From positions 3,782,001 through 3,846,000 of the forward strand of contig CM120645.1 of assembly GCA_051362555.1 (NCBI GenBank): a DNA stretch of 64,000 nucleotides. Direction: 5' to 3'. The stretch is from Lingula anatina. Its lineage: Eukaryota > Animalia > Brachiopoda. Under the pieces are notes generated by a model. That model made no database searches and had not been told where the DNA came from. It worked only from the letters and a program-made list of their open reading frames with translations. Within the stretch, counting starts at the first letter, position 1. Each line of letters starts with the position of its first letter. The position numbers and the translations under genes are program-made. Shown piece by piece: positions 1-64,000 of the stretch.

Positions 1-135
1 GAGACAAATCATTACTATATCAGCAGCAATATAAAGTGGTAGTATTAAAGGAATTTAACTGAATTAATAAATTACTTTTGAGAAAATAAAATTTTAGGAT
101 TTAGTATCTTTTTAGTCCACCCAGTATACCAACCA
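1..135 (+). repeat. Dispersed repeat fragment, also present at about 3752-3890 (ABCD intron 10)
   Basis: Collinear diverged match, for example GTGGTAGTATTAAA..GGAATTT..TGAATTAAT...TAGTATCTTTT.AGTCCACCCA in both places. Family not identified. Confidence 0.6.
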
Positions 136-1096
136 AAATTGTAGTGTATACAAATATAATTCCCAGACATGTAAATTAATTTGATAAGAGTCCATTGCTT
201 GTGCACTTGACTTGTTTTATGACTTTCCTATAATTATATAACTTGAGTGGACGTGTGCAATTTGAATAATTAAATTTCATATGTACCGCGAAAAAATGCA
301 GCACCAAATCAACCTATAGATAAGAAATATGTATAAAAGACGTCTAGAAATAATATCAGGGGTCAGACTGAAGAAGATTCGAAGGTGGCCGCTCGACGAA
401 GCCATGGGAGACGGCCTAGAACTTGGAGATTTCACGTAGATGATGTAGTTAGACAGAGTCAACCAATAAACCATTAAACTGGTCATTATGTGGACTTGGG
501 TTTTCTTTGCGCGACCTCACGTAAATCTGACAAGAACCGTGGAATATTTGGATCGCGTTATCCACTAAGTCTAAAACGTACAATGTAATGTCTTATTTCG
601 AGCCCACGCCTGAAATACAAAATTAAAAACTAACTGTATGACATGCCTCCTCCTGGTATTAAGTAGAAAAGCTGGTGGTTATCACTTAGTTGAAACAAGA
701 AGTGGCCTTCCCCATTCATCCTCCCCCCCCCCCCCCCCCCCAACAGTTCAGTTGATTTTGGCAGACCAGTTGTGTCTCTGGGCATGGGACCTTAGAAACA
801 GTCTATTTTAAATCTTCAGTATGAGTTTTAACTTAAAAGATACATTATTCTTATTCTGTGATACATATTCAAGACTGCACTAGCTGACATTACAGTAAAA
901 TGTGTTAAAAAGACAGTTTCAATTTCAACCTATTTATTGCCCTTGTCTCAGGCTGTTAGACATGGTTTCTAGTTGGAGTGTGTAAAAGAACCTTGATACA
1001 GAAGACATAGATTATGCTCTCAAATGAAGATGTACTCTTGCTTTCTTCTACAGCTCTCAGTCTCAACAGTTTTATCAAAAACAGGCCTTTTTTTCC

Positions 1097-1305
1097 TGTG
1101 TGCATGAACAAGTGTGTGTGTGCATGAACAAGTGTGTGTGTGCATGAACAAGTGTGCTTATGTGCATAAACGTGTGTGTGCATGAACAAGTGTGTGTGTG
1201 CATGAACAAGTGTGTGTGCATGAAAAAGTGTGCTTATGTGCATGAACAAGTGTGTGTGTGCATGAACAAATGTGCGTATGTGCATGAACAAGTGTGTGTG
1301 TGCAC
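1097..1305. repeat. Minisatellite (GTGTGTGTGCATGAACAA-type units, about 20-22 bp)
   Basis: Visible tandem units; explains the His/Thr- and Cys/Val-rich ORFs at 956-1442. Confidence 0.9.
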
Positions 1306-2887
1306 ATGGGTTCAACTGCCATCCCAACCACGACAAAGTAAAGAGGGTTGCCATCAACTGACTGCCTTTTGAAGTTGCCCATATAAATGTCAAAATACCT
1401 ATTAAAGTAACATGTAAAACCTAATGACAGATATATGTGCAATGCTCAAATATAATTTTTTCATGCAGTTAAAATACAGGTATGTTAATAAGCTAACTAA
1501 TACTGATGGCACACTGAGACAATGGCAGGAGACTATTGATTATTCATTGAGATCTAGGAAGAAATTAGAACAATCGGACCTGGACGACATTTCATTTATT
1601 CATTTTTTATGTGCATGTGTGTAAGTATGCCTTCAGTGAACAAGATGTTTTAAATGCCTTCTGACATATATTCTGACTACAATACATTGTTATTTATAAT
1701 AATAATAATAATGATAATTCTGACCTTTTTCTGGAAACTTGATTATCAAATATTAAAGAATTTAACTTATTCTACAGATTTTTAAAAATAATACTGGTGT
1801 TCTCTTTGAATGAACTAAGTAAAAATTGAAAATTATTTTGATAAATATGATATCACATTTATATCAAAAAGACAATTTAAAATACATAAAAGTCAATAGT
1901 TTCATGAGCATTAAGAATTTTTCAATAAATACAGTATATCATGAAAACTAGACAAAAAAAGTGAAATGGCTTTATATAAGAGGAGAACTTCTAGCTACTT
2001 AATATTTGAAACACCTAATCAGAAAAGAAATTTCTAACCCATTTAAAAAAGTTAACATATAAGGATATTTAAGATAAAAACTGCCTTATTTCAGAATAAA
2101 TATTTTGTTCAGGCTTTGCCATTTCATATCAACTACTACTAGGAAACTAAAGCATAACATGACAAGAAGCAGAATATGCCACATTTTCTAATACCCTACA
2201 GCAGATAAATGATCTGGAAACTTTTGGCGTTTAAATCTGTGCAGGCTGGGTGGAACATCAAAAGGCATCACTTATTTTCTTTTCTAATCAAAGAAAATGT
2301 GTACAGATAGTATTCACATCCACAGATAAACTATCACTATAACATACAATAAGTTATCTTTCAATAGTTGAGGTTACAACCACATTACACAGCACTAAGA
2401 TAAAATTTTTGTTATATATCATTGATTTTTGGAACAATAATTTCACCACATATACAATACACCACAACATACAGTTTATTTAAACATCTTCATTCTAATT
2501 TAATTAATGGACATCTTTGGCACCTAATTATTATACAAAGATTAAATATGTCTTCCTATCATATTATTATATACTTACATCATATCTATAGTATGCCTAT
2601 GAATAACTGCCAAAGATGCTATTTTCTTGTTTAACTCTAAACTTACAGAACACAATTCTATGTAAACCCCCTTTCCAGTACACCTCCTTCTCCATCTCTT
2701 CTCTTCAGTTCACACCAAAAAGGAAAAAAAATAACAAAACCTGACTTCTTAAGTCGATCAGCAGACCATTATCTATGACAGTGCATAATCAACAGTGTCC
2801 AATTATGAGCCCTGACCCCATGGGTTGAATATACTGACCATAGTCAAGCTCAGACTTATAACGGTGCACAGTGAACTGGGTGACCAA

Positions 2888-5800
2888 TCACAGCACTGAC
2901 CCCTCTGGCTGTATCAGATGACCATGGTCCAGTAACACAGAGTCCTCCCCCAAAATGGAGCACAGTTCCTGTAGTCTCTGCTGCATCTTAGGTATGCCAG
3001 CTAGCTGAGCCTCCAGCCCCTGTTTCTCCTCATTGAGTGACAGGCGCGTGGCTGTGTCCAGCTCCTCTAATCTCCAGCCTCCCTCGCCATCAAACTGGAG
3101 CAAATGAGTGTGGAACTTCCTGGAAAATTGATAAATATTTGGTGTGATGTTAAGAGTTTAGTACGTGAGGATCTTGGGAATGAAATGTATCTTGCAGAAA
3201 AAAAGAAGGCATTATGACCAACCATGAATATGAATGGGTGAAGCCAGAGCTCCCAAAACACGAAACCACAACTACCAGGGTGGGATGTCCAGAGAAAACT
3301 GCAGTATTTGTGGACATTCTCAAAACTAAAGGGAACAAGGTATTTGATTTATTAAGGGAATACCACACTAAAAATGGACAAAGTGAGGTTGCTACCCTTC
3401 TTAAATAGACTAATTAAGTGACCAAGAGAACTCACTCAGACAATGTGCAGCAGTCATGTTGTTGGTACAAAATTTGACATATCCTCAGTCAACAACTTTG
3501 GCCACACTGATTTAATATATCTCAGTCTAAATGGGAAATCTTTTTCACATAAAAACAGTAATAGACTATCATATTGTTCAAAGCGCCGATTGTTGTATAA
3601 TTAAAGTTAAAGTATAGCAAAAATGTATGTACACATGTAAATACACAGGTATAACCAAAGAACAGTCAAATAGAATATATTGCATTAAAATAAATGTGTT
3701 TTTTATTGGGATTTATTTAGATAAATTAAGATTGTTGATGTAAATAATCACTGAGTAAAATCAATACTATGCCAGCGGCAGTACAATGTGGTAGTATTAA
3801 ACGGAATTTCATTGAATTAATTAATTATTTCTGAGACATTAAAATTACAGGATTAAGTATCTTTTAAGTCCACCCATTACACCAAACACAAACATTATAT
3901 GTATAACAATATAACATAATCATAAATGAGAATTATCAAACACAAGGCAAAAAACTTTCACACCATTAGCTTACAGCCAACCTGGACATAAGCCTTCATC
4001 AGATTAATGACGTGAGCAGACTTTGACCCTCACTGACCACTGGGGGGTATATTGGCCAGGACCCTCTTATAAATGTCAGGCTTGTGTTTGATAATTTTCA
4101 TTTATGATCGAACTACCAAGATGATGAACATTTTTCCTCATCAACATAACAAAATGGTTTGCTTGCCACAGTGCCATATATAGACTTACAACCAAACCCA
4201 ATGATTCACCTACCACAAAGAAGGTCTGTGTGTTATAGTCAGTAGCATGATCCCTGCATCCTTGATAGCCTGGTAGATCTTGCTCTCCACATCAATAGAC
4301 ACAGCACTGGTGCATTCATCTAACAAAGCAAAACGTGGCCTGGAACATGTGAAGACACTTATTAATACACAGTCAAACTAAATCCAATTTTTCACACATA
4401 TTTGACAAATAGGAGTCTCCAAAATGATGTAATTAGGTAACTTCATAACAGTAAATAATCAATAAAATAAATATAAATAATTTGGTAATAAACAGGACTA
4501 TCTTTGGTTTAGGTTTACATTTATTTCAAATCAGATAATTGAATTCACGTTAAGACACTGATGAAATGCTGACAAATGGATTAAGTAATTTCATCTTAAT
4601 TTTCCCTCATTTCAGTCAAGGTAGTTGTGTAAGCTGGTTGTACCTGTGGTAGAATATCCTTGCCATTCCTATCCTCTGTTTCTCTCCTCCAGATAACACA
4701 TCTTTCCAGTCACTCTCAGCTCCCCAGCCTGGAACACAACAACTCTTAGGATAATAAAATCTATACTTTTTATTTTTTTCTAATACATTGAGCATATTTC
4801 AGACAAAGTATGATACAACTAGTCTAACATATGATTTTTGTTAGTGGATTTTATCCCTGAACATATTTTTTAAAATGAGGCATTCACTTTTCCAGAATAT
4901 AGACACAACTTTGGCAAAACAGACATACAAGGCTGGCATTTGACTATTCCCCAGTAACTAACTGGAAAGTCCCAATCTGATAAAACAAGACTATTATTAT
5001 TATTATTAATATTAAATGTAAAGATATCAGAGGATGTGATTAATTATGATTAAGCTGTGTAATTCCAATAATGAACAATTATTACGCATGTACATCTGAA
5101 ACTAGAAACTGTATCTTTCTGTCAAAAACTATAAATACTTTTTGCAGACATCTTACCTCCTTCTCTCTGTATAATATGTTGCAGGTTTACAATTCTAAAT
5201 ATATCCTCAAGATGTCTGTCTGTGAATCCTCTCTTCTTCATATCTGCTACACTATCTGGGTAGATCACCTGGTCTCTTAGTGTGCCGATGGACAAATAAG
5301 GTCTGGAATATATTGGCAAATTCTATAGCATGCCCATGAATAAAATGAATAACAGACCTTGAGGAGATGAAATACAACTAAATTCATACCATTGTTATAT
5401 GAAATCATCAACAGGTAAAATTTAGATGAGAATGAGAAAAGAAGTCATTACTATACCAACAAAAGGAATTGGAATTGAAATTTTTTCCAACTATTGCTGT
5501 CAGTTAACTCACCTTTGTGGAATATAAAACATCTGACTGGGAGGTGGTTTATGTAGGCGACCATTATACACAGGCCACAGACCACTTAGAATCCGGAACA
5601 GGGAGCTCTTACCACAGCCATTGGGGCCTGTTATCAGCAGGTGCATGTCGTGGTCCATCTGGAACAAATGTGGTAAACTCCCTGAACCTGATGAATTTTT
5701 TAAAAATCAAATCAAAAAATCTTATCATTCCTTGAATAGAAATGCCAAATAAGAGTTGTTTTCTTCTGATGTTATAAGCAAAATACCATTTTGATCAGTA

Positions 5801-8800
5801 TGTAGTTTAATCAATTTTGTTCCAATTTTTCATGTACCACCCCTCCCTTCTCTCCCCCCCCCCCCCCACCCCCACGCCAAAAAAAAAAAAAAGCCAGAGA
5901 AAGAGAGAACCCTCATCCACTGGATCTGTAGATATCAACAATTTTCTATTTTCAAAACACTTAAAAGTATTGTTGTTACCTGGAATGAGAGACTTGACAC
6001 CACAATATCTCCATTGGGTGTAATGATGGGAACATCTTCCAGTAAAATAGTGTCTGTATCAATAACTTCACCTATAGAAACAAAATAAATGAATAGATAA
6101 ATATTCATTTTTAGCTCTTGTCATCACATCTTTTTATTATCAGACATTGACCAGAACATGTATTAGATAAAGAGCACATGTATAGAATGACAGTATCTGA
6201 ATTTAAGGTATATGTATTAGCCTTACACTCACTCCGATTAACCATTATAAGTTACTCATCAGATTTGTACTTTTTTGTTACAAACTAGAGGATCAGAGAG
6301 GCGATACCGCCTCCGAATATTGTACCACCAGCTGGAGCAAGCGCATTCATAAAGACCCCCACATATACAAAATAAGGAACACAGCCACCAGTCTTGTGCT
6401 TGACAAGCTGTAAAAATGCAATCAACAAGAATTTTCAAAATATGCAAAAAATATATATATTACTAAAAATGGTACAATCAAAGTTAAGTTCATCGCAAGG
6501 TAGGTCAAAGGTCAATTCCAAGGTCACAGTAAATTGCCAGTATATGACTTCTTATTCAACTTCAATAGTAACTATGGGCCTATCTCTGCCAGGTTTGGAG
6601 TTAAAAGAGAAAGAAATTAGCAGAGTTCAGTTCATGATAATAACTAGGTCAAAGGTCAATTTCAAGGTCACACTTAGATTGCCAGTATATGACTTCCTAT
6701 TCACGTTCAATAGTAACTATGGACCTATCTTTGCCAGTTTTGGAGATAAAGGGGAAGCAAACTATGCAAAGTTCAGTTCATGGTGAAAAGTAGGTCAAAG
6801 GTCAATTTTAAGGTCACATTTAGATTGCCAGTATATGACTTCCTATTCAACTTCAATAGTAACTATGGACCTATCTCTGCCAGTTTTGGAGATAAAAGGG
6901 AAGCAAAATTTGCAAAGTTCAGTTCATGGTGAAAAGTAGGTCAAAGGTCAATTTTAAGGTCACATTTAGATTGTCAGTATATGACTTCCTATTCAAGTTC
7001 AATAGAAACTATGGACCTATCTCTGCCAGTTTTGGAGATATAAGGGACTAAATGTTATAATTTTGGAGTTACCATAATGTGCCATAAATTTCCTACAAAA
7101 AAAAATTAATTAAAATAAAGAAAAGGTCATTTTGGTCAAAATTCTTGAAATGGGAGGTGCTCTGAAGTTCCAGATGTTCAAATTTGATGAAATAATGTCA
7201 TTTTTGACCACAAGTTGTCTGCTTTGCCAAGCCTTATGTTTTATTTTTCCGGAGTTCAAAATTTATTATCCATTACCGTACTGCACATTTTGCTTTCACC
7301 ACCAATATGTACTTTTTGATACAGCGTAACTCAAAAACCGTATGGAATACAAAAAAACGGAGACCACCTCCAGTGTTGGGCTTTACATGCTCTACAAAAT
7401 GCAAAAAAGAATGGGTGTCTAGCATTAACGGTTCCGGAATTAGAGCAGTTTTCAGTTTCGATATCTTATGGCCGCTACTCCCGTGAAAATGCACCGATTG
7501 ACCCCAAATTCACGGAGATGAAAGATGACCTGAAGGGTAACACTTTCCATTAATATTATTAGTTAAGTCTGTGTTGTGTCTGAATAAGACCGCAAATAAT
7601 TTTTTTTTTGGCAAAAATTTTGTTTTTTTGAAAATTTTGGCCCGTTTGACCTTAAAATAAAGGTCAAAGGTCAAATCCAAGGGCATATTTGAAATCTACA
7701 CATATGACTTTTGGAAAGCTGTCTGTAGAAATTTTTCCCATAATTCCTTCTGTAGGGGAGATAATTAGCATTTAATTTTGCCATTTTTGGACAAGGGTGC
7801 ATTGCAATGAGTGCCACACCTAGACCCCAATACCGACAAAGCCCAAATTTTACGTGGAACGAGTTGAGATTATAGGTGACCTAAATCCAAGAGATGGGTA
7901 TGGAGGCCCTTACCGTCTAGGAGGAGAAGCGGTAACGGTGACTTGGCGGCGGAGCCGCAGGAGCCGGCGGAGCCGCAGGAGCCGGCGGAACATACGGGTC
8001 GGGACTAAAACCATGTGTACCGCCAGCGCCTACGCTGGTGGTACAATAAATGATTGCATATTAATATGTTTTTTTATAACACGTGGAAATCAAGATAAAT
8101 ATTTTAATTACATAAGTGAATCTTTTCTTTGGGGAGGGGGGGGTGGGGGAGGGGGTTAGGGGTACCTCTGGATCTGCCTTGTCAGATTTTTATAACAAGG
8201 CAGCAAAGCTGTCAAATGTACAGACAAAGAATAGAAAATAAAGATGCAAATAAGTGAAAAATTAAATTTTCACAAAAAACTGTTAAATTGCCAGAAAAAT
8301 TTACCAAACAGACTGCGTTGCCTATTGAAGCTGTATGTTAGACCCATGTTTCTTTCCTGTAAGTTTGAGAACAGTAAGTGACATGATTTCCCTTAAATGG
8401 TCATCATAGGAGCAGTGCCCAAAATAGGGGTTTCTTCAAATTTTGATGCAACATTACATAATGTTTAACAGCATAATGACAATCAAATGTTATTAATAAA
8501 ATATTAGTAACATGGACATTCAGAAAATGTGACAAGCAAAAGTCTTCAATATCATGGAACTTTAAAGTCACACCTTGAAAATGCCAATATGTGAAAAATT
8601 AAATTTTCACAAAAAACTGTTTAACTGCCAAAAAAAAAAAAAATACCAAACAGACTGCATTGCCTACTGAAGCTGTTTTTTAGTCCCATGTTTCTTTCCT
8701 GTAAGTTTGAGAACAGTAAGTGACATGATTTTCCTTAAATGGTCATCATGGAAGCAGTGCCCAAAATAGGGGTTTCTTCAAATTTTGATGCAATATTACA

Positions 8801-11800
8801 TAATGTTTAACAGCTTAATGACCATCAATTTTGAATTATAAAATATTTGTATCACAGATATTCAGAAAATGTGACTAGCAAAGGTCTTCAGGCCCATGGA
8901 ACTTCAAAGTCACGCCTTGAAAATGCCAAAATGTAAACAAGACAGCACTGTTCTGAAATGGGTTTATTTCCATTTTTAACACTTTTTTAACATAAAACAA
9001 AATAAACAGTTTTTTACCATTTGTATATGATCAACTAAGAAAATTGATGAGTTGGGAAAAATATCAATAGAACAGTGTTAAATGTCCAATTTCCTCCATT
9101 CTGAGATAATGAATATAGTAGATGATTGAATCTGACAAACTGCAATGATATTTGTTTATTTCCATTTTTGACACTTTATAACATAATACACAATAACAAG
9201 TTTACCATCATTTTTACATAATCAACTAACAATGTTATTAAGATGCAGGAAATGTCAAACAAACACTTTTACGTATCTTATTAGTTCAATAATGAGACTG
9301 TTAATATGCCTAACAATTGAATCTGAGGAAATGTGAAAAAACAGCATAACTTCTAAAAGAATGGCCCAATTATGCTGATTTTGGAACTCAACCTGCATTT
9401 TAGTTAGTTTGACTACTCCTGTGAGTATAATGACAATTGGCCTGTTTTTCTTATATTGTGTTATTAGCGTTGCATATATGTTGAAAGAAGTGAAAAAACA
9501 GCATAACATCCCTAAAAATGGCCCGATCATGCTGATTTTCAAACTTGACCTGCGTATTTTGAATATTCATCAGTTTTGTAAGTTTCAAGCCAAAAGGTAA
9601 AATGGTTTTCCATTTATGGTGTTATCGGTGCTGCATATATGCTGAAAAAGAGAAAAAATAGCCTAAATTCACTAAAAATGACCCAATCACGCTGATTTTC
9701 GAACTTGACCTGCGTATTATGAATATTCATCAGTTCTGTAAGTTTCAAGCCAAAAGGTAAAACGGTTTTCCACTTATCGTGTTATCGGTGCTGCATATAT
9801 GCTGAAAAAAGTGAAAAAACAGCATAAATTCCCTATAAGTGACCCGATCATGCTGATTTTCGAACTTGACCTGCGTATTATGAATATTCATCAGTTCTGT
9901 AAGTTTCAAGCCAAAAGGTAAAATGATTTTCCACTTATCGTGTTATCGGTGCTGCATATATGCTGAAAAAAGAGAAAAAATAGCCTAAATTCACTAAAAA
10001 TGACCCAATCACGCTGATTTTCGAACTTGACCTGCGTATAATGAATATTCATCAGTTCTGTAAGTTTCAAGTCAAAAGGTAAAACGGTTTTCCACTTATC
10101 GTGTTATCGGTGCTGCATATATGCTGAAAAAAGTGAAAAAACAGCATAAATTCCCTATAAGTGACCCGATCATGCTGATTTTCGAACTTGACCTGCGTAT
10201 TACGAATATTCATCATTTCTGTAAGTTTCAAGCCAAAAGAAAAAACAGTTTTCCACTTATCGTGTTATCGGTAAAAGTGCACGGCGACGACGGCAAAGGC
10301 GACGGCGACGACAGACGCAGATGATGGCTATATGTACAGACACATCTGTGTCTGTACATAAAAAGTGAAAAAACAGCATAAATTCCCTAAAAGTGACCCG
10401 ATCATGCTGATTTTCGAACTTGACCTACGTATTATGAATATTCATCAGTTCTGCAAGTTTCAAGTCAAAAGGTAAAATGGTTTTCCACTTATCGTGTTAT
10501 CGGTAAAAGTGCACGGCGACGGCGACGACAGACGCAGATGATGGCTATATGTACAGACACATCTGTGTCTGTACATAAAAAATACTGTCACCATGTACAT
10601 TTATTATACCTTTAATCTGGAGGGGCCCTTGGATCTTCTTCTGCGCTCCTTTTGCAGCCTTGTTGGAGGTGACCATGTTACGTTTGTATTTTCCTTTCCT
10701 CACATCTTCAAACACCTCAAACATCTCTGATACACGAGAGGTATAACCAGCTAGCTCTGTTATCTATATACACACACAAAATCGACAAAAATAAGCTGTA
10801 TATAAATTCAATGTCACACAATTAAATTCTCAAAGGCATTCAATTAAAGAACAGAATAAGATTATTCACCAGACCTTATTCACATCAGAAGTTCAATTGA
10901 AAAACAGTGGTCTACTAAAATAAACAAATCTTAATGAACAGAATCCCCACCTCTTTATAAGAAGACATCATTCTTTCTATTGCATCAGCTGAGTTGATCA
11001 AAAGGTTTCTAGCAGTGGTGAAATTCTGCGTGCGTTCACTTACTCCCCCATCTGGGTCATCATCTATAAAGCTACCTGAAAGCACACATGTAAAACACTC
11101 TCATTTAAATGCATCTTTTCACTCTTATATTCCAACTGCCTTAATTTAGATATATGTTATATAGACCATAGTCTTTTAATTGCACCAGGTCTGGATCAGC
11201 ATCTAAGTCACTATCTGATAAACAGATAAAACAGCAGAATAATATTGTTAGCATTGATCTTGTTATGATGTAACTGTTTTCCCTTCGATTTTTCCCCCCT
11301 GCCTCCCATCCCCATTTTCTCCACTTCTGCTTCTAAACAATGAAGTATCTGGAGCCAATATTCTATTACCATTTTCGTGTTAACATGGATGAAAACATTA
11401 CACTGCTCATGCTATACAGCAACTATGCCTAATCCAGTATACATTGATCATCTATAACTGGCCACACATGTTTGATAACTACACACACCTCCTACCATAT
11501 AATCACATATAAGCTTACCATCTTGTCTCTGTCCTACAGTAGTAATCATAGGCACTGCCACCATGACCAGACCACTAGCGCTCCAAACATATTTCATCAG
11601 GAACTGCTCCAGCATGATGTACCACAGTCGTTTACGGAAGATGAGGTCCATCTGATTAGCTAGTGCTTGGTAACTTCTCTGCAGCAGGCTCTCCTCGGTC
11701 TAGGAAAACAGGGAATAAACATAAAAAGGAGAGTTGTGGTTGAATTATGAGATGCTGTTCTTAATTTTATCATTAATAAATCATGTGAAACATATAATTG

Positions 11801-13018
11801 TGCCTAATAATTGTATTATGTTTTTTTTCTGAAGACAGTTAATTACTTGATTATCTGGTAAAAAATAAATGTTATGTGGAGACATAAAGTGAAGCATAAT
11901 ACTTACCTTGTGTCCTCCATAGAAGGCAATTTCCTCTGCATTAGCTATTACTCTGGAGTGAATATAGCGTAGGTATCCCTTCTTGCTGGCCTCTTCAGCA
12001 ACCAATTTTCCAAACTTTGGTGATACTGCTCGTAATACCTTGCCTGTTATCACAATAACTACAGCAGCGAGAACAGATGGAATTCGAGAACTTGCACCTC
12101 TACTTGATGCCAGCTACAATGATAGTAATGTTTCCACAATATTGTTCAATGAAATATGACATTATGAGGAAAAATTTAATATATATACAGACAAACCAAC
12201 ACTATGAAAACATTATCTCCTTCATTGGTAGAGGTAATTAAAATAATTTACAATTCCAGTTGTGATACCTTGTACAGAGTGAAAGACATCAAAGCCACAT
12301 CTAACAATGGTTTGGTGAGGTGGGAATATAGATGAGCAAGAGAGGAAGTAAATTCTGCAATATCTTCTGTCAGACACTGGTCGGCATTGGTCAAGCGCCC
12401 ATCCAAGTTGCTGACTCTGTAGTAAGTTTGATTGAGGAAATACTTGCTGTATGCATGATTTACGAGTTGTGTGCGCAGTGCCAAAGCCAGTTTACTCTCA
12501 AGAAAACGGATCAAACTGTTCACAAAGGTCGCTGGCACAGCAATGAGTAGCCATTTGGAAAGTTGGACAACAAATTTCATTACATCCTGTTTGACTATTG
12601 TTCTAACAATTCTGCCATCTAACTTAGCTACGTATATGGACAGAAATGTTCTTGATACAAGAGACGCCGTATGTAGGGCCAGTATGGCGAATTCTTTGGA
12701 CCAAATAGATGGGATGAGAATTTTCAACAGTTTTCTTAGTTGTAGGAAAAACTGTCTATCAACACCAGGTGCCCTTGCATTCTTTCGCTTTTCTGCTTCT
12801 TCACCTTCTCCGTCATCTCCATCTCCTTTTGATCCGTCTGCCCGTTTTCGACCTTTGATTTCAGGCAAGAAATACTTAGTCAGGTGAGGATAAAATCTTC
12901 CCACTCCGTATGCTGCTATTAAAGCAGCTGCAACACCGCCAATGACTTTCTTCCGACATCCAGGGTTTTTTGATGCAATTTTTATCAGTTTGTACACCGT
13001 TCTCTGTGCATTTTCCAT
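2888..13018 (-). CDS. ABCD2: Peroxisomal ABC half-transporter, subfamily D (ABCD1/ABCD2 co-ortholog), 11 coding exons, 747 aa
   Basis: Exons (minus): 13018-12269, 12113-11907, 11699-11519, 11075-10951, 10763-10610, 6071-5980, 5658-5513, 5302-5157, 4728-4644, 4339-4214, 3119-2888. All GT-AG with consistent phases, total 2244 nt. Motifs: [22 protein letters not shown]-like [19 protein letters not shown], Walker [10 protein letters not shown], signature LSGGEKQR, Walker [17 protein letters not shown]-loop [19 protein letters not shown]1 versus ABCD2 cannot be resolved from motifs; the symbol was chosen on synteny. Confidence 0.95.
6283..8047 (-). mobile_element. Non-autonomous Helentron/HINE-type element, family A, copy 1, with about 4 internal 146-bp tandem units (ABCD intron 5)
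   Basis: Near-identical to 36489-38816. Subterminal inverted repeat TTGTACCACCAGC/GCTGGTGGTACAA, terminal palindrome GTACCGCCAGC...GCTGGTGGTAC, GC-rich microsatellite-like (CGGAGCCGG)n; the other end has hairpin GAGGCG..CGCCTC and CTAG. No ORF. Confidence 0.75.
8194..10580 (-). mobile_element. Helentron/HINE (pearl-like) element, family B, copy 1, with an internal array of about 160-bp units (ABCD intron 5)
   Basis: Starts AACAAGGCAGCAAAGCTGTC-AAATGTACAGACA (hairpin plus subterminal repeat). Ends with a (GACGGC)n microsatellite and palindrome ATGTACAGACA-catc-TGTGTCTGTACAT. Array units begin near 9531, 9691, 9852, 10013, 10174. Homologous to 31897-34530. Confidence 0.72.
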
Positions 13019-13399
13019 TTCAGAAATGAGTACTAAGAAATTATATCACGTGAAAAAGAGGACGACGCGAACCTTGGCCACCATATTAGTGACCTTTACC
13101 TCTGGTGATTAAAAAATTTGGATTTTACCGAAATACTTGCATCTCGATATAATGCTCATAAGATATACCATATAAATCTCACTATATCCCAACAAAGAAT
13201 TCGATGTTTTCGAGAATATTAACAACCTAAAACTCCTATCATTTAACGTCAGTTTTTGTTATAAATTGTCTAAACCCGTGCATTTATATTAACCGGAAGT
13301 CAGCGCATCGTCTGCTATCTCTGCTAGCTGAGCTGTGTTTGGCAGCAGCCGAGTTGGTTATAGTTTCTTCGAAAGAAAACAACAACAGAAAAAATAACA
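13019..13399. promoter_or_regulatory. Probable bidirectional promoter shared by ABCD and REDIC1-like
   Basis: Divergent ATGs separated by 381 bp; local CpG enrichment; ETS/GABP motif ACCGGAAGT at 13292-13300; palindromic E-box TCACGTGA at 13046-13053. Confidence 0.6.
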
Positions 13400-16300
13400 A
13401 TGAACTGGGTTGGTGGTGTTCGTAGTCGAATTAAAAGCCAGCAAGAGAGGAAAATACAAAAGGTAAACTAAAGTGCTCAGTTAGTAGAGGGATAATAAAA
13501 GTCATTGACAATTTACTCCAGAAAACTGAAACTTTCAGTGAAAGAGAGCTTGCCGAAAACGTTATTTTGATGCCAGTGTTAGTAGATCTACGTTAGCATG
13601 AACTTAAGTACAGTTATCGATTGTTATTGATAGAGCCCAACCTTATTTAAGAGAATAATGAAATTTAAAGAATTTGAAATTTCACACTATTAGTCTAACT
13701 CCAAGTTCCCTGAAAATGAAAATAAAAAATTAATTGAACAGTAGTCAATCTTTTATTTAAAGGCATACTTACAAATAATTATATGAGATTTTTTATCCCT
13801 TCTTTCCCAGGAATTCTTTGAAAGGCGAAAATTCTTAAGCAAAATGCATCGCCATCAGAGACAACTTACTTCTTCACCTGAAGGCAAATGTAAAGGCGTG
13901 AGTCAGGATTTACTGGCACTGCAGTTGGTGAATAAGTCCAGTGACAAGATAGTAATGGGTAAATTGTAAATCTGTAAATGTTTTCTAAGGTGTTAATTTA
14001 ATTAAAAAAATAAAATCTTTATTAAACTTAAAAGTCTGTACAAGTATTTGAACACAAGAAAACACTTTTCCATTTAGCAAAGGTGGCTGAATAATGAGTT
14101 TCATGCTAGTTTTTGTATTTCATGTTTGTCATATTGAGTAATAAATAATAAACTTTGTGAATGATTGACATTATATGTATGAAACAGTTTGAAGAGATTT
14201 GAGAAGATCTCTGCATGGCTGTCATTTAGACTTCTTGCCTTTAAATAACATATATTTGCTCCTTTTATAGAAAATGATAATCTTGCTCCAAGAAAGGTGA
14301 AGAAAGTTGACCTTGGTCAGAGGCCAGATCCATTCAGAAGAGAAGACAGAGACCTAGAACTCCCAATGTCTCCAGATTTATCAGAGACGCCATCTGTAAT
14401 ACAGTTGAATGATCTGAGCAGCAGGTAAAGTGTACAAATGTACTAGATTTATTTATTTAATTAAGTTCTGTTATCAAGACAGAAAATTAGGGGATGGGTC
14501 AATAAACTGTTAAAAGAATTGTATGTGAATGATTGGAAAGGAAAACAATAATATTGGAGATGTTGCTTAAAAGCTTCTGGCAGAAGGTGGTAATAAAATC
14601 TGGGGCAGGTGCAGGAAAAAAACAAAACAAAAAAAAATTAATGCAATTGGATATTACTTGTTTCTACATGAATTTTCTTACATTGATCACGGCTTGTCCA
14701 AATATATCAATGCATTTTCTTCAAGCTTTCATTCGGTAGATCAAAAACCTGATAAATGGCATCATTGGAGAGATGGCCATACAACTTTTAAACCAGCAGG
14801 TCAAGTCTTTCAGCAGAAGCCATACTCTATAGAAAGTACCAGCTCACTAGCAGACAGGGTTACTCATGTTGAGCATAACAAACCATTTATCAGATATCTT
14901 GACAAAGGGTCACATTTTGAGGTAAACCTTCATCAACATGTATTTCATTGATAAATGTAAATTAAATAAGTTATTTTTGACAGTATAAATCTGAGAAGCA
15001 TCTTTGTTCAGTTATAAATGATGATGAATAACCTAAAAATTACAAAGTTGCATACATGGTCATCGTTGTTCATGTCTGATTTAGTAGAAAAATAAATCAT
15101 TCAACAGAAGTGGTTTGTTCCAATTTTCAGCTCACATCTGGGCCTGAAGAAGATGATTCAATTTACAAATACCACAAGGGGAACCATGAAGAGTTCAATT
15201 CCACGCCTGCCAAATACAACTTTGCAGAATTTGAACCTGAGGCAAGTGACACAAAATTTATAATAAACAGGTGTACAAATCCTAAGTTATTTTAGTTATA
15301 GTTGTGCAATTTTGCATGCTCACATATACTGGTATATGCAAAAATATAACCTTAAGTTATTTACAAGCTAACTCTCTGATTGAAAAAGTACAAAAGATTA
15401 TTCTTTCTTTTAGGGAATTAATGCTGAAAAAAATTATTTGGCTTGGTTACCTATGGTAATGAACATTTTCCAAGTTTACTTCGTACATATAGAATTTGAC
15501 AAAACTCCAGTATGCATGTGTAGTCAATTGAATATATTATCTTTTCTAATTATAGACTCCATACTTGTCAATGCTCATGACCCCATCAAGTCAACAAACA
15601 GCACCCAAGGCTTACACCTCGGATACCAATCAAATACACAGATCTTCTTCAACTAGTATGAACCTCAAGTATCCCTATGACTCCTCAAAACCTAGAGCAA
15701 ATAACTTTCTGTCTCGACCAGGTATTAGTGCAGAAGAATTGTTCATAACACCAGTGCAGAAGCATCACAAAATGGATAGGTTCCATCCAGCTGAACTGCA
15801 AAGTTTAACATCAAAAAATCATCATGTTGACTTCCATAATCTTTACTCATCTCAGAGTATTACACAAAATGATGCCACCAATAGACATCATACAAAACAG
15901 CCTGAAAGGGGGATGGAAGCCAGGCCAAGGGATGGGAGGTTGTCAGGCTACACACATTACACCCCAAGGAAGGAAAAACCTCATGAAGTGCTTGTGGCTG
16001 ATGGAAATGCTTATGGTACAAAAGACGGACAAGATATCAGACTAAAACGTGATAGAAAAATTTACAATTTAGAACAATATTCAAATGATACAGCACACAA
16101 CCGAACAAATTGGTCCAAATATAAACCAGCTGGATTATGTGACAGAAATTTTAGGGATTTTCCTTCAGGTTATCCCCTGGATACAGCAGATGACCACATC
16201 ACAGCAGTATCAAATACCACACCCAGGAATAGATACCACAGACCTTCTTCAATACTGGAGCATGGTTTAAAAGCTACTACTGATGTGGCCACCAGTACCT

Positions 16301-19300
16301 CTAACAATAAGAAAAAAGACACCCTGCTCTGGGAGTATGAGGAGAGTCATCACAAACAGGAAGTGCCTAAAAGTGATGGTAACATCCTTAACTGCTTGCT
16401 AGATGACGCTGCCTTCAATAAGCTCAATCCTCGTCCACTGAATAAATCCCAAGATAAGACCCCTACTTCAGGACATTCATCTGAGGGTTTTAGTCCACAG
16501 GTGCATGCCCATAGCATCACTGGACAAGAGATGGGTACACCTAAACAGCGCCATGGTAAAAGTTTTGTTACACCCAGGCATAACCAGGACACCTGTACAC
16601 CAAGCCATTCAAGGTATTGATGCATGATATAACACAAAAATAGCTATGTGACTACACCCACACTGCCCAGTCTGAGAAAACATAGATTTAGATTTGTTGA
16701 CCATATCCTCAGCTATGCTGTGCTGTAATGTTTGTAACAGTAAAATTTGTTTTAAAACTTTCTAGTTGAATTTGTATAAAAATTACGCCTGCTAGTAGGC
16801 ATTTAAAATGTTGCCTAGGCAAGACTTCAAAAGTTAAAATTTTGCCTGGGGAGGAGATGTGGATAAAAACTTTCACTGAGTTCAATATGGACTCATATAT
16901 GTATGCATGTATATGGCTATGAGTCACTCATAGAAATGATTGCAAGTGGATGTGCATTGCTTCAGTTGTGACAGGATATGTTTACTGGAACATTCATTGG
17001 GCTGATAATTGACAGATATTGCAGTGCAGGGGCGGATCCAGACATATTTTCTGACTGTCTTCCAAATTATCTTTGTTGATCTGTCCTCCTTTTTATGACT
17101 GTCTTCCAACATAAAAAAATAGATACCTGTCAATGTCAACTTGCAAATCTGACCGTCTTCTGGAAGACCCAGAAGACGGCCTAAATCCGCCCCTGCAGTG
17201 ATTACTATGCCTAAAAAAATATTTAATAAGTAGCTGTTGATACACTTGATAATATATATAGAGTGGAATTAAAAAAAATATTCAGTGAACTTTTTAACAT
17301 ATCAACATATAGCTCATTACTTTTTAACATGATTCTTGCTAAAAAACAAAAGGCTGCTCATCACACAGAATGTTAGAAAATTAAACTCCAATTAATTTTT
17401 TTTTCTAATTCATTTTTAGAGGATTGCAGAGTAGTGAATCAAGTGAGAAACGTGAAATGCAGGTGAGCACATTTTAAAGGTGGTGTTAAATTCTGTAAAG
17501 TGCCAAATATTCTTTAATTATTAAGATTATGAGAGCAGTACATATGTTTTCCTTTAATACCATCCCTGTAAACAGTTGCATGAATTTGGGTTAAAAAGAA
17601 AACTTTTAGTAATGATAAGGATTGCTCTGAGAGCATAATATGACATTTCAAACTGCCCCAAACAGCACACCAGATTGTAAAGATATAACATCATTTCAAT
17701 TTCAGAACTCAATTTCTGAATAATTTAATTATTCTTTCAGAAACCCTCATGCAAAAACGCTGTGGCTTGTGAAGAGATGAATAATAAAGTTAATTCATCC
17801 AAAAATCCTTCTATTTGGAAAACTCCATGTCAGTTCGCTGAAAGCCCATCTTCCAGTGGAACAAACCTTAAAATGCAATCGTCTTTACCAACAGTGTCCA
17901 GTGATACTTGCAAAGCAAACATGCTTCAGATGCAGGGTTTTATTCCTCATGGTCTGGGGACCAAACCATCTCAATCTGATAAAATAGCATCAGCCTGTGA
18001 CACAACAGAGAGGAAGCAAATGACAGATAGTCCAGTAAGGGCAGTTTCAGAGAAAACCAATAGTTTAATGAGCCAGGAAATTGTTCAGAGAGCCGTGACC
18101 TGTAGTCTTATTTCAGGAACAGAGCTTGGAATCTTTGATGTTAACACCAGTGCTGTCATTCCTTCAAACAAGGAAATGGTTCCAGAAGAAAAAATAAAAG
18201 AATGCAACCCACAATATAACAAAAATGCAGTACCAAAGAAGGAAGACCAAACTGATATTGCAAACAACAAAAAACAAGTAAATATGCAGAAAACACATGA
18301 AGATGATTCTCTGAAGAATACTGTTGCACAACCTCCTGAGTCAAGGGAACCTCGAGATAAAGTAATTTAAAGCCACATATTATTGGGGTTTAGATTGTTA
18401 TGCAATACTGATATAAATGCAAATGTGTTCATTCTCTAATGTAATCAACTATTGTGTGTTAATACCTGTCTGTCTGTCTGATATGATTGTGGATTGCATC
18501 ATGTTTTACACTTAATTTCAAGTAATCTGATTAAATCCCTTGTTGATTGAAATCATTTCTGCCAACAACACAGGAATGCATCTCTCTTTAGCAAAATTTC
18601 AGAGCACTAAGGAGATTTATGACAAATTCAGTAAAATGATATTTGTGAAAAATCAATTTCCTGTTTTAAAGAAAAGAAGCAATCAGTAATCACGCAAGAA
18701 GTCCTAATCCCAGTTGTTTCCAATTTCCATTTTCAGAAGATGGATTTGATAGAAACCTCTCTAGACAGCCAACAAAATTGTGCAATCTTCACAGGTAACC
18801 TTATACTTTTAATGTCTTAACTGGCAATTTCTTTCTCTACCGCGAGTTCAAGATTTTATCGGATGAAGGCAAAAGTCATAATAAACTGCACAGAGTTTAT
18901 TACTAGGTGCATGTGATAAACATAAAAAATAGGTTTAAGACTTCTATATATGTAAACTACTAGTCACATTTAATGAATTTAAAAGGAAATGGTCTCATAC
19001 TACCAGTACAAGTTTTGATTTGAATGTTTTTTTAGTTTGTTTTTGATAATATGTTAGTCATTTAAGTCCATTTTTCACTAAGAATACAGATTAAGGTTTT
19101 CTATATATTACCTTTGTTGGTTTTTATTGGAATATTGCTTTTGAATTATTAAGAAATATACATGAATAATTAATGTTTTCAACTAAATGCCCATGCAAGT
19201 CTGTTATGCATTGCATAAATTTATGCTCTGCATGATAACTCTGACAGAAAGTCCACAATTGCAAGCAAAACATAAAGATTTTTCTTTGTACAAGTGTTAT

Positions 19301-22300
19301 TCTCATCTACTACTACTACTATCTCCTATTACGCCGTTGGGCGTCTAGGGCGTCAACAAAGGTCCTCCACTCCTCTCTGTCTCTCGCTAGGTGTTGAATT
19401 GTCCCCCAACTTTCACCCAGTTGTTTCAATTCTGCTTCAACTGTCCTCCTCCATGTGGTCTTGGGTCTGCCCCTTTTTCTATGCCCCTCTGGTGTCCAGT
19501 ACATGGCTACTTTAGTGGTGGAATTTGGGTCTTTCCTCAGAACATGGCCAATCCATTTCCATCTTCTTGTCCTGATGATTTCACTTATACTTCTCTGGTT
19601 TGTTTGCTTTAGCAGATCATCATTAGATATAGTTCTTGGCCAAAATATTTTTAATATTTTTCTGAGGCTTGAAGTGTGAAAAGTAGACAACTTTTTTATA
19701 TCTTCTTCAGTTATGCGCCAGCATTCCGAACCATAGAGAAGAGTTGATAGTATACAGCTCTCAAATATTCTGAGTTTGGTTTTTATACTATATTGAGAGC
19801 ATTTCCAGATTTTGTTTAAGCTCTTAAAGGCATTTCTGGCTTTGGTTAGTCTGTTGTTGACATCTCTACTGGTTCCTCCATCTGTGGCTACAATGCTTCC
19901 TAGGTATGTAAAGCAGCTGGTGTTATTAAGGATGCAGCCTTCCACTTCAACTGGTGGTGGTGATTGTATATTTAATGCCATCACTTCAGTCTTCTTTTTG
20001 CTTATCCTAAGCCCAATTTGCTGACTGAAGATGTTAAGTATGTCAGTCTTCTCTTGTATATGCTGATGTGTGTGGGACAGTAATGCAAGATCGTCTGCAA
20101 AATCGAGGTCTTCTAGAGTCGAGTATAAAGTCCATCTTATTCCTCTTGATGTATCTTCTGTGGTGCGCCTCATTACCCAGTCAATTGCTAAATTAAACAA
20201 GATGGATGACAGCACACAGCCCTGACGCACGCCCGTTTGGACTTTAAAACTCATATTAGTCTCACCAACACAACAGCAGAAGTGACTATAAAAGCATCTT
20301 ATCATCCTAACAACTTTTGGTGGTACTCCGTAATTTCTAAGGATCTTCCAGAGACTATCTCTATGTATACTGTCAAAAGCTTTTTCAAAATCAATAAAGT
20401 TAATAAAGAGCTGTCGTTGCCATTCTGTGCACTGCTCTATGATGTTACGTAGAGCAAATATCTGATCTGTGCACCCCACACCCTTTCTGAAACCAGCTTG
20501 TTCTTTTCTGAGCTCTTTGTCTACTGCATCTGATATTCTATTGGCTATTATTTTGCAAAGTATTTTGCTTGGTATGGACAGAAGCGTTATACCTCTCCAG
20601 TTATTGCAGTCCCTGAGTGACCCTTTCTTTGGTATTTTGACAATGATTCCTTTATTCCAGCTATTTGGAATTTTTTCTTCCTTCCATATTGCAGTGTACA
20701 GGGGTTCCAAAAAGGCTGCTGCTATCTCTGGTGATGCTTTGAATAGTTCAGCATTCAAGTTGTCGTTTCCTGGTGCCTTTCTGTTCTTCATTGACTTTAT
20801 TGATTTAATAATTTCAGTCTTGGTAGGTGTGTTTATGTCAATATCTAAATCTTCTGCTGCTTCTGGTATATTCGCTTGTGTTGTTGGTGGTGGTCTGTTG
20901 AGAGTTTCAGTAAAGTGTTCTGTCCATCTTTTTTGTATATCTTCTTCCTTAGTAAGTAGAGTCCCATTTTTATCTGCAACTGGTGAATTATTGCTCTTTG
21001 TGCTCATTTTTCCACAGATAACTTTGGTGATCTTATAAACTGTTCCTTGTTCATTTCGTGATGCTGCTTCTTCTGCACTCAATGCTAGTTGATCTAAAAA
21101 CTCCCGTTTATCTGTTCTGACAAGACGTTTCACTATCTTATGTGCTTCTCGGTATTCCTCTTGGTATCTTTCAATAAGTCTTTCTGACTTGGCATCTAGT
21201 AATTTCTTTTTGGTGCTGCGCCTGGATTCTATTGCCCTCCATGTGGTTGGTGTCATCCATTCTTTTTTGGTTCTTGTTCTATATCCCAGATATTTCTCAC
21301 TACATTGTTTGTATGTTGAGGCTACTTCATTCCAAAGATAGTCAACCTGTCCTGGTGGTGTCTCTTGTATTTCAAGATCTTCAAGAACTTTAAATCTGTT
21401 CTTTAAGTGGACTGTGAACTGTTCCTTGATTTTTGTGTCCTTTAGCCGTTCAACATCAAATCGTTTCCTTACTTTCTGCTGTGGTCCTGACTTTTTTAGC
21501 TTTAGTCTTATAAAAGCTTCAGTTAGGTGATGGTCACTTCCAACGTCAGCACCCCTTCTCACGCGCACATCTAACAAAGATCTTCGCCATTTTCCATTTA
21601 TCATTAGGTGGTCAATTTGATTCTTGTCACGTCCATTGGGGGATGTCCAAGTCAACTTATGTATTAAGCGGTGGGGGAAGAGAGTGCCCCCTATGACTAG
21701 ATCATTCACGTTGCAAAAATCAACTAAACGTTCACCATTTGCATTAATTTCACCACATCCATGTTTTCCCCGAACTCTGTCATCTTCGAATTGTTTGCTC
21801 CCCACTTTAGCATTTATATCACCCATCACAATGATCATGTCATGTTGAGGTACTTTCTCTATTGTGGCTTGTAAACTGAGATAGAAATTATCTTTTACAT
21901 CGTCTTCTCTGTCGTTTGTGGGTGCATAGCACTGGATCACTGTCAGGTTGACTTGGTTCCCTTTCAATCGTACCCTTATAATTCTGCTGTTAACAGGCTC
22001 CCATTCTAGCATGGAGTGGGTCACTTCTTTTCGTAGGATAATGGCAACACCTTCGTGGTGTTGTCCGTCTTCTCGTCCTGAAAATATTACCGTCTCTCCT
22101 GTTGCTGCTTTTTGTCTGCCAGAGCCAGTCCATCTACATTCACTTATGCCCAATATGTGTAGCTTGTAGCGCTCCATCTCTGTTATAATTTCTGCTAGTT
22201 TTCCAGCTTCATACATGGTTCTCACATTCCAAAAGCCAATTCTGGTTTTAGTCTTTGTGTGCAAAACGCCCATCTTCATGGCAGTAGTTTCCAGGTGGAT

Positions 22301-24735
22301 TTGACCACTGTCAGTCATATAAGTCGACAATGACTCTGGGGGCTCAGCACATCGAGTAGTGTTGAATATCTTTGTTGCCGTTTCCGTAACTGTTATGGTT
22401 TTCCGGGGTGGGGTTGTTGGCCCCACGCCCAACCCCCTACCAGGAGGGCCAGGGTTTTTTGTCAGGGATTTCCTTCCCTTAGTCACTAAATCGGGTTATC
22501 AGGCGCCCGAAACCCGCCTTTCGCCGCTGCCTCTCAGCTTCAGCATTTCCAGGGCCACCACGTGGAGGCGAGACATGCGACTAGCTTGGCAGAGCCTGAT
22601 TGAGACGGTGGACATAACTGAGTTTTGTTGAGTGCTACTTAGTGACATCAGTAGCTCCCCTCAGTGTCCATTTGCCAGCCGTTTGACCCCGTTATTCTCA
22701 TCACATAATGTTTATTTCTTTTTTTATCCCACCAGAAGAACATGAAGAAAATAAATCAGGGGGAAATATGTCTTCGAGGAAAAGCACTGTTAAACTGAAT
22801 GTCAACAGCCTGACCAGTGACTCTTCTGACATTACAAGTATGTGCACCTCAGGCATTGCCAACAAAGAAGAAGAGTCTGACCCATGCAGGGGTGATACTG
22901 TAACAGCTGGAATCCCTTGTGTAATGTCAGTCCTTGGCAATGGAAGTAAATTTGAAACTCAGAGTTTAGTTGACACCACTGAAAATGAAGTCATGTGTGA
23001 CAATGCTGTTTCTGACAAAGATTGCCTTGCAGGAAATGGCAAAATCAATAAAACTGTATCCTGGGATGTACTGAATGATATTTTAAAGACAATTGAAAGA
23101 GATGCTTTTCTTGGTGCTTTTGGATCTTCAGAGGATAAGCCGAAAAATGTAAGCACTGAGAATACCATAAAACCCAGCAACACAAACAAAACATACAATG
23201 TAGTAGAAAACACAGATGCCATTGCTCACTCAACTATGAATGAATTGTTAGACCTTATATGTTATGAGCAGAGGAAGGAAGCTCAGCATCAGAAGCCAGA
23301 AGGAAAAGAATGCAACAACTACAAGAAACCACCATTAACATCTTTTCAGCCTGTTCCAAACCACACGTCTGATGTGGTCTCACTATGTTCCCTAAGACAC
23401 TCAACACTCCCCATACCTACATTATCAGAGATGTGTACTAAAGCCATGACCAAATTTTCACCAGTACCTACTTCCACTGATAGAGAAGTAACTCCAACTG
23501 GAAAGATGGCATCAAAAAATTTACCAGGGCCACAAGAACTGACTTCTACCAGACAGCATATGATACCGCATAAACAAAAAGGATGCATCCACCAGCAGGT
23601 CCAAGTGGACCCATATAAATTGGGTGTACTGTGTCAAACTGCTACACAGTGTGATATTCCCTCTCCTTCAAGTGCACTACTGAATGGGAAACCCATGGGA
23701 CCAGTGCATGCTGTGGTGTCCAAGAGTGTACAAACAGAAATCCATGCGGTGGACATAAATGGTTTTGAAAGTACGAATAAGGTGTCATCCTCTTCTTCAC
23801 AAAGAGAAGGTGGTTGCAGATATTGTGGATGCACCTGCAGTGTAAACAGTCCTGGAAATGTCAATGGGCAGGCTACAGTGTCTCCTACAGCAGTGGAAAA
23901 TATTGGTCCTCTCAGTGGAGGTGATGATTCTCTGTCAAACACCCAGGAGAGTTGTCATTTTCCCCCAGAGAAGGCTTGTCAAGAACATGAGGAATCTACT
24001 TTGTCATCACAAGAATCTGAGCATGGGTTCATATCACAAGATAACAAAAATACTTTTCCAGTTTGTACGAACAAGCCTCAGGAACCTAAGAAGGCTGTAC
24101 TGGAAAAACAAAATGACACTCCAGTAAACCTGCCTACTGAAACACCATCAGCTGACTCTGGTGAGCTTCAGGTTTCATTATCCAAAGATTCTAGTAAGAT
24201 TATCCCACAAGAACAAAGCAAATATACAACACAAGTACCTACAATTGAAACTGTAGCAAAGAAATCTGTCCAGGAATCATCACCTGACAAAGTTTCATCA
24301 CAAGAATTCAAGGGTGAATCTACGAATAATCAAGATTCTTTTCCAGTGCCTGATAAAATGTCCTCACAGAGCTCTTCAAAAGACCGTAATGAGGTATCGT
24401 CACATACTAATAATTTTATTGTATCATTCTCACAAGAGACTGGTTTGCCTTTCTCACAGGACCAAAGTGGTGATTTGTCACAGGCGTCTACTGCCTGCAC
24501 AGATACTGGCAGCATGATTAAGATAGCTGCAGAGGCTCCACAAGTCTCTGCCAACACTGGCCAGAATATGGAAGCCCAAATGACCAGAGGTGCAAAGAAA
24601 AGAAAAACATGTATTAAAATGGAATCTTCTTCTTTGAAAAGAAAAAGTAATGGAGAACATGCCATGCCAGAGCAAAAACAGTACCACCTTCGTGCAGCCA
24701 AAATTAGGAGAGTTGTGATGAAGAATTCAAAGTAA
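13400..24735 (+). CDS. REDIC1: REDIC1/C12orf40-like protein (conserved N-terminus, long low-complexity S/T/Q-rich remainder), about 1497 aa
   Basis: Exons: 13400-13462, 13811-13958, 14271-14424, 14726-14921, 15131-15241 (GC donor), 15414-15455, 15556-16613, 17420-17462, 17741-18361, 18737-18794, 22736-24735. Phases are consistent, total 4494 nt. The N-terminus MNWVGGVRSRIKSQQERKIQK|EFFERRK...VSQDLLAL...ELPMSP matches my recollection of C12orf40 (MNWVGGSRSR...ERRKQKEYFE...VSLDILNL...ELTMSP). The small internal exons are less certain. Confidence 0.82.
17027..17195. mobile_element. 169-bp MITE, copy 1 (CAGGGGCGGAT terminal inverted repeats, 5-bp TSD CAGTG)
   Basis: TIRs CAGGGGCGGATCCAG / CTAAATCCGCCCCTG; CAGTG on both sides; homologous to 53514-53682. 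Confidence 0.85.
19319..22318 (-). CDS. RTE ORF: AP-endonuclease plus reverse transcriptase (999 aa from the first ATG; frame open up to 22486)
   Basis: APE motifs WNVRT, GISECRW, YAPT, GDINAKVG, TWTSP, NQIDH, SDH. RT motifs KAPG.D, NWRGITLL, EQAGFR, FIDFEKAFDS, GVRQGC.LS, FADD, YLGS. C-terminal LLYGSECW, RWKWIGHVLR, GRPKTTW typical of RTE; no C-terminal zinc finger. Confidence 0.95.
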   Translation of the reverse strand: MTDSGQIHLETTAMKMGVLHTKTKTRIGFWNVRTMYEAGKLAEIITEMERYKLHILGISECRWTGSGRQKAATGETVIFSGREDGQHHEGVAIILRKEVTHSMLEWEPVNSRIIRVRLKGNQVNLTVIQCYAPTNDREDDVKDNFYLSLQATIEKVPQHDMIIVMGDINAKVGSKQFEDDRVRGKHGCGEINANGERLVDFCNVNDLVIGGTLFPHRLIHKLTWTSPNGRDKNQIDHLMINGKWRRSLLDVRVRRGADVGSDHHLTEAFIRLKLKKSGPQQKVRKRFDVERLKDTKIKEQFTVHLKNRFKVLEDLEIQETPPGQVDYLWNEVASTYKQCSEKYLGYRTRTKKEWMTPTTWRAIESRRSTKKKLLDAKSERLIERYQEEYREAHKIVKRLVRTDKREFLDQLALSAEEAASRNEQGTVYKITKVICGKMSTKSNNSPVADKNGTLLTKEEDIQKRWTEHFTETLNRPPPTTQANIPEAAEDLDIDINTPTKTEIIKSIKSMKNRKAPGNDNLNAELFKASPEIAAAFLEPLYTAIWKEEKIPNSWNKGIIVKIPKKGSLRDCNNWRGITLLSIPSKILCKIIANRISDAVDKELRKEQAGFRKGVGCTDQIFALRNIIEQCTEWQRQLFINFIDFEKAFDSIHRDSLWKILRNYGVPPKVVRMIRCFYSHFCCCVGETNMSFKVQTGVRQGCVLSSILFNLAIDWVMRRTTEDTSRGIRWTLYSTLEDLDFADDLALLSHTHQHIQEKTDILNIFSQQIGLRISKKKTEVMALNIQSPPPVEVEGCILNNTSCFTYLGSIVATDGGTSRDVNNRLTKARNAFKSLNKIWKCSQYSIKTKLRIFESCILSTLLYGSECWRITEEDIKKLSTFHTSSLRKILKIFWPRTISNDDLLKQTNQRSISEIIRTRRWKWIGHVLRKDPNSTTKVAMYWTPEGHRKRGRPKTTWRRTVEAELKQLGESWGTIQHLARDREEWRTFVDALDAQRRNRR
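22513..22690 (-). ncRNA. Candidate HDV-like self-cleaving ribozyme at the 5' end of the RTE element
   Basis: The minus-strand RNA starts GGGGUC(A) exactly at the TSD boundary and pairs with (U)GGCCCU (22557-22551), with a G1.U wobble. P3 is GCC/GGU closing L3 UCCACGU; P1.1 is CC/GG; P4 is UGCUG/CAGCG; J4/2 is GCGAA (putative catalytic C at 22523); P2 UGUCU/AGGCG is imperfect; J1/2 is long and structured. Confidence 0.72.
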
Positions 24736-26928
24736 CATGAAGATAAAAATGTGATTTTATGTACAAAGACAAATACTTGATATTGCTGAATAGTTTTGCC
24801 TATATGCTGACTGAACAGCATCATAATCGTATATACATGTGTACGTAGTCCTTGAAATCAGAAAATCTTTAGTAAAAAAAACTCCATCCTGATTTAATGT
24901 CATTAGGTTTAGAGGTTTCATCTTGTTAGCTTTAGTCTTAGTTCTGGAGAATTGTATATTTGTTTAACATAGTGTTTGTTGCATTTTTGAGATCATTTGC
25001 ATTAAGCTAAATGAAATGTACGCTTAAGGATTAAATATAAAATTATTTATTTACTTCTCATTTTACATTTTTGTCTGTGCTCTTGTTACATATCTTGAAA
25101 ATAAAGTCACTTTAGAAAATAAAAAAAAACTTTCACATAACACTGGTTCAACTTACTATATAGGGCTTCAGTTGACATCTGCAACAAATGTAATGAGCTG
25201 TTATTAAACAGACAATGGCCATACGCTAATGGTCTGGAAATATTTTCTTACGATTAATCAGATGGCAGAGATTAACCTTTAAGTTAACAAAAATTACCCC
25301 TTCTGCCACTGAAGTATACTTTAATATTTCCTACTACATGAATATGAATGACTCCTTATTTTTGACAATAATAATGAAGCAAGGTGATTGTAAGCACGAG
25401 AAACCCAGAGAAAATTGTCTCTAAGCATTTCAAAGTGAAAGGATTAAATATATTATATTATTTAGATTTAATTTTTTTTAAAGAATATGCTTAGGCATAC
25501 ATTGTTCTCAATAGCTTGCTTGCTGTTAAACTATCTCTTAAAAAGTTCACTCTTGAGGTGGAATGACCTTGCTAGTGAAATTAAGCCATTTTCTCCAACA
25601 GTCAACTGATCAAAACAACACGATACTTTAAGACAATAAATACTTTTTGATATTTGTCAACACTGAAACAACATAAAGTGCCTCTACAATATAACTAACT
25701 TGTATCACATGTCACTAGCCATTACACATGATACTTCATTAATTTTGTTACAGTATTTTTTATTCCAATTACTCAAAATAGATACCGGCGTTAAATCATG
25801 CAATCATTTAAATTTCAAACAAAGCTCAACTCAGTTGTATCTTAAGGGGTGATAACTCTTCTTTTGGTGGGGAAAATGCCATAAAAAGGAAAATACCTTT
25901 GGATAGTGTTTTGAAAAAGTTAACATGCAATAGAGTATTTTTGACCCAATATTTAGCCCCAACAATTTAAATGGCTCTAATTTGGTCATTAAATATCTTG
26001 TGGTGAGAAATAAACTATGTAGTTTTGAAACATTAAAATGATTATAATTATATATGATGACATGAGAACAACAAAACATGAAAAAGGAATGTTTAAGCTT
26101 AACAAATTTCAGTTGTTACATGTTCAGAGCATGCACAAAATATTCTTAAAGTGATAATAACTCTTCGTTTCGGCCAAAAAATGAATTTTCCTGGAGTAAA
26201 CAACAATTTTCCCATACTTACCAATGGTTAATGAATCCATTTTTACATTCAAACTTAGTCCCTGGTTTTTTTTCTAAAAAGTTTGGTTTTTTGTTAAAAT
26301 CTCTTAAGAGATTTTAACAGAGTATAGCCATCAATGGAGGTCACGTGGTCTAAAGACAAGCTCAGATATCAGAATAATAGCTATAACAGCCGTTTTTGTG
26401 GGAAAACAGAATATATTATATTTTTATGAGTCACTCACAATGTTTTTATTGTGAAATACAGATTTCATGCACAGAGTTATTATCCCTTTAATCTTCAACT
26501 TATTCTAAGACTTAATCTTTCAAAGGTACAGTTACTATAACGATTCTGTAATGAACATCACAGCCCTTTGAGTAGATACATTACTTAATTCAATTTACAC
26601 AACAACCATATCTATGCCATCATACTGTGACAATAACAATAACAATGACTATAAGATTGTAGAGTTTCATCTCATTAGGTCTCCACACACCTTATCACTG
26701 TCATCATTACTCTCCACTGGTAAAACAGAAATACAAAACAATATTATTTATTTTAAAACCTTACTATTAATACTGGGACCCAAACGTGACAATGTTTTAA
26801 AAATCATTCTTAAAAAAAAAAAAAAAACTAGTTAGGAGTAACAAAGCAGTAAAGTAATTTTGTGGGGAGTAATGATGCTGGGATATTAGTGATAACCCCA
26901 CATATAGAACCCTACACCAACTGCTTTA

Positions 26929-29900
26929 TCACTCAGGAGAGTCTAAATCCGAGTCCCGTCCATCCCTGTTTAGGCCCCGTATGTGGACATACTGGACACT
27001 CTTTTCATAATAAGCAACAGGTGCTCCCCGTCCACACCATGGCCTGGCAAACAGCCCCTCCATCTCTTCCAGGCTCTTCCCCTTGGTCTCTGGCAGAAGG
27101 ATTAGCAGGAATATAAAACCTATGGTGCCTAGGCCTGCATACAGCCAGAATGTACCTAGAGAAAGAAGAAGATATTTCAAGAGGGTGCATTTAATTAATT
27201 TATGAGAATGCATTTAAGTAAGTGGGTGGAAAAATGGGCTACTGTTAAAGCATTCTGTATGTGATCATAAGAAGACAAGGAAAACCAGCTTGAAATTGAG
27301 GTATACTAAAGTTTATTGACAACTGTGGAGTCGGTCGCTGTCTCAAGTTTCCACAACACATGTAACAAAAGTAGATGATATTAATGTTGCACCAACTCAT
27401 TGCATACTTTGATGAAAATGATGGGTGATTGAGACATTATATAAAAATAGGGTAGGGGTGTGAAAGGTAGATATGATGTTTTGAAATAATGGCAGGATGG
27501 GGATAGATATGTGTATATTTCAAAACTGAAAGTTGTCTTTTTTCATTCTTTGGTTGAGAATTGGTATAATAAAACGGCGCACATTACTTCAGGGACTGTG
27601 TGGAATAGTGCCCTTTGAGGAGAAATATAAGACCATGACTATGTACTGTTTGTCTAATATAATTACAATATGACAAATTGAAAGTGGGTTGGAAAGTGGC
27701 ATGTTTCTACGTCAATGCAGGAAACATATCAGGACAAAATTCAATATTTTCCGAAGTTAGAGTAATTTTAGGTGTCACTTTATCATATTATAACAACATT
27801 ATTAGACAAAGAGATGTTTTGTCACAGACACTTCTCAAGTATGCAAAGAAATGTTGCTGAAATTACACACGAACAACATGAGCAAGTTAAATGTTGCCTT
27901 CATAACTTCTATTCCAGACAAGAAAAAAAATGCTGTAAGTAAAATAATAATATAATCACACATTTAATTTATATTTGAAAATCAAACAACTAATACATTA
28001 AAAAAGAGAAAGATCTGACTTTAAAATCATGTGCCTTATTTATATCAGTCTGTACAGTATCTGTCATACAATGATCAATGTAAATTATTCATCCTTCTGT
28101 AATCACCTGCCAATGAAAAAGATTGTTTTTATCAAAACTGCTTCATTTTGTTTGTTAGTGGGCAAGATATCTTTAAAAGTTCTTTACATTTAGATGAAAT
28201 ATTTACGAAAGACAATTATTGAGGCGTAAAAAGTTCTTCAACAGAATCTAGATATAATATTTCTGAAAAAATCTATGGCTTTTTTCCATGGCAGGAGATG
28301 GCCTTGCTCTAGGAGTCCCTCTAGTTATCATGATGATCATTATTATCAAGAAAGTTTTGTCACAGAAAAAACTATCAGCAAAGAATGCAGCTGAAAACAC
28401 AAATGATACTGCTCTTTCAGACCTTACCATATCTGGTCAAAGATTCAGTCAGTGTCAGAAACGTCATGGAGACCAGAAGATTGCAGGTCCAATTCCAGAA
28501 GGTGGCAGCAGCGTTGCCAGTGCTCCTGGCCCACAGTGGGTAGATCTCAGAGTTGATTGTCCATGGCATGGGCCCCATACCTGGATATAAGAGGACGGAA
28601 ATCTGGATAAGTAATGGTCATGATTCCTATATCATTGCACACAGGATAGCTCAAATACAATTTGTGGTGTTTTTTATAAAAGCATTTTTGTTATGTTTGA
28701 AAGAAAGATAAAAAAAACCTGGGAAAAGAAGCATATGAAAATTTTCAAGGTCACTCAGTAGCTATGTTGTCTATGCCCCTTACAGCTTGAGTGGGCAGTG
28801 TCACCATCTTCTTGTAGATATAGTTACAAATAAGCATCATGTTCAGCTATAAATCAGTTTCAAATGGTGACAAAATGAATGATTTTAAAACCTTCACTGT
28901 TTCTGCCAAGGCCCTCATCCGACATTACCAGTAAAATTATGTCTTGAAAACACAAATAAGCACAACAATGTTGATATGAAAGTAAAATACATGCAAAAAA
29001 AAAAAACTATAGTATTACGTAAAAGTAATGTGATCATGCTGATCAACTTCAAGAAGAAACTATCTCTTTAGAAAACAACAAATACCTACAGTTTGGTAGT
29101 TATAGCAAGAGAAATGTGGAAATACACAAAAAGAAACACAAAAAATCAATAACTTTTGTATTCATAATATTCTCACACTGATATTCAAAAGGAATATGTG
29201 TTTTTACTAAACAAAGCCACCCAATATATTTGAAGTAAAAATAAAGTATGGGATGGCACAAATAGGGTGAACAGAAAAAAGCACAAAAAAATCAATAACT
29301 TTTGTCAAAGTAAGACAATCATGCTGGATTTCAAGAGGCAGCTGTCTATTCACCAAACAAAGTCAGTCAGTAAATCGTGATTTATAAAAATATAGTTTGG
29401 CAGTTATAAGGTGAACAACGTATGTGTCAGACAGTGAGGGTGTGAACAGACACAGTGATCAGAATATATACAAATATATAAATATAAATATAAAATGTAG
29501 GTCATCATCAGGTCTCAGTGTCAATTTCTGATTTAAACAATCACTTCTGACAAAGTGACCTAGTGAGAAAATCATTCAATATTTTTATCTGGCAATGTAC
29601 AGTGACAAAATTTGCAGCAGGTTGAATTTCATGGTTCTAAGGCGCAATCATATTGCAGATAAGTCCCTTCTTCTTGATCCAATTTTGTCACCCTGATTTT
29701 CAGAAATTTCCTAACACTCAATCAAGTCATCTGCATGCCATTTCTGATATCAGCAGTGTGATCAGCACCAGACATGTACATGTATAATTGTGCCAAGATG
29801 ACAATGCACCAAATAGAGTGGGCCTATCTGCAGTGTGAATGTGACTCAAAACTACTTACCTGGGGCAAAGAAGACCAAATATGACACCAGTCCTACCATG

Positions 29901-32900
29901 GCCATCCATGAAAAAGAGGTTGGGCAGTAGTCATATGCCCAGGCCACAGAACCTGCATTGGAAAGAGTTATAGTCTTCATGCAAGATAAAGTACAAAAGA
30001 TTTTGCACTTTGGCACATAAGGTAGCAGTTAGCATTTGGTCTTGTAATTCCATAACAACAAAACTCGACAAATGAAATGTTTCATAATATCATAAAATCC
30101 AGGGTTAAAGGCTACCAAAGCTGATGTCTTATTCTATTGTTAAGTTCACATTTTTATTCTTAGACTCTGTCACTCTGGCCCCCCTACCCCATGCCTCTCC
30201 TTAATCAAAATCCTATATGTGAGACTACCACTGCACTATAGCATTGTGTACCTGGAAGGCTAGTGCTGTTACACCTGCCATACAGTGAAGTTAGTGGGTC
30301 ATCATAGCTTGTGGCCAGGCAGGAGCCATTCACAGCCGTGTTATTGGCATCGTTGTAGCAGAAACCGCAGCTCAAATCTACCATGCATTGGTCGCAAGTG
30401 CTGAAATATACAGTGAAACATGTTGGTGTGAAGGAGAAAACAGAGGGTACTCAGAAGTTGATCTGCAGACTCACTAAAAAGCAGCGCTAACTAATCCCCT
30501 GATGGCCTCTACGCCTACACAAGCGCCGTCACTGCAGGGGCCTTGCATTTTAACCTCAGAGCCAAGATTTAATCCATTTAAGGGCCAGTTCATGTGGAGG
30601 TGGGGAGACCATCAGGGGATTAAACGGCACTGCTTTTTAGTGGGGTCAGCCATATTTAGTCACCGAATCAGTTAGTCCACGGATTAGTTAGTTCTGAATG
30701 CCCTCATGGCCTCAAATATAACCAGTTTATCACACACTGCTGGTTTCAGATACTAAAATATACAAAGATTTATTTTGTTGTGCTACATGTACAGTGTAAT
30801 AATATTATTATAAGAAAAAGAAAAACTCATTTTAATGAAGTTCATCATGCATGCATTGGTTTCACACACTGAAATCTACTGAGATCTATTTTGGCGTGTT
30901 GTTCACATAACTGTAGCGGAAATCACACTTCAAGTTTCAAATTAGCACATTCTTGTTACAAGTAATGAAATTCACATAGATCCACATCCCTGTGTTATTA
31001 TCACTGCAGTGGGAGAAACTAAAATTCAAGTCAATCATTCACTGAAAGCATGAAATATATCTCAAGTCCTAAACCCGTTTACATAAGAGCACAATTAGAA
31101 CAGCGGACAAGCAGATCTGCAGATCAAATATGGCAATCCACTACATTAAAAAAAAGCTTGCTGCATAATTCAGGATTAGACACTGAATAGATTTCCTGCA
31201 GGGATTACGCAACAAGCATTCATTGACAAGTGGGTCGGCCATATTTGATCCATGGATCTGTTAGTCCCCTGTTCTGAATGCGCTCCAAGGGAACCTCCTG
31301 GGTCTGGGGTATTCTCCAATACCTGTGCTGATTACATGGGTTCACAGCTTCCACCACTGTAATGGGAGGGGAGTGGAGGGCATTCAGCTGGAACCCAATG
31401 GCAAGCCAAGCCAGACTGACTATAGCACCTAGAAGAAAAAATTAACAAAGTTATAATTTTAGATGCCATGAGTAAGTGAGACAGTTATTGACGGAGAGAG
31501 TTGTCTGGAAACAAGAAAAAAAATCAGTCTTGGGTATAATAATGAAAAGGATCCAGGGGCCTACAACCTAAAGTCCATATTTTGCTTTAGATCTTGATCA
31601 CTAACCATAAAAATTATGTCTAGAAATACAATCATCATAACTAAATTTTGGTCCCTTTTAGTGTTGTAATCCACCAAACAAGTTTTGTATTTCTTTTATT
31701 AAACAATTTTTTTGAAAAAAATTATAAGGTAACATGCATCACTCTTAGACTATACTTATTTCAATAATTGACTCTTTTGATGGAGCTGGGTACCTTATTT
31801 TTCAAAGGAAGTAGCTCTAAATGCACTCTGTAGATGTATATAATAAACAATCACACCTAAATGCATTTAAAAGTGAAGAAATGGCCCCTTTTTTAGAACA
31901 AGGCAGCAAAGCTGTCAAATGTACAGACAAAAAGCAGGAAATAACTATGCACAAAATAGGCTACTGTCAATTCTGATGCAAAAGTACATTATGTTAAACT
32001 GTAAATTCAACATCAATTTTTAATTATGCTCAACAGGAAATACCAATGAAAGTAAAATGTGTAACAAGCATAAGGCTTCAGGCCCATGAGAGTTCAAGTT
32101 CACACTTTGAAAATGTATAACTTCCAGAAAAAGAAGCCAATTAGACTGCTTTTCCAACTCAGGCTGCATGCCGATTTTCGAACTTGACCTCCGTTTTAGT
32201 AAGATCGATTACTCCTGAGAGTTTCACGACAACAGGCCTATCGGTTTTCCTTGAAATGTGTTTACAGTGTTGCATATATGTTGAAAAGTGAAAGAAAAAA
32301 GCATAACTTCTACAATAATGGCCCGATCATCCTGTTTTTTGAACTTGACCTGGGTTTTATGAATATTCATCAGCTCTTTAAATATAAAGCCCAAAAGTAA
32401 AACTGCCTTCCACTTATCGTGTTTACAATAAAAGTGCAAGGTACATCTGTACATATTTACTGTACTGTTTGAGAACAGTAAGTGACATGGTTTTTCTTAA
32501 ATGGTCATCATGGGAGCAGTGCCCAAAATAGGTTTTTTTCAAATTTTGACGCAATATTACATAATGTTTAACAGCATAATGACCATCAATTTTTAAGAAT
32601 AAAATATTAGTATCATGGATATTCAGAAAATGTGACTAGCAAAGGTCTTCAGGCCCATGGAACTTCAAAGCCACAACTTGAAAATGCCAAAATGTAAACA
32701 AGACAGCACTGTTCTGAAATGGGTTTATTTCCATTTGTAACAATTTTTAACATAAAACAAAATGAACAGTTTACTGCCATTTTTATATGATCAACTAAGA
32801 AAATTGATGAGATTGGAAAAATATCAATATAACAGTGTTAAATGTCCAATTTCCTCCTTTCTGAGATTCTGAACATAGTGGATGATTGAATCTGACAAAC

Positions 32901-35900
32901 TGCAATGATATGAGTTTATTTCCATTTTTGACACTTTATTACACAATACACGATAAAAAGTTTACCATCATTTTTACATAATCAACTAACAATGTTGTAA
33001 AGATGCAGGAAATGTCAAACAATCACTTTTACGTATCTTATTAGTTTAATAATGAGACTGTTAACATGCCTAAGAATTGAATCTGAGGAAATGTAAAAAA
33101 ACAGCACACCTTCTAAAATAATGGCACGATTATGCTGATTTACGTACTCAACCTGCATTTTAGTTAAATTGACCACTCCTGTGACTTTCATGACAATTGG
33201 CCTATCTGTTTTTCTTATATTGTGTTTACAGTGTTGCATATATGCTGAAAAAAGAAAAAAAAGCATAACTACTAAAATAGTGGCCCGATCATGCCAATTT
33301 TCGAACTTGACCTGCGTTTTAGTAAGATCAATTTTTCCTGTGAGTTTCATGACAACAGGCCTATCGGTTTTTGTTGAAATGTGTTTACAGTGTTGCATAT
33401 ATGCTGAAAAGTGAAAAAACAGCATAACTTCTACAATAATGGCCCGATAATGCTGATTTTCGAACTTGACCTGCATTTTATGAATATTCATCAGCTCTGT
33501 AAATATAAAGCCAAAAAGTAAAACTGCCTTCCACTTATCGTGTTTACAAGGAAAGTGCACGGCAACGACGGCGACGGCGACGACAGTCGCAGGTGATGGC
33601 AATATGTACAGACACATCTATATATATTTACTGTACTGTTTGAGAACATGGTTTTTCTTAAATGGTCATCATGGGAGCAGTGCCCAAAATAGGTTTTTTT
33701 CAAATTTTGATGCAATATTACATAATGTTTAACAGCATGATGACCATCAATTTTTAAGAATAAAATATTAGTATCATGGATATTCAGAAAATGTGACTAG
33801 CAAAGGTCTTCAGGCCCATGGAACTTCAAAGTCACAACTTGAAAATGCCAAAATGTAAACAAGACAGCACTGTTCTGAAATGTTTTTTTTTTTCATTTTT
33901 AACAATTTTTAACATAAAACAAAATTAACAGTTTACTGCCATTTTTATATTATCAACTAAGAAAATTGATGAGATGGGAAAAATATCAACAGAGCAGTGT
34001 TAAATGTCCAATTTCTTCCATTCTGAGATTCTGAACATAATGAATGATTGAATCTGACAAACTGCAATGATATGAGTTTATTTCCATTTTTGAAACTTTA
34101 TTACACAATACACGATAACAAGTTTACCATCATTTTTACAAAATCAACTAACAATGTTGTAAAGATGCAGGAAATGTCAAACAAACACTTTTACGTATCT
34201 TATTAGTTTAATAATGAGACTGTTAACATGCCTAAGAATTGAATCTGAGGAAATGTGAAAAATATGCTGAAAAGTGAAAAAACAGCATAACTTCTACAAT
34301 AATGGCCCGATCATGCTGATTTTCGAACTTGACCTGCGTTTTATGAATATTCATCAGCTCTGTAAATATAAAGCCAAAAAGTAAAACTGCCCTCCACTTA
34401 TCGTGTTTACAAGGAAAGTGCACGGCGCCGGCATCGCCATCGCCATCGGCATCGCCATCGCCATCGGCGACGGCGACGACAGACGCAGGTGATGGCAATA
34501 TGTACAGACACATCTGTGTCTGTACATAAAAATGTCTGTGTACATGCTTGCTCAAAAAGGTCATTTCATTTTGGGCCCTGTTCCTGGATTTCAACTTGAG
34601 GCCATATCCCTGACTGACATATCTTAAATGCAAAGTACATGTAGGTCAACCAGTTTGCGTCTTTTTTCCTCACCAAAGTGCCTGTGTGAAACCTCAAATG
34701 TGCCAATTCCATCAGAACAAACACCAAATGAAAGAAACTAGACATGTGAAGTATGCACTGAAGCTCTATAAGCAAGCTTGAGCTCTCTTATTGATTTAGA
34801 AGATTTATAGTCTTGTATTTTGAAATAATGCTGTAGGACCCACACAGTGTAATATGGTAACCAAAGTATAGAAGTCAAACCACAGTGGACTACAGGCACA
34901 TGGACATGATTGAGGGTAGAAATTCAAAATCAAGGCACCCAAGTTTCAGAGGATACCAGAAACACAATTCTCTTCTGTCAGCATACCTATGCTATTTCAA
35001 GTTTTTGAAACTAGAGTATGTAGATGTAATGTGGTAGAAGGCGCCTTTTCATAAATTGCCCTCTGAGGCTCAGGGTACTCATGGGAACTGGTTAAATTCA
35101 AAGTTTAGAATATAAACAGTTGTATTAACTTACTAAAATGGAACAAAGTTGACTGAATACTATTAGGTTTGTCTCTAAAAGTAATGTTTAGCAAGTAATA
35201 CCCAGAAAAAGCTAGGTAAAAAGCTGGAGAACTAGTTTGTTTCAGGCCAGAAAGTATTTTATCATCTGACGATGTCAATTAGTTATGAAACTGACAATGA
35301 GGATTTTTCTTGGTTTCCAGTGTAGAAGCAAATTTAATCAAAATTTTATGTATTTTTTTGAAAGGTTCCTCATGATAACAGACAAGGCTCTATATATTTA
35401 TATCAATTTTGTTACTATCATTATCATTATCAGGACATTAAGTGGGAGGTAAAAAAAGGTGGAGATAACCACAGGCTGGCTTTTAAGACCTTGATAAAGA
35501 CCAGCACCCACAACAATAACAAAAACTCCCACTTGAAAACCAATTTGAAGGAAGTTGAATCAACTGTAAGTGTGTAAGATTCAATACACAGGGCCTAACT
35601 GTATTAAATATCACTCTACTGTTCTGACTTAAAATAACAATGTAAATAGCATTTCAAAGATGAGACAGCGGCCCTCCATCAAAATATTCCCAGTGCACCT
35701 CTAATTAATTTAGTTTTCTCATAGTTGGCAACTCTACTTCCTGTTTAAGCCAAGAATACAACAACCAACATTGATCTTGATTCTACATTCAGAATTGCTG
35801 ATAATTACTTAGTTTGATTAGTTTTCATGGATTATCTAAATGGGATGAGCAAGCACGCTGGCACATCTAGACAAGTCCTGAGATACATGGCTCTATTTGA

Positions 35901-38900
35901 AGTGGTGTTTGGAACTTTCTGTTTAAATTTGTAGAGTTGCATCATTAGTCCAAAGCTTCCTCGGTCCGATACTTTTTATAAAAGCATTTTTTCAGATGTT
36001 CATTGGTCTTTAGTCTCCAGTGCAATTTTGGAAAGAGATAAAGGATTGACTGCATGGTGTTGTTGTTTTAACAAATGTTCCTTTGAATCTATAGCTAGGA
36101 GGTACCCAGACCTAGTTGTAGTGGGCCCTAGTTCATAGCTAGGACCTACCCAGACCTAGTTGTAGTGGGCCCTAGTTCATAGCTAGGACCTACCCAGACC
36201 TAGTTGTAGTGGGCCCTAGTTCATAGCTAGGATGTACCCAGACCTAGTTGTAGTGGGCCCTAGTTCAATGATCCTTGAAACCAATGAAACTTCTCACCAA
36301 TAAATGGTGGGAAAGCCTGTTAAGTGTCTATACTTTACAAACTTATAAACAACAACAAACAATATATGATTATTATCTAGGATACAGACAAAAACATCCT
36401 TACTATGTATTACATGGGGATCAAGTTCTCTAAACACAGTCATAGCTCTACGTACTGGTATGTTATTCATTCATTCGCAAACAACTGGAACTAGAGGATC
36501 AGAGAGGTGATACCGCCTCCAAATATTGTACCACCAGCTGGAGCAAACGCATTCGTATAGACCCCCACATACACAAAATAAGGGACACAGCCACCAGTTT
36601 TGTGCTTGACAAGCTGTAAAAATGCAATCAACAAGAATTTTTTAACTATTGCAAAAAATATATATGGTACAATCAAATTTAAGTTCTTCGTAAGGTAGGT
36701 CAAGGGTCAATTTCAAGGTCACAGTAAATTGCCAGTATATGACTTCCTATTCAAGTTCAAGAGTAACTATGGACCTATCTCTGTCAAGTTTGAAGTTAAA
36801 AGAGAAAGAAATTAGCAGAGTTCAGTTCATGATAAAAAGTAGGTCAAAGGTCAATTTCAAGGTCACACTTAGATTGCCAGTATAGGACTTCCTATTCAAC
36901 TTCAATAGTAACTATGGACCTATCTCAGCCAGTTTTGGAGATAAAAGGAAAGCAAAATTTGCAAAATTCAGTTCATGGTGTAAAGTGGGTCAAAGGTCAA
37001 TTTTAAGGTCACATTTAGATTGCCAGTATATGACTTCCTTTTCAAGTTCAATAGTAACTATGGACCTATCTCTGCCAGTTTTGGAGATAAAAGGGCAGAA
37101 AAGTTTGCAAAGTTCAGTTCATGGTGAAAAGTAGGTCAAAGGTCAATTTTAAGGTCACATTTAGATTGCCAGTATATGACTTCCTATTCAACTTCAATAG
37201 TAACAATGGACCTATCTCTGCCAGTTTTGGAGATAAAAGGGAAGAAAAATTTGCAAAGTTCAGTTCATGGTAAAAAGTAGGTCAAAGGTCAATTTTAAGG
37301 TCACATTTAGATTGCCAGTATATGACTTCCTATTCAAGTTCAATAGTAACTATGGACCTATCTCTGCCAGTTTTGGAGATAAAAGGGAAGCAAATTTTGC
37401 AAAGTTCAGTTTATGGTGAAAAGTAGGTCAAAGGTCAATTTTAAGGTCACATTTAGATTGCCAGTATAAGACTTCCTATTCAAGTTCAATAGTAACTACG
37501 GACCTATCTCAGCCAGTTTTGGAGATAAAAGGAAAGCAAAATTTGCAAAATTCAGTTCATGGTGAAAAGAAGGTCAAAGGTAAATTTTAATGTCACATAT
37601 AGATTGCCAGTATATGACTTCCTATTCAAGTTCAATAGTAACTTCGGACCTATCTCTGCCAGTTTTGGAGATAAAAGGAAAGCAAAATTTGCAAAATTCA
37701 GTTCATGGTGTAAAGTAGGTCAAAGGTCAATTTTAAGGTCACATTTAGATTGCCAGTATATGACTTCCTATTCAACTTCAATAGTAACTATGGACCTATC
37801 TCTGCCAGTTTTGGAGATATAAGGGACTAGATGTTATAATTTTGGAGTTACCATAATGTGCCTTAAATTTCGTACAGAAAAAATTAATTAAAATAAAGAA
37901 AATGTCATTTTGGTCAAAATTCTTGAAATAGGAGGTGCTCTGAAGTTTCAGAAGTTCAAATTTGATGAAATAATGTCATTTTTGAACACAAGTTGTCTGC
38001 TTTGCCAAGCCTTATGTTTTATTTTTCCAGAGTTCAAAATTTATTATCCATTACCGTACTGCACATTTTGCTTTTACCACCAATATGTACTTTTTGATAC
38101 AGCGTAACTCGAAAACCGTATGGAATACAAAAAAACCGAGACCACCTTCAGTGTTGGGCTTTACATGCTCTACAAAATGCAAAAAAGAATGGGTCTCTAG
38201 CATTAACGGTTCCCGAATTAGAGACAGTTTTCAGTTTCGGTATCTTATGGCCGCTACTCCCGTGAAAATGCACCGATTGACCCCAAATTCATGGAGATGA
38301 AAGATGACCTGAAGGGTAACACTTTCCAATAATATTATTGGTTAAGTCTGTGTGGTGTCTGAATAACAGGGCAAAAAAAAATTTTTCGTAAAAAATTTCA
38401 TTTTTTTGAAAATTTTGGCCCATTTGACCTTGAAGTAGAGGTCAAAGGTCAAATCCAAGGGTATATTTGAAATCTACACATATGACTTTTGGAAAGCCGT
38501 CTATAGAAATTTTTCCCATAACTCCTTCCGTAGGGTAGATAATTAGCATTTAATTTTGCCATTTTTAGACAAGGGTGCATTGCAATGAGTGCCACACCCA
38601 GACCCCAATACTGACAAAGCCCAAATTTTACGTGGAACGAGTTGAGATTATAGGTGACCTAAATCCATGAGATGGGTACGGGGGCCCTTACCGTCTAGGA
38701 GGAGAAGCGGTAACGGTAGCCGTCCGGCGGAGCCGGCGGAGCCAACGGAGCCGGCGGAACGATCCGGACGGGACCGAAACCATGTGTACCGCCAGCGCTA
38801 ACGCTGGTGGTACAATTAAAGGCTGAAATATGCAGAGCAGCTAGAAAAGACACCAATGTATGGAGTCAATATTCCTGAGGCATGCACACAAATCTCCATC

Positions 38901-41900
38901 TTAATTTGCACGTATCAGTGGGTTTCTAATTAAGATACGGAAATACATGTCCGCGTGTCCTTCCTGGTGCCCCGTGTTTCAGAGGCCACTGGAAACTAAT
39001 GTCACCACTAATATCAGCATGATTGCTGATAATATAGAGTTGACAGTTTCTCTGAAAGTCAGGGTGCCATTAAGGCTTATTATACTCTTATGAAAACCTC
39101 TTTATTGAGAAAATGCTCATCATTAAAGGTACTTGATGACCATTCTGAGAGATGGATGTCCACACCATATGTGATCGACCATTAAATTGTGGGCAATTCT
39201 GGTCTGGTAATTTCTTAGTTAATTAGAAGAAAATCAATTAATTTTGTTTGCCAGAATAATGTTTTGGCAGTGTCACTTATCTGACAAGATTATTTAAAAG
39301 CATATAGGGTTATGAAAAAAAAGCCACTAGTTCTAAATAATTATAGTGTATACTTTGATTAATGAAAAAGTTGCAATTATTATAGAAAAGTATAGTTTGG
39401 ACTCTGAACTACTCAGTGATTTTCAGCTTACTAAAAACGAAAACCTTCAACCAATATTAGCTCTTCAAACAGCTTTTTCACTTGAATTAATCAATTAATT
39501 ATAAATTAATCAATCTCGTCCTGTTACGTCTGAAAAGTACATGATCATACATAACTACATACAAAGAATGGCATTTTGCATAAATCAATACTTAGTAAAG
39601 AAATCAAGTCTTTACAAGAAGTGGTGTTCCCAATAAATGTTCACTCTAACCATGAAACAAAATAGCCTCTAAGTATGTTTTACAAAATAAAACCACATCA
39701 GACAAAACCTAGATTTAATATTAATTATTTTTCAGAAGACTGACTAAAATACAGCAAGGTCAATCCATCTGAGATCTTATATTATATTACATGTAGTACA
39801 ACTCCCATCATCAGAAATTTCTTCCACAGATCAATAATTTTCTGTTTGTACAAACATCCTGGGACTTGTACAACATCAGAAACTAATGAAGGAGAACATG
39901 TCTGAGCTATGTGTTAGGTTGGCCTATTCAGAGCAGACAGAGCATGGCTCAATCAGTAGTCAAATGGATGGCAGACGTCATGGAAGAGCACAGGAGAGGG
40001 ATCGTTGGTTTGCAAGAACTGGCTTTTCAGTTGAAAAAAAAAGGCCCGCTCTGAACCAAAATTTGGTCTAGGTTCTATTACATTTTTCATGTTGGGTCAA
40101 TAGAGGGGTAAAAAAAGATCACCTTTGCAACTTAAAAAAAAAAGACCTGTTATCCTACCATAAATTATCACCGAAATTTAAAATGAAACATTGCCCTGTT
40201 ATTGTATAAAGATGTACCAAAGCTGATTCACAAGTATTGAAAAGTGAACTGAGATCCTATCAGAAAGTAACATAATTATTTGAGCGAAAGATTTAAAATG
40301 AAAAATATTTTAAAAAATCATATTGACCAATATTGAGGTATTTCACATCTACACCACAGCTGTTTCAGATGTATACTGCTGACTGAATATCCATACTCTT
40401 GTGTCAATTTAAATTTTAGGTGGTTTTGAACTTGTCAGGCCTTAAAATCAATCATGCTATATTGTAAAGAATTATAACTCCCTTAAAAGGATAATGGCAG
40501 AGAAACCATGTCACTGGTTAAATGGACAAAAATATAAAAAGGAGTAAAATGGGCTCTAAATTTTCATTAAAGAAATACAACATCAGATTTGTAAATAGAA
40601 TATAGATGCACAAGTAAACAAATTTGACTTCATGCATGCATGTGTGCGCACACACGCACACATACTGACCCCCCCACACACACACACACATTTACCTATT
40701 AAGCTTCCGAGTGTCAATGGTCTTCTTCCAATTTTTTCAACCAAATACAGACCAACGAAAGTGAACACAAAATTTACAGCAGCAGTAACAGCAGACAGCC
40801 ATATTGCTGTAGATTTGTCCCGGATCCCTGACATTTTGATGATGGTGGCACTATAATACCTGTAAGAAGAAATACATTACTCCACTATTATACAAGATTT
40901 ATATCAATCATGTAACACTAAGACTAACTCTGAGACTGGCAAATGCTTAACACATTCCAATATGGTCAAGGGACATGTAAACCATTCTACCATAATTATT
41001 TTAAAACGAATCAGTTCTAAAACAACACCCTCTATACTCTCAAAACTGATTTTCTTTCAGTGTGCATTTTATAGCCATATTATTACACAAAATCTCATTT
41101 TCACATCCAAACAACATGAGCCCGAAATGGGTTTAGGACCATATTTCCCTGATTGTTACAGACTGGGTTAAGGCGAGTGTCAAGAAAGAATTATCACATG
41201 ATGGTTCGACAAAAAATACCAATTACCCCAGGAAAATCTGGTAAATTATCAATTTTTTTACAGAGAAAATCTTTTACTGGGCACCTTGACTAAACTGTCA
41301 CTCCTAGCGTTGATTGCTACCAATTTGCTGCATAGTCTGAAAGCGAAATCGCATCCCACTGATAAGTGTGGACTTCAGTTTAATGTTAACACAACTCAAT
41401 AAACTTGGCTCACATGACAGTGTTGATCCCCACTAATTGCTGCACAATCTGAAGGCTACATCCGATGATAAGAGCTCTTCTCACAGCTGGGGTCTGTAGC
41501 ATGATCAGCAGCACCGGTCTGCGACCTGGGGGAATTGAATGAAATGAAAATATAATTATTAAAAATATCAGAAATTATAGTGTGTATGAATTTTAATAAT
41601 ATAAGTAATACTTGTATGTTGTTGAGAGCAAGAGAATTTACTCAGGTACGTATAACATAGCTAAGGCACACGTGTGCATGTGTGCACGTATGTACATTCG
41701 CGTGCATGAATCCAAAAACATATTTTGAAGCAAGTTAAATTCATGAAATTTGCAAGGCTTAGCAATTCCCACACCCCTTTCTCTCAGCTCCATTTCATCT
41801 TCTTCACAGCTTTTTTTAATTCCATCAAATTCATCATCTACATCTAAGACACCACGTATACTCTGCAACACTCGCCGTGCTTGGTCATCGCGCTGTTTCG

Positions 41901-44376
41901 TGATAAGCCACCTGGAAATAAAACATTTTCTGTAATCACTCTAAATATTCATACAGAACAACTGAACAATGTACTTTGCCCAAAATATTGATCCATTGGT
42001 GACATCTTAAAAAGATTATTAGGATGTCCTGAAAAGTATGTTGGTTTATGCCAGAAATAACTTAGTAGCTGAAATATCTAAGTTTTAAAAATCCAAAAGC
42101 TAGATAGACTTCCCTGTAAAACATTCTCCTTCTGTTTGTGTAACAGTGTAATAGTGCAAGTGCAATGAAATGCAACAAGTTTTCAAGTTTTCCCCCCCAA
42201 TAATAAGTATGCGTTAAAATCTTTAAAGTTTATTAAAAATCTAGAGGCAATGAAAGATAACTTAGACAACAAGTTACCTGGGGCTTTCTGGCATAAAAAG
42301 AAACCCAAGAAATTGTATAGCTGATGGAATTCCTGCCAATCCAAGCATGTACCTGCAAACATTGAAATAAAAAAAAATTTGCTTTAGATCAATTGTAATT
42401 AAATAAATGAATAAATAGATTCTCTGTCAAGTTGTTTTAGAAAATGAGAGTAAGGACATCATTCTGACACTCAAATAACACTATTGTAAGTCTGTGATAT
42501 GATTTCAATATCAACTACAGAACCTGAAAAAATATGTGGACTGTCAAAAGCTTATATGGATACCAATGTAAAAAGTTTGCTTGGTGCAATATTAACAAAT
42601 CGTTTTTAATTTTTAACCAATTCCTTGCACACAAAGACCCACAATACTTTTTAACACCCTCCCCCCCCCCCCCCCCCCCCCCGCAATTTTTTTCAAATCC
42701 ACTGAGGTTATCATAGTGAGAGTATAATTATAACATTATATATACGATACAAGTATAATTATAGCTATGCACCTTCAAGTTTGAAATTGAACAATGTGCA
42801 AAACTTTTTGGTAAACAGCTGTTCAAGAACTATACCAAGTCTAGTTGTTAAGGAATAAATGATTGTAAATGGTCATTTACTTTAGAAACACCCTTTACTC
42901 CCAAGGAGCACAGAATTTCTTCCAGGGTATTTAGTATTCAGGCAGTCCAACAAGCGTTCATTGTCATTACACCAATGAACCAGCCATTACTCCTTCCCAG
43001 ACAATTTCTGCTGGCAGATTAATGGATTGGCAGTTCTGATTAATCCAGGCAATCATTTCCTTTCGGAACGATATTTCCGCGACCAAATAATGAAACGGCA
43101 AATTTTTACAGGAGTTATTAGGATTATCATTGCCTGGTGTTTTGGAAGAAGTGCTGTTGCCAGCAGCAAAGTTACTTCTGCAAGAAGTGACAAATAATTA
43201 AACATAATGGATATGATTGCAAGATGTAGTATTTACAGGTGACATTTAAAACCATGTGACAATATTGAAAACTTCCATTACTGGATCAGACCTACTTCTC
43301 TTAAAGAACCTTGAGGTCTTTTCACGTAGCGTGTTTTTGATCCTAACAGAACAGCTGCAAAGGTGTGGTTTTAAAAATTCTGCCCACCATGGATAGTCGC
43401 CCTCACCCTCTTTATTACATAATATTTCTATGATAAAACTGGTCAATTCTGGTACCAATGAGCTATTTCAACCTTGGCTGCCAAAATATGGGTATGCTAA
43501 AATTTTACCATTATCCTAGGACCCAATAAATTTGGTATACCTAATAGAAAGCATCATCTGGGTCATGTTCTCAAAGGGGTATGTCTATAACAGATTTAGA
43601 ATTAATCTGCTGTTTACTACAAAATATAATTACATCACGTATAAATGCTCCCTAGATGAAAAAAAAAAAACACAGCAAATTGATGTTACGTTAATGGAAT
43701 GAAATGTTAAAACAACTGATTGCAAATATGACTGCAGGGAAATTAGACACAGCACTACACATTTCCAGGATATCATGGAGTTTACAGAGAAATCAGTCGA
43801 TAGCACTGTTCAGACAAAGTTTATCTTGAAACGGTGATGGGCCTACAACATGTCATGTCATGGTCAGTGTTAATCTTAATTAGAACCAGAAATTTTACCA
43901 CCTGATTGAAGTATGACATGCTAAACAGCCCTACGACGTTAACCAATTCATATTTAGATGGTTTTTCTGGGCAATGACTAAATTGCTAGAGATCTTGTCT
44001 ATCTTTTATTTATAGTTATGGGCATGGCCTCTAAGACATGGTCTCTAGGGATATAGGAAATAGCTGTTGAGAAGGACTATATCATAAAAAGGGAAGGTTA
44101 AAAAAAAGCATCAGTGAGATAAAAAATATTAATAAACATAGTGATAGGTTGCTGTTTGACAGAGCTTAATCTCATTTATTCACGTCATGGTGAAATAGAG
44201 AAACTGATAACAATGCACGTAATGAAACGTGACTCATGTAAAATTAACAAATTGTTCCATTTCTGTCACCTTGATCATTATTTCTGCATCAAACTCGTTT
44301 ACTAGCAATTAGTGCTTTGGGGTCATTACTCTGACACAAAAGACAAACCAGAACAAAAGGGAGGGTCTCTTCTGAA

Positions 44377-44419
<43 letters not shown>

Positions 44420-47400
44420 AGCATTTATCCCATGGACAATGTCTGAAGTGGAAAATATTTATCTGAAATCCATAGAAGTGTGGCTATATGCAGCAATTAT
44501 TAACCAAAATTTGGTTTGAAAAAGGGTAATAAAAGGGGCATACATTTTGTATACACCACAACCCCACACCCCAATGTGCTGAGTCTGCCACTAAAACAGA
44601 AGTTATTCAACTTTAGCCCACTAACACCCTTCCTATGACATTGCCTGTAAACATGGATCCCCTCCTGATACTTCTCAACCCTAGTGTCAGAGCACAAAGG
44701 AAATTCATATCTGTTTTATTTTTCTATACTGGAAGCAGCAGAGGTTTGCCGATAATAGCCTGGTGAGCGTCCAATGTTCTATGAAACTCTAGGGGCATAT
44801 TCCAAGGAATGTCTTCAAATACTTTGTCTCTTTGATTTTCTAGTTTGTTTCACAAGCTAGCTTACATCAGTGCCAACAAGCAATCACATTAATTTAATAG
44901 AAATACTAAAATATGGAAACCAAATCAATACTACTTCAATCAAAGCTCCCTTTAAATTACAGGGAAATAGAAATAAACAGAACATACAAAGCTAAATTGA
45001 TGTAATTATTGCCAATGAATGTAAATTTCTGGCTAAACTGCAGAAAATTCATTCAAGTGAGAAATCTTTCATACCCCAGTTACAATAATTGGAGCTTGTT
45101 CACACTGTTTAGTATATATCAGATAGCAGGGCCATCTTTACATCAACTTCTGCCAAATGTACATAGGCAATCTGTTTTCATTGGTCTTAATCCATTAGTG
45201 GGCAAGATATCTCAGACAAGATACATCTAAACAAATTTTGATGGTCTCTTAAGGATACTTGACCACACGCCAATATCTTTCCCTCCCACATGTCTCTAAA
45301 TACAGTATCTGTCAAAGGGGAAAACCACCTTCCCAGTCTACTTGTCAATTAACTTCAGTCTGATTACTGAAATTTTACACTCTTTATATTCCTGACCTGA
45401 TTATATTGAACTGTACCCAGAAAACCTGAACATTGAGATAATTCATTTGCCACAAAGTATCATTCTTTTTGGTAACTGATAAAATCTTAATTAAATAGTA
45501 TTACAAATAATTATAACCATCTTCCTTATCTCTACCTATTTAAAGATACCATACGCAATTTCACAATCTACACAATTAATAGGCACGTATGCTAATCTTG
45601 ATCATTTTTTATCAACTCTCCAAATGAGGCAGTTCAACAGGATAACTCGATATGTTTTTTGTCGACGTCTTACTTTGGTTATGGAAATGGAACATATGAA
45701 GACAGGTATTCATATTACAGTATTGATATTGGCATAGTAAATTTAGATGGGTCAAAGTCGTATTGAATAAAGCAGGATTAATGCATTGAGTGGCCGTAGA
45801 GGCTGACCAGTAGGATGACCATGAGGGTTCATTCCCATTGAAAGTAACGGTCTCAGCAGATTGATCCAACTCTGCAGGGACTCTCACTCAATGCAATCAG
45901 TATAACATATGAAATACCTCTTTCTGTTTCCAACATACTCCACAAATCACCAGCATTTCTGTAGTGTATACATAACATCACTAGGAGGTGTGTCATTCAG
46001 TTAAGCTGATTGCACTCAGCAAGAGTCCCTGCAGAGTTGGATCAATCTACGTAGACCAATGGTATCTGTGGGAATAAGACTGAGAGAAGATCAAGATACC
46101 CAATACCATGTACATCATCAATTGAGGTTAAGAACAAAGCTGAGATACCTCTGAGGGCCAGCGCTGGGAGATGCTGAAAGGACTTAATTGTGCAGGGTTA
46201 TTGGATTTTTTGATGTGCTTCTTGGCAAAAACATACAAGTTAATATAAAAGATCAAAGAGTTTGAAGAGATTAAATTTGTTTTAGGCCTCACACTTATGT
46301 GCTCGATTGCATATACATTCAATTTGGTCTTGTTCTGGCTGTCTTATCAAAAAAATTAATTAAAATTTAGATTAAGAATAAAAATAAATAAATAAAATTC
46401 CATGACAAAATTTGCCAAATATTTTCCTTTAAAGAATCATAATATTATCCAATTTTGATAATATTGTTTAGTTTCTTCCATAACCAGATGAAGCATCTCT
46501 AGAGAACAAAAGAATCTCATTTATGACACAATGTTAAGTCATCTTGATGGAATAATTCTCAGAATGTTTCATTTTATTTTTGTCATTGACTAGGGTATGC
46601 AGTTTTATTTATTTTGTATATTTTAATTTAACTTGATTAATTAATTATTTTTAATTAAAATTAATTAATCCATTATTATTATTATTATTATTTATTATTA
46701 TTATCATTATAAATAAGAACACATGGTGTTGTTTGAAGTTAGAGATGCCTGCTCACTTCCAGGATACTTCATTCTGGGCCATTACCTCTAGTGAGCAGTA
46801 TTATCACTGCACTGCAAGGAGAACATGACACTGTGGCGGGTGATAAGAAAAGTCACGATCAACAGCTCCAAATGTCAAGCACTGCTTTCATGGCTTTTTT
46901 TAATTAGAAGTGAACGGTGATATATATGTTGCTGTGCTATCTGAGTGAAGGTCCCAGTTACTGAAGAACCCATGGGCAAGGAGGTTGAGGGTTGTGATTT
47001 CACCCCCCCCCCCTCCCTCCAATAACCAGTTTATATTGTCCTTAGATTAGACACTTGACGTACAGAGCCTCATTTTATGAGGTGAATATCTGCCAACAAC
47101 ACTTAAGTGTTGAGATATTATACCAGAGGTAACAAAAACTCCTAAATTGGACTCAATTACCTTAAATTTCCTTACTTTTTTTAGCAAGTTTAAACATAAT
47201 ATACGCACCATAGCTCACTATGACAGTAAGCTAGCAGTAGGGTTTGACTGCAGATTAAAAAAAAAAGGACCCTGTATCATAAATGTTTAACAAGTAAATG
47301 GGATCTAAGCCTGCAAATTTGTTAATATGTATCCTGAATGTACATAATGGGTGCTTGGCTCACATATTGTACTATGGTATCTCAAAAGGACAGGATCTTG

Positions 47401-50400
47401 TTTTATGAAAAATTCATGGCATTTGTATAGGCAAACCTATGTACCCACCCAATAAATAAAAACAATTGATCCGTCTGTATAAGGGTTCCATTATGTAAAA
47501 TTATCATTATAAAGAGTGTAGTGAAAATATAGACCGAATCCTTACTGCTGGTAGCACTTTCAACTCCCACTTAATACTGTTCAAGTATGTACAACACTAC
47601 AATAACTCTATAATATTATAAAAGTCATCATAAAATATATAGGAAAAAAAGAACCCAGACTGTCACTACTGGTAGCTACCACTTGCCATAGTGACGGTTC
47701 AAGTATATACACAGATTGCAATAAACTCTTCAAGAGATTATACTTCAATTAACAATTCAAGTATATATATATATATAAATAGCTACTTCAGGTATAAACA
47801 CTACCACTCCTTACAATAACATTGTTCAGGTATACAGCACATGCACAGCACATTTCATTTCTTCCATAAACCATGTGAGTTTTTCATGATATAAAATGAA
47901 AAATTATATCAATTGCTTTTTTACTTATTTTAATGCATGAAGCAAGATTTTTGGGTAATCTGACACAAAACTTTCCTTTTTTTTTACAGCAGTTAAAATA
48001 ATGTTAAAGGGGTGCAAGGTAATTCCACAGAATTATAACATTATATTTTTAATATTATATATAATATTAAAAATACAAAATTCTTTCATTTTTATAAATA
48101 AATTTTACCAAATAATGCATCTATTTGCATGCCCACAACAGGTGGAACAACATACAAAACATTCGAATGAACACTAACAAGATAATCAACAACAGTTAAA
48201 CATGCATGAGAAAAACAATGGCTTGCTCCAATAATCAAATATAAAATTTAATAAATCTTCATATACAAATTAATAACATGTGATTATGAAAAATGTTGTG
48301 GTGCATTTTTTTGTTTGTTTGTTTTTGGTAAAAAAAAAGGGGGTTGTGAAGACTCTGAAAAATGGTTGTTAATAGAGCATCTTCTTCAAGTTTGACCCAA
48401 AATGTAAAATGTTTACTGCCAATACACTCTTGAAACAGCCTAAGATTAGTGGAGTAGATGTAACAATTCCTACCTCCATCCTTGCTCAACATAGCAGAAT
48501 AGTCCATCGCAGACAGCCGCTACCAGAATGCCTGCAGTGATCAAAAGCTGATACAAGACAACAAGACGGCCGCGCAGGGGACTGGGCGCACACTCAGCGA
48601 CGTACATGGGGATGCAGGCGGAGGCAAGACCTGCGACAAACGCACAACAAGTTACAACATCTATGGGTCATGACACATAACAGGATGGGTTGTAACCCTA
48701 GACTTTATAAGGCCAGCCTTTCATATACATCTACATATTATAATGCAGCATTTTTTAAGTGCCACATTGTGACAGAGAGAAAGAAAGCCAAATTTTCATT
48801 TATGACAAAGGGGAGCTAATCTTCATTTTTGCAATGTGGTGTGCTCCACTAAGTATGCACCAATGGAGATTTTAAAATGAAGAAGCTTGCTGATACACAT
48901 AGGGAGAAATGTAGCAAGAGGAAGAGAAAATTAAAATTACCATGAATAGTTACAAACTGCCATGAATTGGCATTGGAATATCTTCCGCTCAGATTACTAT
49001 ACTGAAATTTGCTGTATAAATTCAATTCACACAGTGCAAAGGCAAATGTTGGTTTCTGAACTGGTCACAGCTCATTTTTTGTTGAAAATCTTTTATATAT
49101 ATTTCTATCTGAAGAGTCTGCGACACATAAATTTGTTCACAGAGAAAGGCTGGCCAGACAAACAAAATTAAATTCTAAAAATAAAATGCTGAATGTCTGC
49201 ATGAAATATCTGAAAACAAACAAAGCCACAGCATTACCAGTATACTAAATGAATTTGTTTGAAAATAAATTATAATATCTCACTAATGTCAAACATCCCA
49301 ATTAATATACCAAATATCTTATCATTTCGAGACTTATTACATTCAGTTACTGACACAGGGACTTGATGACAACAAACTATTACCATAATAATTATACAGA
49401 ATTATCTGAGAAGATGCTTTAGAAGCAAAAGATTGCATTTGGGAATTGTTTGAATTTAGTGAGAAATCAATATAATCATGGTACTAAATGAGAGTGGTAC
49501 ATTGATATGCAAGCCTACATAATCATGCAATGAACTCAAACATGAAAATATTAACAATAACATTAATGCAAGCATTTAAAACTGCATCCAATAAGAAATT
49601 AAAGTGGAAATCAAGCCAAGACTGATATAATTTTTATTTGGCTGGTGAAATGATTTTATACATGCAGATATGCATTTCTACGTTGATTGTTGCCACTGGT
49701 TAAAAATTAAAGAGACCAGGATCCCTTTAAAGACTACACCCCTTTATCTCCCTGCATCGTTACCCTCCCTGAGGACAGATTCCCCCTAGTAACATCCAAA
49801 ACAAAACATTTTTCTTTTCAAAAATACGCCTTCTTGGCATCCAAAAGTGACAAAGAATCAAATCATCATCCATAAATCCACTCTGCTGATAAGACCTAAG
49901 GGCAATTTTTCAGTTTCCATCCATGAGGGGGAGTGACGGTGCAGGGGAGTAATGATGAGAAGGTTTAGTGATGTGCATAATATTGTAATTATACTAGGCT
50001 AAGAGGAATTAACTATGCAGGGTTGAAAAATGATGATGTCCTTTTAACAATGCAGAATAGAAGATCTGAGTATCAACTTTCTTGATCCAAGATGGCAGAC
50101 CCTACATGAAAGGAAGACCGCTTAATCCTTTAATGGTCTATCTGCCTCTCACACACCTCTCCACATGTCTGGTTGAATGGAGCCAAGATTTAATTACTAT
50201 GCCCCTGCAGGGACGACGCATGGGGAGGCGTGTGAGAGGTGGAGAGACTATTACATGGTAGTAGTAGTAGTCTTCCTTTCATGTAGGGTCTGCCATATTT
50301 GATCCTTGGACCAGTTGGTACTCGGATCTTCTATTCTGAATGGCCCCAATGAGCTGTGTACTTTCAAGGACTGCTGCAGGTCTGTTCCTGCATGTTCCTG

Positions 50401-53400
50401 GGCCTGTTTCATGAAGAACTTCGGTATATACTGTAGTTGATTTTATCTCAAAGACCAAAAATTCAATCTATTTTTAATTTAGGATATTTCTGCAGTAGTT
50501 CACCGAAACGGAGTAACTATTGGTTTAAAGGGGAGACTGTTTCTTTTTGTCATAAAACAGACTCAATATTTCATTTAACCGGACTATATTGGATCAAAAT
50601 AGACTTAGGTTTTGGGTTTAAAAGTTAGGACCAACTTTTGGTTTTAAATTCTCTAGTGAAAAAGGCCCAGGTCATCAGATGATGCAAGTCAGGCTGATTG
50701 GCATTCCAAAATGTTCTTGTCTAAACAGAAGTAGACCACAAACCTCCACCCATCGTGCTGATCTTTGCTGAAAAGCCCATCTACCACATTAGCAATAAAC
50801 TGTCCGAAAGCCACCATGGCCACGTTAGTAGACACAAGGCGCCCCCTAGTGTGAAAAGGAGCAGCCTCCGCGATATACATGGGAATGGTTGTTGATGTTA
50901 AACCTGAAAAATGTATAACGTAAAGTTTTAATCATAAATGCAAACATTTTTATCATGCTTTACATTTGTAGGCAGTTAGATCACTGTGATCAAAGTGAAC
51001 ATCAGTCACACCTAGTTTAAGATATTTTACAATTATTAATTTAGTTTACTTAAACATATTTTGATAAATGCATGTATTGATTTAAATTTGGTCTTTTTTT
51101 TTTTTCAATCCACTCAATAAAAGTCAGATCCTTTGGGATAATATCCATCAGTGTACCACAGGTTACAAATTACTCCAGCATCATAATTATTTGAACCATT
51201 ATGATCATAATAACCAAATATCATACAACAATGAATGTCATCCATCTGGCAATGGACCTTTGATATAATTCATACATTTTTAATGATAGATACTGGTACA
51301 GTTACTATCATTCTGCTATAGCAGAGGTCTATTTACAAGCCAGCAACTCAATAGCCTCAACTATGTAAGCAAATGGTACCCTTATAATGAGCTCTATCTT
51401 TGCTATCACTGGGCACAGTAGAAAACTTCATTCATTTAAAATATTGGTGGGCGGACAACAAAAAGATAATACTGGCTGCCTGTGGTTGGCAACTGTAGCC
51501 AAATGTTGGTAGGCAGGACAACAAAGGGATAAGATTGGCTGCCTGTGATTAGAAATTGTAACTAAATGTTGGTAGGCAGGACAACAAAGAGATAAGATTG
51601 GCTGCCTGTGATTAGAAATTGTAACTAAATGTTGGTAGGCAGGACAACAAAGAGATAAGATTGGCTGCCTGTGATTAGAAATTGTAACTAAACGTTGGTA
51701 GGCAGGACAACAAAGGGAAAAGATTGGCTGCCTATGATTAGAAATTGTAACCAATTGTTGGTAGGCAGGACAACAAAGGGATAAGACTGGCTGCGTGTGA
51801 TTAGAAATTTTGCTCAGATAATATCTATCAAATTAAACTGTCATACTTAACAAAAGCGTAAATACACAGTTTACAGAGAAAGAGAACAAATTTTAACTTA
51901 AAAGTTACAGTAAAAGTGATGAGGCAGTTTGTCCTTTTAAATAAAAATATCTAAAAGTTAAAATGTATGATTTTGAATTGTTTTTGAAAAGTCTCATCAG
52001 TTTGGTACATGATGGAGATCAAAAGCTCTTTTGTCACAAACTTTTGATAAGATGTTTCAGAGTCTTTACTACAGGCTTTACGAAAAGACCAGAGATATTT
52101 TAAGATAATGAAACTCCTACCATTGGTTTCTTTAACCAGTCAAACTTAAGATTTTTAATGGCACCATTATGGGCCTCAGCAGATGAAATGAGGTTGATGG
52201 AACAACAAGGATCCCCCTAAAGTACTGTAAACAGAAAACCTATGGACAGTGCCCATACTTCATTTGCCAACAACAAACTAAGCTTGATTGATGTTCCCAA
52301 GACTGGCTTAATCATACTGTTTCCCAAGTCATCAGGGCTATCCAATAACTGCCATTGAAGAGGCCTGTGTCTACACTAGGACTTCCATGTCAATACGGCA
52401 GCTAAATGTCAGCTCATATTTGCCTATAATCAATTATGTCACTTCCCAATATGAGTTTGGTATACCAGAGAAAATGGCCATCAACAAAGTTTATTATTTC
52501 CATGCATAGATAGAATACTGGTAAATGTATGTATAGAATGGCCTCAAGGGGTAGAGACGAACTATGACAGATTATAGAATATGTAGAACTTCAAAAGGAA
52601 AAAATATCGGTTTCTACATGTATGTACACAGAAATGCAATGGAGCATTATACCAGGCATGAGACCAGTCCTCACTGAAAAAGTAGGATTTACACGATTCA
52701 CTGGATTTAGACAATTCACAAGAATGACCCAAATGACCCCGAAAAAGTCAGAATTCTGACAAAAGTCCAACAATAGTTGGAAAAATCCCATCAGTGTTAT
52801 AGTACTCATATTTTAAAAAAAAAACAAAGAATTTTCAGTCTTAATTTATTTTTGACTCTCTCTCTCTCTCTCTCTCTCATCTTTCCTAGTTTGAAAACTA
52901 TATCAGCACGTATAGATTTGACAAAATTTGCAGCAATTAGTAAAACTCTACATCAAGGGACACAAGTTTCATCAAATTATATTACTAGTACAGATATTTT
53001 GTTGAACCACACATGTTGATAAAATTACTGGGTGCAAATCTCATTATAAATCAATGTTTTGATCAGCAGATACAAGACACACATCCTCATTAATGAGATA
53101 TTCTTTGTAAATGTCATGACCAATGATTCTGTCACATCAGCTAAATTTAAAGAAGAAACCGACAGCTGCCAGGTAAAAATCTAGCCCTTTAAAATATGGA
53201 CTGCAGACAAAAATTACCAAGTTCACTAGTTTGTGCAAGGTTTTCAAGTGCTAACTCAAAGGTCATCAACTGGAATATGGTGACAATATGAGGACAGTGT
53301 TTTGAATTTAAGTATTCTGCTCAGGTGAGATTCATCACAGGTAAATAAAAAAGGACAGGGTTCTCAGCCCTTTTGCAGAACAGGTCACCTAACATGGCAG

Positions 53401-56400
53401 AACTAATTGCATCACTTGATCATTGGATGAATTGGCATATTTCGCATACATATACAAAGATTTTGACAATGCTTTGAAGACTCCAACACACACTTATAAG
53501 ATGCTGACTAGTGAAGGGGCGGATCCAGAGTTATTTTCTGACAGTCTTCCAATTTATCTTTGTTGATCCATCTTCCATTTTTGACCGTCTTCCGACAGAA
53601 AAAATTAGATACCCGTCAATGTAAACTTGACAAATCTGACCGTCTTCCGGAAGACCCAGAAGACGCCCTAAATCCGCCCCTGTAGTGGGCCCTAGATTCT
53701 GGCAAAGCATGGGTTAGGTCTTTGTAGGGCTGTGAATTTTCACAGGACCAAAACCTGAATTTGTATCCACCCATCAGGGCTTCAATTATCTCAAAATAAA
53801 ATGATTTCTGAAAGAACATTCACAATACAAATTTATAAAATAAGGGAATAAAATAATTACTGCTGTAATTGACACGCATAGACCACTCATGAAACCTTCC
53901 CTATTAAAGTTCTTGGCTACGGAAATGATGTTGAGCACTGACAGAATAAAAAAATGGAAAAAAAAGTACTATCTTGTTTTTATATACTACATTGTCATTT
54001 CATTATGTCTCAGTGGGATTTACGATAGACCAGGCTTACTATAGCTTATTTTAGCATGACATTTCATCATCGCTACATTTCAACATTGGTCTGGATTTGC
54101 ACTGACTGTAACTATATTTGTTCCCACCTCCCTGGGGAGGGTATAATATTATTCATGCATGGTCCTTAAGTTATTAAGTTACCACGGAATTATCAGTGCA
54201 ATGTTTAGAAGAGTTTTATCAAATTATTAAGTTAGATCTACTGTGATTCCTCAGGTAGTCATTCCCACTTCCCACAGAAATATTTCCATTGAGCCCAGGT
54301 AATAAAAAAACATCAAGAAAATGAAATGACACCTTCAAACCAAAACCACTGATATGACTTCATCAGCAAAATGACAATAACAGTTCTTTTTTTTTTTTTT
54401 AACTAGAAAAATAATGTTCATGTTCAAAACTATAAGATGATAATTTAACAACCAGTTTCATATACTAGTAAAGGCATTTTTATTAGCCTGACTCTGGCTA
54501 ATAGGGTAAATATTAACTTAACTTATTAAAAACAGTTAAAACCATTTCAATATTTTTTCTATTACTATTTTAATAGTTAAAACAACTAAAGGCGTAATCA
54601 TTCAAACTGCACAGTGCACTTACATCTAATAGACACTTTTTGATAATCTGAACTCCCACGTTATTAACTTGCTGATTGCTTTGCCAGATTTTGCGTAGGC
54701 TGTTGCATAAGAGTCTAAGGATTTAGTCAATCACAGCAACCAGACTTAGCGCAAAGTTTTCCCAGAATTGATGTTAATTTCTCCAGGGTTTGAATCATAG
54801 CTATCTACTTCATTATCACTTTGACCTGGATTTGTAGCTCTTGTTGAATAATACAACAAATCTGTACTGACTGTTAATAAGACATTCTGTCTGTCATCTT
54901 ACTGGTCCTTTCTCGCTGAATTGGCACATTCAGATTTTTGTTACCCTCGCCAACAAAGAGGCAGAGTTTTCTTTAGCACTAGATTGTCTGAATGCATATA
55001 TCTGCTTGCTAGTGGAAATGCAAGATTATTTCATCAGCAAAATCACCATGTAAAAATTCTTGACAAATTTTGATGAATTTTTCAGGATAGACAGATACTC
55101 AGGAGGCGTGGAGGTGATTATGAGTTAAATTGAACTTAGATCTCCTGACAATTTAATTATCTTTGTTGCCTTAATTTATTTCCAGACATCTCCTTGGAAT
55201 GCTATGTTCTTAAAGTAATAATTTTAAATAGATGATGCTTCAATGTTCCAAGATGCATGCCTATTCCTGAAAGGATTTTTCACGTCTAGTATAGTCACTA
55301 AGAACAGACCGATTCTGACAAGACCTGTCAGTTCTACTGTATTTCCAATTATTGCTTGACCTTTATTTTTCTCTCTAGTGTGATAGGCTTCAGTATGGAC
55401 ATGATTTTGATCCAAATTTAATGACTGGAAATGTAATAATTTTGAAAGCTTTCTGTAAGTGTTAAGGTTTTAATGTGAAAACCTAGCTTAAACAGTGGCT
55501 TAATATCTATAGGTACATGTGTGATGAGTAGGCTAAAATGTAAAGCTTTTATTGATTTTATTTCACCAAATTTTCAAGTTTATGGATATGATTCTGAAAT
55601 GTTCATGTTAATCAAATGTTTTTTTTTATATCAGTTGTGATGATTAACTTTTAAGTTAATTTTAAGTTCTTTTAAATTCACTTTAGAACGCTCTTTTTTT
55701 TTGGGGGGGGGGGGCTATGAATAAATTTATCTAGAACACTCAATAAAGCCACTTTCCCATTTATTTTTAATAATTTTTATTTATTTTTGATAATTATCAA
55801 TATATGTTTATTCTCTTATAATAACTGAAAAATCCTCAAAGTTCTTAATTTTATTCATTTTTAATCTTTCTGTTCATCTATACATTTATTCACCCACTAG
55901 GCATTTGTTCAATAATTTTATTCATCCATTTTAATTGATCTAATGGAGGTTAAATTAATTATTTACAGTATGTTTGAAACTGTGGTAGAGATGTGATGGT
56001 TGAGAGGATTAGGCAGCATAAATTAATAAATAGATGAATAAATAAGTAGATATATAGGTGGATACTAGAAGACAGACAGATAGGTGGGGTAGTGCTAGCA
56101 TTTTTTTTTTTTTTCGCTTAGCCAAATCACCACTTTTTTGTCAATTTGTTATCCAAAAGATTATAATTTGACTAAAACAAGCCAAATCAAGCCCTTTTTG
56201 TTTAGCAAATTTTAAGTCAGTTTTAGCATTTGGATAAATTGGTGAGTGTTAGCGATACCCCAGGATAGGTATAAGTACATACACAGTGTGTACATGCGGA
56301 TACACTGTACATGATATGCATGTATGTAGCAAGTATTCATCACCTCAAATCTTGCTTCCCAATATATTAGTGGCAATGAAATTTATTAGACCATGATAAC

Positions 56401-56830
56401 CTTACATCTGGATAGACATACCTATTGCAATGCCGACCACAATGCGTCCTGCAAGCAGCATATACTTGTCAATGGCGAGCCCCATAATTATGGACCCCAC
56501 TGTAAAGATTAGGCTGGCCGTAACGATAACAGGCTTGCGACCGAAACTGTCATTCAACACACCGCCAACTAAGGCAAACACGGCGGCCGCTCCTATCGTT
56601 ACACTCACTATAAGTTCCTGCCACAGGGAGTCCAGGCGGAACTCTTCTCGCAAGAGGATCATTGCTCCTGAAACCACCCCTGTGTCATACCCAAAGAGGA
56701 ATCCACCGATTGCTGAGAACAGTGTCAAAACGTAAACAAACGCTGGAGTTCGTTGTTCTTGCCCGATGCGGTCCATTCTTAGCGCAGAGTCGTCGTCCGA
56801 GTCATGCCCAAGGGTATTTGGGCGTTCCAT
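26929..56830 (-). CDS. SLC2A13: H+/myo-inositol cotransporter HMIT/GLUT13 (MFS sugar porter), 11 exons with an alternative exon 2; 594 aa (2a) or 593 aa (2b)
   Basis: Exons (minus): 56830-56422, [50903-50744 or 48630-48474], 42352-42278, 41911-41775, 41525-41414, 40859-40696, 31428-31323, 30400-30252, 29952-29860, 28580-28428, 27155-26929. Motifs: [51 protein letters not shown], the HMIT-specific Cys-rich exofacial loop (CDQCM...CGFCY...NGSC...GRC...WAYDYCPT), [39 protein letters not shown]. Confidence 0.96.
30443..30705. mobile_element. Fold-back MITE (GAGnGCATTCAGAA-type termini, PIF/Harbinger-like)
   Basis: Termini GAGGGTACTCAGAA / TTCTGAATGCCCTC. Inner arms CACTAAAAAGCAG/CTGCTTTTTAGTG and TAATCCCCTGATGG/CCATCAGGGGATTA. 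Confidence 0.6.
31087..31285. mobile_element. Fold-back MITE, same terminal family
   Basis: Termini GAGCACAATTAGAACAG / CTGTTCTGAATGCGCTC; arms GATCAAATATGGC / GCCATATTTGATC; flanks TAA and CAA. Confidence 0.6.
31897..34530 (-). mobile_element. Helentron/HINE element, family B, copy 2, with an internal duplication of about 1.1 kb (SLC2A13 intron 6)
   Basis: Same termini as 8194-10580. The block at about 32455-33625 recurs, partly deleted, at about 33626-34530. Confidence 0.72.
36091..36268. repeat. Minisatellite, 4 x 44 bp (ATAGCTAGGACCTACCCAGACCTAGTTGTAGTGGGCCCTAGTTC)
   Basis: Unit starts at 36091, 36135, 36179, 36223; contiguous with no spacers. Confidence 0.92.
36489..38816 (-). mobile_element. 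Helentron/HINE-type element, family A, copy 2, with about 8 internal 146-bp tandem units (SLC2A13 intron 6)
   Basis: Same termini and core as 6283-8047. Unit marks (TCAAAGGTCA) at 36700, 36844, 36990, 37136, 37282, 37428, 37574, 37720. Confidence 0.75.
44376..44420. repeat. (TAAA)n microsatellite
   Basis: About 11 perfect units. Confidence 0.9.
45825..46080. mobile_element. Fold-back MITE (GGGnnCATTCCCA-type termini)
   Basis: Perfect arms AGATTGATCCAACTCTGCAGGGACTCT / AGAGTCCCTGCAGAGTTGGATCAATCT; outer ATTCCCA / TGGGAAT. Confidence 0.6.
48474..48630 (-). CDS. SLC2A13: SLC2A13 alternative exon 2b (157 nt; TM4-TM5), hexose-transporter-like; absent from the ORF track
   Basis: tttgtcgcag|GT...TGG AG|gtagga, phase 1 to phase 2, no stop codons. 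Encodes [53 protein letters not shown]. About 57% GC by hand count within an AT-rich intron. Confidence 0.9.
50046..50347. mobile_element. Fold-back MITE (about 300-nt hairpin) between SLC2A13 exons 2a and 2b
   Basis: Arms CAGAATAGAAGATC/GATCTTCTATTCTG, ATGGCAGACCCTACATGAAAGGAAGAC/GTCTTCCTTTCATGTAGGGTCTGCCAT (perfect 27 bp) and CCTCTCACACACCTC/GAGGCGTGTGAGAGG. Confidence 0.7.
50744..50903 (-). CDS. SLC2A13: SLC2A13 alternative exon 2a (160 nt; TM4-TM5), HMIT-like
   Basis: ttttcag|GT...TGG AG|gtttgt, phase 1 to phase 2. Encodes [54 protein letters not shown]. Confidence 0.92.
51441..51809. repeat. Minisatellite, about 6 x 63 bp, in SLC2A13 intron 1
   Basis: Unit AAATGTTGGTAGGCAGGACAACAAAGAGATAAGATTGGCTGCCTGTGATTAGAAATTGTAACT; gives the 21-aa repeating ORF at 51428-51754. 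Confidence 0.92.
53514..53682. mobile_element. 169-bp MITE, copy 2 (5-bp TSD TAGTG)
   Basis: Same internal sequence and TIRs as 17027-17195; TAGTG on both sides. Confidence 0.85.
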
Positions 56831-57234
56831 TTTGGGTTAAAAAATGTCTCCCTAGAATAATCCCATTTTAGCAAGAAACTACCGCATGATACTGCCAACC
56901 ATCGGCCAAACCACCACAATGATCTTTCATTCTTACCGGTGCCTCATAACGAACTTGCATGTACATGCCATTATTCAAAATAGTGCAACAAAAACGGACT
57001 TTTATTTCACTTTATTTGATAAGTACAACTTCATCTTGGATTTTACTTAAAATCTTGAAGAACTAATAACTATTATTGGGTAAGTGCTCCAAATTTAGAC
57101 ATAAATAAACAATATTTCCAATACATATATTCATACGCACCAAGGGTTAATGTCATTTGAAGGTCGGGTCAAATTTGTTGTCGTGTACCATTTCCGCATA
57201 TGGTAGAAGAGAAAGTACCCAAGCTAGAACGATC
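56831..57234. promoter_or_regulatory. Probable bidirectional promoter shared by SLC2A13 and MGLL
   Basis: Divergent ATGs separated by 404 bp; CpG-rich first exons flank an AT-rich core. Confidence 0.55.
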
Positions 57235-60200
57235 ATGACTCAGGCCAGTGAAAAACAAACTCCTCAAGGTGTCCCCTACAGCACCGTGCCTCATTTCGTC
57301 AGCAACGTTGGCCACACAATCTTTTGCAAGTATTGGGATACGAAGTTCAAAGAGGACAGCCGGAAACCGAGGTTAGGAAACCGTGACGGTTTTGTTGTGG
57401 GCTACCGCAGCTGGGTATATGTACCGTGTATCTCAGCCTCTGTAAAGCGTAATAACTTTCATGTATGATACTTGTGCGAACATATAAAGTTGAATCATGT
57501 TTTATTTGATAATCAAAGTATAATGGGGAAATTTAGGCCTGGCACCACGGCAAATTATATGAATTTTCCCCCCTTTTTTTCCAGAGCCCTGTTGTTCATT
57601 GCTCATGGTTTAAATGAGCACTGTTTGTGGTACGACATCCTAGCAGAGCCTCTGGCGGACAAAGATGTATTGACCTTCTCCCATGATAGCTGTAAGAGAA
57701 ATCTCTCTCTCTCTCATTCACACACACACACGCACACACATATCTTGTATGATTTTAATTAAAATAAATGAATTAAAGACAGTGGCATTGAACTGTGCAT
57801 TCATAAGATATAGTATTGCACTTGAAAAAGTTTTCTCTGTTCACCAATCCTCTTTCACATTCTGTATACTAGTCTCTTACATATGGATACAGCAATACAA
57901 CATACATGTAGCTCAATACTGTCTTCATTTTGTTGGCTTAAATTTTGTGGTATTCTTCTTGTGATATTTCAGATGGCCACGGGCAGAGTGAAGGAACACG
58001 AGTTGACTTAGAAGATTGGTCCATTTACATTAAAGATATCTTTCAACACTGTGATGAAATGAAGGAAAAGTATTCAGACATTCCACTGTTCTTACTGGGA
58101 CATTCACTGGTAATCTTTAATTATTATCAAATTGAAAGATTGTCAGAAAAATTTTAGGTGTTGCTCTTGGAAAATCCAAAGGGTTGTGTTTCCATATCAA
58201 GTTCATTGCAAATATAATTTACTCTGATTAATCAAAATCTTCATTGTCAATTTACTCCTCTTTCTATTTATACATTGATTTTTATTAATTATTTTATCAT
58301 AAAAAATTAATAGCAGTCAACTGCATCTAATTTACATTACAATACAATGCCGCCAAATACTCATTTGTATGTAAATGAATAATTTACACTAACTAATGCT
58401 AATTAGGAATCATTATTTGCAAATATAATTTACTCTGATTAATCAAAATCATCATTGATCAATTTACTAGGCCCTTTTCAATGTAATCATGGAATTTACT
58501 CATTTTTTAATCAGATAAAATTCAGTCTGGCCAACTATATATAACTTACATTCTTAAATTTTTTTGTCTCAAAACAACATAGTATAATGTTAACATGGTT
58601 AACTATTTTCAGGGAGGGGCAATGGCTATCACGGCCACTCTAGAAAGACCTGATTATTTCCGTGGGATGATCCTGATAGCACCCAGTGTAGTGCCTCATC
58701 CAGACAATGTCACTCCTTTTAAAGTCAGTATAGTTTTCTTACCATATAAGGAGTATATAGCTGTTACCCACAAATTCCAATCACTGTACTAAAATTATGA
58801 GTAATTAGTATGATCATTGGGATATGCAATAAAGCAGTGTTTATATTTTGCACACCCTGAACTTCAGATAATAATAAACCATATTTGGCTGGCTTTAATT
58901 TAACCTATATTTAATTTTGATTTTAAATAAGCCAAAATACAGGGTGCATTTTCAGCCTCTTTTAATTCATTTGTGTTAAACAAGGTCTTTTACAAACTTA
59001 CAATAACCTAGATACATCATGAAATTTTTAAGAAGTTTTTTCTCTTCATAATTCCAATCATTTAACAGGTGTTTTTAGCTAAGATTCTTGCCAGATGGAC
59101 ACCCCAACTTCAGTTGGGGAAATTACCACATGATAACATGTGCAGGAACAAAGACGTGGTAGGCTTTGGATGTGGATCCTGAATTATCTTCTGTGGTTTA
59201 TGTGCCTGTTGTGTGCTGATTGTTTTTAGCTTAATCCTTAGGTGTGTTGTAGAGAGACTATGAAGTTTGCATTCCTTTTGGTGTTTTTGAGTGTAATTCA
59301 TCAGTGGAAGAAACCATGAATATGAGGTTGATCATGATGTTTTTTAACACACAAGGTGTGGCATGGAAAAATATACCATTAAGATTTTGCAAAATATGCA
59401 TTTTAAATATGCCAAAACATACTTCATTTTGGTGGGGTTTTTTTTCTAAATAAAATAATATTTTGAATTATGTAAGTTTCATGATTTCCATTTTACAATC
59501 TTATTATTGAAGTTTTTTTTCACTGATGAGGTGTTGATATTTCATCTTTGTAGCAATCTTATTGTAATAAATTATCTTAATGTTTAACCTAGATGTTTCA
59601 AAACAATTCACAGAGCTACCTGCTAGATATAACTTTTGGACCTTGTGGTTTTTCTACCAGAAAAAAAACAATTTTTTTGTGGGAACTGAAGCTTTTGAGC
59701 TGTATTTTTACAAGTTTGAAGAATTTGTTAAGTGTTTGTTAGTTTATCATTTGTTCTTGTTAAAACGCTACTACTTGCTAAATTAAAGATTGCATTTTAG
59801 CTAACAAGTATTTCAGTTCCCAAACTATTTTGATTTATTCATTTGTCAGACAAATAGTCTTACACAAAGGTGAAGGTCAGGCTGCAAAGGTGAAGGCCAA
59901 AGAAGCATATTTCTTTGAAGGTCAAAGTAGGTGATATTCCTTATCCTTTTGAAAGAGGAAAGTGCTTGCAAGATGAAGAAGTAGTCTTGTTTTCATAATA
60001 AGATCAAATGGCTGTTTCAAGATTTAGATATGACCACTACTTAAACACATCAACTGACATTAAATTTGTTGCCAACATGTGAACACAAATAGTGATAAGT
60101 TATTTCTAATTTGAATCGTTGTAAATAGACATATTGCTGGGCTGTAGCCCATTGAATAACTGGTCAGTTTTGTGTGTAGTGGTTTTATTTAAACCTAAAA

Positions 60201-62890
60201 CCAGCCTAAGGTAATACTGATGTGAACAAGACTTATCTTTGCAAGATATCTCTGCTGCAACTTCTTCTTTAGAGAGGTTTCTGAGGGGTCCACTCTTGCA
60301 TATTGATTTCGTTTTTAGCCATTTTAAAGGTTTTGTAAATGAAAAATGATATCATTTTTAGATCATATCAAGGAATTTGATTTTAAAGGACATTTTATTT
60401 TTTAAGTTGGCTAAAAATAATTAGGTGCAGAGTGGATCTGTATTTAAATAGAGAGTGCCTAACAAACTTTGCTTGCTTAAACTTAACAGCTTTTGCATGT
60501 GCATGTTTTTTTTCAGCTGTGGTTGGCTCACTGGATAGCTTGGTTATTTCCTCAAATGCAGCTGACTACTATTGATCGCACTCTTAACACAAGAGCACAA
60601 GAAATGGTATTTTGTTTAACTTAGTTCTATTTTGCTAGCAAAACAGTTTTTATTTATTTATTTATTATTATTATTTTATTTATTTATTTTTAATTTATTT
60701 TTTATTATTTTTTATTTATTTATTTATTTATTATTTTTTTTTTTTGCATATGTGATGTTCAGATTTCAGGTGTCATATTTTATAGTTTGTAATACAAAGT
60801 GCCATAATTGCACAACTGGTATCTTAGCCCCACCGAGTTAGTGGTACCTTCAACAGTATGCATGTGTTTGAGCATTAAAACTATTCAACTTTAGTCGGAA
60901 AATGTATTTTAGGTCTGGGGCTTTGGTATATAATAATCTGACATTGATTCAAGAGGAAATTAGTTTAAATGGATTATTTAGTATATTTTAACATATTATT
61001 AGAGATGATCATTTTCTTAGCTGAAACTTAATATTGTGAAGTTTTAGATATAAATATTGTTTATATAAAATTACTTATGCCGTATTATAACTAATAATCC
61101 AAGTTGAATTCTTAAGTAAAAGTTTTACTGTTTACCGCAAAAAATCAGCGTGGCTTTCTTTAATTTTCAAGAAATAGGAAGTAAATGAAGTGCTTAACCT
61201 TAACTAACTTTGAAGGTACAATCACATGATCAAGAGTAAATTACTGTACATACCCCCATAATTTCTTTTCCCAGGTAGAGAAGTATAATGCAGATCCACT
61301 GGTTTGGCAGGGAGGAATGAAGGCAAGGTGAGCAAGACATTATATAAATAAAATTTATTTAGGTTGCATCATGGTTAAGTAAGTAGACAACATACTGATA
61401 GAAAAATATGCATTATGATAGGAGAGATTATTCTCTATACACAATGTTAATTTTTCCCTTGCTTTACTACAGTCAATTCTCTTTATTGACACTATATTAA
61501 ACAGGTTTGGCGTGAGTGCCTTGAAAGGGTTAAAAGCCATCGAGGCCAACTTGCACGCAGTCACCACACCATTTCTGGTCCTTCATGGAACTGGGGACAG
61601 GATAACTGACCACAAGGGATCAGAAATGCTCCACGAGAAGGCTCAAAGTACAGACAAGACAATCAAGGTATAGAATATTAAGATGTCAGTCGTGTTCACA
61701 TCGAGATTGAATTAAAACTTATTTAAGGCTGTGTTCACATGAAAAATCTGTTTTCTAAAAATCTATTTGCGGTATCTTGTGATCACGGTCTGTGCCCTGA
61801 ATACCCCACGGCTTAATTACGGGCAGCACGAGCCAGTTACTTCCAAAGCTGTAATTAATTCTCGCCGCGGGGTACTCCGAGAAGTAGATGCGCAAATTAC
61901 TTACCTAGTAAGAATTAAATGGCTGCATGGCACTAGAGACTTTAAGTCTGTTTACCTAAATCACCACCCAGAAAACAGGTGAGAGTATAATTGCTGAGCA
62001 GTTGTATGAATAGGGCTGAATAACAGAGAGATTTCACAGGTGAGAAGTTCAAGAATTAGTGCAGGTGCTTTCTGGTATCATCCAGAGTTCTAGAGATTAC
62101 TGAAAACTCACCTGTGTAATCAACAAGGCTCAAGTGTCTTATGTTCAGTATCCTGTATCCTGATAATGGAGGCGGGTTGTCTGGCATTGGAGATATTACA
62201 AATTACTTACTGTTTTTGGAAAATACAATTAATCTTTTTTTTTTGTTTTTTCAAATTTTTTAAATTTTTTATAATAATTTTTTTTATAATTTTATAATTA
62301 CTATGTCAGTCAATGTAACTTACGCCTTGATGCCAGGAATAAAAGTCAAAGACCCAGATGTATCACATGAATGCTAGTTCACTAATTGATCAGCAAATCG
62401 CATTCAAAATGTTGCTTTTTTTAGTCTTCACATACCATATTGTCTGCCTAGGCATTTGTGGGGTGTTGTTTGTTGCCTGCAGGCTAGATTTTTTTATCAG
62501 GTTCAAATCAGATGTGATTATTGTTTAATGTGCACTGTTATAATGACCATTTGAAATTCATCAGACAATTTAATTTTGACCGGTAGGAAAATTGGACACA
62601 TTGGTAACTAAGACCCCATTCCCAGAGATTAGATCGATCCAACTAGATCGACCTAACTCCCCGGGACGGACATTTAAGCCGGATTATCTGACAGTAATCT
62701 AGTGAGACTCCCCAGGGGGATAGATCGATCTAAAATCTATGGGAATGCACCCTAAAAGTGTATCTTTTCATTTCAGCTTTATGATGGTTACTACCACCAG
62801 CTTCACTACGAACCCGATGATGATGGTGCTGAAGTGCGACAGGACATCTTTGATTGGATTCTGGCAAGAATTGATGCACCCTCTGGCTAG
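57235..62890 (+). CDS. MGLL: Monoglyceride lipase (alpha/beta hydrolase), 8 exons with an alternative exon 5, 303 aa
   Basis: Exons: 57235-57371, 57585-57691, 57973-58109, 58613-58723, [59069-59158 or 60517-60606], 61275-61327, 61505-61667, 62777-62890; total 912 nt. Motifs: QTPQGVPY, oxyanion AHGLNEH, HD.YGHGQSEG.R, nucleophile GHSLGG, YNADPL, PFLVLHGTGD (catalytic Asp), YDGYYHQLHYE (catalytic His). Confidence 0.93.
59069..59158 (+). CDS. MGLL: MGLL alternative exon 5a (90 nt, cap/lid segment)
   Basis: tttaacag|GTG...GAC GTG|gtaggc, phase 0-0. Encodes VFLAKILARWTPQLQLGKLPHDNMCRNKDV. Confidence 0.88.
60494..60505 (+). promoter_or_regulatory. Tandem RBFOX elements (TGCATG-TGCATG) between the branch point and polypyrimidine tract of MGLL exon 5b
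   Basis: cttaac (branch-like, 60482-60487), then agcttt TGCATG TGCATG ttttttttcag|exon 5b. Confidence 0.6.
60517..60606 (+). CDS. MGLL: MGLL alternative exon 5b (90 nt, cap/lid segment)
   Basis: ttttttttcag|CTG...GAA ATG|gtattt, phase 0-0. Encodes LWLAHWIAWLFPQMQLTTIDRTLNTRAQEM, which aligns without gaps to exon 5a (LA..., PQ.QL, R at the same position). Confidence 0.85.
62612..62752. mobile_element. Short MITE with TAA target duplication (PIF/Harbinger-like), 24 nt upstream of the last MGLL exon
   Basis: CATTCCCAGAGATTAGATCGATC / GATCGATCTAAAATCTATGGGAATG; TAA at 62609-62611 and 62753-62755. Confidence 0.6.
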
Positions 62891-64000
62891 AATAAGGAAG
62901 CTAAGGCAGCAAGTTCTACACTGAAAGATTTTAGGACAGGTGGTTTTGAGTAAGGCCTGAAAGCAAAAGTTTGGGCTGATTTTTGTGATAAATGCTTGCA
63001 TTCCTTTGAGACAGAATGCACCAAAACCTTGACCTGTTAAATAAAAATGGGATACAGAAGCTTCTGTCACACTGAGAAACCATGTGAACTAATGCTTAAT
63101 TATGATACAATTTTAAAGGCATACAATGAAGAAATGTAAAACAAGGAAATATCAGACATCAAAGTTGTGCACATGAAGACATCATTGATCTGACAGTCAA
63201 AGTTGGGATACAAAAGCCCTCGCCACTCTTGGAATCCAGTGAAAGATTTGACAAAACAAATGAGGCAAAAAAGACTCTTTCAACGTTATTGACTTTCAGT
63301 GTTATTGGTAAAACAATACTGAGAGCAACTCCATGAAGTAGGGTCTACACTTGCACCCGCTTAATGGGATAACAACTCTTCATTTTGGTGAGGAAAGTGT
63401 CATAAATGGATTTTCCTGGGGTGCACGACATTTTCCCATGTTTTCCAATGGGTAACGAATCTGTTCCAAATTATTATATTTATTTAAAATTGGTAATCTT
63501 CAGAGATTATCATGGAGGGTAGCCATCTAAAAAAAAAATATTATATGAAAAGTTGTGATTGCTTCCAGCTTAGCAGTGAGTACCAAACCAAAACATAATT
63601 GTGCATTCCAAATGTGATTAAGAAACCGATACCTATTGTGAATTAACTGTTTCCAGGAGTTTAGAGGGGTTGAACCCTTTCTGGGCGTGGTTGCAGAAAA
63701 GAACTTCAGACCGAGACTTGGTCTCAACGTGAAGAATGAAAATTTCAGTCTTCAGTTCAAAATAAATTTGACATAGCGAACCACTGAAAGAAAGGAGGCA
63801 GTGGTTTAAGTTTTTTTTTATTAATATAACATGTCTCATTTTATTAAACACACACAATATTTCATATGTACGTGGAGGGGTGGGAAGGTAGGCTAAGAAA
63901 TTTTGTCTTAAAGTAAAGACCAATTTTCGGTTTGAATTTCTCTGTGGAACTTTGTCCAGATATATGTTTAAACTGGTGGGTATGGGAAATAGAATATCAA

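What the first reader, a model, noticed from the sequence alone, without database searches (positions are those of the whole stretch)
2888..56830. ABCD(-)/REDIC1(+)/SLC2A13(-) reproduces the human 12q12 gene order and orientation
Seen: ABCD is head-to-head with the C12orf40-like gene, which is tail-to-tail with SLC2A13. From memory, human ABCD2, C12orf40/REDIC1 and SLC2A13 are consecutive with the same orientations. Inference: a three-gene microsyntenic block kept since the bilaterian ancestor despite unrelated functions, which suggests shared cis-regulation. It also supports the orthology of the fast-evolving middle gene and suggests ABCD2 rather than ABCD1 kept the ancestral neighbourhood.
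Basis: partly seen in the sequence, partly recalled or inferred. Interest (0 to 1): 0.7.

Follow-up and report, generated by a model that had tools for sequence, protein, structure and literature searches.

The report
Ancient ABCD–REDIC1–SLC2A13 gene trio
In a lamp shell (brachiopod), a fatty-acid transporter gene, a meiotic-crossover gene and an inositol-transporter gene sit side by side in the same order and orientation as in cattle and the same order as in humans, so the trio is likely inherited from the common ancestor of molluscs and vertebrates, probably kept together by tight packing rather than by shared function.

Summary
Confirmed. The window is Lingula (brachiopod) DNA carrying ABCD1/2(-), REDIC1/HEIP1/C12orf40(+) and SLC2A13/HMIT(-) as direct neighbours. 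The middle gene is REDIC1: a vertebrate-only profile hits its N-terminus at E 4e-18, and Singh 2023 already lists this protein. Cattle annotation gives the same order and strands; human and pig give the same order (human strands not seen). Pairs stay tightly linked in four molluscs and a crinoid, but REDIC1 and SLC2A13 are on different scaffolds in two starfish and a coral. Chance is excluded, so descent from the protostome-deuterostome ancestor is likely; a 2022 survey dated the ABCD2-C12orf40 link as vertebrate-novel. ABCD2 as keeper of the neighbourhood is supported. Shared cis-regulation is only partly supported: the 381-bp head-to-head gap is CpG-rich with an ETS/GABP site, but the cattle gap is 4.4 kb, expression differs, and an equally tight SLC2A13-MGLL pair next door is not kept in mammals. 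A new member of a class of hundreds of ancient blocks. The scan had not noted the trio before; a side finding, two mutually exclusive exon-2 versions in SLC2A13, was noted before in another genome.

The parts
2888..13018 (-). ABCD1/2 pro-orthologue (peroxisomal ABC half-transporter), 11 coding exons, 747 aa
   Evidence: Model without internal stop, all GT-AG; introns 1-4 as RNA joints; Pfam ABC_membrane_2; 634 bits to ABCD1 vs 295 ABCD3 and 109 ABCD4; tree
13019..13399 (.). 381-bp head-to-head gap between the two start codons; candidate shared (bidirectional) promoter, CpG o/e 1.25 against 0.35 for the window
   Evidence: reads on opposite strands either side in run X12
13293..13300 (+). ETS/GABP-type site CCGGAAGT, the only one in the 64-kb window
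   Evidence: 1 match, 0.27 expected in the window; 22 of 5000 shuffles of the gap hold it; chosen after inspection, 1 of 8 motif classes looked at
13400..24735 (+). REDIC1/HEIP1/C12orf40 orthologue, 10 coding exons (13400-13462, 13811-13958, 14271-14424, 14726-14921, 15131-15241 with a GC donor, 15556-16613, 17420-17462, 17741-18361, 18737-18794, 22736-24735), 1483 aa
   Evidence: 97.6% identity to RefSeq LOC106164584; low RNA depth on the expected strand in X12; splice joints not seen in RNA
13400..14424 (+). Exons 1-3, encoding the conserved N-terminal ~120 aa that defines the family
   Evidence: 95 hits at E<=1e-3 among 1.84e9 representatives; vertebrate-only profile E 4.1e-18; Singh 2023 Dataset S3
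19308..22690 (-). Full-length RTE-type LINE (endonuclease + reverse transcriptase, open frame of 1058 codons) in REDIC1 intron 9, 12-bp target-site duplication
   Evidence: clade name RTE is from recall of the layout
24736..26928 (.). 2,193-bp tail-to-tail gap holding both 3' ends
   Evidence: low RNA depth from the - strand transcript reaches 24929-25400
26929..56830 (-). SLC2A13/HMIT (proton myo-inositol cotransporter) orthologue or co-orthologue, 11 coding exons, 594 or 593 aa
   Evidence: trees
50744..50903 (-). SLC2A13 exon 2a (TM4-TM5; Val/Gln at the GLUT1 Q161/I168 positions, the usual HMIT type)
48474..48630 (-). SLC2A13 exon 2b (TM4-TM5; Gln/Ile at the GLUT1 Q161/I168 positions, hexose-porter type); mutually exclusive with 2a by frame
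   Evidence: used by RefSeq isoform X2, P0122; both or neither exon frameshifts; alignment to GLUT1
57235..62890 (+). Monoglyceride lipase (MGLL)-like gene, head-to-head with SLC2A13 (404 bp); outside the finding, used as internal control. End read from the sequence, model not built

Best explanation
The three genes are direct neighbours in Lingula in the same order and orientation as in cattle, likely because the arrangement was inherited from the protostome-deuterostome ancestor and probably survived because the gaps between the genes are tiny and hold promoter and 3'-end signals, not because the genes work or are expressed together. Shown: gene identities, order, strands, the mammalian match, pairwise linkage in other phyla. 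Inferred: (1) common descent (about 0.9); (2) the 381-bp gap works as one CpG-rich, ETS/GABP-type promoter region used in both directions, so a breakpoint there would damage a housekeeping gene and a fertility gene at once; (3) the 2.2-kb tail-to-tail gap is a small target; (4) after the vertebrate duplications the extra REDIC1 and SLC2A13 copies were lost beside ABCD1 and kept beside ABCD2; (5) the constraint is weak, so single links have broken in some lineages.
For: Chance estimate 0.0006-0.08 per genome pair. Cattle order and strands, human and pig order, ABCD2-C12orf40 consecutive accessions in elephant shark and seahorse. Tight pairs in invertebrates: Lymnaea ABCD/SLC2A13 consecutive accessions on one 3.14-Mb scaffold; Solemya REDIC1/SLC2A13 consecutive locus tags; Gigantopelta ABCD/REDIC1 five accessions apart; Elysia marginata ABCD/REDIC1 on one 414-kb scaffold, four apart; crinoid Anneissia REDIC1/SLC2A13 on one 273-kb scaffold. 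Gap: CpG o/e 1.25, reached by 0.8% of 1,273 equal windows; the window's only CCGGAAGT, a site reported to drive bidirectional activity in human promoters (PMC2077898). Against co-regulation as the cause: REDIC1 depth 0.9-2.4 vs ABCD 42-48 in X12, and near zero in X16 and X18 where ABCD is read; mouse REDIC1 is gonad-dominant. ABCD1 and ABCD2 are sister vertebrate clades, 100/100; ABCD1 lies with SLC6A8, PLXNB3, SRPK3.
Against: Vertebrate gaps are no longer tiny (cattle 4,404 bp and 59,872 bp), yet the order persists, so tight packing cannot explain the mammalian retention by itself. The SLC2A13-MGLL gap is as short (404 bp) and is not kept in mammals, so a short gap does not guarantee retention. 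REDIC1 and SLC2A13 lie on different scaffolds in 4 of 10 comparable species (Patiria, Acanthaster, Acropora cervicornis, and the fragmented RefSeq Lingula assembly). In Lymnaea no accession lies between ABCD and SLC2A13, so REDIC1 is unannotated, moved or lost there. No invertebrate other than the window was shown to hold all three adjacent, and no invertebrate strands were seen. Accession order and contig length are indirect proxies. The ETS site was picked after looking.
Confidence: 0.58

Rival explanations
1. Inherited block kept by true co-regulation: one bidirectional promoter co-ordinates REDIC1 with ABCD (for example in germ cells that need very-long-chain fatty-acid import), and selection on that coupling has held the order for over 550 million years.
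For: 5'-5' orientation kept in cattle; gap under 1 kb, CpG-rich, ETS/GABP site; ABCD and REDIC1 on the same contig in 4 of 4 comparable invertebrates (Lingula RefSeq, Gigantopelta, Elysia marginata, Liolophura); the run with most ABCD reads also has most REDIC1 reads; conserved pairs are enriched in 5'-5' layout and co-expression (PMC3514665).
Against: Cattle gap 4.4 kb, beyond the 1-kb mark of bidirectional promoters; REDIC1 gonad-dominant in mouse; 20-50-fold depth difference in X12 and near absence in two of four runs; says nothing about SLC2A13, which is tail-to-tail; Lymnaea shows no annotated gene between ABCD and SLC2A13.
Confidence: 0.17
2. Inherited block kept by no constraint at all: one of the several hundred ancestral blocks that survive by luck in slowly rearranging genomes.
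For: Lophotrochozoans keep 93% and vertebrates 16% of bilaterian-novel blocks (PMC8851819); links not seen in starfish and coral; unrelated functions; no developmental regulator in the block.
Against: The same three genes persist separately in vertebrates (which lost most such blocks), a crinoid, several mollusc classes and a brachiopod whose chromosomes were fused with mixing (PMC13121700).
Confidence: 0.2
3. Coincidence, mis-orthology or misassembly: the window joins unrelated pieces or the genes are paralogues that came together independently.
For: The RefSeq Lingula assembly holds ABCD+REDIC1 on a 37.8-kb and SLC2A13 on a 489-kb scaffold; SLC2A13 has extra spiralian paralogues and a weakly resolved base.
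Against: A misjoin would not reproduce the cattle order and strands; the REDIC1-SLC2A13 link recurs in Solemya and Anneissia; window has no N; chance estimate.
Confidence: 0.05

Closest known systems
Mammalian ABCD2-C12orf40/REDIC1-SLC2A13 locus (human 12q12; cattle BTA5 40.8-41.6 Mb)
   Same: Same three gene families, same order (human, pig, cattle), same head-to-head and tail-to-tail layout (cattle).
   Different: Lingula block is 54 kb against about 760 kb in cattle; gaps 381 bp and 2.2 kb (codon to codon) against 4.4 kb and 60 kb (gene ends); REDIC1 1483 aa against 652 aa (P0282) and lacking PF15089; next gene beyond SLC2A13 is MGLL-like, not LRRK2; one ABCD gene stands for ABCD1 and ABCD2.
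Block 612 'Vertebrata novel' of Robert et al. 2022 (PMC8851819, supplementary file 4)
   Same: Holds ABCD2 and C12orf40 as consecutive genes in Callorhinchus and Hippocampus.
   Different: Dated there to jawed vertebrates and without SLC2A13; the core link is shown here in a brachiopod and molluscs. The likely reason it was missed is that invertebrate REDIC1 escapes BLAST orthogroups (inference). The file was cut when stored, so further rows may exist.
Conserved ancestral microsyntenic pairs kept by co-regulation (Irimia et al. 2012, PMC3514665; e.g. HSPE1-HSPD1, HADHA-HADHB)
   Same: 5'-5' layout, gap under 1 kb in Lingula, non-developmental genes.
   Different: Those examples are functional partners with high co-expression; here the functions are unrelated and co-expression is not shown. 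Whether the pair is in their list could not be checked (supplement not readable).
HEIP1/REDIC1 pro-crossover family (Singh et al. 2023, PMC10265981; PMC10447524)
   Same: Conserved N-terminal patch; this very Lingula protein is hit No. 100 of the human C12orf40 search (probability 97.98, E 1.3e-7, 49% identity over 57 columns).
   Different: Much longer tail; similarity to vertebrates extends to about residue 120; function in Lingula untested; the paper does not use the word synteny.

Membership tests
HEIP1/REDIC1/C12orf40 (as defined by Singh 2023) | Conserved N-terminal ~70 aa (MNW.GG.R ... QKE(F/Y)FE ... S.DLL) | tested here: met
   Profile of 8 PF15089-bearing proteins hits the model at E 4.1e-18; the only other hits among 2,885 window ORFs and 240 other proteins are its own exons 1-3 (these 8 were first found with the Lingula query). 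BLAST to P0282 40% over 122 aa. Dataset S3 lists the protein.
HEIP1/REDIC1/C12orf40 (as defined by Singh 2023) | Largely unstructured remainder | tested here: inconclusive
   Ser/Lys/Thr/Glu/Asn/Pro/Gln-rich, no Pfam domain; no structure prediction was run.
HEIP1/REDIC1/C12orf40 (as defined by Singh 2023) | Meiotic expression and role in class I crossovers | not testable with these tools
   Tissue of the RNA runs unknown; depth 0.9-2.4 in one of four runs.
HEIP1/REDIC1/C12orf40 (as defined by Singh 2023) | Single copy per genome | not testable with these tools
   No whole genome held for this window.
Pfam PF15089 Redic1-like (not filed under it) | Match to the 425-position model | tested here: not met
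   No hit for P0001. The model covers residues 226-650 of the 652-aa protein P0282 and hit 10 of 45 family proteins scanned, none of those later named as invertebrate: it describes the vertebrate C-terminal part.
ABCD1/ABCD2 subfamily | ABC_membrane_2 plus nucleotide-binding domain, half-transporter | tested here: met
   Walker A and signature motifs in the model
ABCD1/ABCD2 subfamily | Closer to ABCD1/2 than to ABCD3 or ABCD4 | tested here: met
   634 vs 295 vs 109 bits; 28-row tree puts it among protostome single copies outside the ABCD1+ABCD2 clade; no ABCD3/4 outgroup in the tree
SLC2A13/HMIT | Sugar-porter fold and best matches named proton myo-inositol cotransporter or SLC2A13 | tested here: met
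   no named hit of another family among the best 120 (several are unnamed or hypothetical); Cys-rich loop before the last helices visible (hallmark recalled)
SLC2A13/HMIT | One-to-one orthology with human SLC2A13 | tested here: inconclusive
   Window gene sits in a lophotrochozoan clade (100/99), sister to arthropods (81/89); deuterostomes form a clade (93/94); further spiralian paralogues, among them a second Lingula gene, are unresolved; tree unrooted
Microsyntenic block (Robert 2022: three or more orthologues, at most five intervening genes) | Three orthologues adjacent in two distant species | tested here: met
   Window vs cattle and human; only pairs shown in other invertebrates
Co-regulated ancient pair (Irimia 2012) | 5'-5' orientation, conserved | tested here: met
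   Window and cattle; strands in other invertebrates not seen
Co-regulated ancient pair (Irimia 2012) | Intergenic distance under 1 kb | tested here: inconclusive
   381 bp in Lingula, 4,404 bp in cattle
Co-regulated ancient pair (Irimia 2012) | Correlated expression | tested here: inconclusive
   Four runs, low counts; mouse REDIC1 gonad-dominant
Co-regulated ancient pair (Irimia 2012) | Conserved intergenic sequence across species | not testable with these tools
   No animal genomic DNA of relatives could be fetched
Genomic regulatory block (not filed under it) | A developmental regulator with bystander genes | tested here: not met
   The four genes found are two transporters, a lipase and a meiotic factor; a target outside the window is not excluded

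The most novel reading that the evidence does not exclude
A bidirectional ETS/GABP-type promoter has wired the meiotic crossover factor REDIC1/HEIP1 to the peroxisomal very-long-chain fatty-acid importer since the protostome-deuterostome ancestor, so germ cells switch on crossover control and lipid import together, and the ABCD-SLC2A13 interval is an address at which REDIC1 can be found, or its loss proven, in any bilaterian genome.
Probability: 0.15. Interest if true: 0.65.

Novelty: new member of a known kind. Interest (0 to 1): 0.36.

Why it matters
It re-dates a linkage listed as vertebrate-novel to the protostome-deuterostome ancestor and shows how blocks built around a fast-evolving gene are missed by orthogroup-based synteny surveys. 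It gives sequence-independent support for REDIC1/HEIP1 orthology in invertebrates and a place to look for the gene where BLAST fails (for example between ABCD and SLC2A13 in Lymnaea). It identifies ABCD2 as the duplicate that kept the ancestral neighbours. It does not yet show a new mechanism; hundreds of such blocks are known.

Tried and rejected
Pfam scans of the middle gene's exons and full protein gave nothing; explained by the model's scope. A word-index search with exon 2 found only the Lingula protein. RefSeq XP numbers on chromosome-scale assemblies proved non-positional or uninformative (Liolophura 1,202 apart, Lineus 107, Gigantopelta ABCD/SLC2A13 about 30,000 apart on one chromosome, B. 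belcheri about 750 apart on one 8.6-Mb scaffold) and were not counted as tight linkage. Tubulanus (ABCD on a 244-kb contig, HMIT 15 accessions away, its second contig length not shown) is suggestive only. Pinctada's distant locus tags concern the other HMIT paralogue. Of 17 REDIC1 proteins looked up (of 94 non-self hits), 7 gave no linkage information (Nematostella, Octopus bimaculoides, Saccoglossus, Styela, Elysia chlorotica, two unnamed). A pre-bilaterian age was not supported: Acropora cervicornis has REDIC1 and HMIT on different scaffolds; ABCD was not tested in cnidarians. A genomic regulatory block was rejected for lack of a developmental gene. My first ABCD model had shifted boundaries and its tree was discarded. 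The careful HMIT tree did not finish; one search is a finished one on 36 rows. No RNA holder was listed by the run index. REDIC1 splice joints were not seen in RNA. Tandem alternative first exons as noted for octopus HMIT were looked for and not seen here. Literature searches for a description of the invertebrate block found none; supplements of PMC4595640 and PMC13121700 held no match; those of PMC3514665 could not be read.
Full report
Organism and genes. Exon 2 of the middle gene matches one database protein at 100%, Lingula anatina LOC106164584; the flanking genes match Lingula ABCD2-like and proton myo-inositol cotransporter records at 99-100%. The window is thus Lingula DNA, a different haplotype from the RefSeq record (97.6% identity over the middle protein). 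No whole genome was held. Exon models built from the sequence read through without stops: ABCD 11 exons, 747 aa, 13018 to 2888 on - (first four introns seen as RNA joints); middle gene 10 exons, 1483 aa, 13400-24735 on +; SLC2A13 11 exons, 594 or 593 aa, 56830 to 26929 on -. Translated searches and ORF scans showed no other host gene between them, only a LINE in REDIC1 intron 9. Stranded reads in run X12 lie on opposite strands on the two sides of 13.2 kb.

The middle gene is REDIC1/HEIP1/C12orf40. Pfam is silent because PF15089 covers only residues 226-650 of the mammal-type protein P0282 and hit 10 of 45 family proteins scanned. The first 118 residues found 95 proteins at E<=1e-3 among 1.84 billion, nearly all carrying the MNW.GG start motif. 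A profile from 8 PF15089-bearing proteins hits the window's model at E 4.1e-18 and nothing else but its own exons among 2,885 window ORFs and 240 other proteins. Dataset S3 of Singh 2023 (PMC10265981; passages of text and of the dataset seen) lists this Lingula protein as a hit of human C12orf40 (probability 97.98, 49% identity over 57 columns) and of Arabidopsis HEIP1. The orthology was therefore already in a supplement; the synteny adds independent support.

Flanking genes. ABCD scores 634 bits against ABCD1, 295 against ABCD3, 109 against ABCD4. In a 28-row tree ABCD1 and ABCD2 are sister vertebrate clades (100/100) with hemichordates outside, so the Lingula gene is co-orthologous to both. 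The HMIT tree, built without exon 2 on 36 of 120 hits, puts the window's gene in a short-branched lophotrochozoan clade (100/99) sister to arthropods (81/89), with deuterostomes as a clade (93/94) and extra spiralian paralogues unresolved. It is an orthologue or co-orthologue of human SLC2A13.

The mammalian locus. A cattle annotation table (PMC12075139, supplement rows; 12 of 15 files searched) gives SLC2A13(+), C12orf40(-), ABCD2(+) in a row: head-to-head gap 4,404 bp, tail-to-tail gap 59,872 bp. A human table (PMC6114488, one row) names ABCD2 left and SLC2A13 right of C12orf40; pig SNP positions (PMC11065719, table rows) give the same order; all three are listed at 12q12 (PMC7465025, table). 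Human strands rest on recall. ABCD1 lies with SLC6A8, PLXNB3 and SRPK3 (PMC13264567, passage). A rough chance figure for an identical triple is 0.0006-0.08 per genome pair.

Other animals, by proxy. No animal DNA of relatives could be fetched, so I used contig lengths, locus tags and accession order. ABCD and an HMIT share a contig length in 11 of 13 species listed in both searches (not Tachypleus, not the fragmented RefSeq Lingula assembly); most are whole chromosomes and show only macrosynteny, and a cluster's longest contig can belong to another member. REDIC1 shares a contig with ABCD in 4 of 4 and with HMIT in 6 of 10 comparable species. Tight links: Lymnaea CAL1527025/CAL1527026 (ABCD, HMIT); Solemya ScPMuIL_009395/009394 (REDIC1, HMIT); Gigantopelta XP_041379611/XP_041379616 (REDIC1, ABCD); Elysia marginata GFS05983/GFS05979 on a 413,890-bp scaffold; the crinoid Anneissia with REDIC1 and HMIT on one 273,035-bp scaffold. 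Misses: Patiria, Acanthaster and Acropora cervicornis have REDIC1 and the HMIT found on different scaffolds. All three pairwise links thus occur in molluscs, one in a crinoid, and the full trio in Lingula and mammals. Descent from the protostome-deuterostome ancestor is the simplest reading; an older age is not supported and xenacoelomorphs were not tested.

What holds it. The ABCD-REDIC1 start codons are 381 bp apart; the gap has CpG o/e 1.25 against 0.35 for the window and 0.14-0.42 in gene bodies and holds the window's only CCGGAAGT (22 of 5000 local shuffles; picked after inspection among 8 motif classes). Such a site raised reverse-direction activity in 4 of 6 human promoters (PMC2077898, passages). 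This makes a shared promoter region likely in Lingula. It does not make co-regulation the cause of conservation: the cattle gap is 4.4 kb; mouse REDIC1 is gonad-dominant (PMC10447524, passages); REDIC1 depth is 20-50-fold below ABCD in X12 and near zero in X16 and X18; SLC2A13 is tail-to-tail; and the SLC2A13-MGLL pair next door is just as tight (404 bp, CpG o/e 0.81) while the mammalian neighbour on that side is LRRK2 (human MGLL on another chromosome is recalled). I commit to inheritance plus a weak, mechanical constraint from tight packing and shared promoter DNA (0.58), against plain survival (0.20), true co-regulation (0.17) and artefact (0.05).

Novelty. Ancient blocks of this kind number in the hundreds (PMC8851819 and PMC3514665, passages). 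Robert 2022 lists ABCD2 and C12orf40 in block 612, labelled vertebrate-novel, without SLC2A13 (supplement rows, file cut when stored). Searches found no description of the invertebrate block; supplements of PMC4595640 and PMC13121700 (passages) held no match; the pair list of Irimia 2012 could not be read and may bear on novelty. Earlier notes of this scan do not mention ABCD2, REDIC1 or C12orf40.

Side finding. SLC2A13 has two versions of coding exon 2 (160 and 157 nt, both phase 1 to 2, GT-AG); one or the other keeps the frame, both or neither break it. RefSeq isoform X2 uses 2b; neither junction was seen in RNA here. At the positions of GLUT1 Q161 and I168, 2b has Gln and Ile like GLUT1, 2a has Val and Gln; of 108 homologues with this segment, 103 have Gln at the second position and 4 have Gln at the first. 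Two Daphnia isoforms are identical outside and 32% alike inside this exon. A substrate-pocket switch is an inference (the sugar-binding role of those GLUT1 positions is recalled). The scan noted a like pair in another genome.

Verdict: observation confirmed; interpretation partly supported; new member of a known kind; interest 0.36.

Noticed in passing
window 50744-50903 and 48474-48630 (-): Two mutually exclusive versions of SLC2A13 exon 2 (TM4-TM5) that swap residues at the GLUT1 Q161/I168 positions; Daphnia isoforms P0209/P0224 also differ only here, and a sea spider HMIT (P0137) has the 2b-type Gln. Possibly an old substrate switch and more interesting than the synteny.
   Followed up: partly
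window 57235-62890 (+): MGLL-like gene head-to-head with SLC2A13 at 404 bp. A fish slc6a8a copy is flanked by kbtbd12, recalled as MGLL's human neighbour, while ABCD1 lies by SLC6A8: MGLL may belong to the same ancestral segment and have been kept on another duplicate.
   Followed up: partly
window 19308-22690 (-): Full-length LINE with an open 1058-codon frame, short-repeat tail and 12-bp target-site duplication, ending 45 bp before the acceptor of REDIC1's last exon; looks young.
   Followed up: partly
window 15241-15242 (+): REDIC1 intron 5 needs a GC donor; the RefSeq protein has the same joint.
   Followed up: yes
Lymnaea CAL1527025.1 / CAL1527026.1: No accession between ABCD and HMIT: REDIC1 unannotated, moved or lost in this snail.
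   Followed up: no
P0204, P0138, P0144, P0178, P0181, P0201, P0212: Second set of spiralian HMIT paralogues, on the same chromosome as the first in Littorina, Lineus and Tubulanus: likely an old local duplication.
   Followed up: partly
many Equus rows: Horse and donkey records hold many partial, internally repeated ABCD2-like proteins on several chromosomes.
   Followed up: no
window about 9500-10580, 17027-17195, 32200-34600; also 6300-7550 and 36900-38300: Dispersed repeats that draw many RNA reads, CpG-rich in the first case, and a repeat shared by ABCD and SLC2A13 introns.
   Followed up: no
P0328 and P0321: Saccoglossus REDIC1 is annotated as dentin sialophosphoprotein-like, and one hit is fused to a GDSL lipase model: family members are often mislabelled.
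   Followed up: no

Follow-up and report, generated by a model that had tools for sequence, protein, structure and literature searches.

The locus described here raises the question of whether the 5′ end of a retrotransposon is set by an HDV-like ribozyme, as was originally predicted, and of which strand pairs with the bases just behind the putative catalytic C of that ribozyme. The window, the whole 64-kb stretch of Lingula anatina DNA that was analysed, contains one intact non-LTR element on its minus strand (Table 1). Its 12-nt target-site duplication is perfect and the element-free site is present in all four DNA runs examined; the insertion is polymorphic and recent. Elements of the RTE clade carry a single ORF for AP endonuclease and reverse transcriptase, have no ORF1 and are about 3–3.5 kb in length. 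The window element is of this organization: it has one ORF with both domains, no separate ORF1 and a size of ~3–3.5 kb, and it has a short-repeat 3′ tail, (TAG)n, and a 12-nt duplication. The clade definition follows, in part, the available portion of PMC8501958. The homologues retrieved bear no clade names, and the link to named RTE families is a single 5′ UTR motif, GGAAGGAAA of the hairpin at 22464–22479; in the accessible part of the PMC5786205 supplement, it occurs in RTE-1_NV, RTE-4_NV and RTE-3_BF and also in one Ingi family, Ingi-3_AC. No second copy of the retrotransposon was found within the 64-kb window. The copy appears to lie antisense within a host intron, where its own transcription would not be assured.

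The HDV-like core (P1, P3, L3, GG, P4 and CGAA) is located on the minus strand, and its G1 is G22690, the first base after the target-site duplication. P1, the J1/2 stems, P3, L3, GG, P4 and J4/2 all lie where the original prediction had placed them. That prediction had also equated the predicted cleavage site with the 5′ boundary of the element, and had proposed a check on where full-length copies start. The former is supported: G1 adjoins the duplication, the core recurs in two divergent families, and other insertions meet foreign flanks at or a few bases from 22690, namely at 22690 (X1), at 22691 (X1 record 5), a single letter beyond 22690 (X2) or by 22696 (X4). X10, which has no contig over 22644–22669, was excluded from the junction evidence.

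Table 1. Features of the element and of its predicted 5′ RNA structure, in window coordinates
Feature	Position	Strand	Basis or remark
Full-length non-LTR retrotransposon of RTE type (3,383 bp)	19308..22690	-	Intact; (TAG)n tail from stop codon
Target-site duplication, 5′ copy, 12 nt	22691..22702	.	Repeat family D20; empty site has one copy
Target-site duplication, 3′ copy	19296..19307	.	Repeat family D20
One open frame of 1,058 codons between stops, with AP endonuclease, reverse transcriptase and DUF6451	19319..22495	-	First AUG at 22318
P1 5′ strand; G1 is G22690, with the predicted cleavage site on its 5′ side	22685..22690	-	Motif layout and core descriptor
Structured J1/2 (P1.2-type) domain, nested stems	22583..22684	-	Fold z −2.87
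5′ strand of the distal P2 helix (partner 22486–22480)	22577..22583	-	Predicted 7 bp, −7.3 kcal/mol
5′ strand of the weak proximal P2 (partner 22519–22515; C22570 unpaired before P3)	22571..22575	-	Predicted, −3.0 kcal/mol
P3 (22569–22567 with 22559–22557, one G-U pair) and 7-nt L3 (22566–22560)	22557..22569	-	Motif layout
P1 3′ strand, 6 bp, G1-U wobble	22551..22556	-	Motif layout and family comparison
GG, would form P1.1 with L3	22549..22550	-	In 3/3 families
P4 region, two possible registers; short hairpin 22538–22526 is the register kept in L006	22525..22545	-	Fold and L006 comparison
J4/2 (CNRA), putative catalytic C22523	22520..22524	-	CNRA in 3/3 families; descriptor element s6
Predicted H-type pseudoknot: S1 22519–22515 with 22505–22501 (9-nt loop), S2 22510–22506 with 22495–22491, AUAA 22499–22496	22491..22519	-	Fold and comparison
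Distal P2 helix, 3′ strand	22480..22486	-	Pairs with 22577–22583
Small hairpin common to many RTE 5′ UTRs	22464..22479	-	Comparison of 5′ UTRs

Three independent families were compared: the window element, L006 and L014, whose endonucleases are 47% (L006) and 39% (L014) identical to that of the window element. G1-U, P1, P3, GG and CNRA are retained in both with altered, compensating pairs. P1, for which 5–7 bp with a purine-pyrimidine pair (G-U) at the cleavage site are asked, is of 6 bp in the window element, 7 bp in L006, and 7 bp with one mismatch (C-A) in L014, which is a decayed copy. The 6-bp P1 had been listed as an oddity; we no longer regard it as one, since the published HDV-like descriptors accept either 5 or 6 bp, and an identical 6-bp register follows a GGU P3 strand in a confirmed family from sea urchin (PMC4870747 and its supplement, as far as available). 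In the available parts of PMC4908430 and PMC3774820, 6 or 7 bp is the norm. P3, for which 3 Watson-Crick pairs are asked, contains two Watson-Crick pairs and one G-U pair in the window element and, with changed pairs, three Watson-Crick pairs in each of L006 and L014. L3 fits TYYHCG(N)Y of 7–8 nt in the window element and L014; in L004–L006, the first 7 positions fit and 3 extra bases give a 10-nt L3. The RN dinucleotide after P1 is GG in all three families, with a predicted P1.1 pairing to L3, and so is CNRA present in all three, with C22523 as the predicted catalytic C. The J1/2 domain folds as well in 1 of 200 shuffles; L006 has the same overall fold (z −2.84), and L014 a weaker one (z −1.12). 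For L006, its own fold and coordinates were preferred to a two-row alignment, in which gap placement falsely breaks P1.2a, P3 and the inner J1/2. Seven sister RTE loci have a different 5′ structure, without the HDV core.

The published rule for P2 asks for 6 bp or more, in continuity with P3, directly after CNRA and with at most one bulge; the longest contiguous runs are 5, 4, 4 and 1 bp in the window element, L006, L005 and L014, respectively. A strict canonical P2, whose first pair would be a C-A mismatch in each of the three families, was rejected as a conserved feature. No family obeys the 6-bp rule and all three depart from it alike, with a weak offset 4-bp P2 and a predicted distal helix of 5–7 bp. 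The offset 4-bp register is the sole one shared by the three families among 20 examined, and 366 of 50,000 shuffles attained it. In L006, 6 pairs of the distal helix are retained with two one-sided changes; L014 has a 5-bp helix that ends at a like place and overlaps the next hairpin. The distal and proximal 5′ strands are separated by 0–1 nt in all three families, which fits a coaxial, extended P2.

The 3′ strand of proximal P2 (22519–22515) is also used by S1 of the predicted pseudoknot. S1 starts exactly at C+4 in all three families, the place where descriptors put the 3′ strand of P2; it is all Watson-Crick (−6.6 kcal/mol, versus −3.0 kcal/mol for proximal P2), and its loop is 9 nt throughout. 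The AUAA is conserved. No helices of at least 4 bp other than S1 and S2 are common to the three rows of a hand alignment, whose region and blocks were picked after the helices were seen; S1 and S2 carry 3 double changes, and 1 of 20,000 column shuffles was equal. On an automatic alignment, in which L014 is not anchored on AUAA, 93% of the cells are paired and 202 of 500 shuffles were as high, so the S1/S2 covariation is there not above the shuffle control. The pseudoknot descriptor in its loose form is not rare, with 21 matches in 222,856 bases where shuffles predict 3.6; a 146-bp satellite accounts for 8 of the 21 matches; in 22 loci, 4 of its 5 matches adjoin J4/2. A translation start right at the pseudoknot was rejected, as the reading frame from there is not preserved in L004–L006.

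Nested-model energies, with P1 and knot terms uncounted, differ little between the state with S1 (−22.6) and the state with proximal P2 and S2 (−21.6). Nested-only partition functions, which do not reach pseudoknots, give P1 and both parts of P2 near-zero probability; nested MFE and partition folds miss P1 and P2, and were not used for choosing between states. In expecting a competitor of P2, the original prediction was right in its idea and misplaced in its object: the conserved competitor would be the pseudoknot, which extends to 22491, beyond the 3′ limit of that finding (22513), and not the 7-bp helix that it had named.

Starting from the observed boundary, duplication, motif and conservation in three families, we favour, with moderate confidence, a split-P2 HDV-like ribozyme that sets the element's 5′ end and has the pseudoknot as an attenuating or refolding competitor. 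The first ~210 bases would form the ribozyme, and a read-through transcript would likely be cut 5′ of G22690, giving the exact 5′ end. The fold would be served by a P2 in two parts, one weak and proximal (4–5 bp) and one distal (6–7 bp). P1.2 and the extended P2 would pinch P1 against P2, as in drz-Agam-2-1. The pseudoknot, located just behind the predicted catalytic C, likely competes with proximal P2, and either cutting would be attenuated or the RNA refolded afterwards, possibly for a later role in translation or protein binding. Double-pseudoknot folding, catalysis by C22523, the pinching and the two-state behaviour are all inferred, as is the later role. By analogy with L1Tc, the pseudoknot is likely a switch or attenuator; as a replacement of P2, it is less likely. 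If it is a switch, the element would offer a compact, mutable model of one 5′ UTR that is first a ribozyme and then a translation or protein-binding signal.

Some observations run against this explanation. S1 is stronger than proximal P2 and will already be fully formed by the time the distal helix becomes possible, so that the active state may be rarely reached. P2 departs from the published rule, the window P3 has its G-U pair, L3 is 10 nt in L004–L006, and the families are only three.

The same competition can be read in reverse: the fold may be a strand-swapped HDV fold, in which S1 takes over from proximal P2 as the helix stacked on P3, and the knot is part of the active ribozyme rather than its competitor. 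The 6–7-nt strand before P3 would then be a linker, and the distal helix would keep the long-range closure. The C+4 start, the constant 9-nt loop and the opening mismatch of canonical P2, each common to the three families, speak for this arrangement, and so does the strength of the all-Watson-Crick S1. However, the offset proximal P2 is just as constant and would be purposeless in it, no precedent was found in the literature search, the families number only three and the automatic-alignment control was not significant. We think it unlikely that a subfamily of RTE ribozymes has rewired the HDV fold, with a downstream H-type pseudoknot, and not the upstream P2 strand, supplying the helix that stacks on P3. 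If the knot did replace P2, HDV fold space would be wider and descriptor searches would have undercounted such ribozymes: a widespread active variant would escape all P2-based searches, and cleavage would be coupled to a translation or protein-binding knot.

Another explanation, to which we give little credence, is that this lineage has a core with poor or no catalytic activity, whose fold persists for protein binding, cap-independent translation or 5′-end protection, the precise 5′ end coming from an internal promoter or from the cleavage site of an ancestor. The substandard P2, the P3 wobble, the copy-specific 7-bp helix that can capture P3 and the coreless sister loci are consistent with it, as is the very low activity of a trypanosomatid ribozyme with a 3-bp P2 (PMC4035085, available part). 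It is countered by the retention of G1-U, L3, GG and the C of CNRA across families with 39–47% endonuclease identity. The element is moreover intact and its insertion polymorphic, which argues that its RNA was processed recently at G1.

The 7-bp helix (22572–22566 with 22519–22513) had been suspected of being an inactive conformer or a switch. It is real in the window copy, where nothing pairs more strongly with the P2 3′ strand (duplex −10.2 kcal/mol, nested state −25.8), but it is not a conserved switch, because L006 disrupts 3 of the 7 pairs. A functional on/off conformer is highly improbable; the helix may be a misfolding trap in the window family.

The core descriptor, which has no P2 term and was composed after sight of the window, gives one match in the 64 kb, with G1 at 22690; shuffled windows gave a relaxed match in 13 of 300 and a strict match in 2 of 300. 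When the first 260 nt were shuffled, 3 of 20,000 gave any match and 1 of 20,000 a match with G1 at base 1. None of the curated Rfam HDV-type models reaches its gathering score over the core: drz-agam-1 scores 16 bits (cut-off 37, E 0.96) and HDV-F-prausnitzii 15.7 bits (cut-off 44, E 1.2), both sub-threshold. Rfam scans returned no HDV-type match in the 10 kb of the window from 18 to 28 kb or in the 16 loci scanned out of 22. Viral contigs gave 0 matches to the 5′ UTR pattern and 85 peptide-pattern matches, none of them confirmed; the sole match of a prokaryote genome scan, L022, is unrelated. That a GC-rich 5′ UTR resembles the HDV motif by chance, which the sub-threshold Rfam scores and the descriptor composed after the fact would allow, is hardly credible given the single equal among 20,000 shuffles, the coincidence of core start and duplication boundary, and pairs that are altered yet kept in two other families.

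RTE, Baggins, R2 and related non-LTR elements have been described as carrying HDV-like ribozymes at their 5′ ends (Ruminski et al. 2011, as cited in the available parts of PMC6765202 and PMC5786205). Ribozyme-headed RTE elements are thus already established; the window element is a clean new instance, and its family may be among the RTE examples of that study. As in those elements, a single-ORF APE and RT element starts exactly with the core, and its release from a co-transcript is predicted. Different from them, the window element has no contiguous 6-bp P2 beside P3, and a split P2 and a conserved pseudoknot from C+4 are predicted instead. The point added here is that three divergent families depart from the P2 rule alike and appear to share the competing pseudoknot.

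The ribozyme drz-Agam-2-1 is of RTE origin. It is activated by a structured P1.2 and an extended P2 (PMC4908430, available part), and it resembles the window element in its large structured J1/2 (P1.2), its extended P2 of ~12 bp and, as parsed with the published descriptor, the same 7-nt L3. According to the same part of that source, the P2 of drz-Agam-2-1 has 7 bp and runs on directly from P3, and its P4 is long, whereas in the window element proximal P2 would have 4–5 weak offset pairs and the extension of its 3′ strand is ~28 nt away, over a span that can form the pseudoknot. One family of the sea-urchin ribozymes shares the P1 register; unlike the window element, these ribozymes have a short J1/2 and a canonical contiguous P2 in the available RNArobo supplement (PMC4870747). 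In the L1Tc/ingi system, the ribozyme can be refolded by the element sequence that follows it on the 3′ side into a non-catalytic form, a state proposed to serve translation (PMC3185411 and PMC4035085, available parts), and the sequence behind the window core could act likewise. However, those elements belong to another clade and form a three-helix fold recognised by RNase P, whereas the window element has a compact H-type pseudoknot predicted from its sequence.

The window is eukaryotic DNA of low GC content. Its RTE-type retrotransposon contains a single ORF of 1,058 codons from stop to stop, with matches to AP-endonuclease, reverse transcriptase and DUF6451, and ends in a (TAG)n tail; together with the target-site duplication, we take this to be the anatomy of the RTE clade. 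The best 120 of the 587 protein relatives listed share 45–69% identity with it; their sources are largely contigs of 3–4 kb, the named ones being fish, molluscs and a brachiopod. The element is antisense within a host intron (∼18795–22735, plus strand) inferred from GT/AG sites and open frames only; in this orientation, the host pre-mRNA would escape cutting by the ribozyme motif. The putative splice acceptor, with the element ∼30 nt upstream of it, opens a long host exon (∼670 codons, 22735–24735, plus strand) without Pfam match. The window also contains an ABC transporter gene exon (12248–13045, minus strand; ABC_membrane_2, E 8.4e-57) and satellite-like tandem arrays of two families, one with units of 146 bp and one with units of 159–161 bp, each present in two places.

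Coordinates of features in the window and in related loci (L numbers)
Feature	Position	Strand	Remark
Retrotransposon, 3,383 bp	22690–19308	minus	one ORF, (TAG)n tail, target-site duplication
Perfect 12-nt target-site duplication	22691–22702 and 19296–19307		flanks element
Predicted H-type pseudoknot (S1 + S2)	22519–22491	minus	recurs in three families
L3 with three extra, variable bases (10 nt total)	L004:5–21, L005:111–126, L006:1151–1166		
Alternative structured 5′ UTR	L001:1–110, L002:1205–1345, L003:1187–1320, L012:668–805		
Alternative structured 5′ UTR	L016:212–350, L017:60–200, L019:232–340		
Satellite-like arrays	6479–7047 and 36695–37824; 9471–10272 and 33096–33548		window

The ribozyme-like feature at the element's 5′ terminus is real. 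As claimed in the original prediction, the HDV-like core lies at the element boundary, G22690 being the first base past the duplication, and all the listed motifs were found. The core descriptor, which has no P2 term and was applied to the window and the loci, gave a single match in the 64-kb window, at the element 5′ end. Because it was composed after the sequence was seen, its shuffle figures are somewhat flattering: 13/300 (relaxed) and 2/300 (strict) shuffled windows matched, and when the element's first 260 nt were shuffled, a match at base 1 arose once in 20,000 trials. An Rfam search over the core gave two HDV-type matches, both sub-threshold. According to our own parse of one row of the drz-Agam-2-1 supplement, its L3 is identical to that of the window (PMC4908430). 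In the accessible parts of the literature, HDV-like ribozymes are an established feature of RTE 5′ ends (PMC6765202, PMC5786205), another RTE, Perere-3, carries a twister variant (PMC8501958), and a C-to-U change at the first J4/2 position kills the activity of HDV-like ribozymes (PMC10879173).

Two features had been regarded as odd. The 6-bp P1 is not: as far as the available portions of the papers go, published RNArobo descriptors require 5 or 6 bp in P1, one confirmed sea-urchin family of HDV-like ribozymes has the identical 6-bp register (PMC4870747), and 6 or 7 bp is described as typical (PMC4908430, PMC3774820). The competing 7-bp helix is indeed strong in the window copy, but 3 of its 7 pairs are lost in L006, a divergent family.

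Other insertions were compared in contigs from 4 of the 10 DNA runs containing the stretch. In all four, a contig runs straight from the right flank into left-flank-like letters with one duplication copy; this empty site indicates that the insertion is polymorphic, and therefore probably recent. Contigs of other insertions depart from the window sequence at 22690 (run X1), 22691 (X1 record 5) and 22696 (run X4), or one letter past 22690 (record 21 of run X2). As the loose letters beyond the junction differ between X1 and X4, no common longer 5′ end is apparent. The two letters before G1 in X1 are GG (element strand), so extra G's are possible at some junctions. Since the main contigs contain no variant letters over 22150–22586 and 22557–22677 (X1) and 22557–22690 (X2), the 6-bp P1 and the weak P2 are family traits, not peculiarities of the window copy.

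Contigs in all four runs also leave the 5′ UTR at 22330 and 22360 for letters like the element's own 3′ end, likely representing short non-autonomous derivatives with an internal deletion. One of them, X4 record 26, keeps J1/2, but 78 other letters replace 22417–22574. Positions 22448–22482, around a small hairpin, are common to a far deeper-covered repeat with different flanks, probably another RTE family or a SINE.

A metagenome scan yielded at least 21 loci from at least 554 candidate stretches. The core descriptor matched 2 of the 22 loci examined, L006 and L014, giving, together with the window element, three independent families with the core among the loci listed; endonuclease identity of L006 and L014 to the window is 47% and 39%, respectively. 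All three keep G1-U, P1, a P3 of 3 bp whose pairs differ, the L3 motif, GG and CNRA. L004 and L005 are 5′-incomplete members of the L006 family; L021 is a decayed piece. Owing to its extra bases, the L3 of L004–L006 would be missed by fixed-length descriptors. J1/2 forms a like nested domain in the window (z −2.87) and L006 (z −2.84), less clear in L014 (z −1.12).

Seven sister RTE loci have a different conserved, structured 5′ UTR, with 27 consensus pairs, 10 of them doubly changed; it has no HDV core by the core descriptor and no fitting Rfam match, and is a candidate for another 5′-processing RNA or a promoter. In the window element (22390–22318, minus strand) and in related loci, a VTET-encoding motif precedes the first AUG. 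Of the 15 rows with the motif, 9 have it in the frame of the endonuclease domain with no stop codon in between (L008 and L009 are near-duplicates; seven other loci have the WNVR anchor without it), and the reading frame of many predicted relatives continues through it, which suggests an upstream non-AUG start.

The published rule demands a P2 of 6 bp contiguous with P3, with one bulge at most. P2 is below it throughout, with 5 pairs in the window, 4 in L006, 4 in L005 and 1 in L014. An offset 4-bp helix, starting at C+5 and ending 2 nt before P3, occurs in all three families, which have no other of the 20 registers in common; shuffles yielded a common register in 366 of 50,000 cases. Adjoining it is the 5′ strand of a distal helix (7, 7 and 5 bp), whose 3′ strand lies 37–44 nt past the C; in L014 this helix is doubtful and shares bases with the hairpin that follows.

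In each family, predicted stem S1 begins at C+4 with a 9-nt loop, and the 3′ end of this loop pairs with bases after a conserved AUAA, forming S2. Across families, one S2 pair is G-C, C-G or U-A and one S1 pair G-C or A-U; terminal pairing is broken in S1 of L006 and in S2 of L014. A coordinate-built alignment has no common helices of at least 4 bp besides S1 and S2, which were equalled by 1/20,000 column shuffles. In an automatic alignment, with L014 not anchored on AUAA, 93% of the S1/S2 cells were paired versus 33–61% in slid controls, and 202/500 shuffles paired as highly. The shuffle control thus failed, and the modeled pseudoknot is likely in the three families, short of proof. The P2 region probably holds a new structural variant, which the originally predicted coordinates truncate. 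In the literature consulted, mostly listings and abstract starts, neither a split P2 nor such a pseudoknot was described, and the phrases 'discontinuous P2' and 'P2 insertion' did not occur in the papers listed; both are weak evidence of absence, and RTE-ribozyme supplements may show the family.

Strand 22519–22515 is required by both S1 and proximal P2, the weak offset helix near P3, and S2 and the distal helix are compatible with either state. We lean toward a two-state ribozyme. The active form would be an extended stack of P1.2, distal P2, proximal P2 and P3, from whose 3′ strand S2 would bulge as a hairpin, and C22523 would cut 5′ of G1, freeing the element RNA; after (or before) cutting, S1 would capture 22519–22515 into a compact knot. 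The nested energies of the two states, P1 and knot terms omitted, are within 1 kcal/mol. S1 starts exactly where the 3′ strand of P2 is expected, and could itself be the helix on P3 in place of P2; this bolder reading seems unlikely to us. Less probable again is a poorly active relic, its fold retained for translation or protein binding.

The predicted core is a known kind of system, and the proposed two-state ribozyme has parallels in published work. The extended stack may be likened to the activating 12-bp P2 of drz-Agam-2-1 (PMC4908430), and the proposed S1 capture to the L1Tc ribozyme, which is shut off by its downstream sequence (PMC3185411, PMC4035085).

What the first reader, a model, noticed from the sequence alone, without database searches (positions are those of the whole stretch)
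48474..50903. Duplicated, mutually exclusive TM4-TM5 exons in SLC2A13: a candidate splicing switch between inositol-type and hexose-type selectivity
Seen in the sequence: two intact paralogous versions of exon 2 (160 and 157 nt) with identical splice phases (1 to 2) and canonical splice sites. Including both, or neither, shifts the frame, so only one can be used productively. They share the structural motifs (IPMY.AE.AP...RGRLV, DGLF, GWR) but differ strongly in TM5. Exon 2a reads [12 protein letters not shown], like HMIT/inositol transporters (human, from memory, TINTLFITGGQF). Exon 2b reads [12 protein letters not shown], like hexose porters (GLUT1 TLHQLGIVVGIL, yeast HXT-type YQLMITAGI). 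Established: the TM5 Gln (GLUT1 Q161, XylE Q168) contacts the sugar. Exon 2b has this Gln; exon 2a has Val there and carries the downstream GQ instead. Inference: one gene yields two transporters with different substrate pockets by exon swapping. I know of no such arrangement in vertebrate SLC2A13.
Basis: partly seen in the sequence, partly recalled or inferred. Interest (0 to 1): 0.92.

Follow-up and report, generated by a model that had tools for sequence, protein, structure and literature searches.

The report
Swappable sugar-pocket exon in inositol transporter
A lamp-shell (Lingula) gene of the inositol-transporter family carries two intact, transcribed, alternative versions of the exon that builds one wall of the sugar pocket, so it likely makes two transporters with different sugar preferences, and gene models of a ribbon worm, sea spiders and insects show a similar exon pair.

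Summary
Confirmed. The Lingula anatina HMIT-like gene (minus strand) has two alternative exon-2 copies, 160 and 157 nt, phase 1 to 2; both or neither gives an early stop. RefSeq already lists both products (XP_013395117/118). Both exons carry RNA reads that end at their edges (2a in 4 of 4 runs laid, 2b in 3 of 4; few reads, no junction letters). The swap flips two TM5 pocket sites: 2a Val164/Gln171, 2b Gln164/Ile171 (XylE Q168/Q175, GLUT1 Q161/I168). Similar pairs appear in records from a nemertean, two sea spiders and a thrips; a termite has a different pair. One ancient origin versus repeated convergence is unresolved. A substrate switch is likely but untested: in XylE, Q175I alone does not give glucose transport. 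Corrections: 2a is a derived lophotrochozoan type, not the canonical HMIT exon, and the gene is one of at least two Lingula co-orthologues. The scan noted this layout before in another genome (e1-7596782). Tandem-exon tuning of transporters is a known kind (SLC7A2); I found no paper on this case.

The parts
56422..56830 (-). Exon 1 coding part (ATG to mid-TM4; TM1 Asp49 and TM4 Arg129, shared by both isoforms); ends in phase 1
50744..50903 (-). Exon 2a, 160 nt, second half of TM4, TM5, start of TM6; RefSeq isoform X1; derived 'A-type' TM5 (Val164/Gln171)
   Evidence: RNA depth in 4 of 4 runs laid
50821..50823 (-). 2a codon Val164, aligned to XylE Q168 / GLUT1 Q161
50800..50802 (-). 2a codon Gln171, aligned to XylE Q175
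48474..48630 (-). Exon 2b, 157 nt, same segment; RefSeq isoform X2; GLUT/STP-like TM5 (Gln164/Ile171)
   Evidence: RNA depth in 3 of 4 runs laid
48548..48550 (-). 2b codon Gln164, aligned to GLUT1 Q161
48527..48529 (-). 2b codon Ile171, aligned to GLUT1 I168
42278..42352 (-). Exon 3 (75 nt), common acceptor in phase 2
41775..41911 (-). Exon 4
41414..41525 (-). Exon 5 (TM7 with the QQ..GIN sugar-binding motif)
40696..40859 (-). Exon 6
31323..31428 (-). Exon 7
30252..30400 (-). Exon 8 (Cys-rich loop 9-10 typical of HMITs)
29860..29952 (-). Exon 9
28428..28580 (-). Exon 10
26929..27155 (-). Exon 11 coding part to the stop codon (C-terminal tail motif shared with the arthropod orthologues)

Best explanation
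One Lingula HMIT-family gene holds two intact, transcribed, frame-equivalent copies of the TM4-TM5 exon, and splicing likely picks one, giving two predicted proton-coupled transporters that differ at two sugar-pocket positions and so likely in substrate range: 2a would favour myo-inositol, 2b would admit hexoses or other monosaccharides. Shown: the exons, their phases, the early stops when both or neither is used, RefSeq models, RNA reads on both, and the residue swap. Inferred: exclusivity is enforced by splice-site competition, with nonsense-mediated decay removing double-inclusion and skipping products (the exons lie 2.1 kb apart, too far for steric exclusion). Inferred: Gln171 in 2a occupies the space next to a hexose C6 group, as XylE Q175 does, while Gln164/Ile171 in 2b rebuilds the GLUT/STP-like face. 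Proton coupling residues in exon 1 and the TM7-TM11 half are common to both. My odds: real alternative exon pair 0.95; different substrate profile 0.6; specifically inositol versus hexose 0.35-0.4.
For: Frame logic and CDS model. RefSeq X1/X2. RNA depth on 2b 5.1/0/1.8/4.4 and on 2a (better bin) 1.1/4.0/0.8/1.7 in runs X1/X4/X7/X9, with zero depth in all 16 intron bins from 48658 to 50033 and edge-bin depths that match reads ending at the exon borders. Old duplication under constraint; 2b scores 104 bits on a canonical-type profile against 63 on the 2a-type profile and has none of the 4 states fixed in all 11 rows of the 2a clade, so it is not a recent decayed copy of 2a. Residue mapping; model of X2 pLDDT 91.7 with TM5 at 153-181, nearest solved folds GLUT3 and STP6. 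XylE Q168 binds sugar and Q168A lowers transport (PMC4137407, passages); Q175 bonds the glucose C6-OH and is Ile in GLUTs, and Q175I/L297F transports glucose (PMC13095657, PMC8784342, passages). The two sites alternate: of 360 unique segments, 89 are Q/non-Q, 236 non-Q/Q, 15 Q/Q, 18 neither, 2 gapped (not phylogenetically independent, includes prokaryotic and unnamed proteins). Isoform pairs that differ only in this exon with the same polarity in Tubulanus and Pycnogonum; tandem copies in Nymphon and Frankliniella predictions. Molluscs keep the Q/I type as a separate paralogue clade (100/100).
Against: No transport assay exists for any of these proteins in what I read. XylE Q175I alone still does not transport glucose (PMC13095657, passages); Lingula has Met at the L297-equivalent site (although glucose-transporting STP6 does too). 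Tested members of the HMIT clade are inositol symporters (PMC2890515, passages), and both isoforms keep that backbone. 2a is not the canonical HMIT exon, so its substrate is also inferred. RNA counts are a handful of reads per exon in 4 of the 9 runs listed, junction letters were not displayed, and sample-specific use is only hinted. None of the 7 clusters of this gene's mollusc orthologues that I opened showed a 2b-type isoform (for one, 15 of 61 members listed). The Frankliniella upstream copy looks degenerate (12.8 bits). Three of the arthropod cases are automatic gene predictions, not genomic loci that I read.
Confidence: 0.52

Rival explanations
1. Both isoforms carry myo-inositol (or the same polyol set); the exon swap tunes affinity, capacity or proton coupling, as SLC7A2 exons 7/8 do for arginine.
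For: Known transporter exon pairs change kinetics rather than substrate class (SLC7A2: about 3-fold higher capacity, lower affinity; PMC12714141, passages). HMIT backbone and Cys-rich loop are shared (PMC2890515, passages). Single Q175I is not enough in XylE (PMC13095657, passages). 15 of 360 segments carry Gln at both sites. Venerid clams have an exon-2 pair with only 6 differences and the same pocket polarity.
Against: The swap reverses both pocket sites to the state found in GLUT1, GLUT3, GLUT4, STP6 and GlcP at the TM5 Gln, and the same reversal is seen in three other lineages.
Confidence: 0.33
2. Exon 2b is a low-level or decaying relic; only the 2a isoform matters.
For: Long end branch of 2b (0.95-1.07); no 2b-type isoform in 7 orthologue clusters opened; AU test does not reject 2a+2b as sisters (p 0.10); no reads on 2b in run X4.
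Against: Open frame, intact splice sites, second-codon-position identity 37/51 against 18/51 at third positions; 2b depth exceeds 2a in 3 of 4 runs; RefSeq model.
Confidence: 0.06
3. The 2b isoform moves a substrate that is neither inositol nor a common hexose (for example an amino sugar, pentose or dehydroascorbate), or acts in another membrane compartment.
For: TM5 Gln with a hydrophobic second site is the general sugar-porter state across glucose and fructose carriers, so it does not name a sugar; SLC2 substrates include urate and dehydroascorbate (PMC7462842, passages).
Against: No direct evidence; N- and C-terminal tails, where targeting signals usually lie, are identical in both isoforms.
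Confidence: 0.09

Closest known systems
SLC2A13 / HMIT (GLUT13), H+/myo-inositol symporter
   Same: Family, fold, Cys-rich loop 9-10, 52-57% identity to vertebrate HMITs; 2a keeps the TM5 Gly-Gln.
   Different: No SLC2A gene is in the catalogue of 236 human tandem-exon substitutions (PMC8373072 supplement, term search). This gene is a lophotrochozoan co-orthologue; 2a has Val where vertebrates have Thr, and 2b has the GLUT-like pair.
SLC7A2 (CAT-2A/2B) mutually exclusive exons; also SLC12A1 and SLC39A14 tandem exons
   Same: Tandemly duplicated, mutually exclusive exons inside a transporter gene (PMC8373072, passages and supplement); SLC7A2 exons change transport kinetics (PMC12714141, passages).
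   Different: Different transporter families. There the substrate class stays; here the swap covers a sugar-binding helix and flips two contact sites.
XylE wild type versus Q175I/L297F
   Same: The same TM5 position helps decide whether glucose is transported (PMC13095657, PMC8784342, passages).
   Different: Engineered, needs a second TM7 change, and keeps Q168; the natural exons exchange both TM5 sites and leave TM7 untouched.
RefSeq XP_013395117.1 / XP_013395118.1 (Lingula isoforms X1, X2); Tubulanus XP_074645505/507; Pycnogonum CAM1300376/375
   Same: These automatic records already hold both products.
   Different: They carry only the generic family name; no functional or evolutionary reading is attached.

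Membership tests
Sugar porter family (MFS) | Family profile above the curated cut-off | tested here: met
   TIGR00879 389 (X1) and 394 (X2) bits against cut-off 237.8
Sugar porter family (MFS) | 12-helix MFS sugar-porter fold | tested here: met
   X2 model pLDDT 91.7, pTM 0.90; best Foldseek matches GLUT3 4zw9 and STP6 9g11, TM 0.83-0.88 by target. X1 was not modelled.
HMIT / SLC2A13 clade | Groups with animal HMITs; Cys-rich loop between TM9 and TM10 | tested here: met
   Top named hits are HMIT-like; tree without exon 2 places it among animal HMITs (100/100 against two outgroup rows); loop present
HMIT / SLC2A13 clade | One-to-one orthology with vertebrate SLC2A13 | tested here: not met
   A second Lingula gene (P0022) and three mollusc paralogue clades exist; backbone unresolved
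HMIT / SLC2A13 clade | Canonical TM5 (polar residue at the Q161 site, Gly-Gln downstream) | tested here: not met
   2a has Val/Gln in a derived context, 2b has Gln/Ile
HMIT / SLC2A13 clade | Proton-coupled myo-inositol transport | not testable with these tools
   TM1 Asp and TM4 Arg are present; activity needs an assay
Tandem-duplicated mutually exclusive exons | Adjacent homologous exons with the same phases | tested here: met
Tandem-duplicated mutually exclusive exons | Each exon found in spliced RNA | tested here: met
   Reads confined to each exon, flanking intron bins empty; few reads, junction letters not displayed
Tandem-duplicated mutually exclusive exons | No transcripts with both exons | tested here: inconclusive
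   No 2a-2b joint among the 15 joints listed (6 more not shown; threshold 3 reads) at very low depth
Tandem-duplicated mutually exclusive exons | Single ancestral origin across species (between-species similarity above within-species) | tested here: inconclusive
   13 of 15 Q-type rows form one group (96/82), all 15 not rejected (p 0.31), but the group dissolves without three pocket columns; Lingula 2b is 43-45% identical to other Q-type alternative exons and 47% to 2a
Docking-site/selector RNA pairing (Dscam type) | Conserved complementary intronic elements | tested here: inconclusive
   No convincing pair near the exons among the 25 longest of 71 inverted repeats; no related genome to test conservation
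Hexose porters (GLUT1-4, STP, GlcP) | Hexose transport | not testable with these tools
   2b matches their TM5 sites; the rest of the protein is HMIT-clade

The most novel reading that the evidence does not exclude
Protostome HMIT genes carry an ancient (Cambrian or older) or repeatedly re-evolved cassette of alternative TM4-TM5 exons that switches one proton symporter between inositol and hexose transport; molluscs resolved the same states into separate genes. A splice choice would change a transporter's substrate class, and the natural swap would identify the determinants of inositol selectivity in SLC2A13.
Probability: 0.33. Interest if true: 0.85.

Novelty: new variant of a known kind. Interest (0 to 1): 0.64.

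Why it matters
What makes HMIT select inositol over glucose was not addressed in the review passages I read, and no HMIT chain was among the 26 solved sequences matched. Two natural isoforms identical except for 53 residues around TM5 are a ready-made experiment on sugar-porter selectivity. If substrates differ, this is a splice switch of substrate class rather than of kinetics. It could let an intertidal animal choose between osmolyte and nutrient uptake from one gene (inference). The recurrence across three phyla makes it a test case for ancient retention versus convergent exon duplication.

Tried and rejected
No whole genome is held for this window, so other Lingula loci and dN/dS could not be examined. 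Run search: no RNA holder listed; 9 raw-read runs were offered by species label, 4 were laid, on 48400-50960 only, so exon1-exon2-exon3 junctions were not read and loose-end rows were crowded out by a repeat. A single-sequence fold failed (pLDDT 40) and was discarded. Third exon copy or duplicated first/last exons in the window: none found. Recent duplication of 2a giving 2b: disfavoured, though not rejected by the AU test. A single origin of all Q-type exons: not shown (Frankliniella copy 1 was left out of that tree as a very long branch; the Q/Met exon of Owenia P0064 was not counted in the Q group). The Tubulanus gene with the exon pair is not the orthologue of this gene: another Tubulanus gene is (99/93). 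Docking/selector pairing: no candidate. Atlas searches added only the family name and could not name the taxon of P0360. Paper searches with no hit for this case: SLC2A13 + mutually exclusive exons (0); mutually exclusive exons + sugar transporter + substrate specificity (0); a five-term search with Lingula (19 listings, none relevant by title); exon duplication + transporter (1). Subscription journals are mostly outside that library. Earlier-finding look-ups by sequence and by place were blank.
Full report
Observation. Exon 1 ends in phase 1 and exon 3 needs phase 2. An 11-exon model with either copy reproduces a full protein; with both it stops after 201 residues and with neither after 183, far upstream of the last junction. 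The peptides share 24 of 52 residues. No third copy was found with 12 family queries.

Identity. The 2b peptide is identical to part of Lingula anatina XP_013395118.1 (isoform X2), whose cluster partner XP_013395117.1 (X1) carries 2a. The window differs from these at one residue. So the two products are already in RefSeq as automatic models. Both pass the sugar-porter cut-off. A tree built without exon 2 puts the gene in a clade with nemertean, bryozoan and mollusc genes (99/93); a second Lingula gene (P0022) has the canonical HMIT exon. The gene is thus a co-orthologue of SLC2A13.

Expression. Four of nine listed RNA runs were laid on 48400-50960. Depth inside 2b was 5.1, 0, 1.8 and 4.4, and inside 2a up to 1.1, 4.0, 0.8 and 1.7 (X1, X4, X7, X9). 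The 16 intron bins from 48658 to 50033 were empty in all runs, and the edge bins equal what reads ending at the exon border give (for example 5 reads x 12 nt / 86 = 0.70 in X1). That is the pattern of spliced RNA. No 2a-2b joint was listed. The counts are a handful of reads, and junction letters were not shown, so tissue-specific choice is only hinted.

Age and constraint. Identity by codon position is 24, 37 and 18 of 51, and the flanks do not align. 2a is 73-78% identical to mollusc orthologue exons, whereas 2b is closer to canonical exons (57%) than to 2a (47%), scores 104 against 63 bits on canonical and 2a-type profiles, and has none of the four states fixed in all 11 rows of the 2a clade. 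The simplest reading is that the duplication predates the 2a type, which brachiopods, nemerteans, bryozoans and molluscs share. The AU test does not formally reject 2a+2b as sisters (p 0.10).

Pocket. Counting along the HMMER alignments, residue 164 matches GLUT1 Q161 and XylE Q168, and residue 171 matches GLUT1 I168 and XylE Q175. 2a has Val164/Gln171 and 2b has Gln164/Ile171. The X2 model (pLDDT 91.7) places TM5 at 153-181, wholly inside the exon; nearest folds are GLUT3 and STP6. In XylE, Q168 hydrogen-bonds the sugar and Q168A lowers transport (PMC4137407, passages). Q175 bonds the glucose C6-OH and is Ile in GLUTs; Q175I alone does not give glucose transport, Q175I/L297F does (PMC13095657 and PMC8784342, passages). 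Lingula has Met at the L297-equivalent site, as STP6 does. Among 360 unique segments from my searches the two sites mostly alternate (89 Q/non-Q, 236 non-Q/Q, 15 Q/Q, 18 neither, 2 gapped); these rows are related and partly prokaryotic, so the P value is not meaningful.

Other animals. Of 20 further clusters opened, three showed isoforms differing only in this exon: Tubulanus polymorphus and Pycnogonum litorale with the same Gln-site reversal, and Mercenaria/Ruditapes with a young pair of 6 differences and no reversal. Three gene predictions run two copies in tandem: Nymphon and Frankliniella (Gly-Gln type then Q type, the order seen in Lingula; the thrips first copy is degenerate) and Coptotermes (2a-like then canonical). 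An unnamed protein that groups with the thrips gene carries only the Q type. Molluscs keep the Q type as a separate gene clade (100/100), and none of 7 mollusc clusters of this gene's orthologues showed a Q-type isoform. I did not read any of these genomic loci.

One origin or many. In the exon tree 13 of 15 Q-type rows group together (96/82) while the four sea-spider copies group by lineage (94/86). Holding all 15 together is not rejected (p 0.31), but without three pocket columns the group needs 6 changes and is a single side in 0% of bootstrap trees. The Tubulanus gene with the pair is a paralogue of this gene, not its orthologue. Either an ancestral cassette was sorted among duplicates, or duplication followed by the same double change happened several times; the clam pair shows the exon duplicates readily. 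52 columns cannot decide.

Mechanism. Shown: alternative frame-equivalent exons, both transcribed, with reversed pocket residues. Inferred: splice-site competition backed by NMD keeps them exclusive (2.1 kb apart; no selector pairing found). Inferred: 2a favours inositol and 2b admits hexoses. Against: the backbone is HMIT-clade, whose tested members are inositol symporters (PMC2890515, passages), and known exon pairs such as SLC7A2 alter kinetics only (PMC12714141, passages).

Comparison and novelty. Tandem mutually exclusive exons are enriched in transporters and channels and have arisen convergently before (PMC8373072, passages); its supplement lists SLC7A2 and SLC39A14 but no SLC2A gene (term search). 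PMC7462842 and PMC13605989 (passages) describe HMIT as inositol-specific without naming determinants in the passages seen. Four searches found no paper on this case; other papers were seen only as search listings. Verdict: a real feature, a new variant of a known kind, with an untested but directly testable specificity hypothesis. Interest 0.64.

Noticed in passing
window 50050-50341, intron between 2a and 2b: Foldback, MITE-like element with nested inverted repeats; folds into one long hairpin, z = -14; hundreds of divergent RNA reads map to it in all 4 runs, so it is a multi-copy transcribed repeat. No evidence that it governs exon choice.
   Followed up: partly
window 19319-22495 (-): Intact 1058-aa ORF with endonuclease and reverse transcriptase domains, a LINE-type retrotransposon, lying between plus-strand ORFs 17729-18370 and 22687-24735 that have no Pfam match.
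   Followed up: partly
window 11781-13045 (-): Exons of an ABCD-type (peroxisomal ABC) transporter gene, PF06472, downstream of the HMIT gene on the same strand.
   Followed up: partly
window 51453-51809: 63-nt tandem repeat, about 6 copies, in the intron upstream of exon 2a.
   Followed up: no
window about 36700-37830: Array of long tandem units in the intron after exon 6, seen by eye.
   Followed up: no
P0036/P0167 (Branchiostoma), P0029/P0123 (Lineus), P0047/P0153 (Ptychodera), P0122/P0250 (Tubulanus): Other HMIT genes show homologous alternative last exons (TM12 and tail) or alternative first exons (TM1-4); Tubulanus X3 changes exon 1 and exon 2 together. The family seems prone to exon-level duplication.
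   Followed up: partly
window 48518 and 48619 (exon 2b): Two RNA variants: 48518 is synonymous; 48619 gives Ala to Thr, the residue 2a has at that site (codon reading mine).
   Followed up: partly
P0169, P0171, P0172, P0175, P0177, P0236, P0248, P0261, P0263 and others: Roughly 830-910 aa proteins, mostly unnamed, with two sugar-porter units fused in one chain, often with different TM5 types.
   Followed up: no

Follow-up and report, generated by a model that had tools for sequence, protein, structure and literature searches.

The monoglyceride lipase gene (MGLL) of the brachiopod Lingula anatina carries two versions of the exon that encodes most of the enzyme's lid, referred to here as 5a and 5b, and RNA samples switch between them. 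The pair is probably a lineage-restricted case of tandem duplicated exon substitution, and we are confident that its alternative splicing is functional. The gene lies within the window analysed, a 64,000-nt stretch of contig CM120645.1 (assembly GCA_051362555.1), to which all positions refer.

The lipase gene and its duplicated exon

The gene is identified by a match to PF12146 (Hydrolase_4; E-values of 6e-73 and 2e-73), and its closest named matches, ranked by similarity and not placed in a tree, are MGL or MGL-like animal proteins of about 40–50% identity. Pfam and Foldseek both indicate an α/β-hydrolase fold with an MGL-type cap, the model of the 5b isoform superposing on human MGL (PDB 3JW8) with a TM score of 0.93 and an r.m.s.d. 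of 1.2. Alignment with the human enzyme places the GxSxG motif and the triad S126/D243/H273 on human S122/D239/H269. Human MGLL (3JW8, 3HJU and 3PE6) shares 41–42% identity, the fold, the triad and a gapless lid segment with the Lingula protein, in which the human redox cysteines C201, C208 and C242 are W, R and T. The Lingula enzyme is predicted to be a monoacylglycerol or 2-AG hydrolase.

The initial annotation had described two 90-nt phase-0 exons about 1.36 kb apart, and its coordinates, lengths and peptides prove exactly right. Exon 5a is bordered by aacag/GTG...GTG/gtaggc and exon 5b by ttcag/CTG...ATG/gtattt, both in phase 0/0. The human MGLL segment against which both had been compared is identical to the PDB sequence; the 5b isoform aligns to it ungapped, with 5a filling the same columns. 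In the nine-exon model (Table 1), either copy alone gives 303 aa, as had been claimed, and omission of both gives 273 aa; inclusion of both keeps the frame, also as claimed, and gives 333 aa. None of these forms has an internal stop. Automated RefSeq annotation already contains both isoforms, X1 with 5a and X2 with 5b, under one gene model, their difference being confined to this segment.

Adjacent, homologous, of equal length and in the same phase, as tandem duplicated exons are, the two copies share 8 of 30 aa and 38 of 90 nt. Their ungapped BLOSUM62 score of 26 was attained in 4 per 100,000 shuffles (p = 4e-5), and identity at the three codon positions is 13, 17 and 8 of 30, which marks the duplication as old. 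The interval from exon 4 to exon 6 has no third copy, the only other open AG..GT candidates (84–96 nt) scoring −20 and −32.

Table 1 Features of the Lingula MGLL gene, in window positions
Feature	Position	Strand	Remarks
Coding exon 1	57235..57371	+	ATG at 57235; read joints to exon 2 in 4/4 runs
Exon 2	57585..57691	+	HG motif, His58; exon model and RNA reads
Exon 3	57973..58109	+	GHSLG, nucleophile Ser126; exon model, RNA reads, human alignment
Exon 4	58613..58723	+	Phase-0 end, after first residues of lid helix α4 (PFK)
Exon 5a	59069..59158	+	Family-typical lid exon by sequence; residues 165–194 (human 161–190); RefSeq isoform X1
Intron 5a/5b	59159..60516	+	GT-AG, 1358 nt; some unspliced reads
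Tandem TGCATG-TGCATG	60494..60505	+	Rbfox-type; at −23 and −17 relative to 5b
Exon 5b	60517..60606	+	Apparently derived, Trp-rich lid exon (W166, W170, W173); RefSeq isoform X2
Third TGCATG	60859..60864	+	253 nt downstream of 5b
Exon 6	61275..61327	+	Tyr198, Asp201; start matched by loose ends of reads that leave 5a and 5b
Exon 7	61505..61667	+	Catalytic Asp243; 100% to XP_013395120.1
Exon 8	62777..62890	+	Catalytic His273 and stop

Conservation of both exons in related genomes had been proposed as a check. Our search covered protein sequences, a set without brachiopod or phoronid relatives or animal genomic DNA, and among 365 homologous proteins no 5a/5b pair was found outside Lingula, whose pair is the sole tandem lid-exon case among 252 pairs with near-identical flanks. 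Spacing from the nucleophile to DPL revealed no doubled lid segment in 269 proteins, and second-copy scoring gave no positive score above 1 among the homologues listed. Metagenome loci were set aside as comparators: the best 80 of 270 confirmed loci have 22–35% identity, and the full-length ones are unbroken stretches. Neither duplicated lid exons in MGL nor the Lingula MGL gene itself was the subject of any paper found in literature searches. MetazExp gives 16 Lingula runs with MXE calls, which may include the 5a/5b event.

Use of both exons in RNA reads

Reads from four of nine RNA runs (X1, X3, X4 and X7; 6–25% of each run sampled) were placed on positions 57100–60630 only, at 52–134 reads per run, so that joints to exon 6 are deduced from loose ends. 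Exon 4 is joined to 5a by 3, 2, 5 and 10 reads in runs X1, X3, X4 and X7, respectively, and to 5b by 12, 8, 0 and 0. It thus leads to 5b in 20 of 25 reads from runs X1 and X3, and to 5a in all 15 from runs X4 and X7 (Fisher p = 8e-7 counted by reads and 1e-5 by start sites, the counts being small and mates not being independent). Loose ends that match exon 6 come after 5b in 22 reads of run X1 and 11 of run X3, and after 5a in 6 reads each of runs X4 and X7. Each copy is therefore included singly in an otherwise identical mRNA, in the run joints as in the RefSeq isoforms. Skipping from exon 4 to exon 6 is excluded at three reads or more, and an in-frame AG 27 nt upstream of 5b is used in no listed joint.

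Both the 4–5a and the 4–5b junctions that the initial annotation had proposed to look for are present, and neither outcome that it had named as fatal to its proposal is found: single-inclusion joints dominate over transcripts with both exons, and 5b is spliced in runs X1 and X3. Alternative use of the exons stands, but strict mutual exclusion does not, as 5a is joined to 5b in three reads of run X1 and one of run X3 (0 in runs X4 and X7); 4 of the 24 entries into 5b start from 5a. Hard-wired enforcement by a short intron, a U2/U12 mismatch or frameshift/NMD is likewise absent, the double form being in frame and the intervening GT-AG intron, at 1358 nt, being too long for steric exclusion.

An artefact of assembly or annotation, with a haplotype duplicate or a chimera of paralogues posing as an exon pair, is almost inconceivable for copies that have just 38 of 90 nt in common and are joined by reads to exon 4, to each other and to exon 6; the RNA joints at both copies led us to reject it. 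Exon choice goes along with both study and genotype, runs X1 and X3 coming from one study and having variants in common, run X4 lying near the window sequence and run X7 being more divergent. Were the choice set by genotype, whether of a population or of a cryptic species, and not by tissue or condition, this split of the four runs by study and variant pattern would follow, but both exons are present in run X1 and again in run X3, the divergent run X7 chooses the same exon as the near-identical run X4, and one RefSeq gene model holds both isoforms; such fixation is very unlikely. Control of exon choice by tissue or condition has good prospects of being correct.

Lid chemistry and the function of the swap

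As the initial annotation stated, the exon belongs to the cap or lid domain; 5a and 5b supply most of lid helix α4 and loop 4/5. Structure prediction puts a helix at residues 162–174 in the same place in both isoforms, with pLDDT values of 89 and 96 that are not comparable because the alignments had 13 and 58 rows. In human MGL, PMC7595040 and PMC5789057 describe a lid of residues 151–225 with a mobile α4, in which L169S/L176S abolishes the detergent requirement, and PMC4976315 describes a lid that takes substrate from the membrane.

Exon 5a is, by its sequence, the family-typical lid exon, and 5b appears to be the derived one. The basic character noted for 5a is real (net charge of +3), but it does not set this exon apart, since basic is the family norm and 5b is the odd exon; within the family, more homologues carry +2 in their first 11 aa than any other charge (27 of 63). 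The three tryptophans claimed for 5b are there, W166, W170 and W173, and fall within a 60-degree arc of the helix (angles of 0, 40 and 340 degrees). W173 occupies the position of human Leu169, where 5a has Arg. Wimley–White sums over the first 11 aa are −8.2 for 5b, −2.1 for 5a and −1.2 ± 1.9 for the family, with 5b more interface-hydrophobic than 63 of 63 non-redundant homologues. The side of the helix that we take to face the membrane was assigned from the human L169S result together with general background on MGL structure. The Trp face of 5b would raise interfacial binding and favour an open, membrane-bound lid, and tighter membrane binding by 5b is likely on these residues. The hydrophobic moment, lower in 5b than in 5a (0.18 versus 0.38), counts against this model. 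An amphioxus protein (P0007) has three Trp in the same lid helix, as in 5b. We infer that the isoforms differ in targeting or substrate, and lean towards a change in membrane binding.

The swap could instead act through loop 4/5, mainly altering the choice of substrate (acyl chain length, head group or regio-isomer) and not localisation. Exon 5b changes conserved loop positions (G181T; M188N, with V/L/I in 55 of 63; N191A, with D/N in 53 of 63), its residues N188, A191 and H169 occur in 0 of 63 family members and T181 in 1 of 63, and the loop departures may outweigh the Trp face. Human residues 176–179 form a lid rim (PMC7595040), and the a/e exons of coq-2 offer a precedent (PMC7434440). The largest physicochemical shift nevertheless falls on a single face of the helix, where the residue that governs detergent dependence in human MGL lies, and the catalytic and neighbouring residues are in shared exons, leaving a mainly substrate-directed swap possible but rather unlikely. 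Effects of the lid swap on substrate and on membrane binding may coexist.

Exon 5b might also be a weakened or inactive lid, with splicing as an on/off dial. It scores below 5a in 52 of 63 family comparisons (mean of 22 versus 38), just 8 of 63 family members score below it, and forms lacking exactly these 30 aa are found in 8 of 269 proteins, among them Branchiostoma lanceolatum X3/X4, Lineus longissimus X2 and mammal-like unnamed proteins, in which the segment is a removable module. Such isoforms delete the lid segment, whereas Lingula swaps it within one gene. Against loss of function, 5b is the main form in runs X1 and X3, its frame is open and P176, D184 and R190 are kept despite saturated third positions, the single read variant listed for it changes no amino acid (at low power), and its predicted model retains the lid helix; an inactive 5b thus seems improbable.

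A candidate splicing switch and known systems

At −23 and −17 of 5b, in its upstream intron flank, stand two putative Rbfox-type (U)GCAUG motifs, with a candidate branch point (CTTAAC at 60483) on one side and the T-run on the other. TGCATG is absent within 100 nt upstream of the 8 other exons; the pair was noticed post hoc, and 232 of the 127,920 windows of 40 nt in this sequence contain two TGCATG. The third TGCATG lies downstream of 5b, a placement that would usually activate the exon, and counts against repression. A search for docking and selector pairing gave 46 inverted pairs, mostly AT-rich and none outstanding, and there were no homologous introns for covariation. Upstream UGCAUG is reported to repress exons, egl-15 exon 5B included (PMC2777236).

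The tandem motif in the 5b acceptor suggests that repression of 5b is the switch. In the absence of a repressor, the 5b acceptor (T8-CAG) would outcompete the weaker acceptor of 5a, so that most transcripts would be 4-5b-6, with some 4-5a-5b-6; a repressor on the tandem UGCAUG beside the branch point would hide 5b and give 4-5a-6. Repression does not explain why transcripts that use 5b mostly leave out 5a. Rbfox as the regulator of 5a and 5b is a tentative proposal, falling slightly short of an even call. Two lid exons on one core, with 5b as the firmer membrane or lipid-droplet anchor and Rbfox-type repression making the choice, is an account that we judge evenly balanced between right and wrong.

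The C. elegans egl-15 exons 5A/5B (Fox-1/ASD-1 and SUP-12; PMC2777236) likewise have UGCAUG close to the branch point in the intron flank that precedes one of the alternative exons, but there the upstream exon is repressed and a GUGUG co-site is used, whereas in Lingula the putative motif precedes the downstream exon. In coq-2 of helminths, annelids and molluscs (PMC7434440), homologous internal exons a/e exchange part of a lipid-handling enzyme and, as in Lingula, one is family-typical and one derived. The coq-2 pair is kept in several phyla, has been described as mutually exclusive and is of demonstrated function; the Lingula pair, by contrast, is known from one genus, leaky and of putative function. 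A catalogue of human tandem exon substitutions (PMC8373072; main text and one supplement) gave no hit for MGLL. Saccoglossus and Branchiostoma have MGL-like paralogues on one scaffold, a whole-gene duplication as against the within-gene swap of Lingula.

The Lingula case is of limited reach: this class of mechanism is well known, both isoforms are already in RefSeq, and no conservation was found beyond Lingula among the proteins searched. It contributes, from a phylum that has been little studied, a lipid enzyme with tandem exons that substitute for each other and a concrete candidate for the splicing element. Speculatively, and with the balance well against it, Rbfox-expressing muscle and nerve would make a soluble, amphitropic 5a form that degrades 2-AG, and other tissues a Trp-anchored 5b form on membranes or lipid droplets with a different substrate range. 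If true, this would be the first lipase found in our literature searches with a lid exchanged by splicing, an arrangement possibly common to other brachiopods. The part of the MGL lid in membrane binding versus substrate choice has so far been probed by point mutants and simulations; with two natural lids on an identical core, a comparison of two proteins would test it directly.

The two lid exons of the MGLL gene

Between exons 4 and 6 of the monoglyceride lipase (MGL) gene are two homologous lid exons, 5a and 5b, separated by a 1358-nt intron; no further lid-exon copy was found beyond these. Coordinates and gene model agree with the initial annotation of two 90-nt phase-0 exons ~1.36 kb apart and a 303-residue product containing one of them. 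The predicted protein has 303 residues with either exon, 333 with both and 273 with neither, and the reading frame is kept in all four combinations; double inclusion, as also claimed, leaves the 333-residue model open. The exons share 8 of 30 residues and 38 of 90 bases, with an ungapped score equalled in 4 of 100,000 shuffles. Third codon positions are near chance identity (8/30), and the duplication is therefore old.

Features of MGLL and the neighbouring transporter gene (window coordinates)
Feature	Position	Strand	Description
MGLL gene, nine exons	57235-62890	+	gene model
Exon 5a	59069-59158	+	90 nt, phase 0 both ends, canonical AG/GT
Exon 5b	60517-60606	+	90 nt, phase 0 both ends, canonical AG/GT
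Transporter exon 1	56830-56422	-	neighbour gene
Transporter exon 2, first copy	50903-50744	-	160 nt
Transporter exon 2, second copy	48630-48474	-	157 nt

Translated exon 7 has one 100% protein match, Lingula anatina monoglyceride lipase isoform X2, in a cluster of XP_013395120.1 (X2) and XP_013395119.1 (X1), 303 residues each. These differ solely in the 30-residue segment, 5a being present in X1 and 5b in X2, so both isoforms are already in the automated RefSeq annotation. At residue 116 (window 58074) a T makes the window codon Ser, against Pro (C) in each of the four RNA runs and in both RefSeq proteins; Ser116 is either a rare allele or an error in the sequence.

Among PDB entries human MGL matches best (E 7e-80), and its residues 161–190 align without gaps to Lingula residues 165–194; the Lingula catalytic triad is S126/D243/H273. 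In AlphaFold models of both isoforms helix α4 spans residues 162–174 and the following helix 192–200, and exon 5 therefore gives ten α4 residues and the entire loop 4/5. The 5b-isoform model superposes on 3JW8 with a TM of 0.93.

Head-to-head with MGLL is a sugar transporter matching PF00083, which we take to be SLC2A13-like. The two genes start ~400 nt apart on opposite strands (window 56830–57235), suggesting a common bidirectional promoter, and each contains a duplicated exon pair. The transporter exon 2 copies have equal phase and each match profile positions 119–170; being 3n+1 long they would shift the frame if both were included, unlike the MGL pair. Neither has TGCATG within 100 nt upstream, and one TGCATG lies 268 nt downstream of the second copy. 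A transporter intron holds a tandem array of ~60-nt units (window 51790–51460).

Exon choice and its likely control

Reads from four of nine Lingula runs were mapped to window 57100–60630 only, with 134, 61, 52 and 82 placed for runs X1, X3, X4 and X7 (sampled share ~6, 6, 6 and 25%). In that order, junction reads number 3, 2, 5 and 10 for exon 4–5a, 12, 8, 0 and 0 for 4–5b, and 3, 1, 0 and 0 for 5a–5b; some junctions fell in two rows with a 2-base offset, consistent with a synonymous allele at the final exon 4 codon, and were added together. Loose read ends matching exon 6 follow 5b in runs X1 (22) and X3 (11), and 5a in X4 (6) and X7 (6). Exon choice differs strongly between runs X1/X3 and X4/X7 (Fisher p 1e-5, start sites), a split that also tracks study and genotype. 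Of the earlier proposal, to be checked by junctions, the use of each exon stands and strict exclusion does not: the 5a–5b joints make exclusion leaky, and the pair is not strictly mutually exclusive. In the 5b-using runs 5b is entered from 5a in 4 of 24 reads and 5a itself is entered by 5 reads, and given these nearly equal counts 5a is there probably mostly co-included with 5b.

Fully intronic bins of introns 1–3 have zero depth in every run and the introns flanking the pair contain reads, which fits slower, regulated splicing. A small pile of run X7 reads with few start sites, ending at 60058 (window 59932–60058, within the 5a–5b intron), probably represents one or two molecules present in several copies, or else unspliced RNA. 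Run X7 has 25 listed coding differences from the window in 57235–60606, 11 of them in exon 4 (run X4 has 1), and may come from a distinct population or cryptic species; exon 5b sequence is still present in it.

Features of hard-wired exclusion are absent, the 5a–5b intron being long, all sites GT–AG and the frame kept with double inclusion, and an RNA pairing search at the locus gave nothing convincing. In the 5b acceptor, CTTAACAGCTTTTGCATGTGCATGTTTTTTTTCAG, two TGCATG motifs lie at −23 and −17, immediately 3' of a candidate branch point. The motif is missing from the 100 nt upstream of each of the 8 other MGLL exons; of the 127,920 40-nt windows in this sequence, 232 contain two copies. UGCAUG upstream of an exon is the described position for Fox-1/Rbfox repression, for example at egl-15 exon 5B (available text of PMC2777236), and one repressor may act on 5b from this position. 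Repression of 5b would give clean 4–5a–6 with 5b absent, the pattern of runs X4 and X7; its relief would leave 5b dominant with some 5a–5b, the pattern of X1 and X3. A single 5b repressor would account for the observed splicing; against this reading, the motif pair was spotted post hoc, and a third TGCATG lies 253 nt downstream of 5b. Upstream of the used 5b acceptor, at a distance of 27 nt and in frame with it (window 60484–60516), is a TTAACAG similar to the 5a acceptor, with the TGCATG pair between the two. This TTAACAG may represent the acceptor as it was first duplicated, and none of the listed RNA joints uses it.

Distribution and class

A comparison of 365 proteins carrying the nucleophile motif yielded 252 pairs with near-identical flanks. 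A swapped segment occurs in just one of these pairs, that of Lingula (8/30 identical), the next-lowest identity being 18/30, between two different fish species. Cluster members were inspected for 21 proteins only and near-identical isoforms merge in these databases, making this weak evidence of absence outside Lingula; no other brachiopod or phoronid was among the proteins scanned. Exactly the 30-residue lid segment is missing from 8 of 269 proteins, amphioxus and nemertean included, suggesting an old symmetric exon, which would explain its clean duplication. In Haliotis rubra, XP_046570972.1 and XP_046570983.1 (X1/X2) differ only by V/I at 159, the first lid-segment residue, and could stem from a duplicated exon with nearly identical copies, or from an assembly duplicate.

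The Lingula pair belongs to the tandem duplicated exon substitutions. It operates as the coq-2 a/e exon pair does (PMC7434440, in part), and resembles the general class of homologous exons altering surface and functional sites (PMC7954323, in part). MGLL is not listed in the human catalogue of such substitutions and literature searches found no description of duplicated Lingula MGL lid exons; the swap is real and already annotated, yet apparently undescribed.

Possible consequences of the lid swap

For comparison with the two exons, 63 non-redundant homologous segments free of gaps were used (drawn from 200, in a set of 399 proteins). Exon 5a outscores 5b against 52 of them and looks family-typical; 5b is the derived-looking copy. 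The initial description of a basic 5a and three Trp in 5b holds for both, but the basic helix is the commonest state in the family and the odd copy is 5b. The first 11 residues of 5b score −8.2 on the Wimley–White scale (family mean −1.2), more interface-hydrophobic than 63/63 segments; the customary Lys/Arg at position 169 is lost, and W166, W170 and W173 occupy a sector of no more than 60 degrees on a helix wheel. W173, Arg in 5a, is the counterpart of human Leu169, which is among the two leucines replaced in detergent-free human MGL (sections of PMC7595040 and PMC5789057). The human lid takes up substrate from the membrane and, in simulations, opens on it (portions of PMC4976315).

Conserved loop residues are also changed in 5b (G181T, M188N and N191A), which favours the rival possibility that the swap alters substrate choice or lowers activity. 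The interface-hydrophobic Trp face, the Leu169 site and the behaviour of the human lid together favour, as the leading reading, tighter binding of isoform X2 to membrane or droplet.
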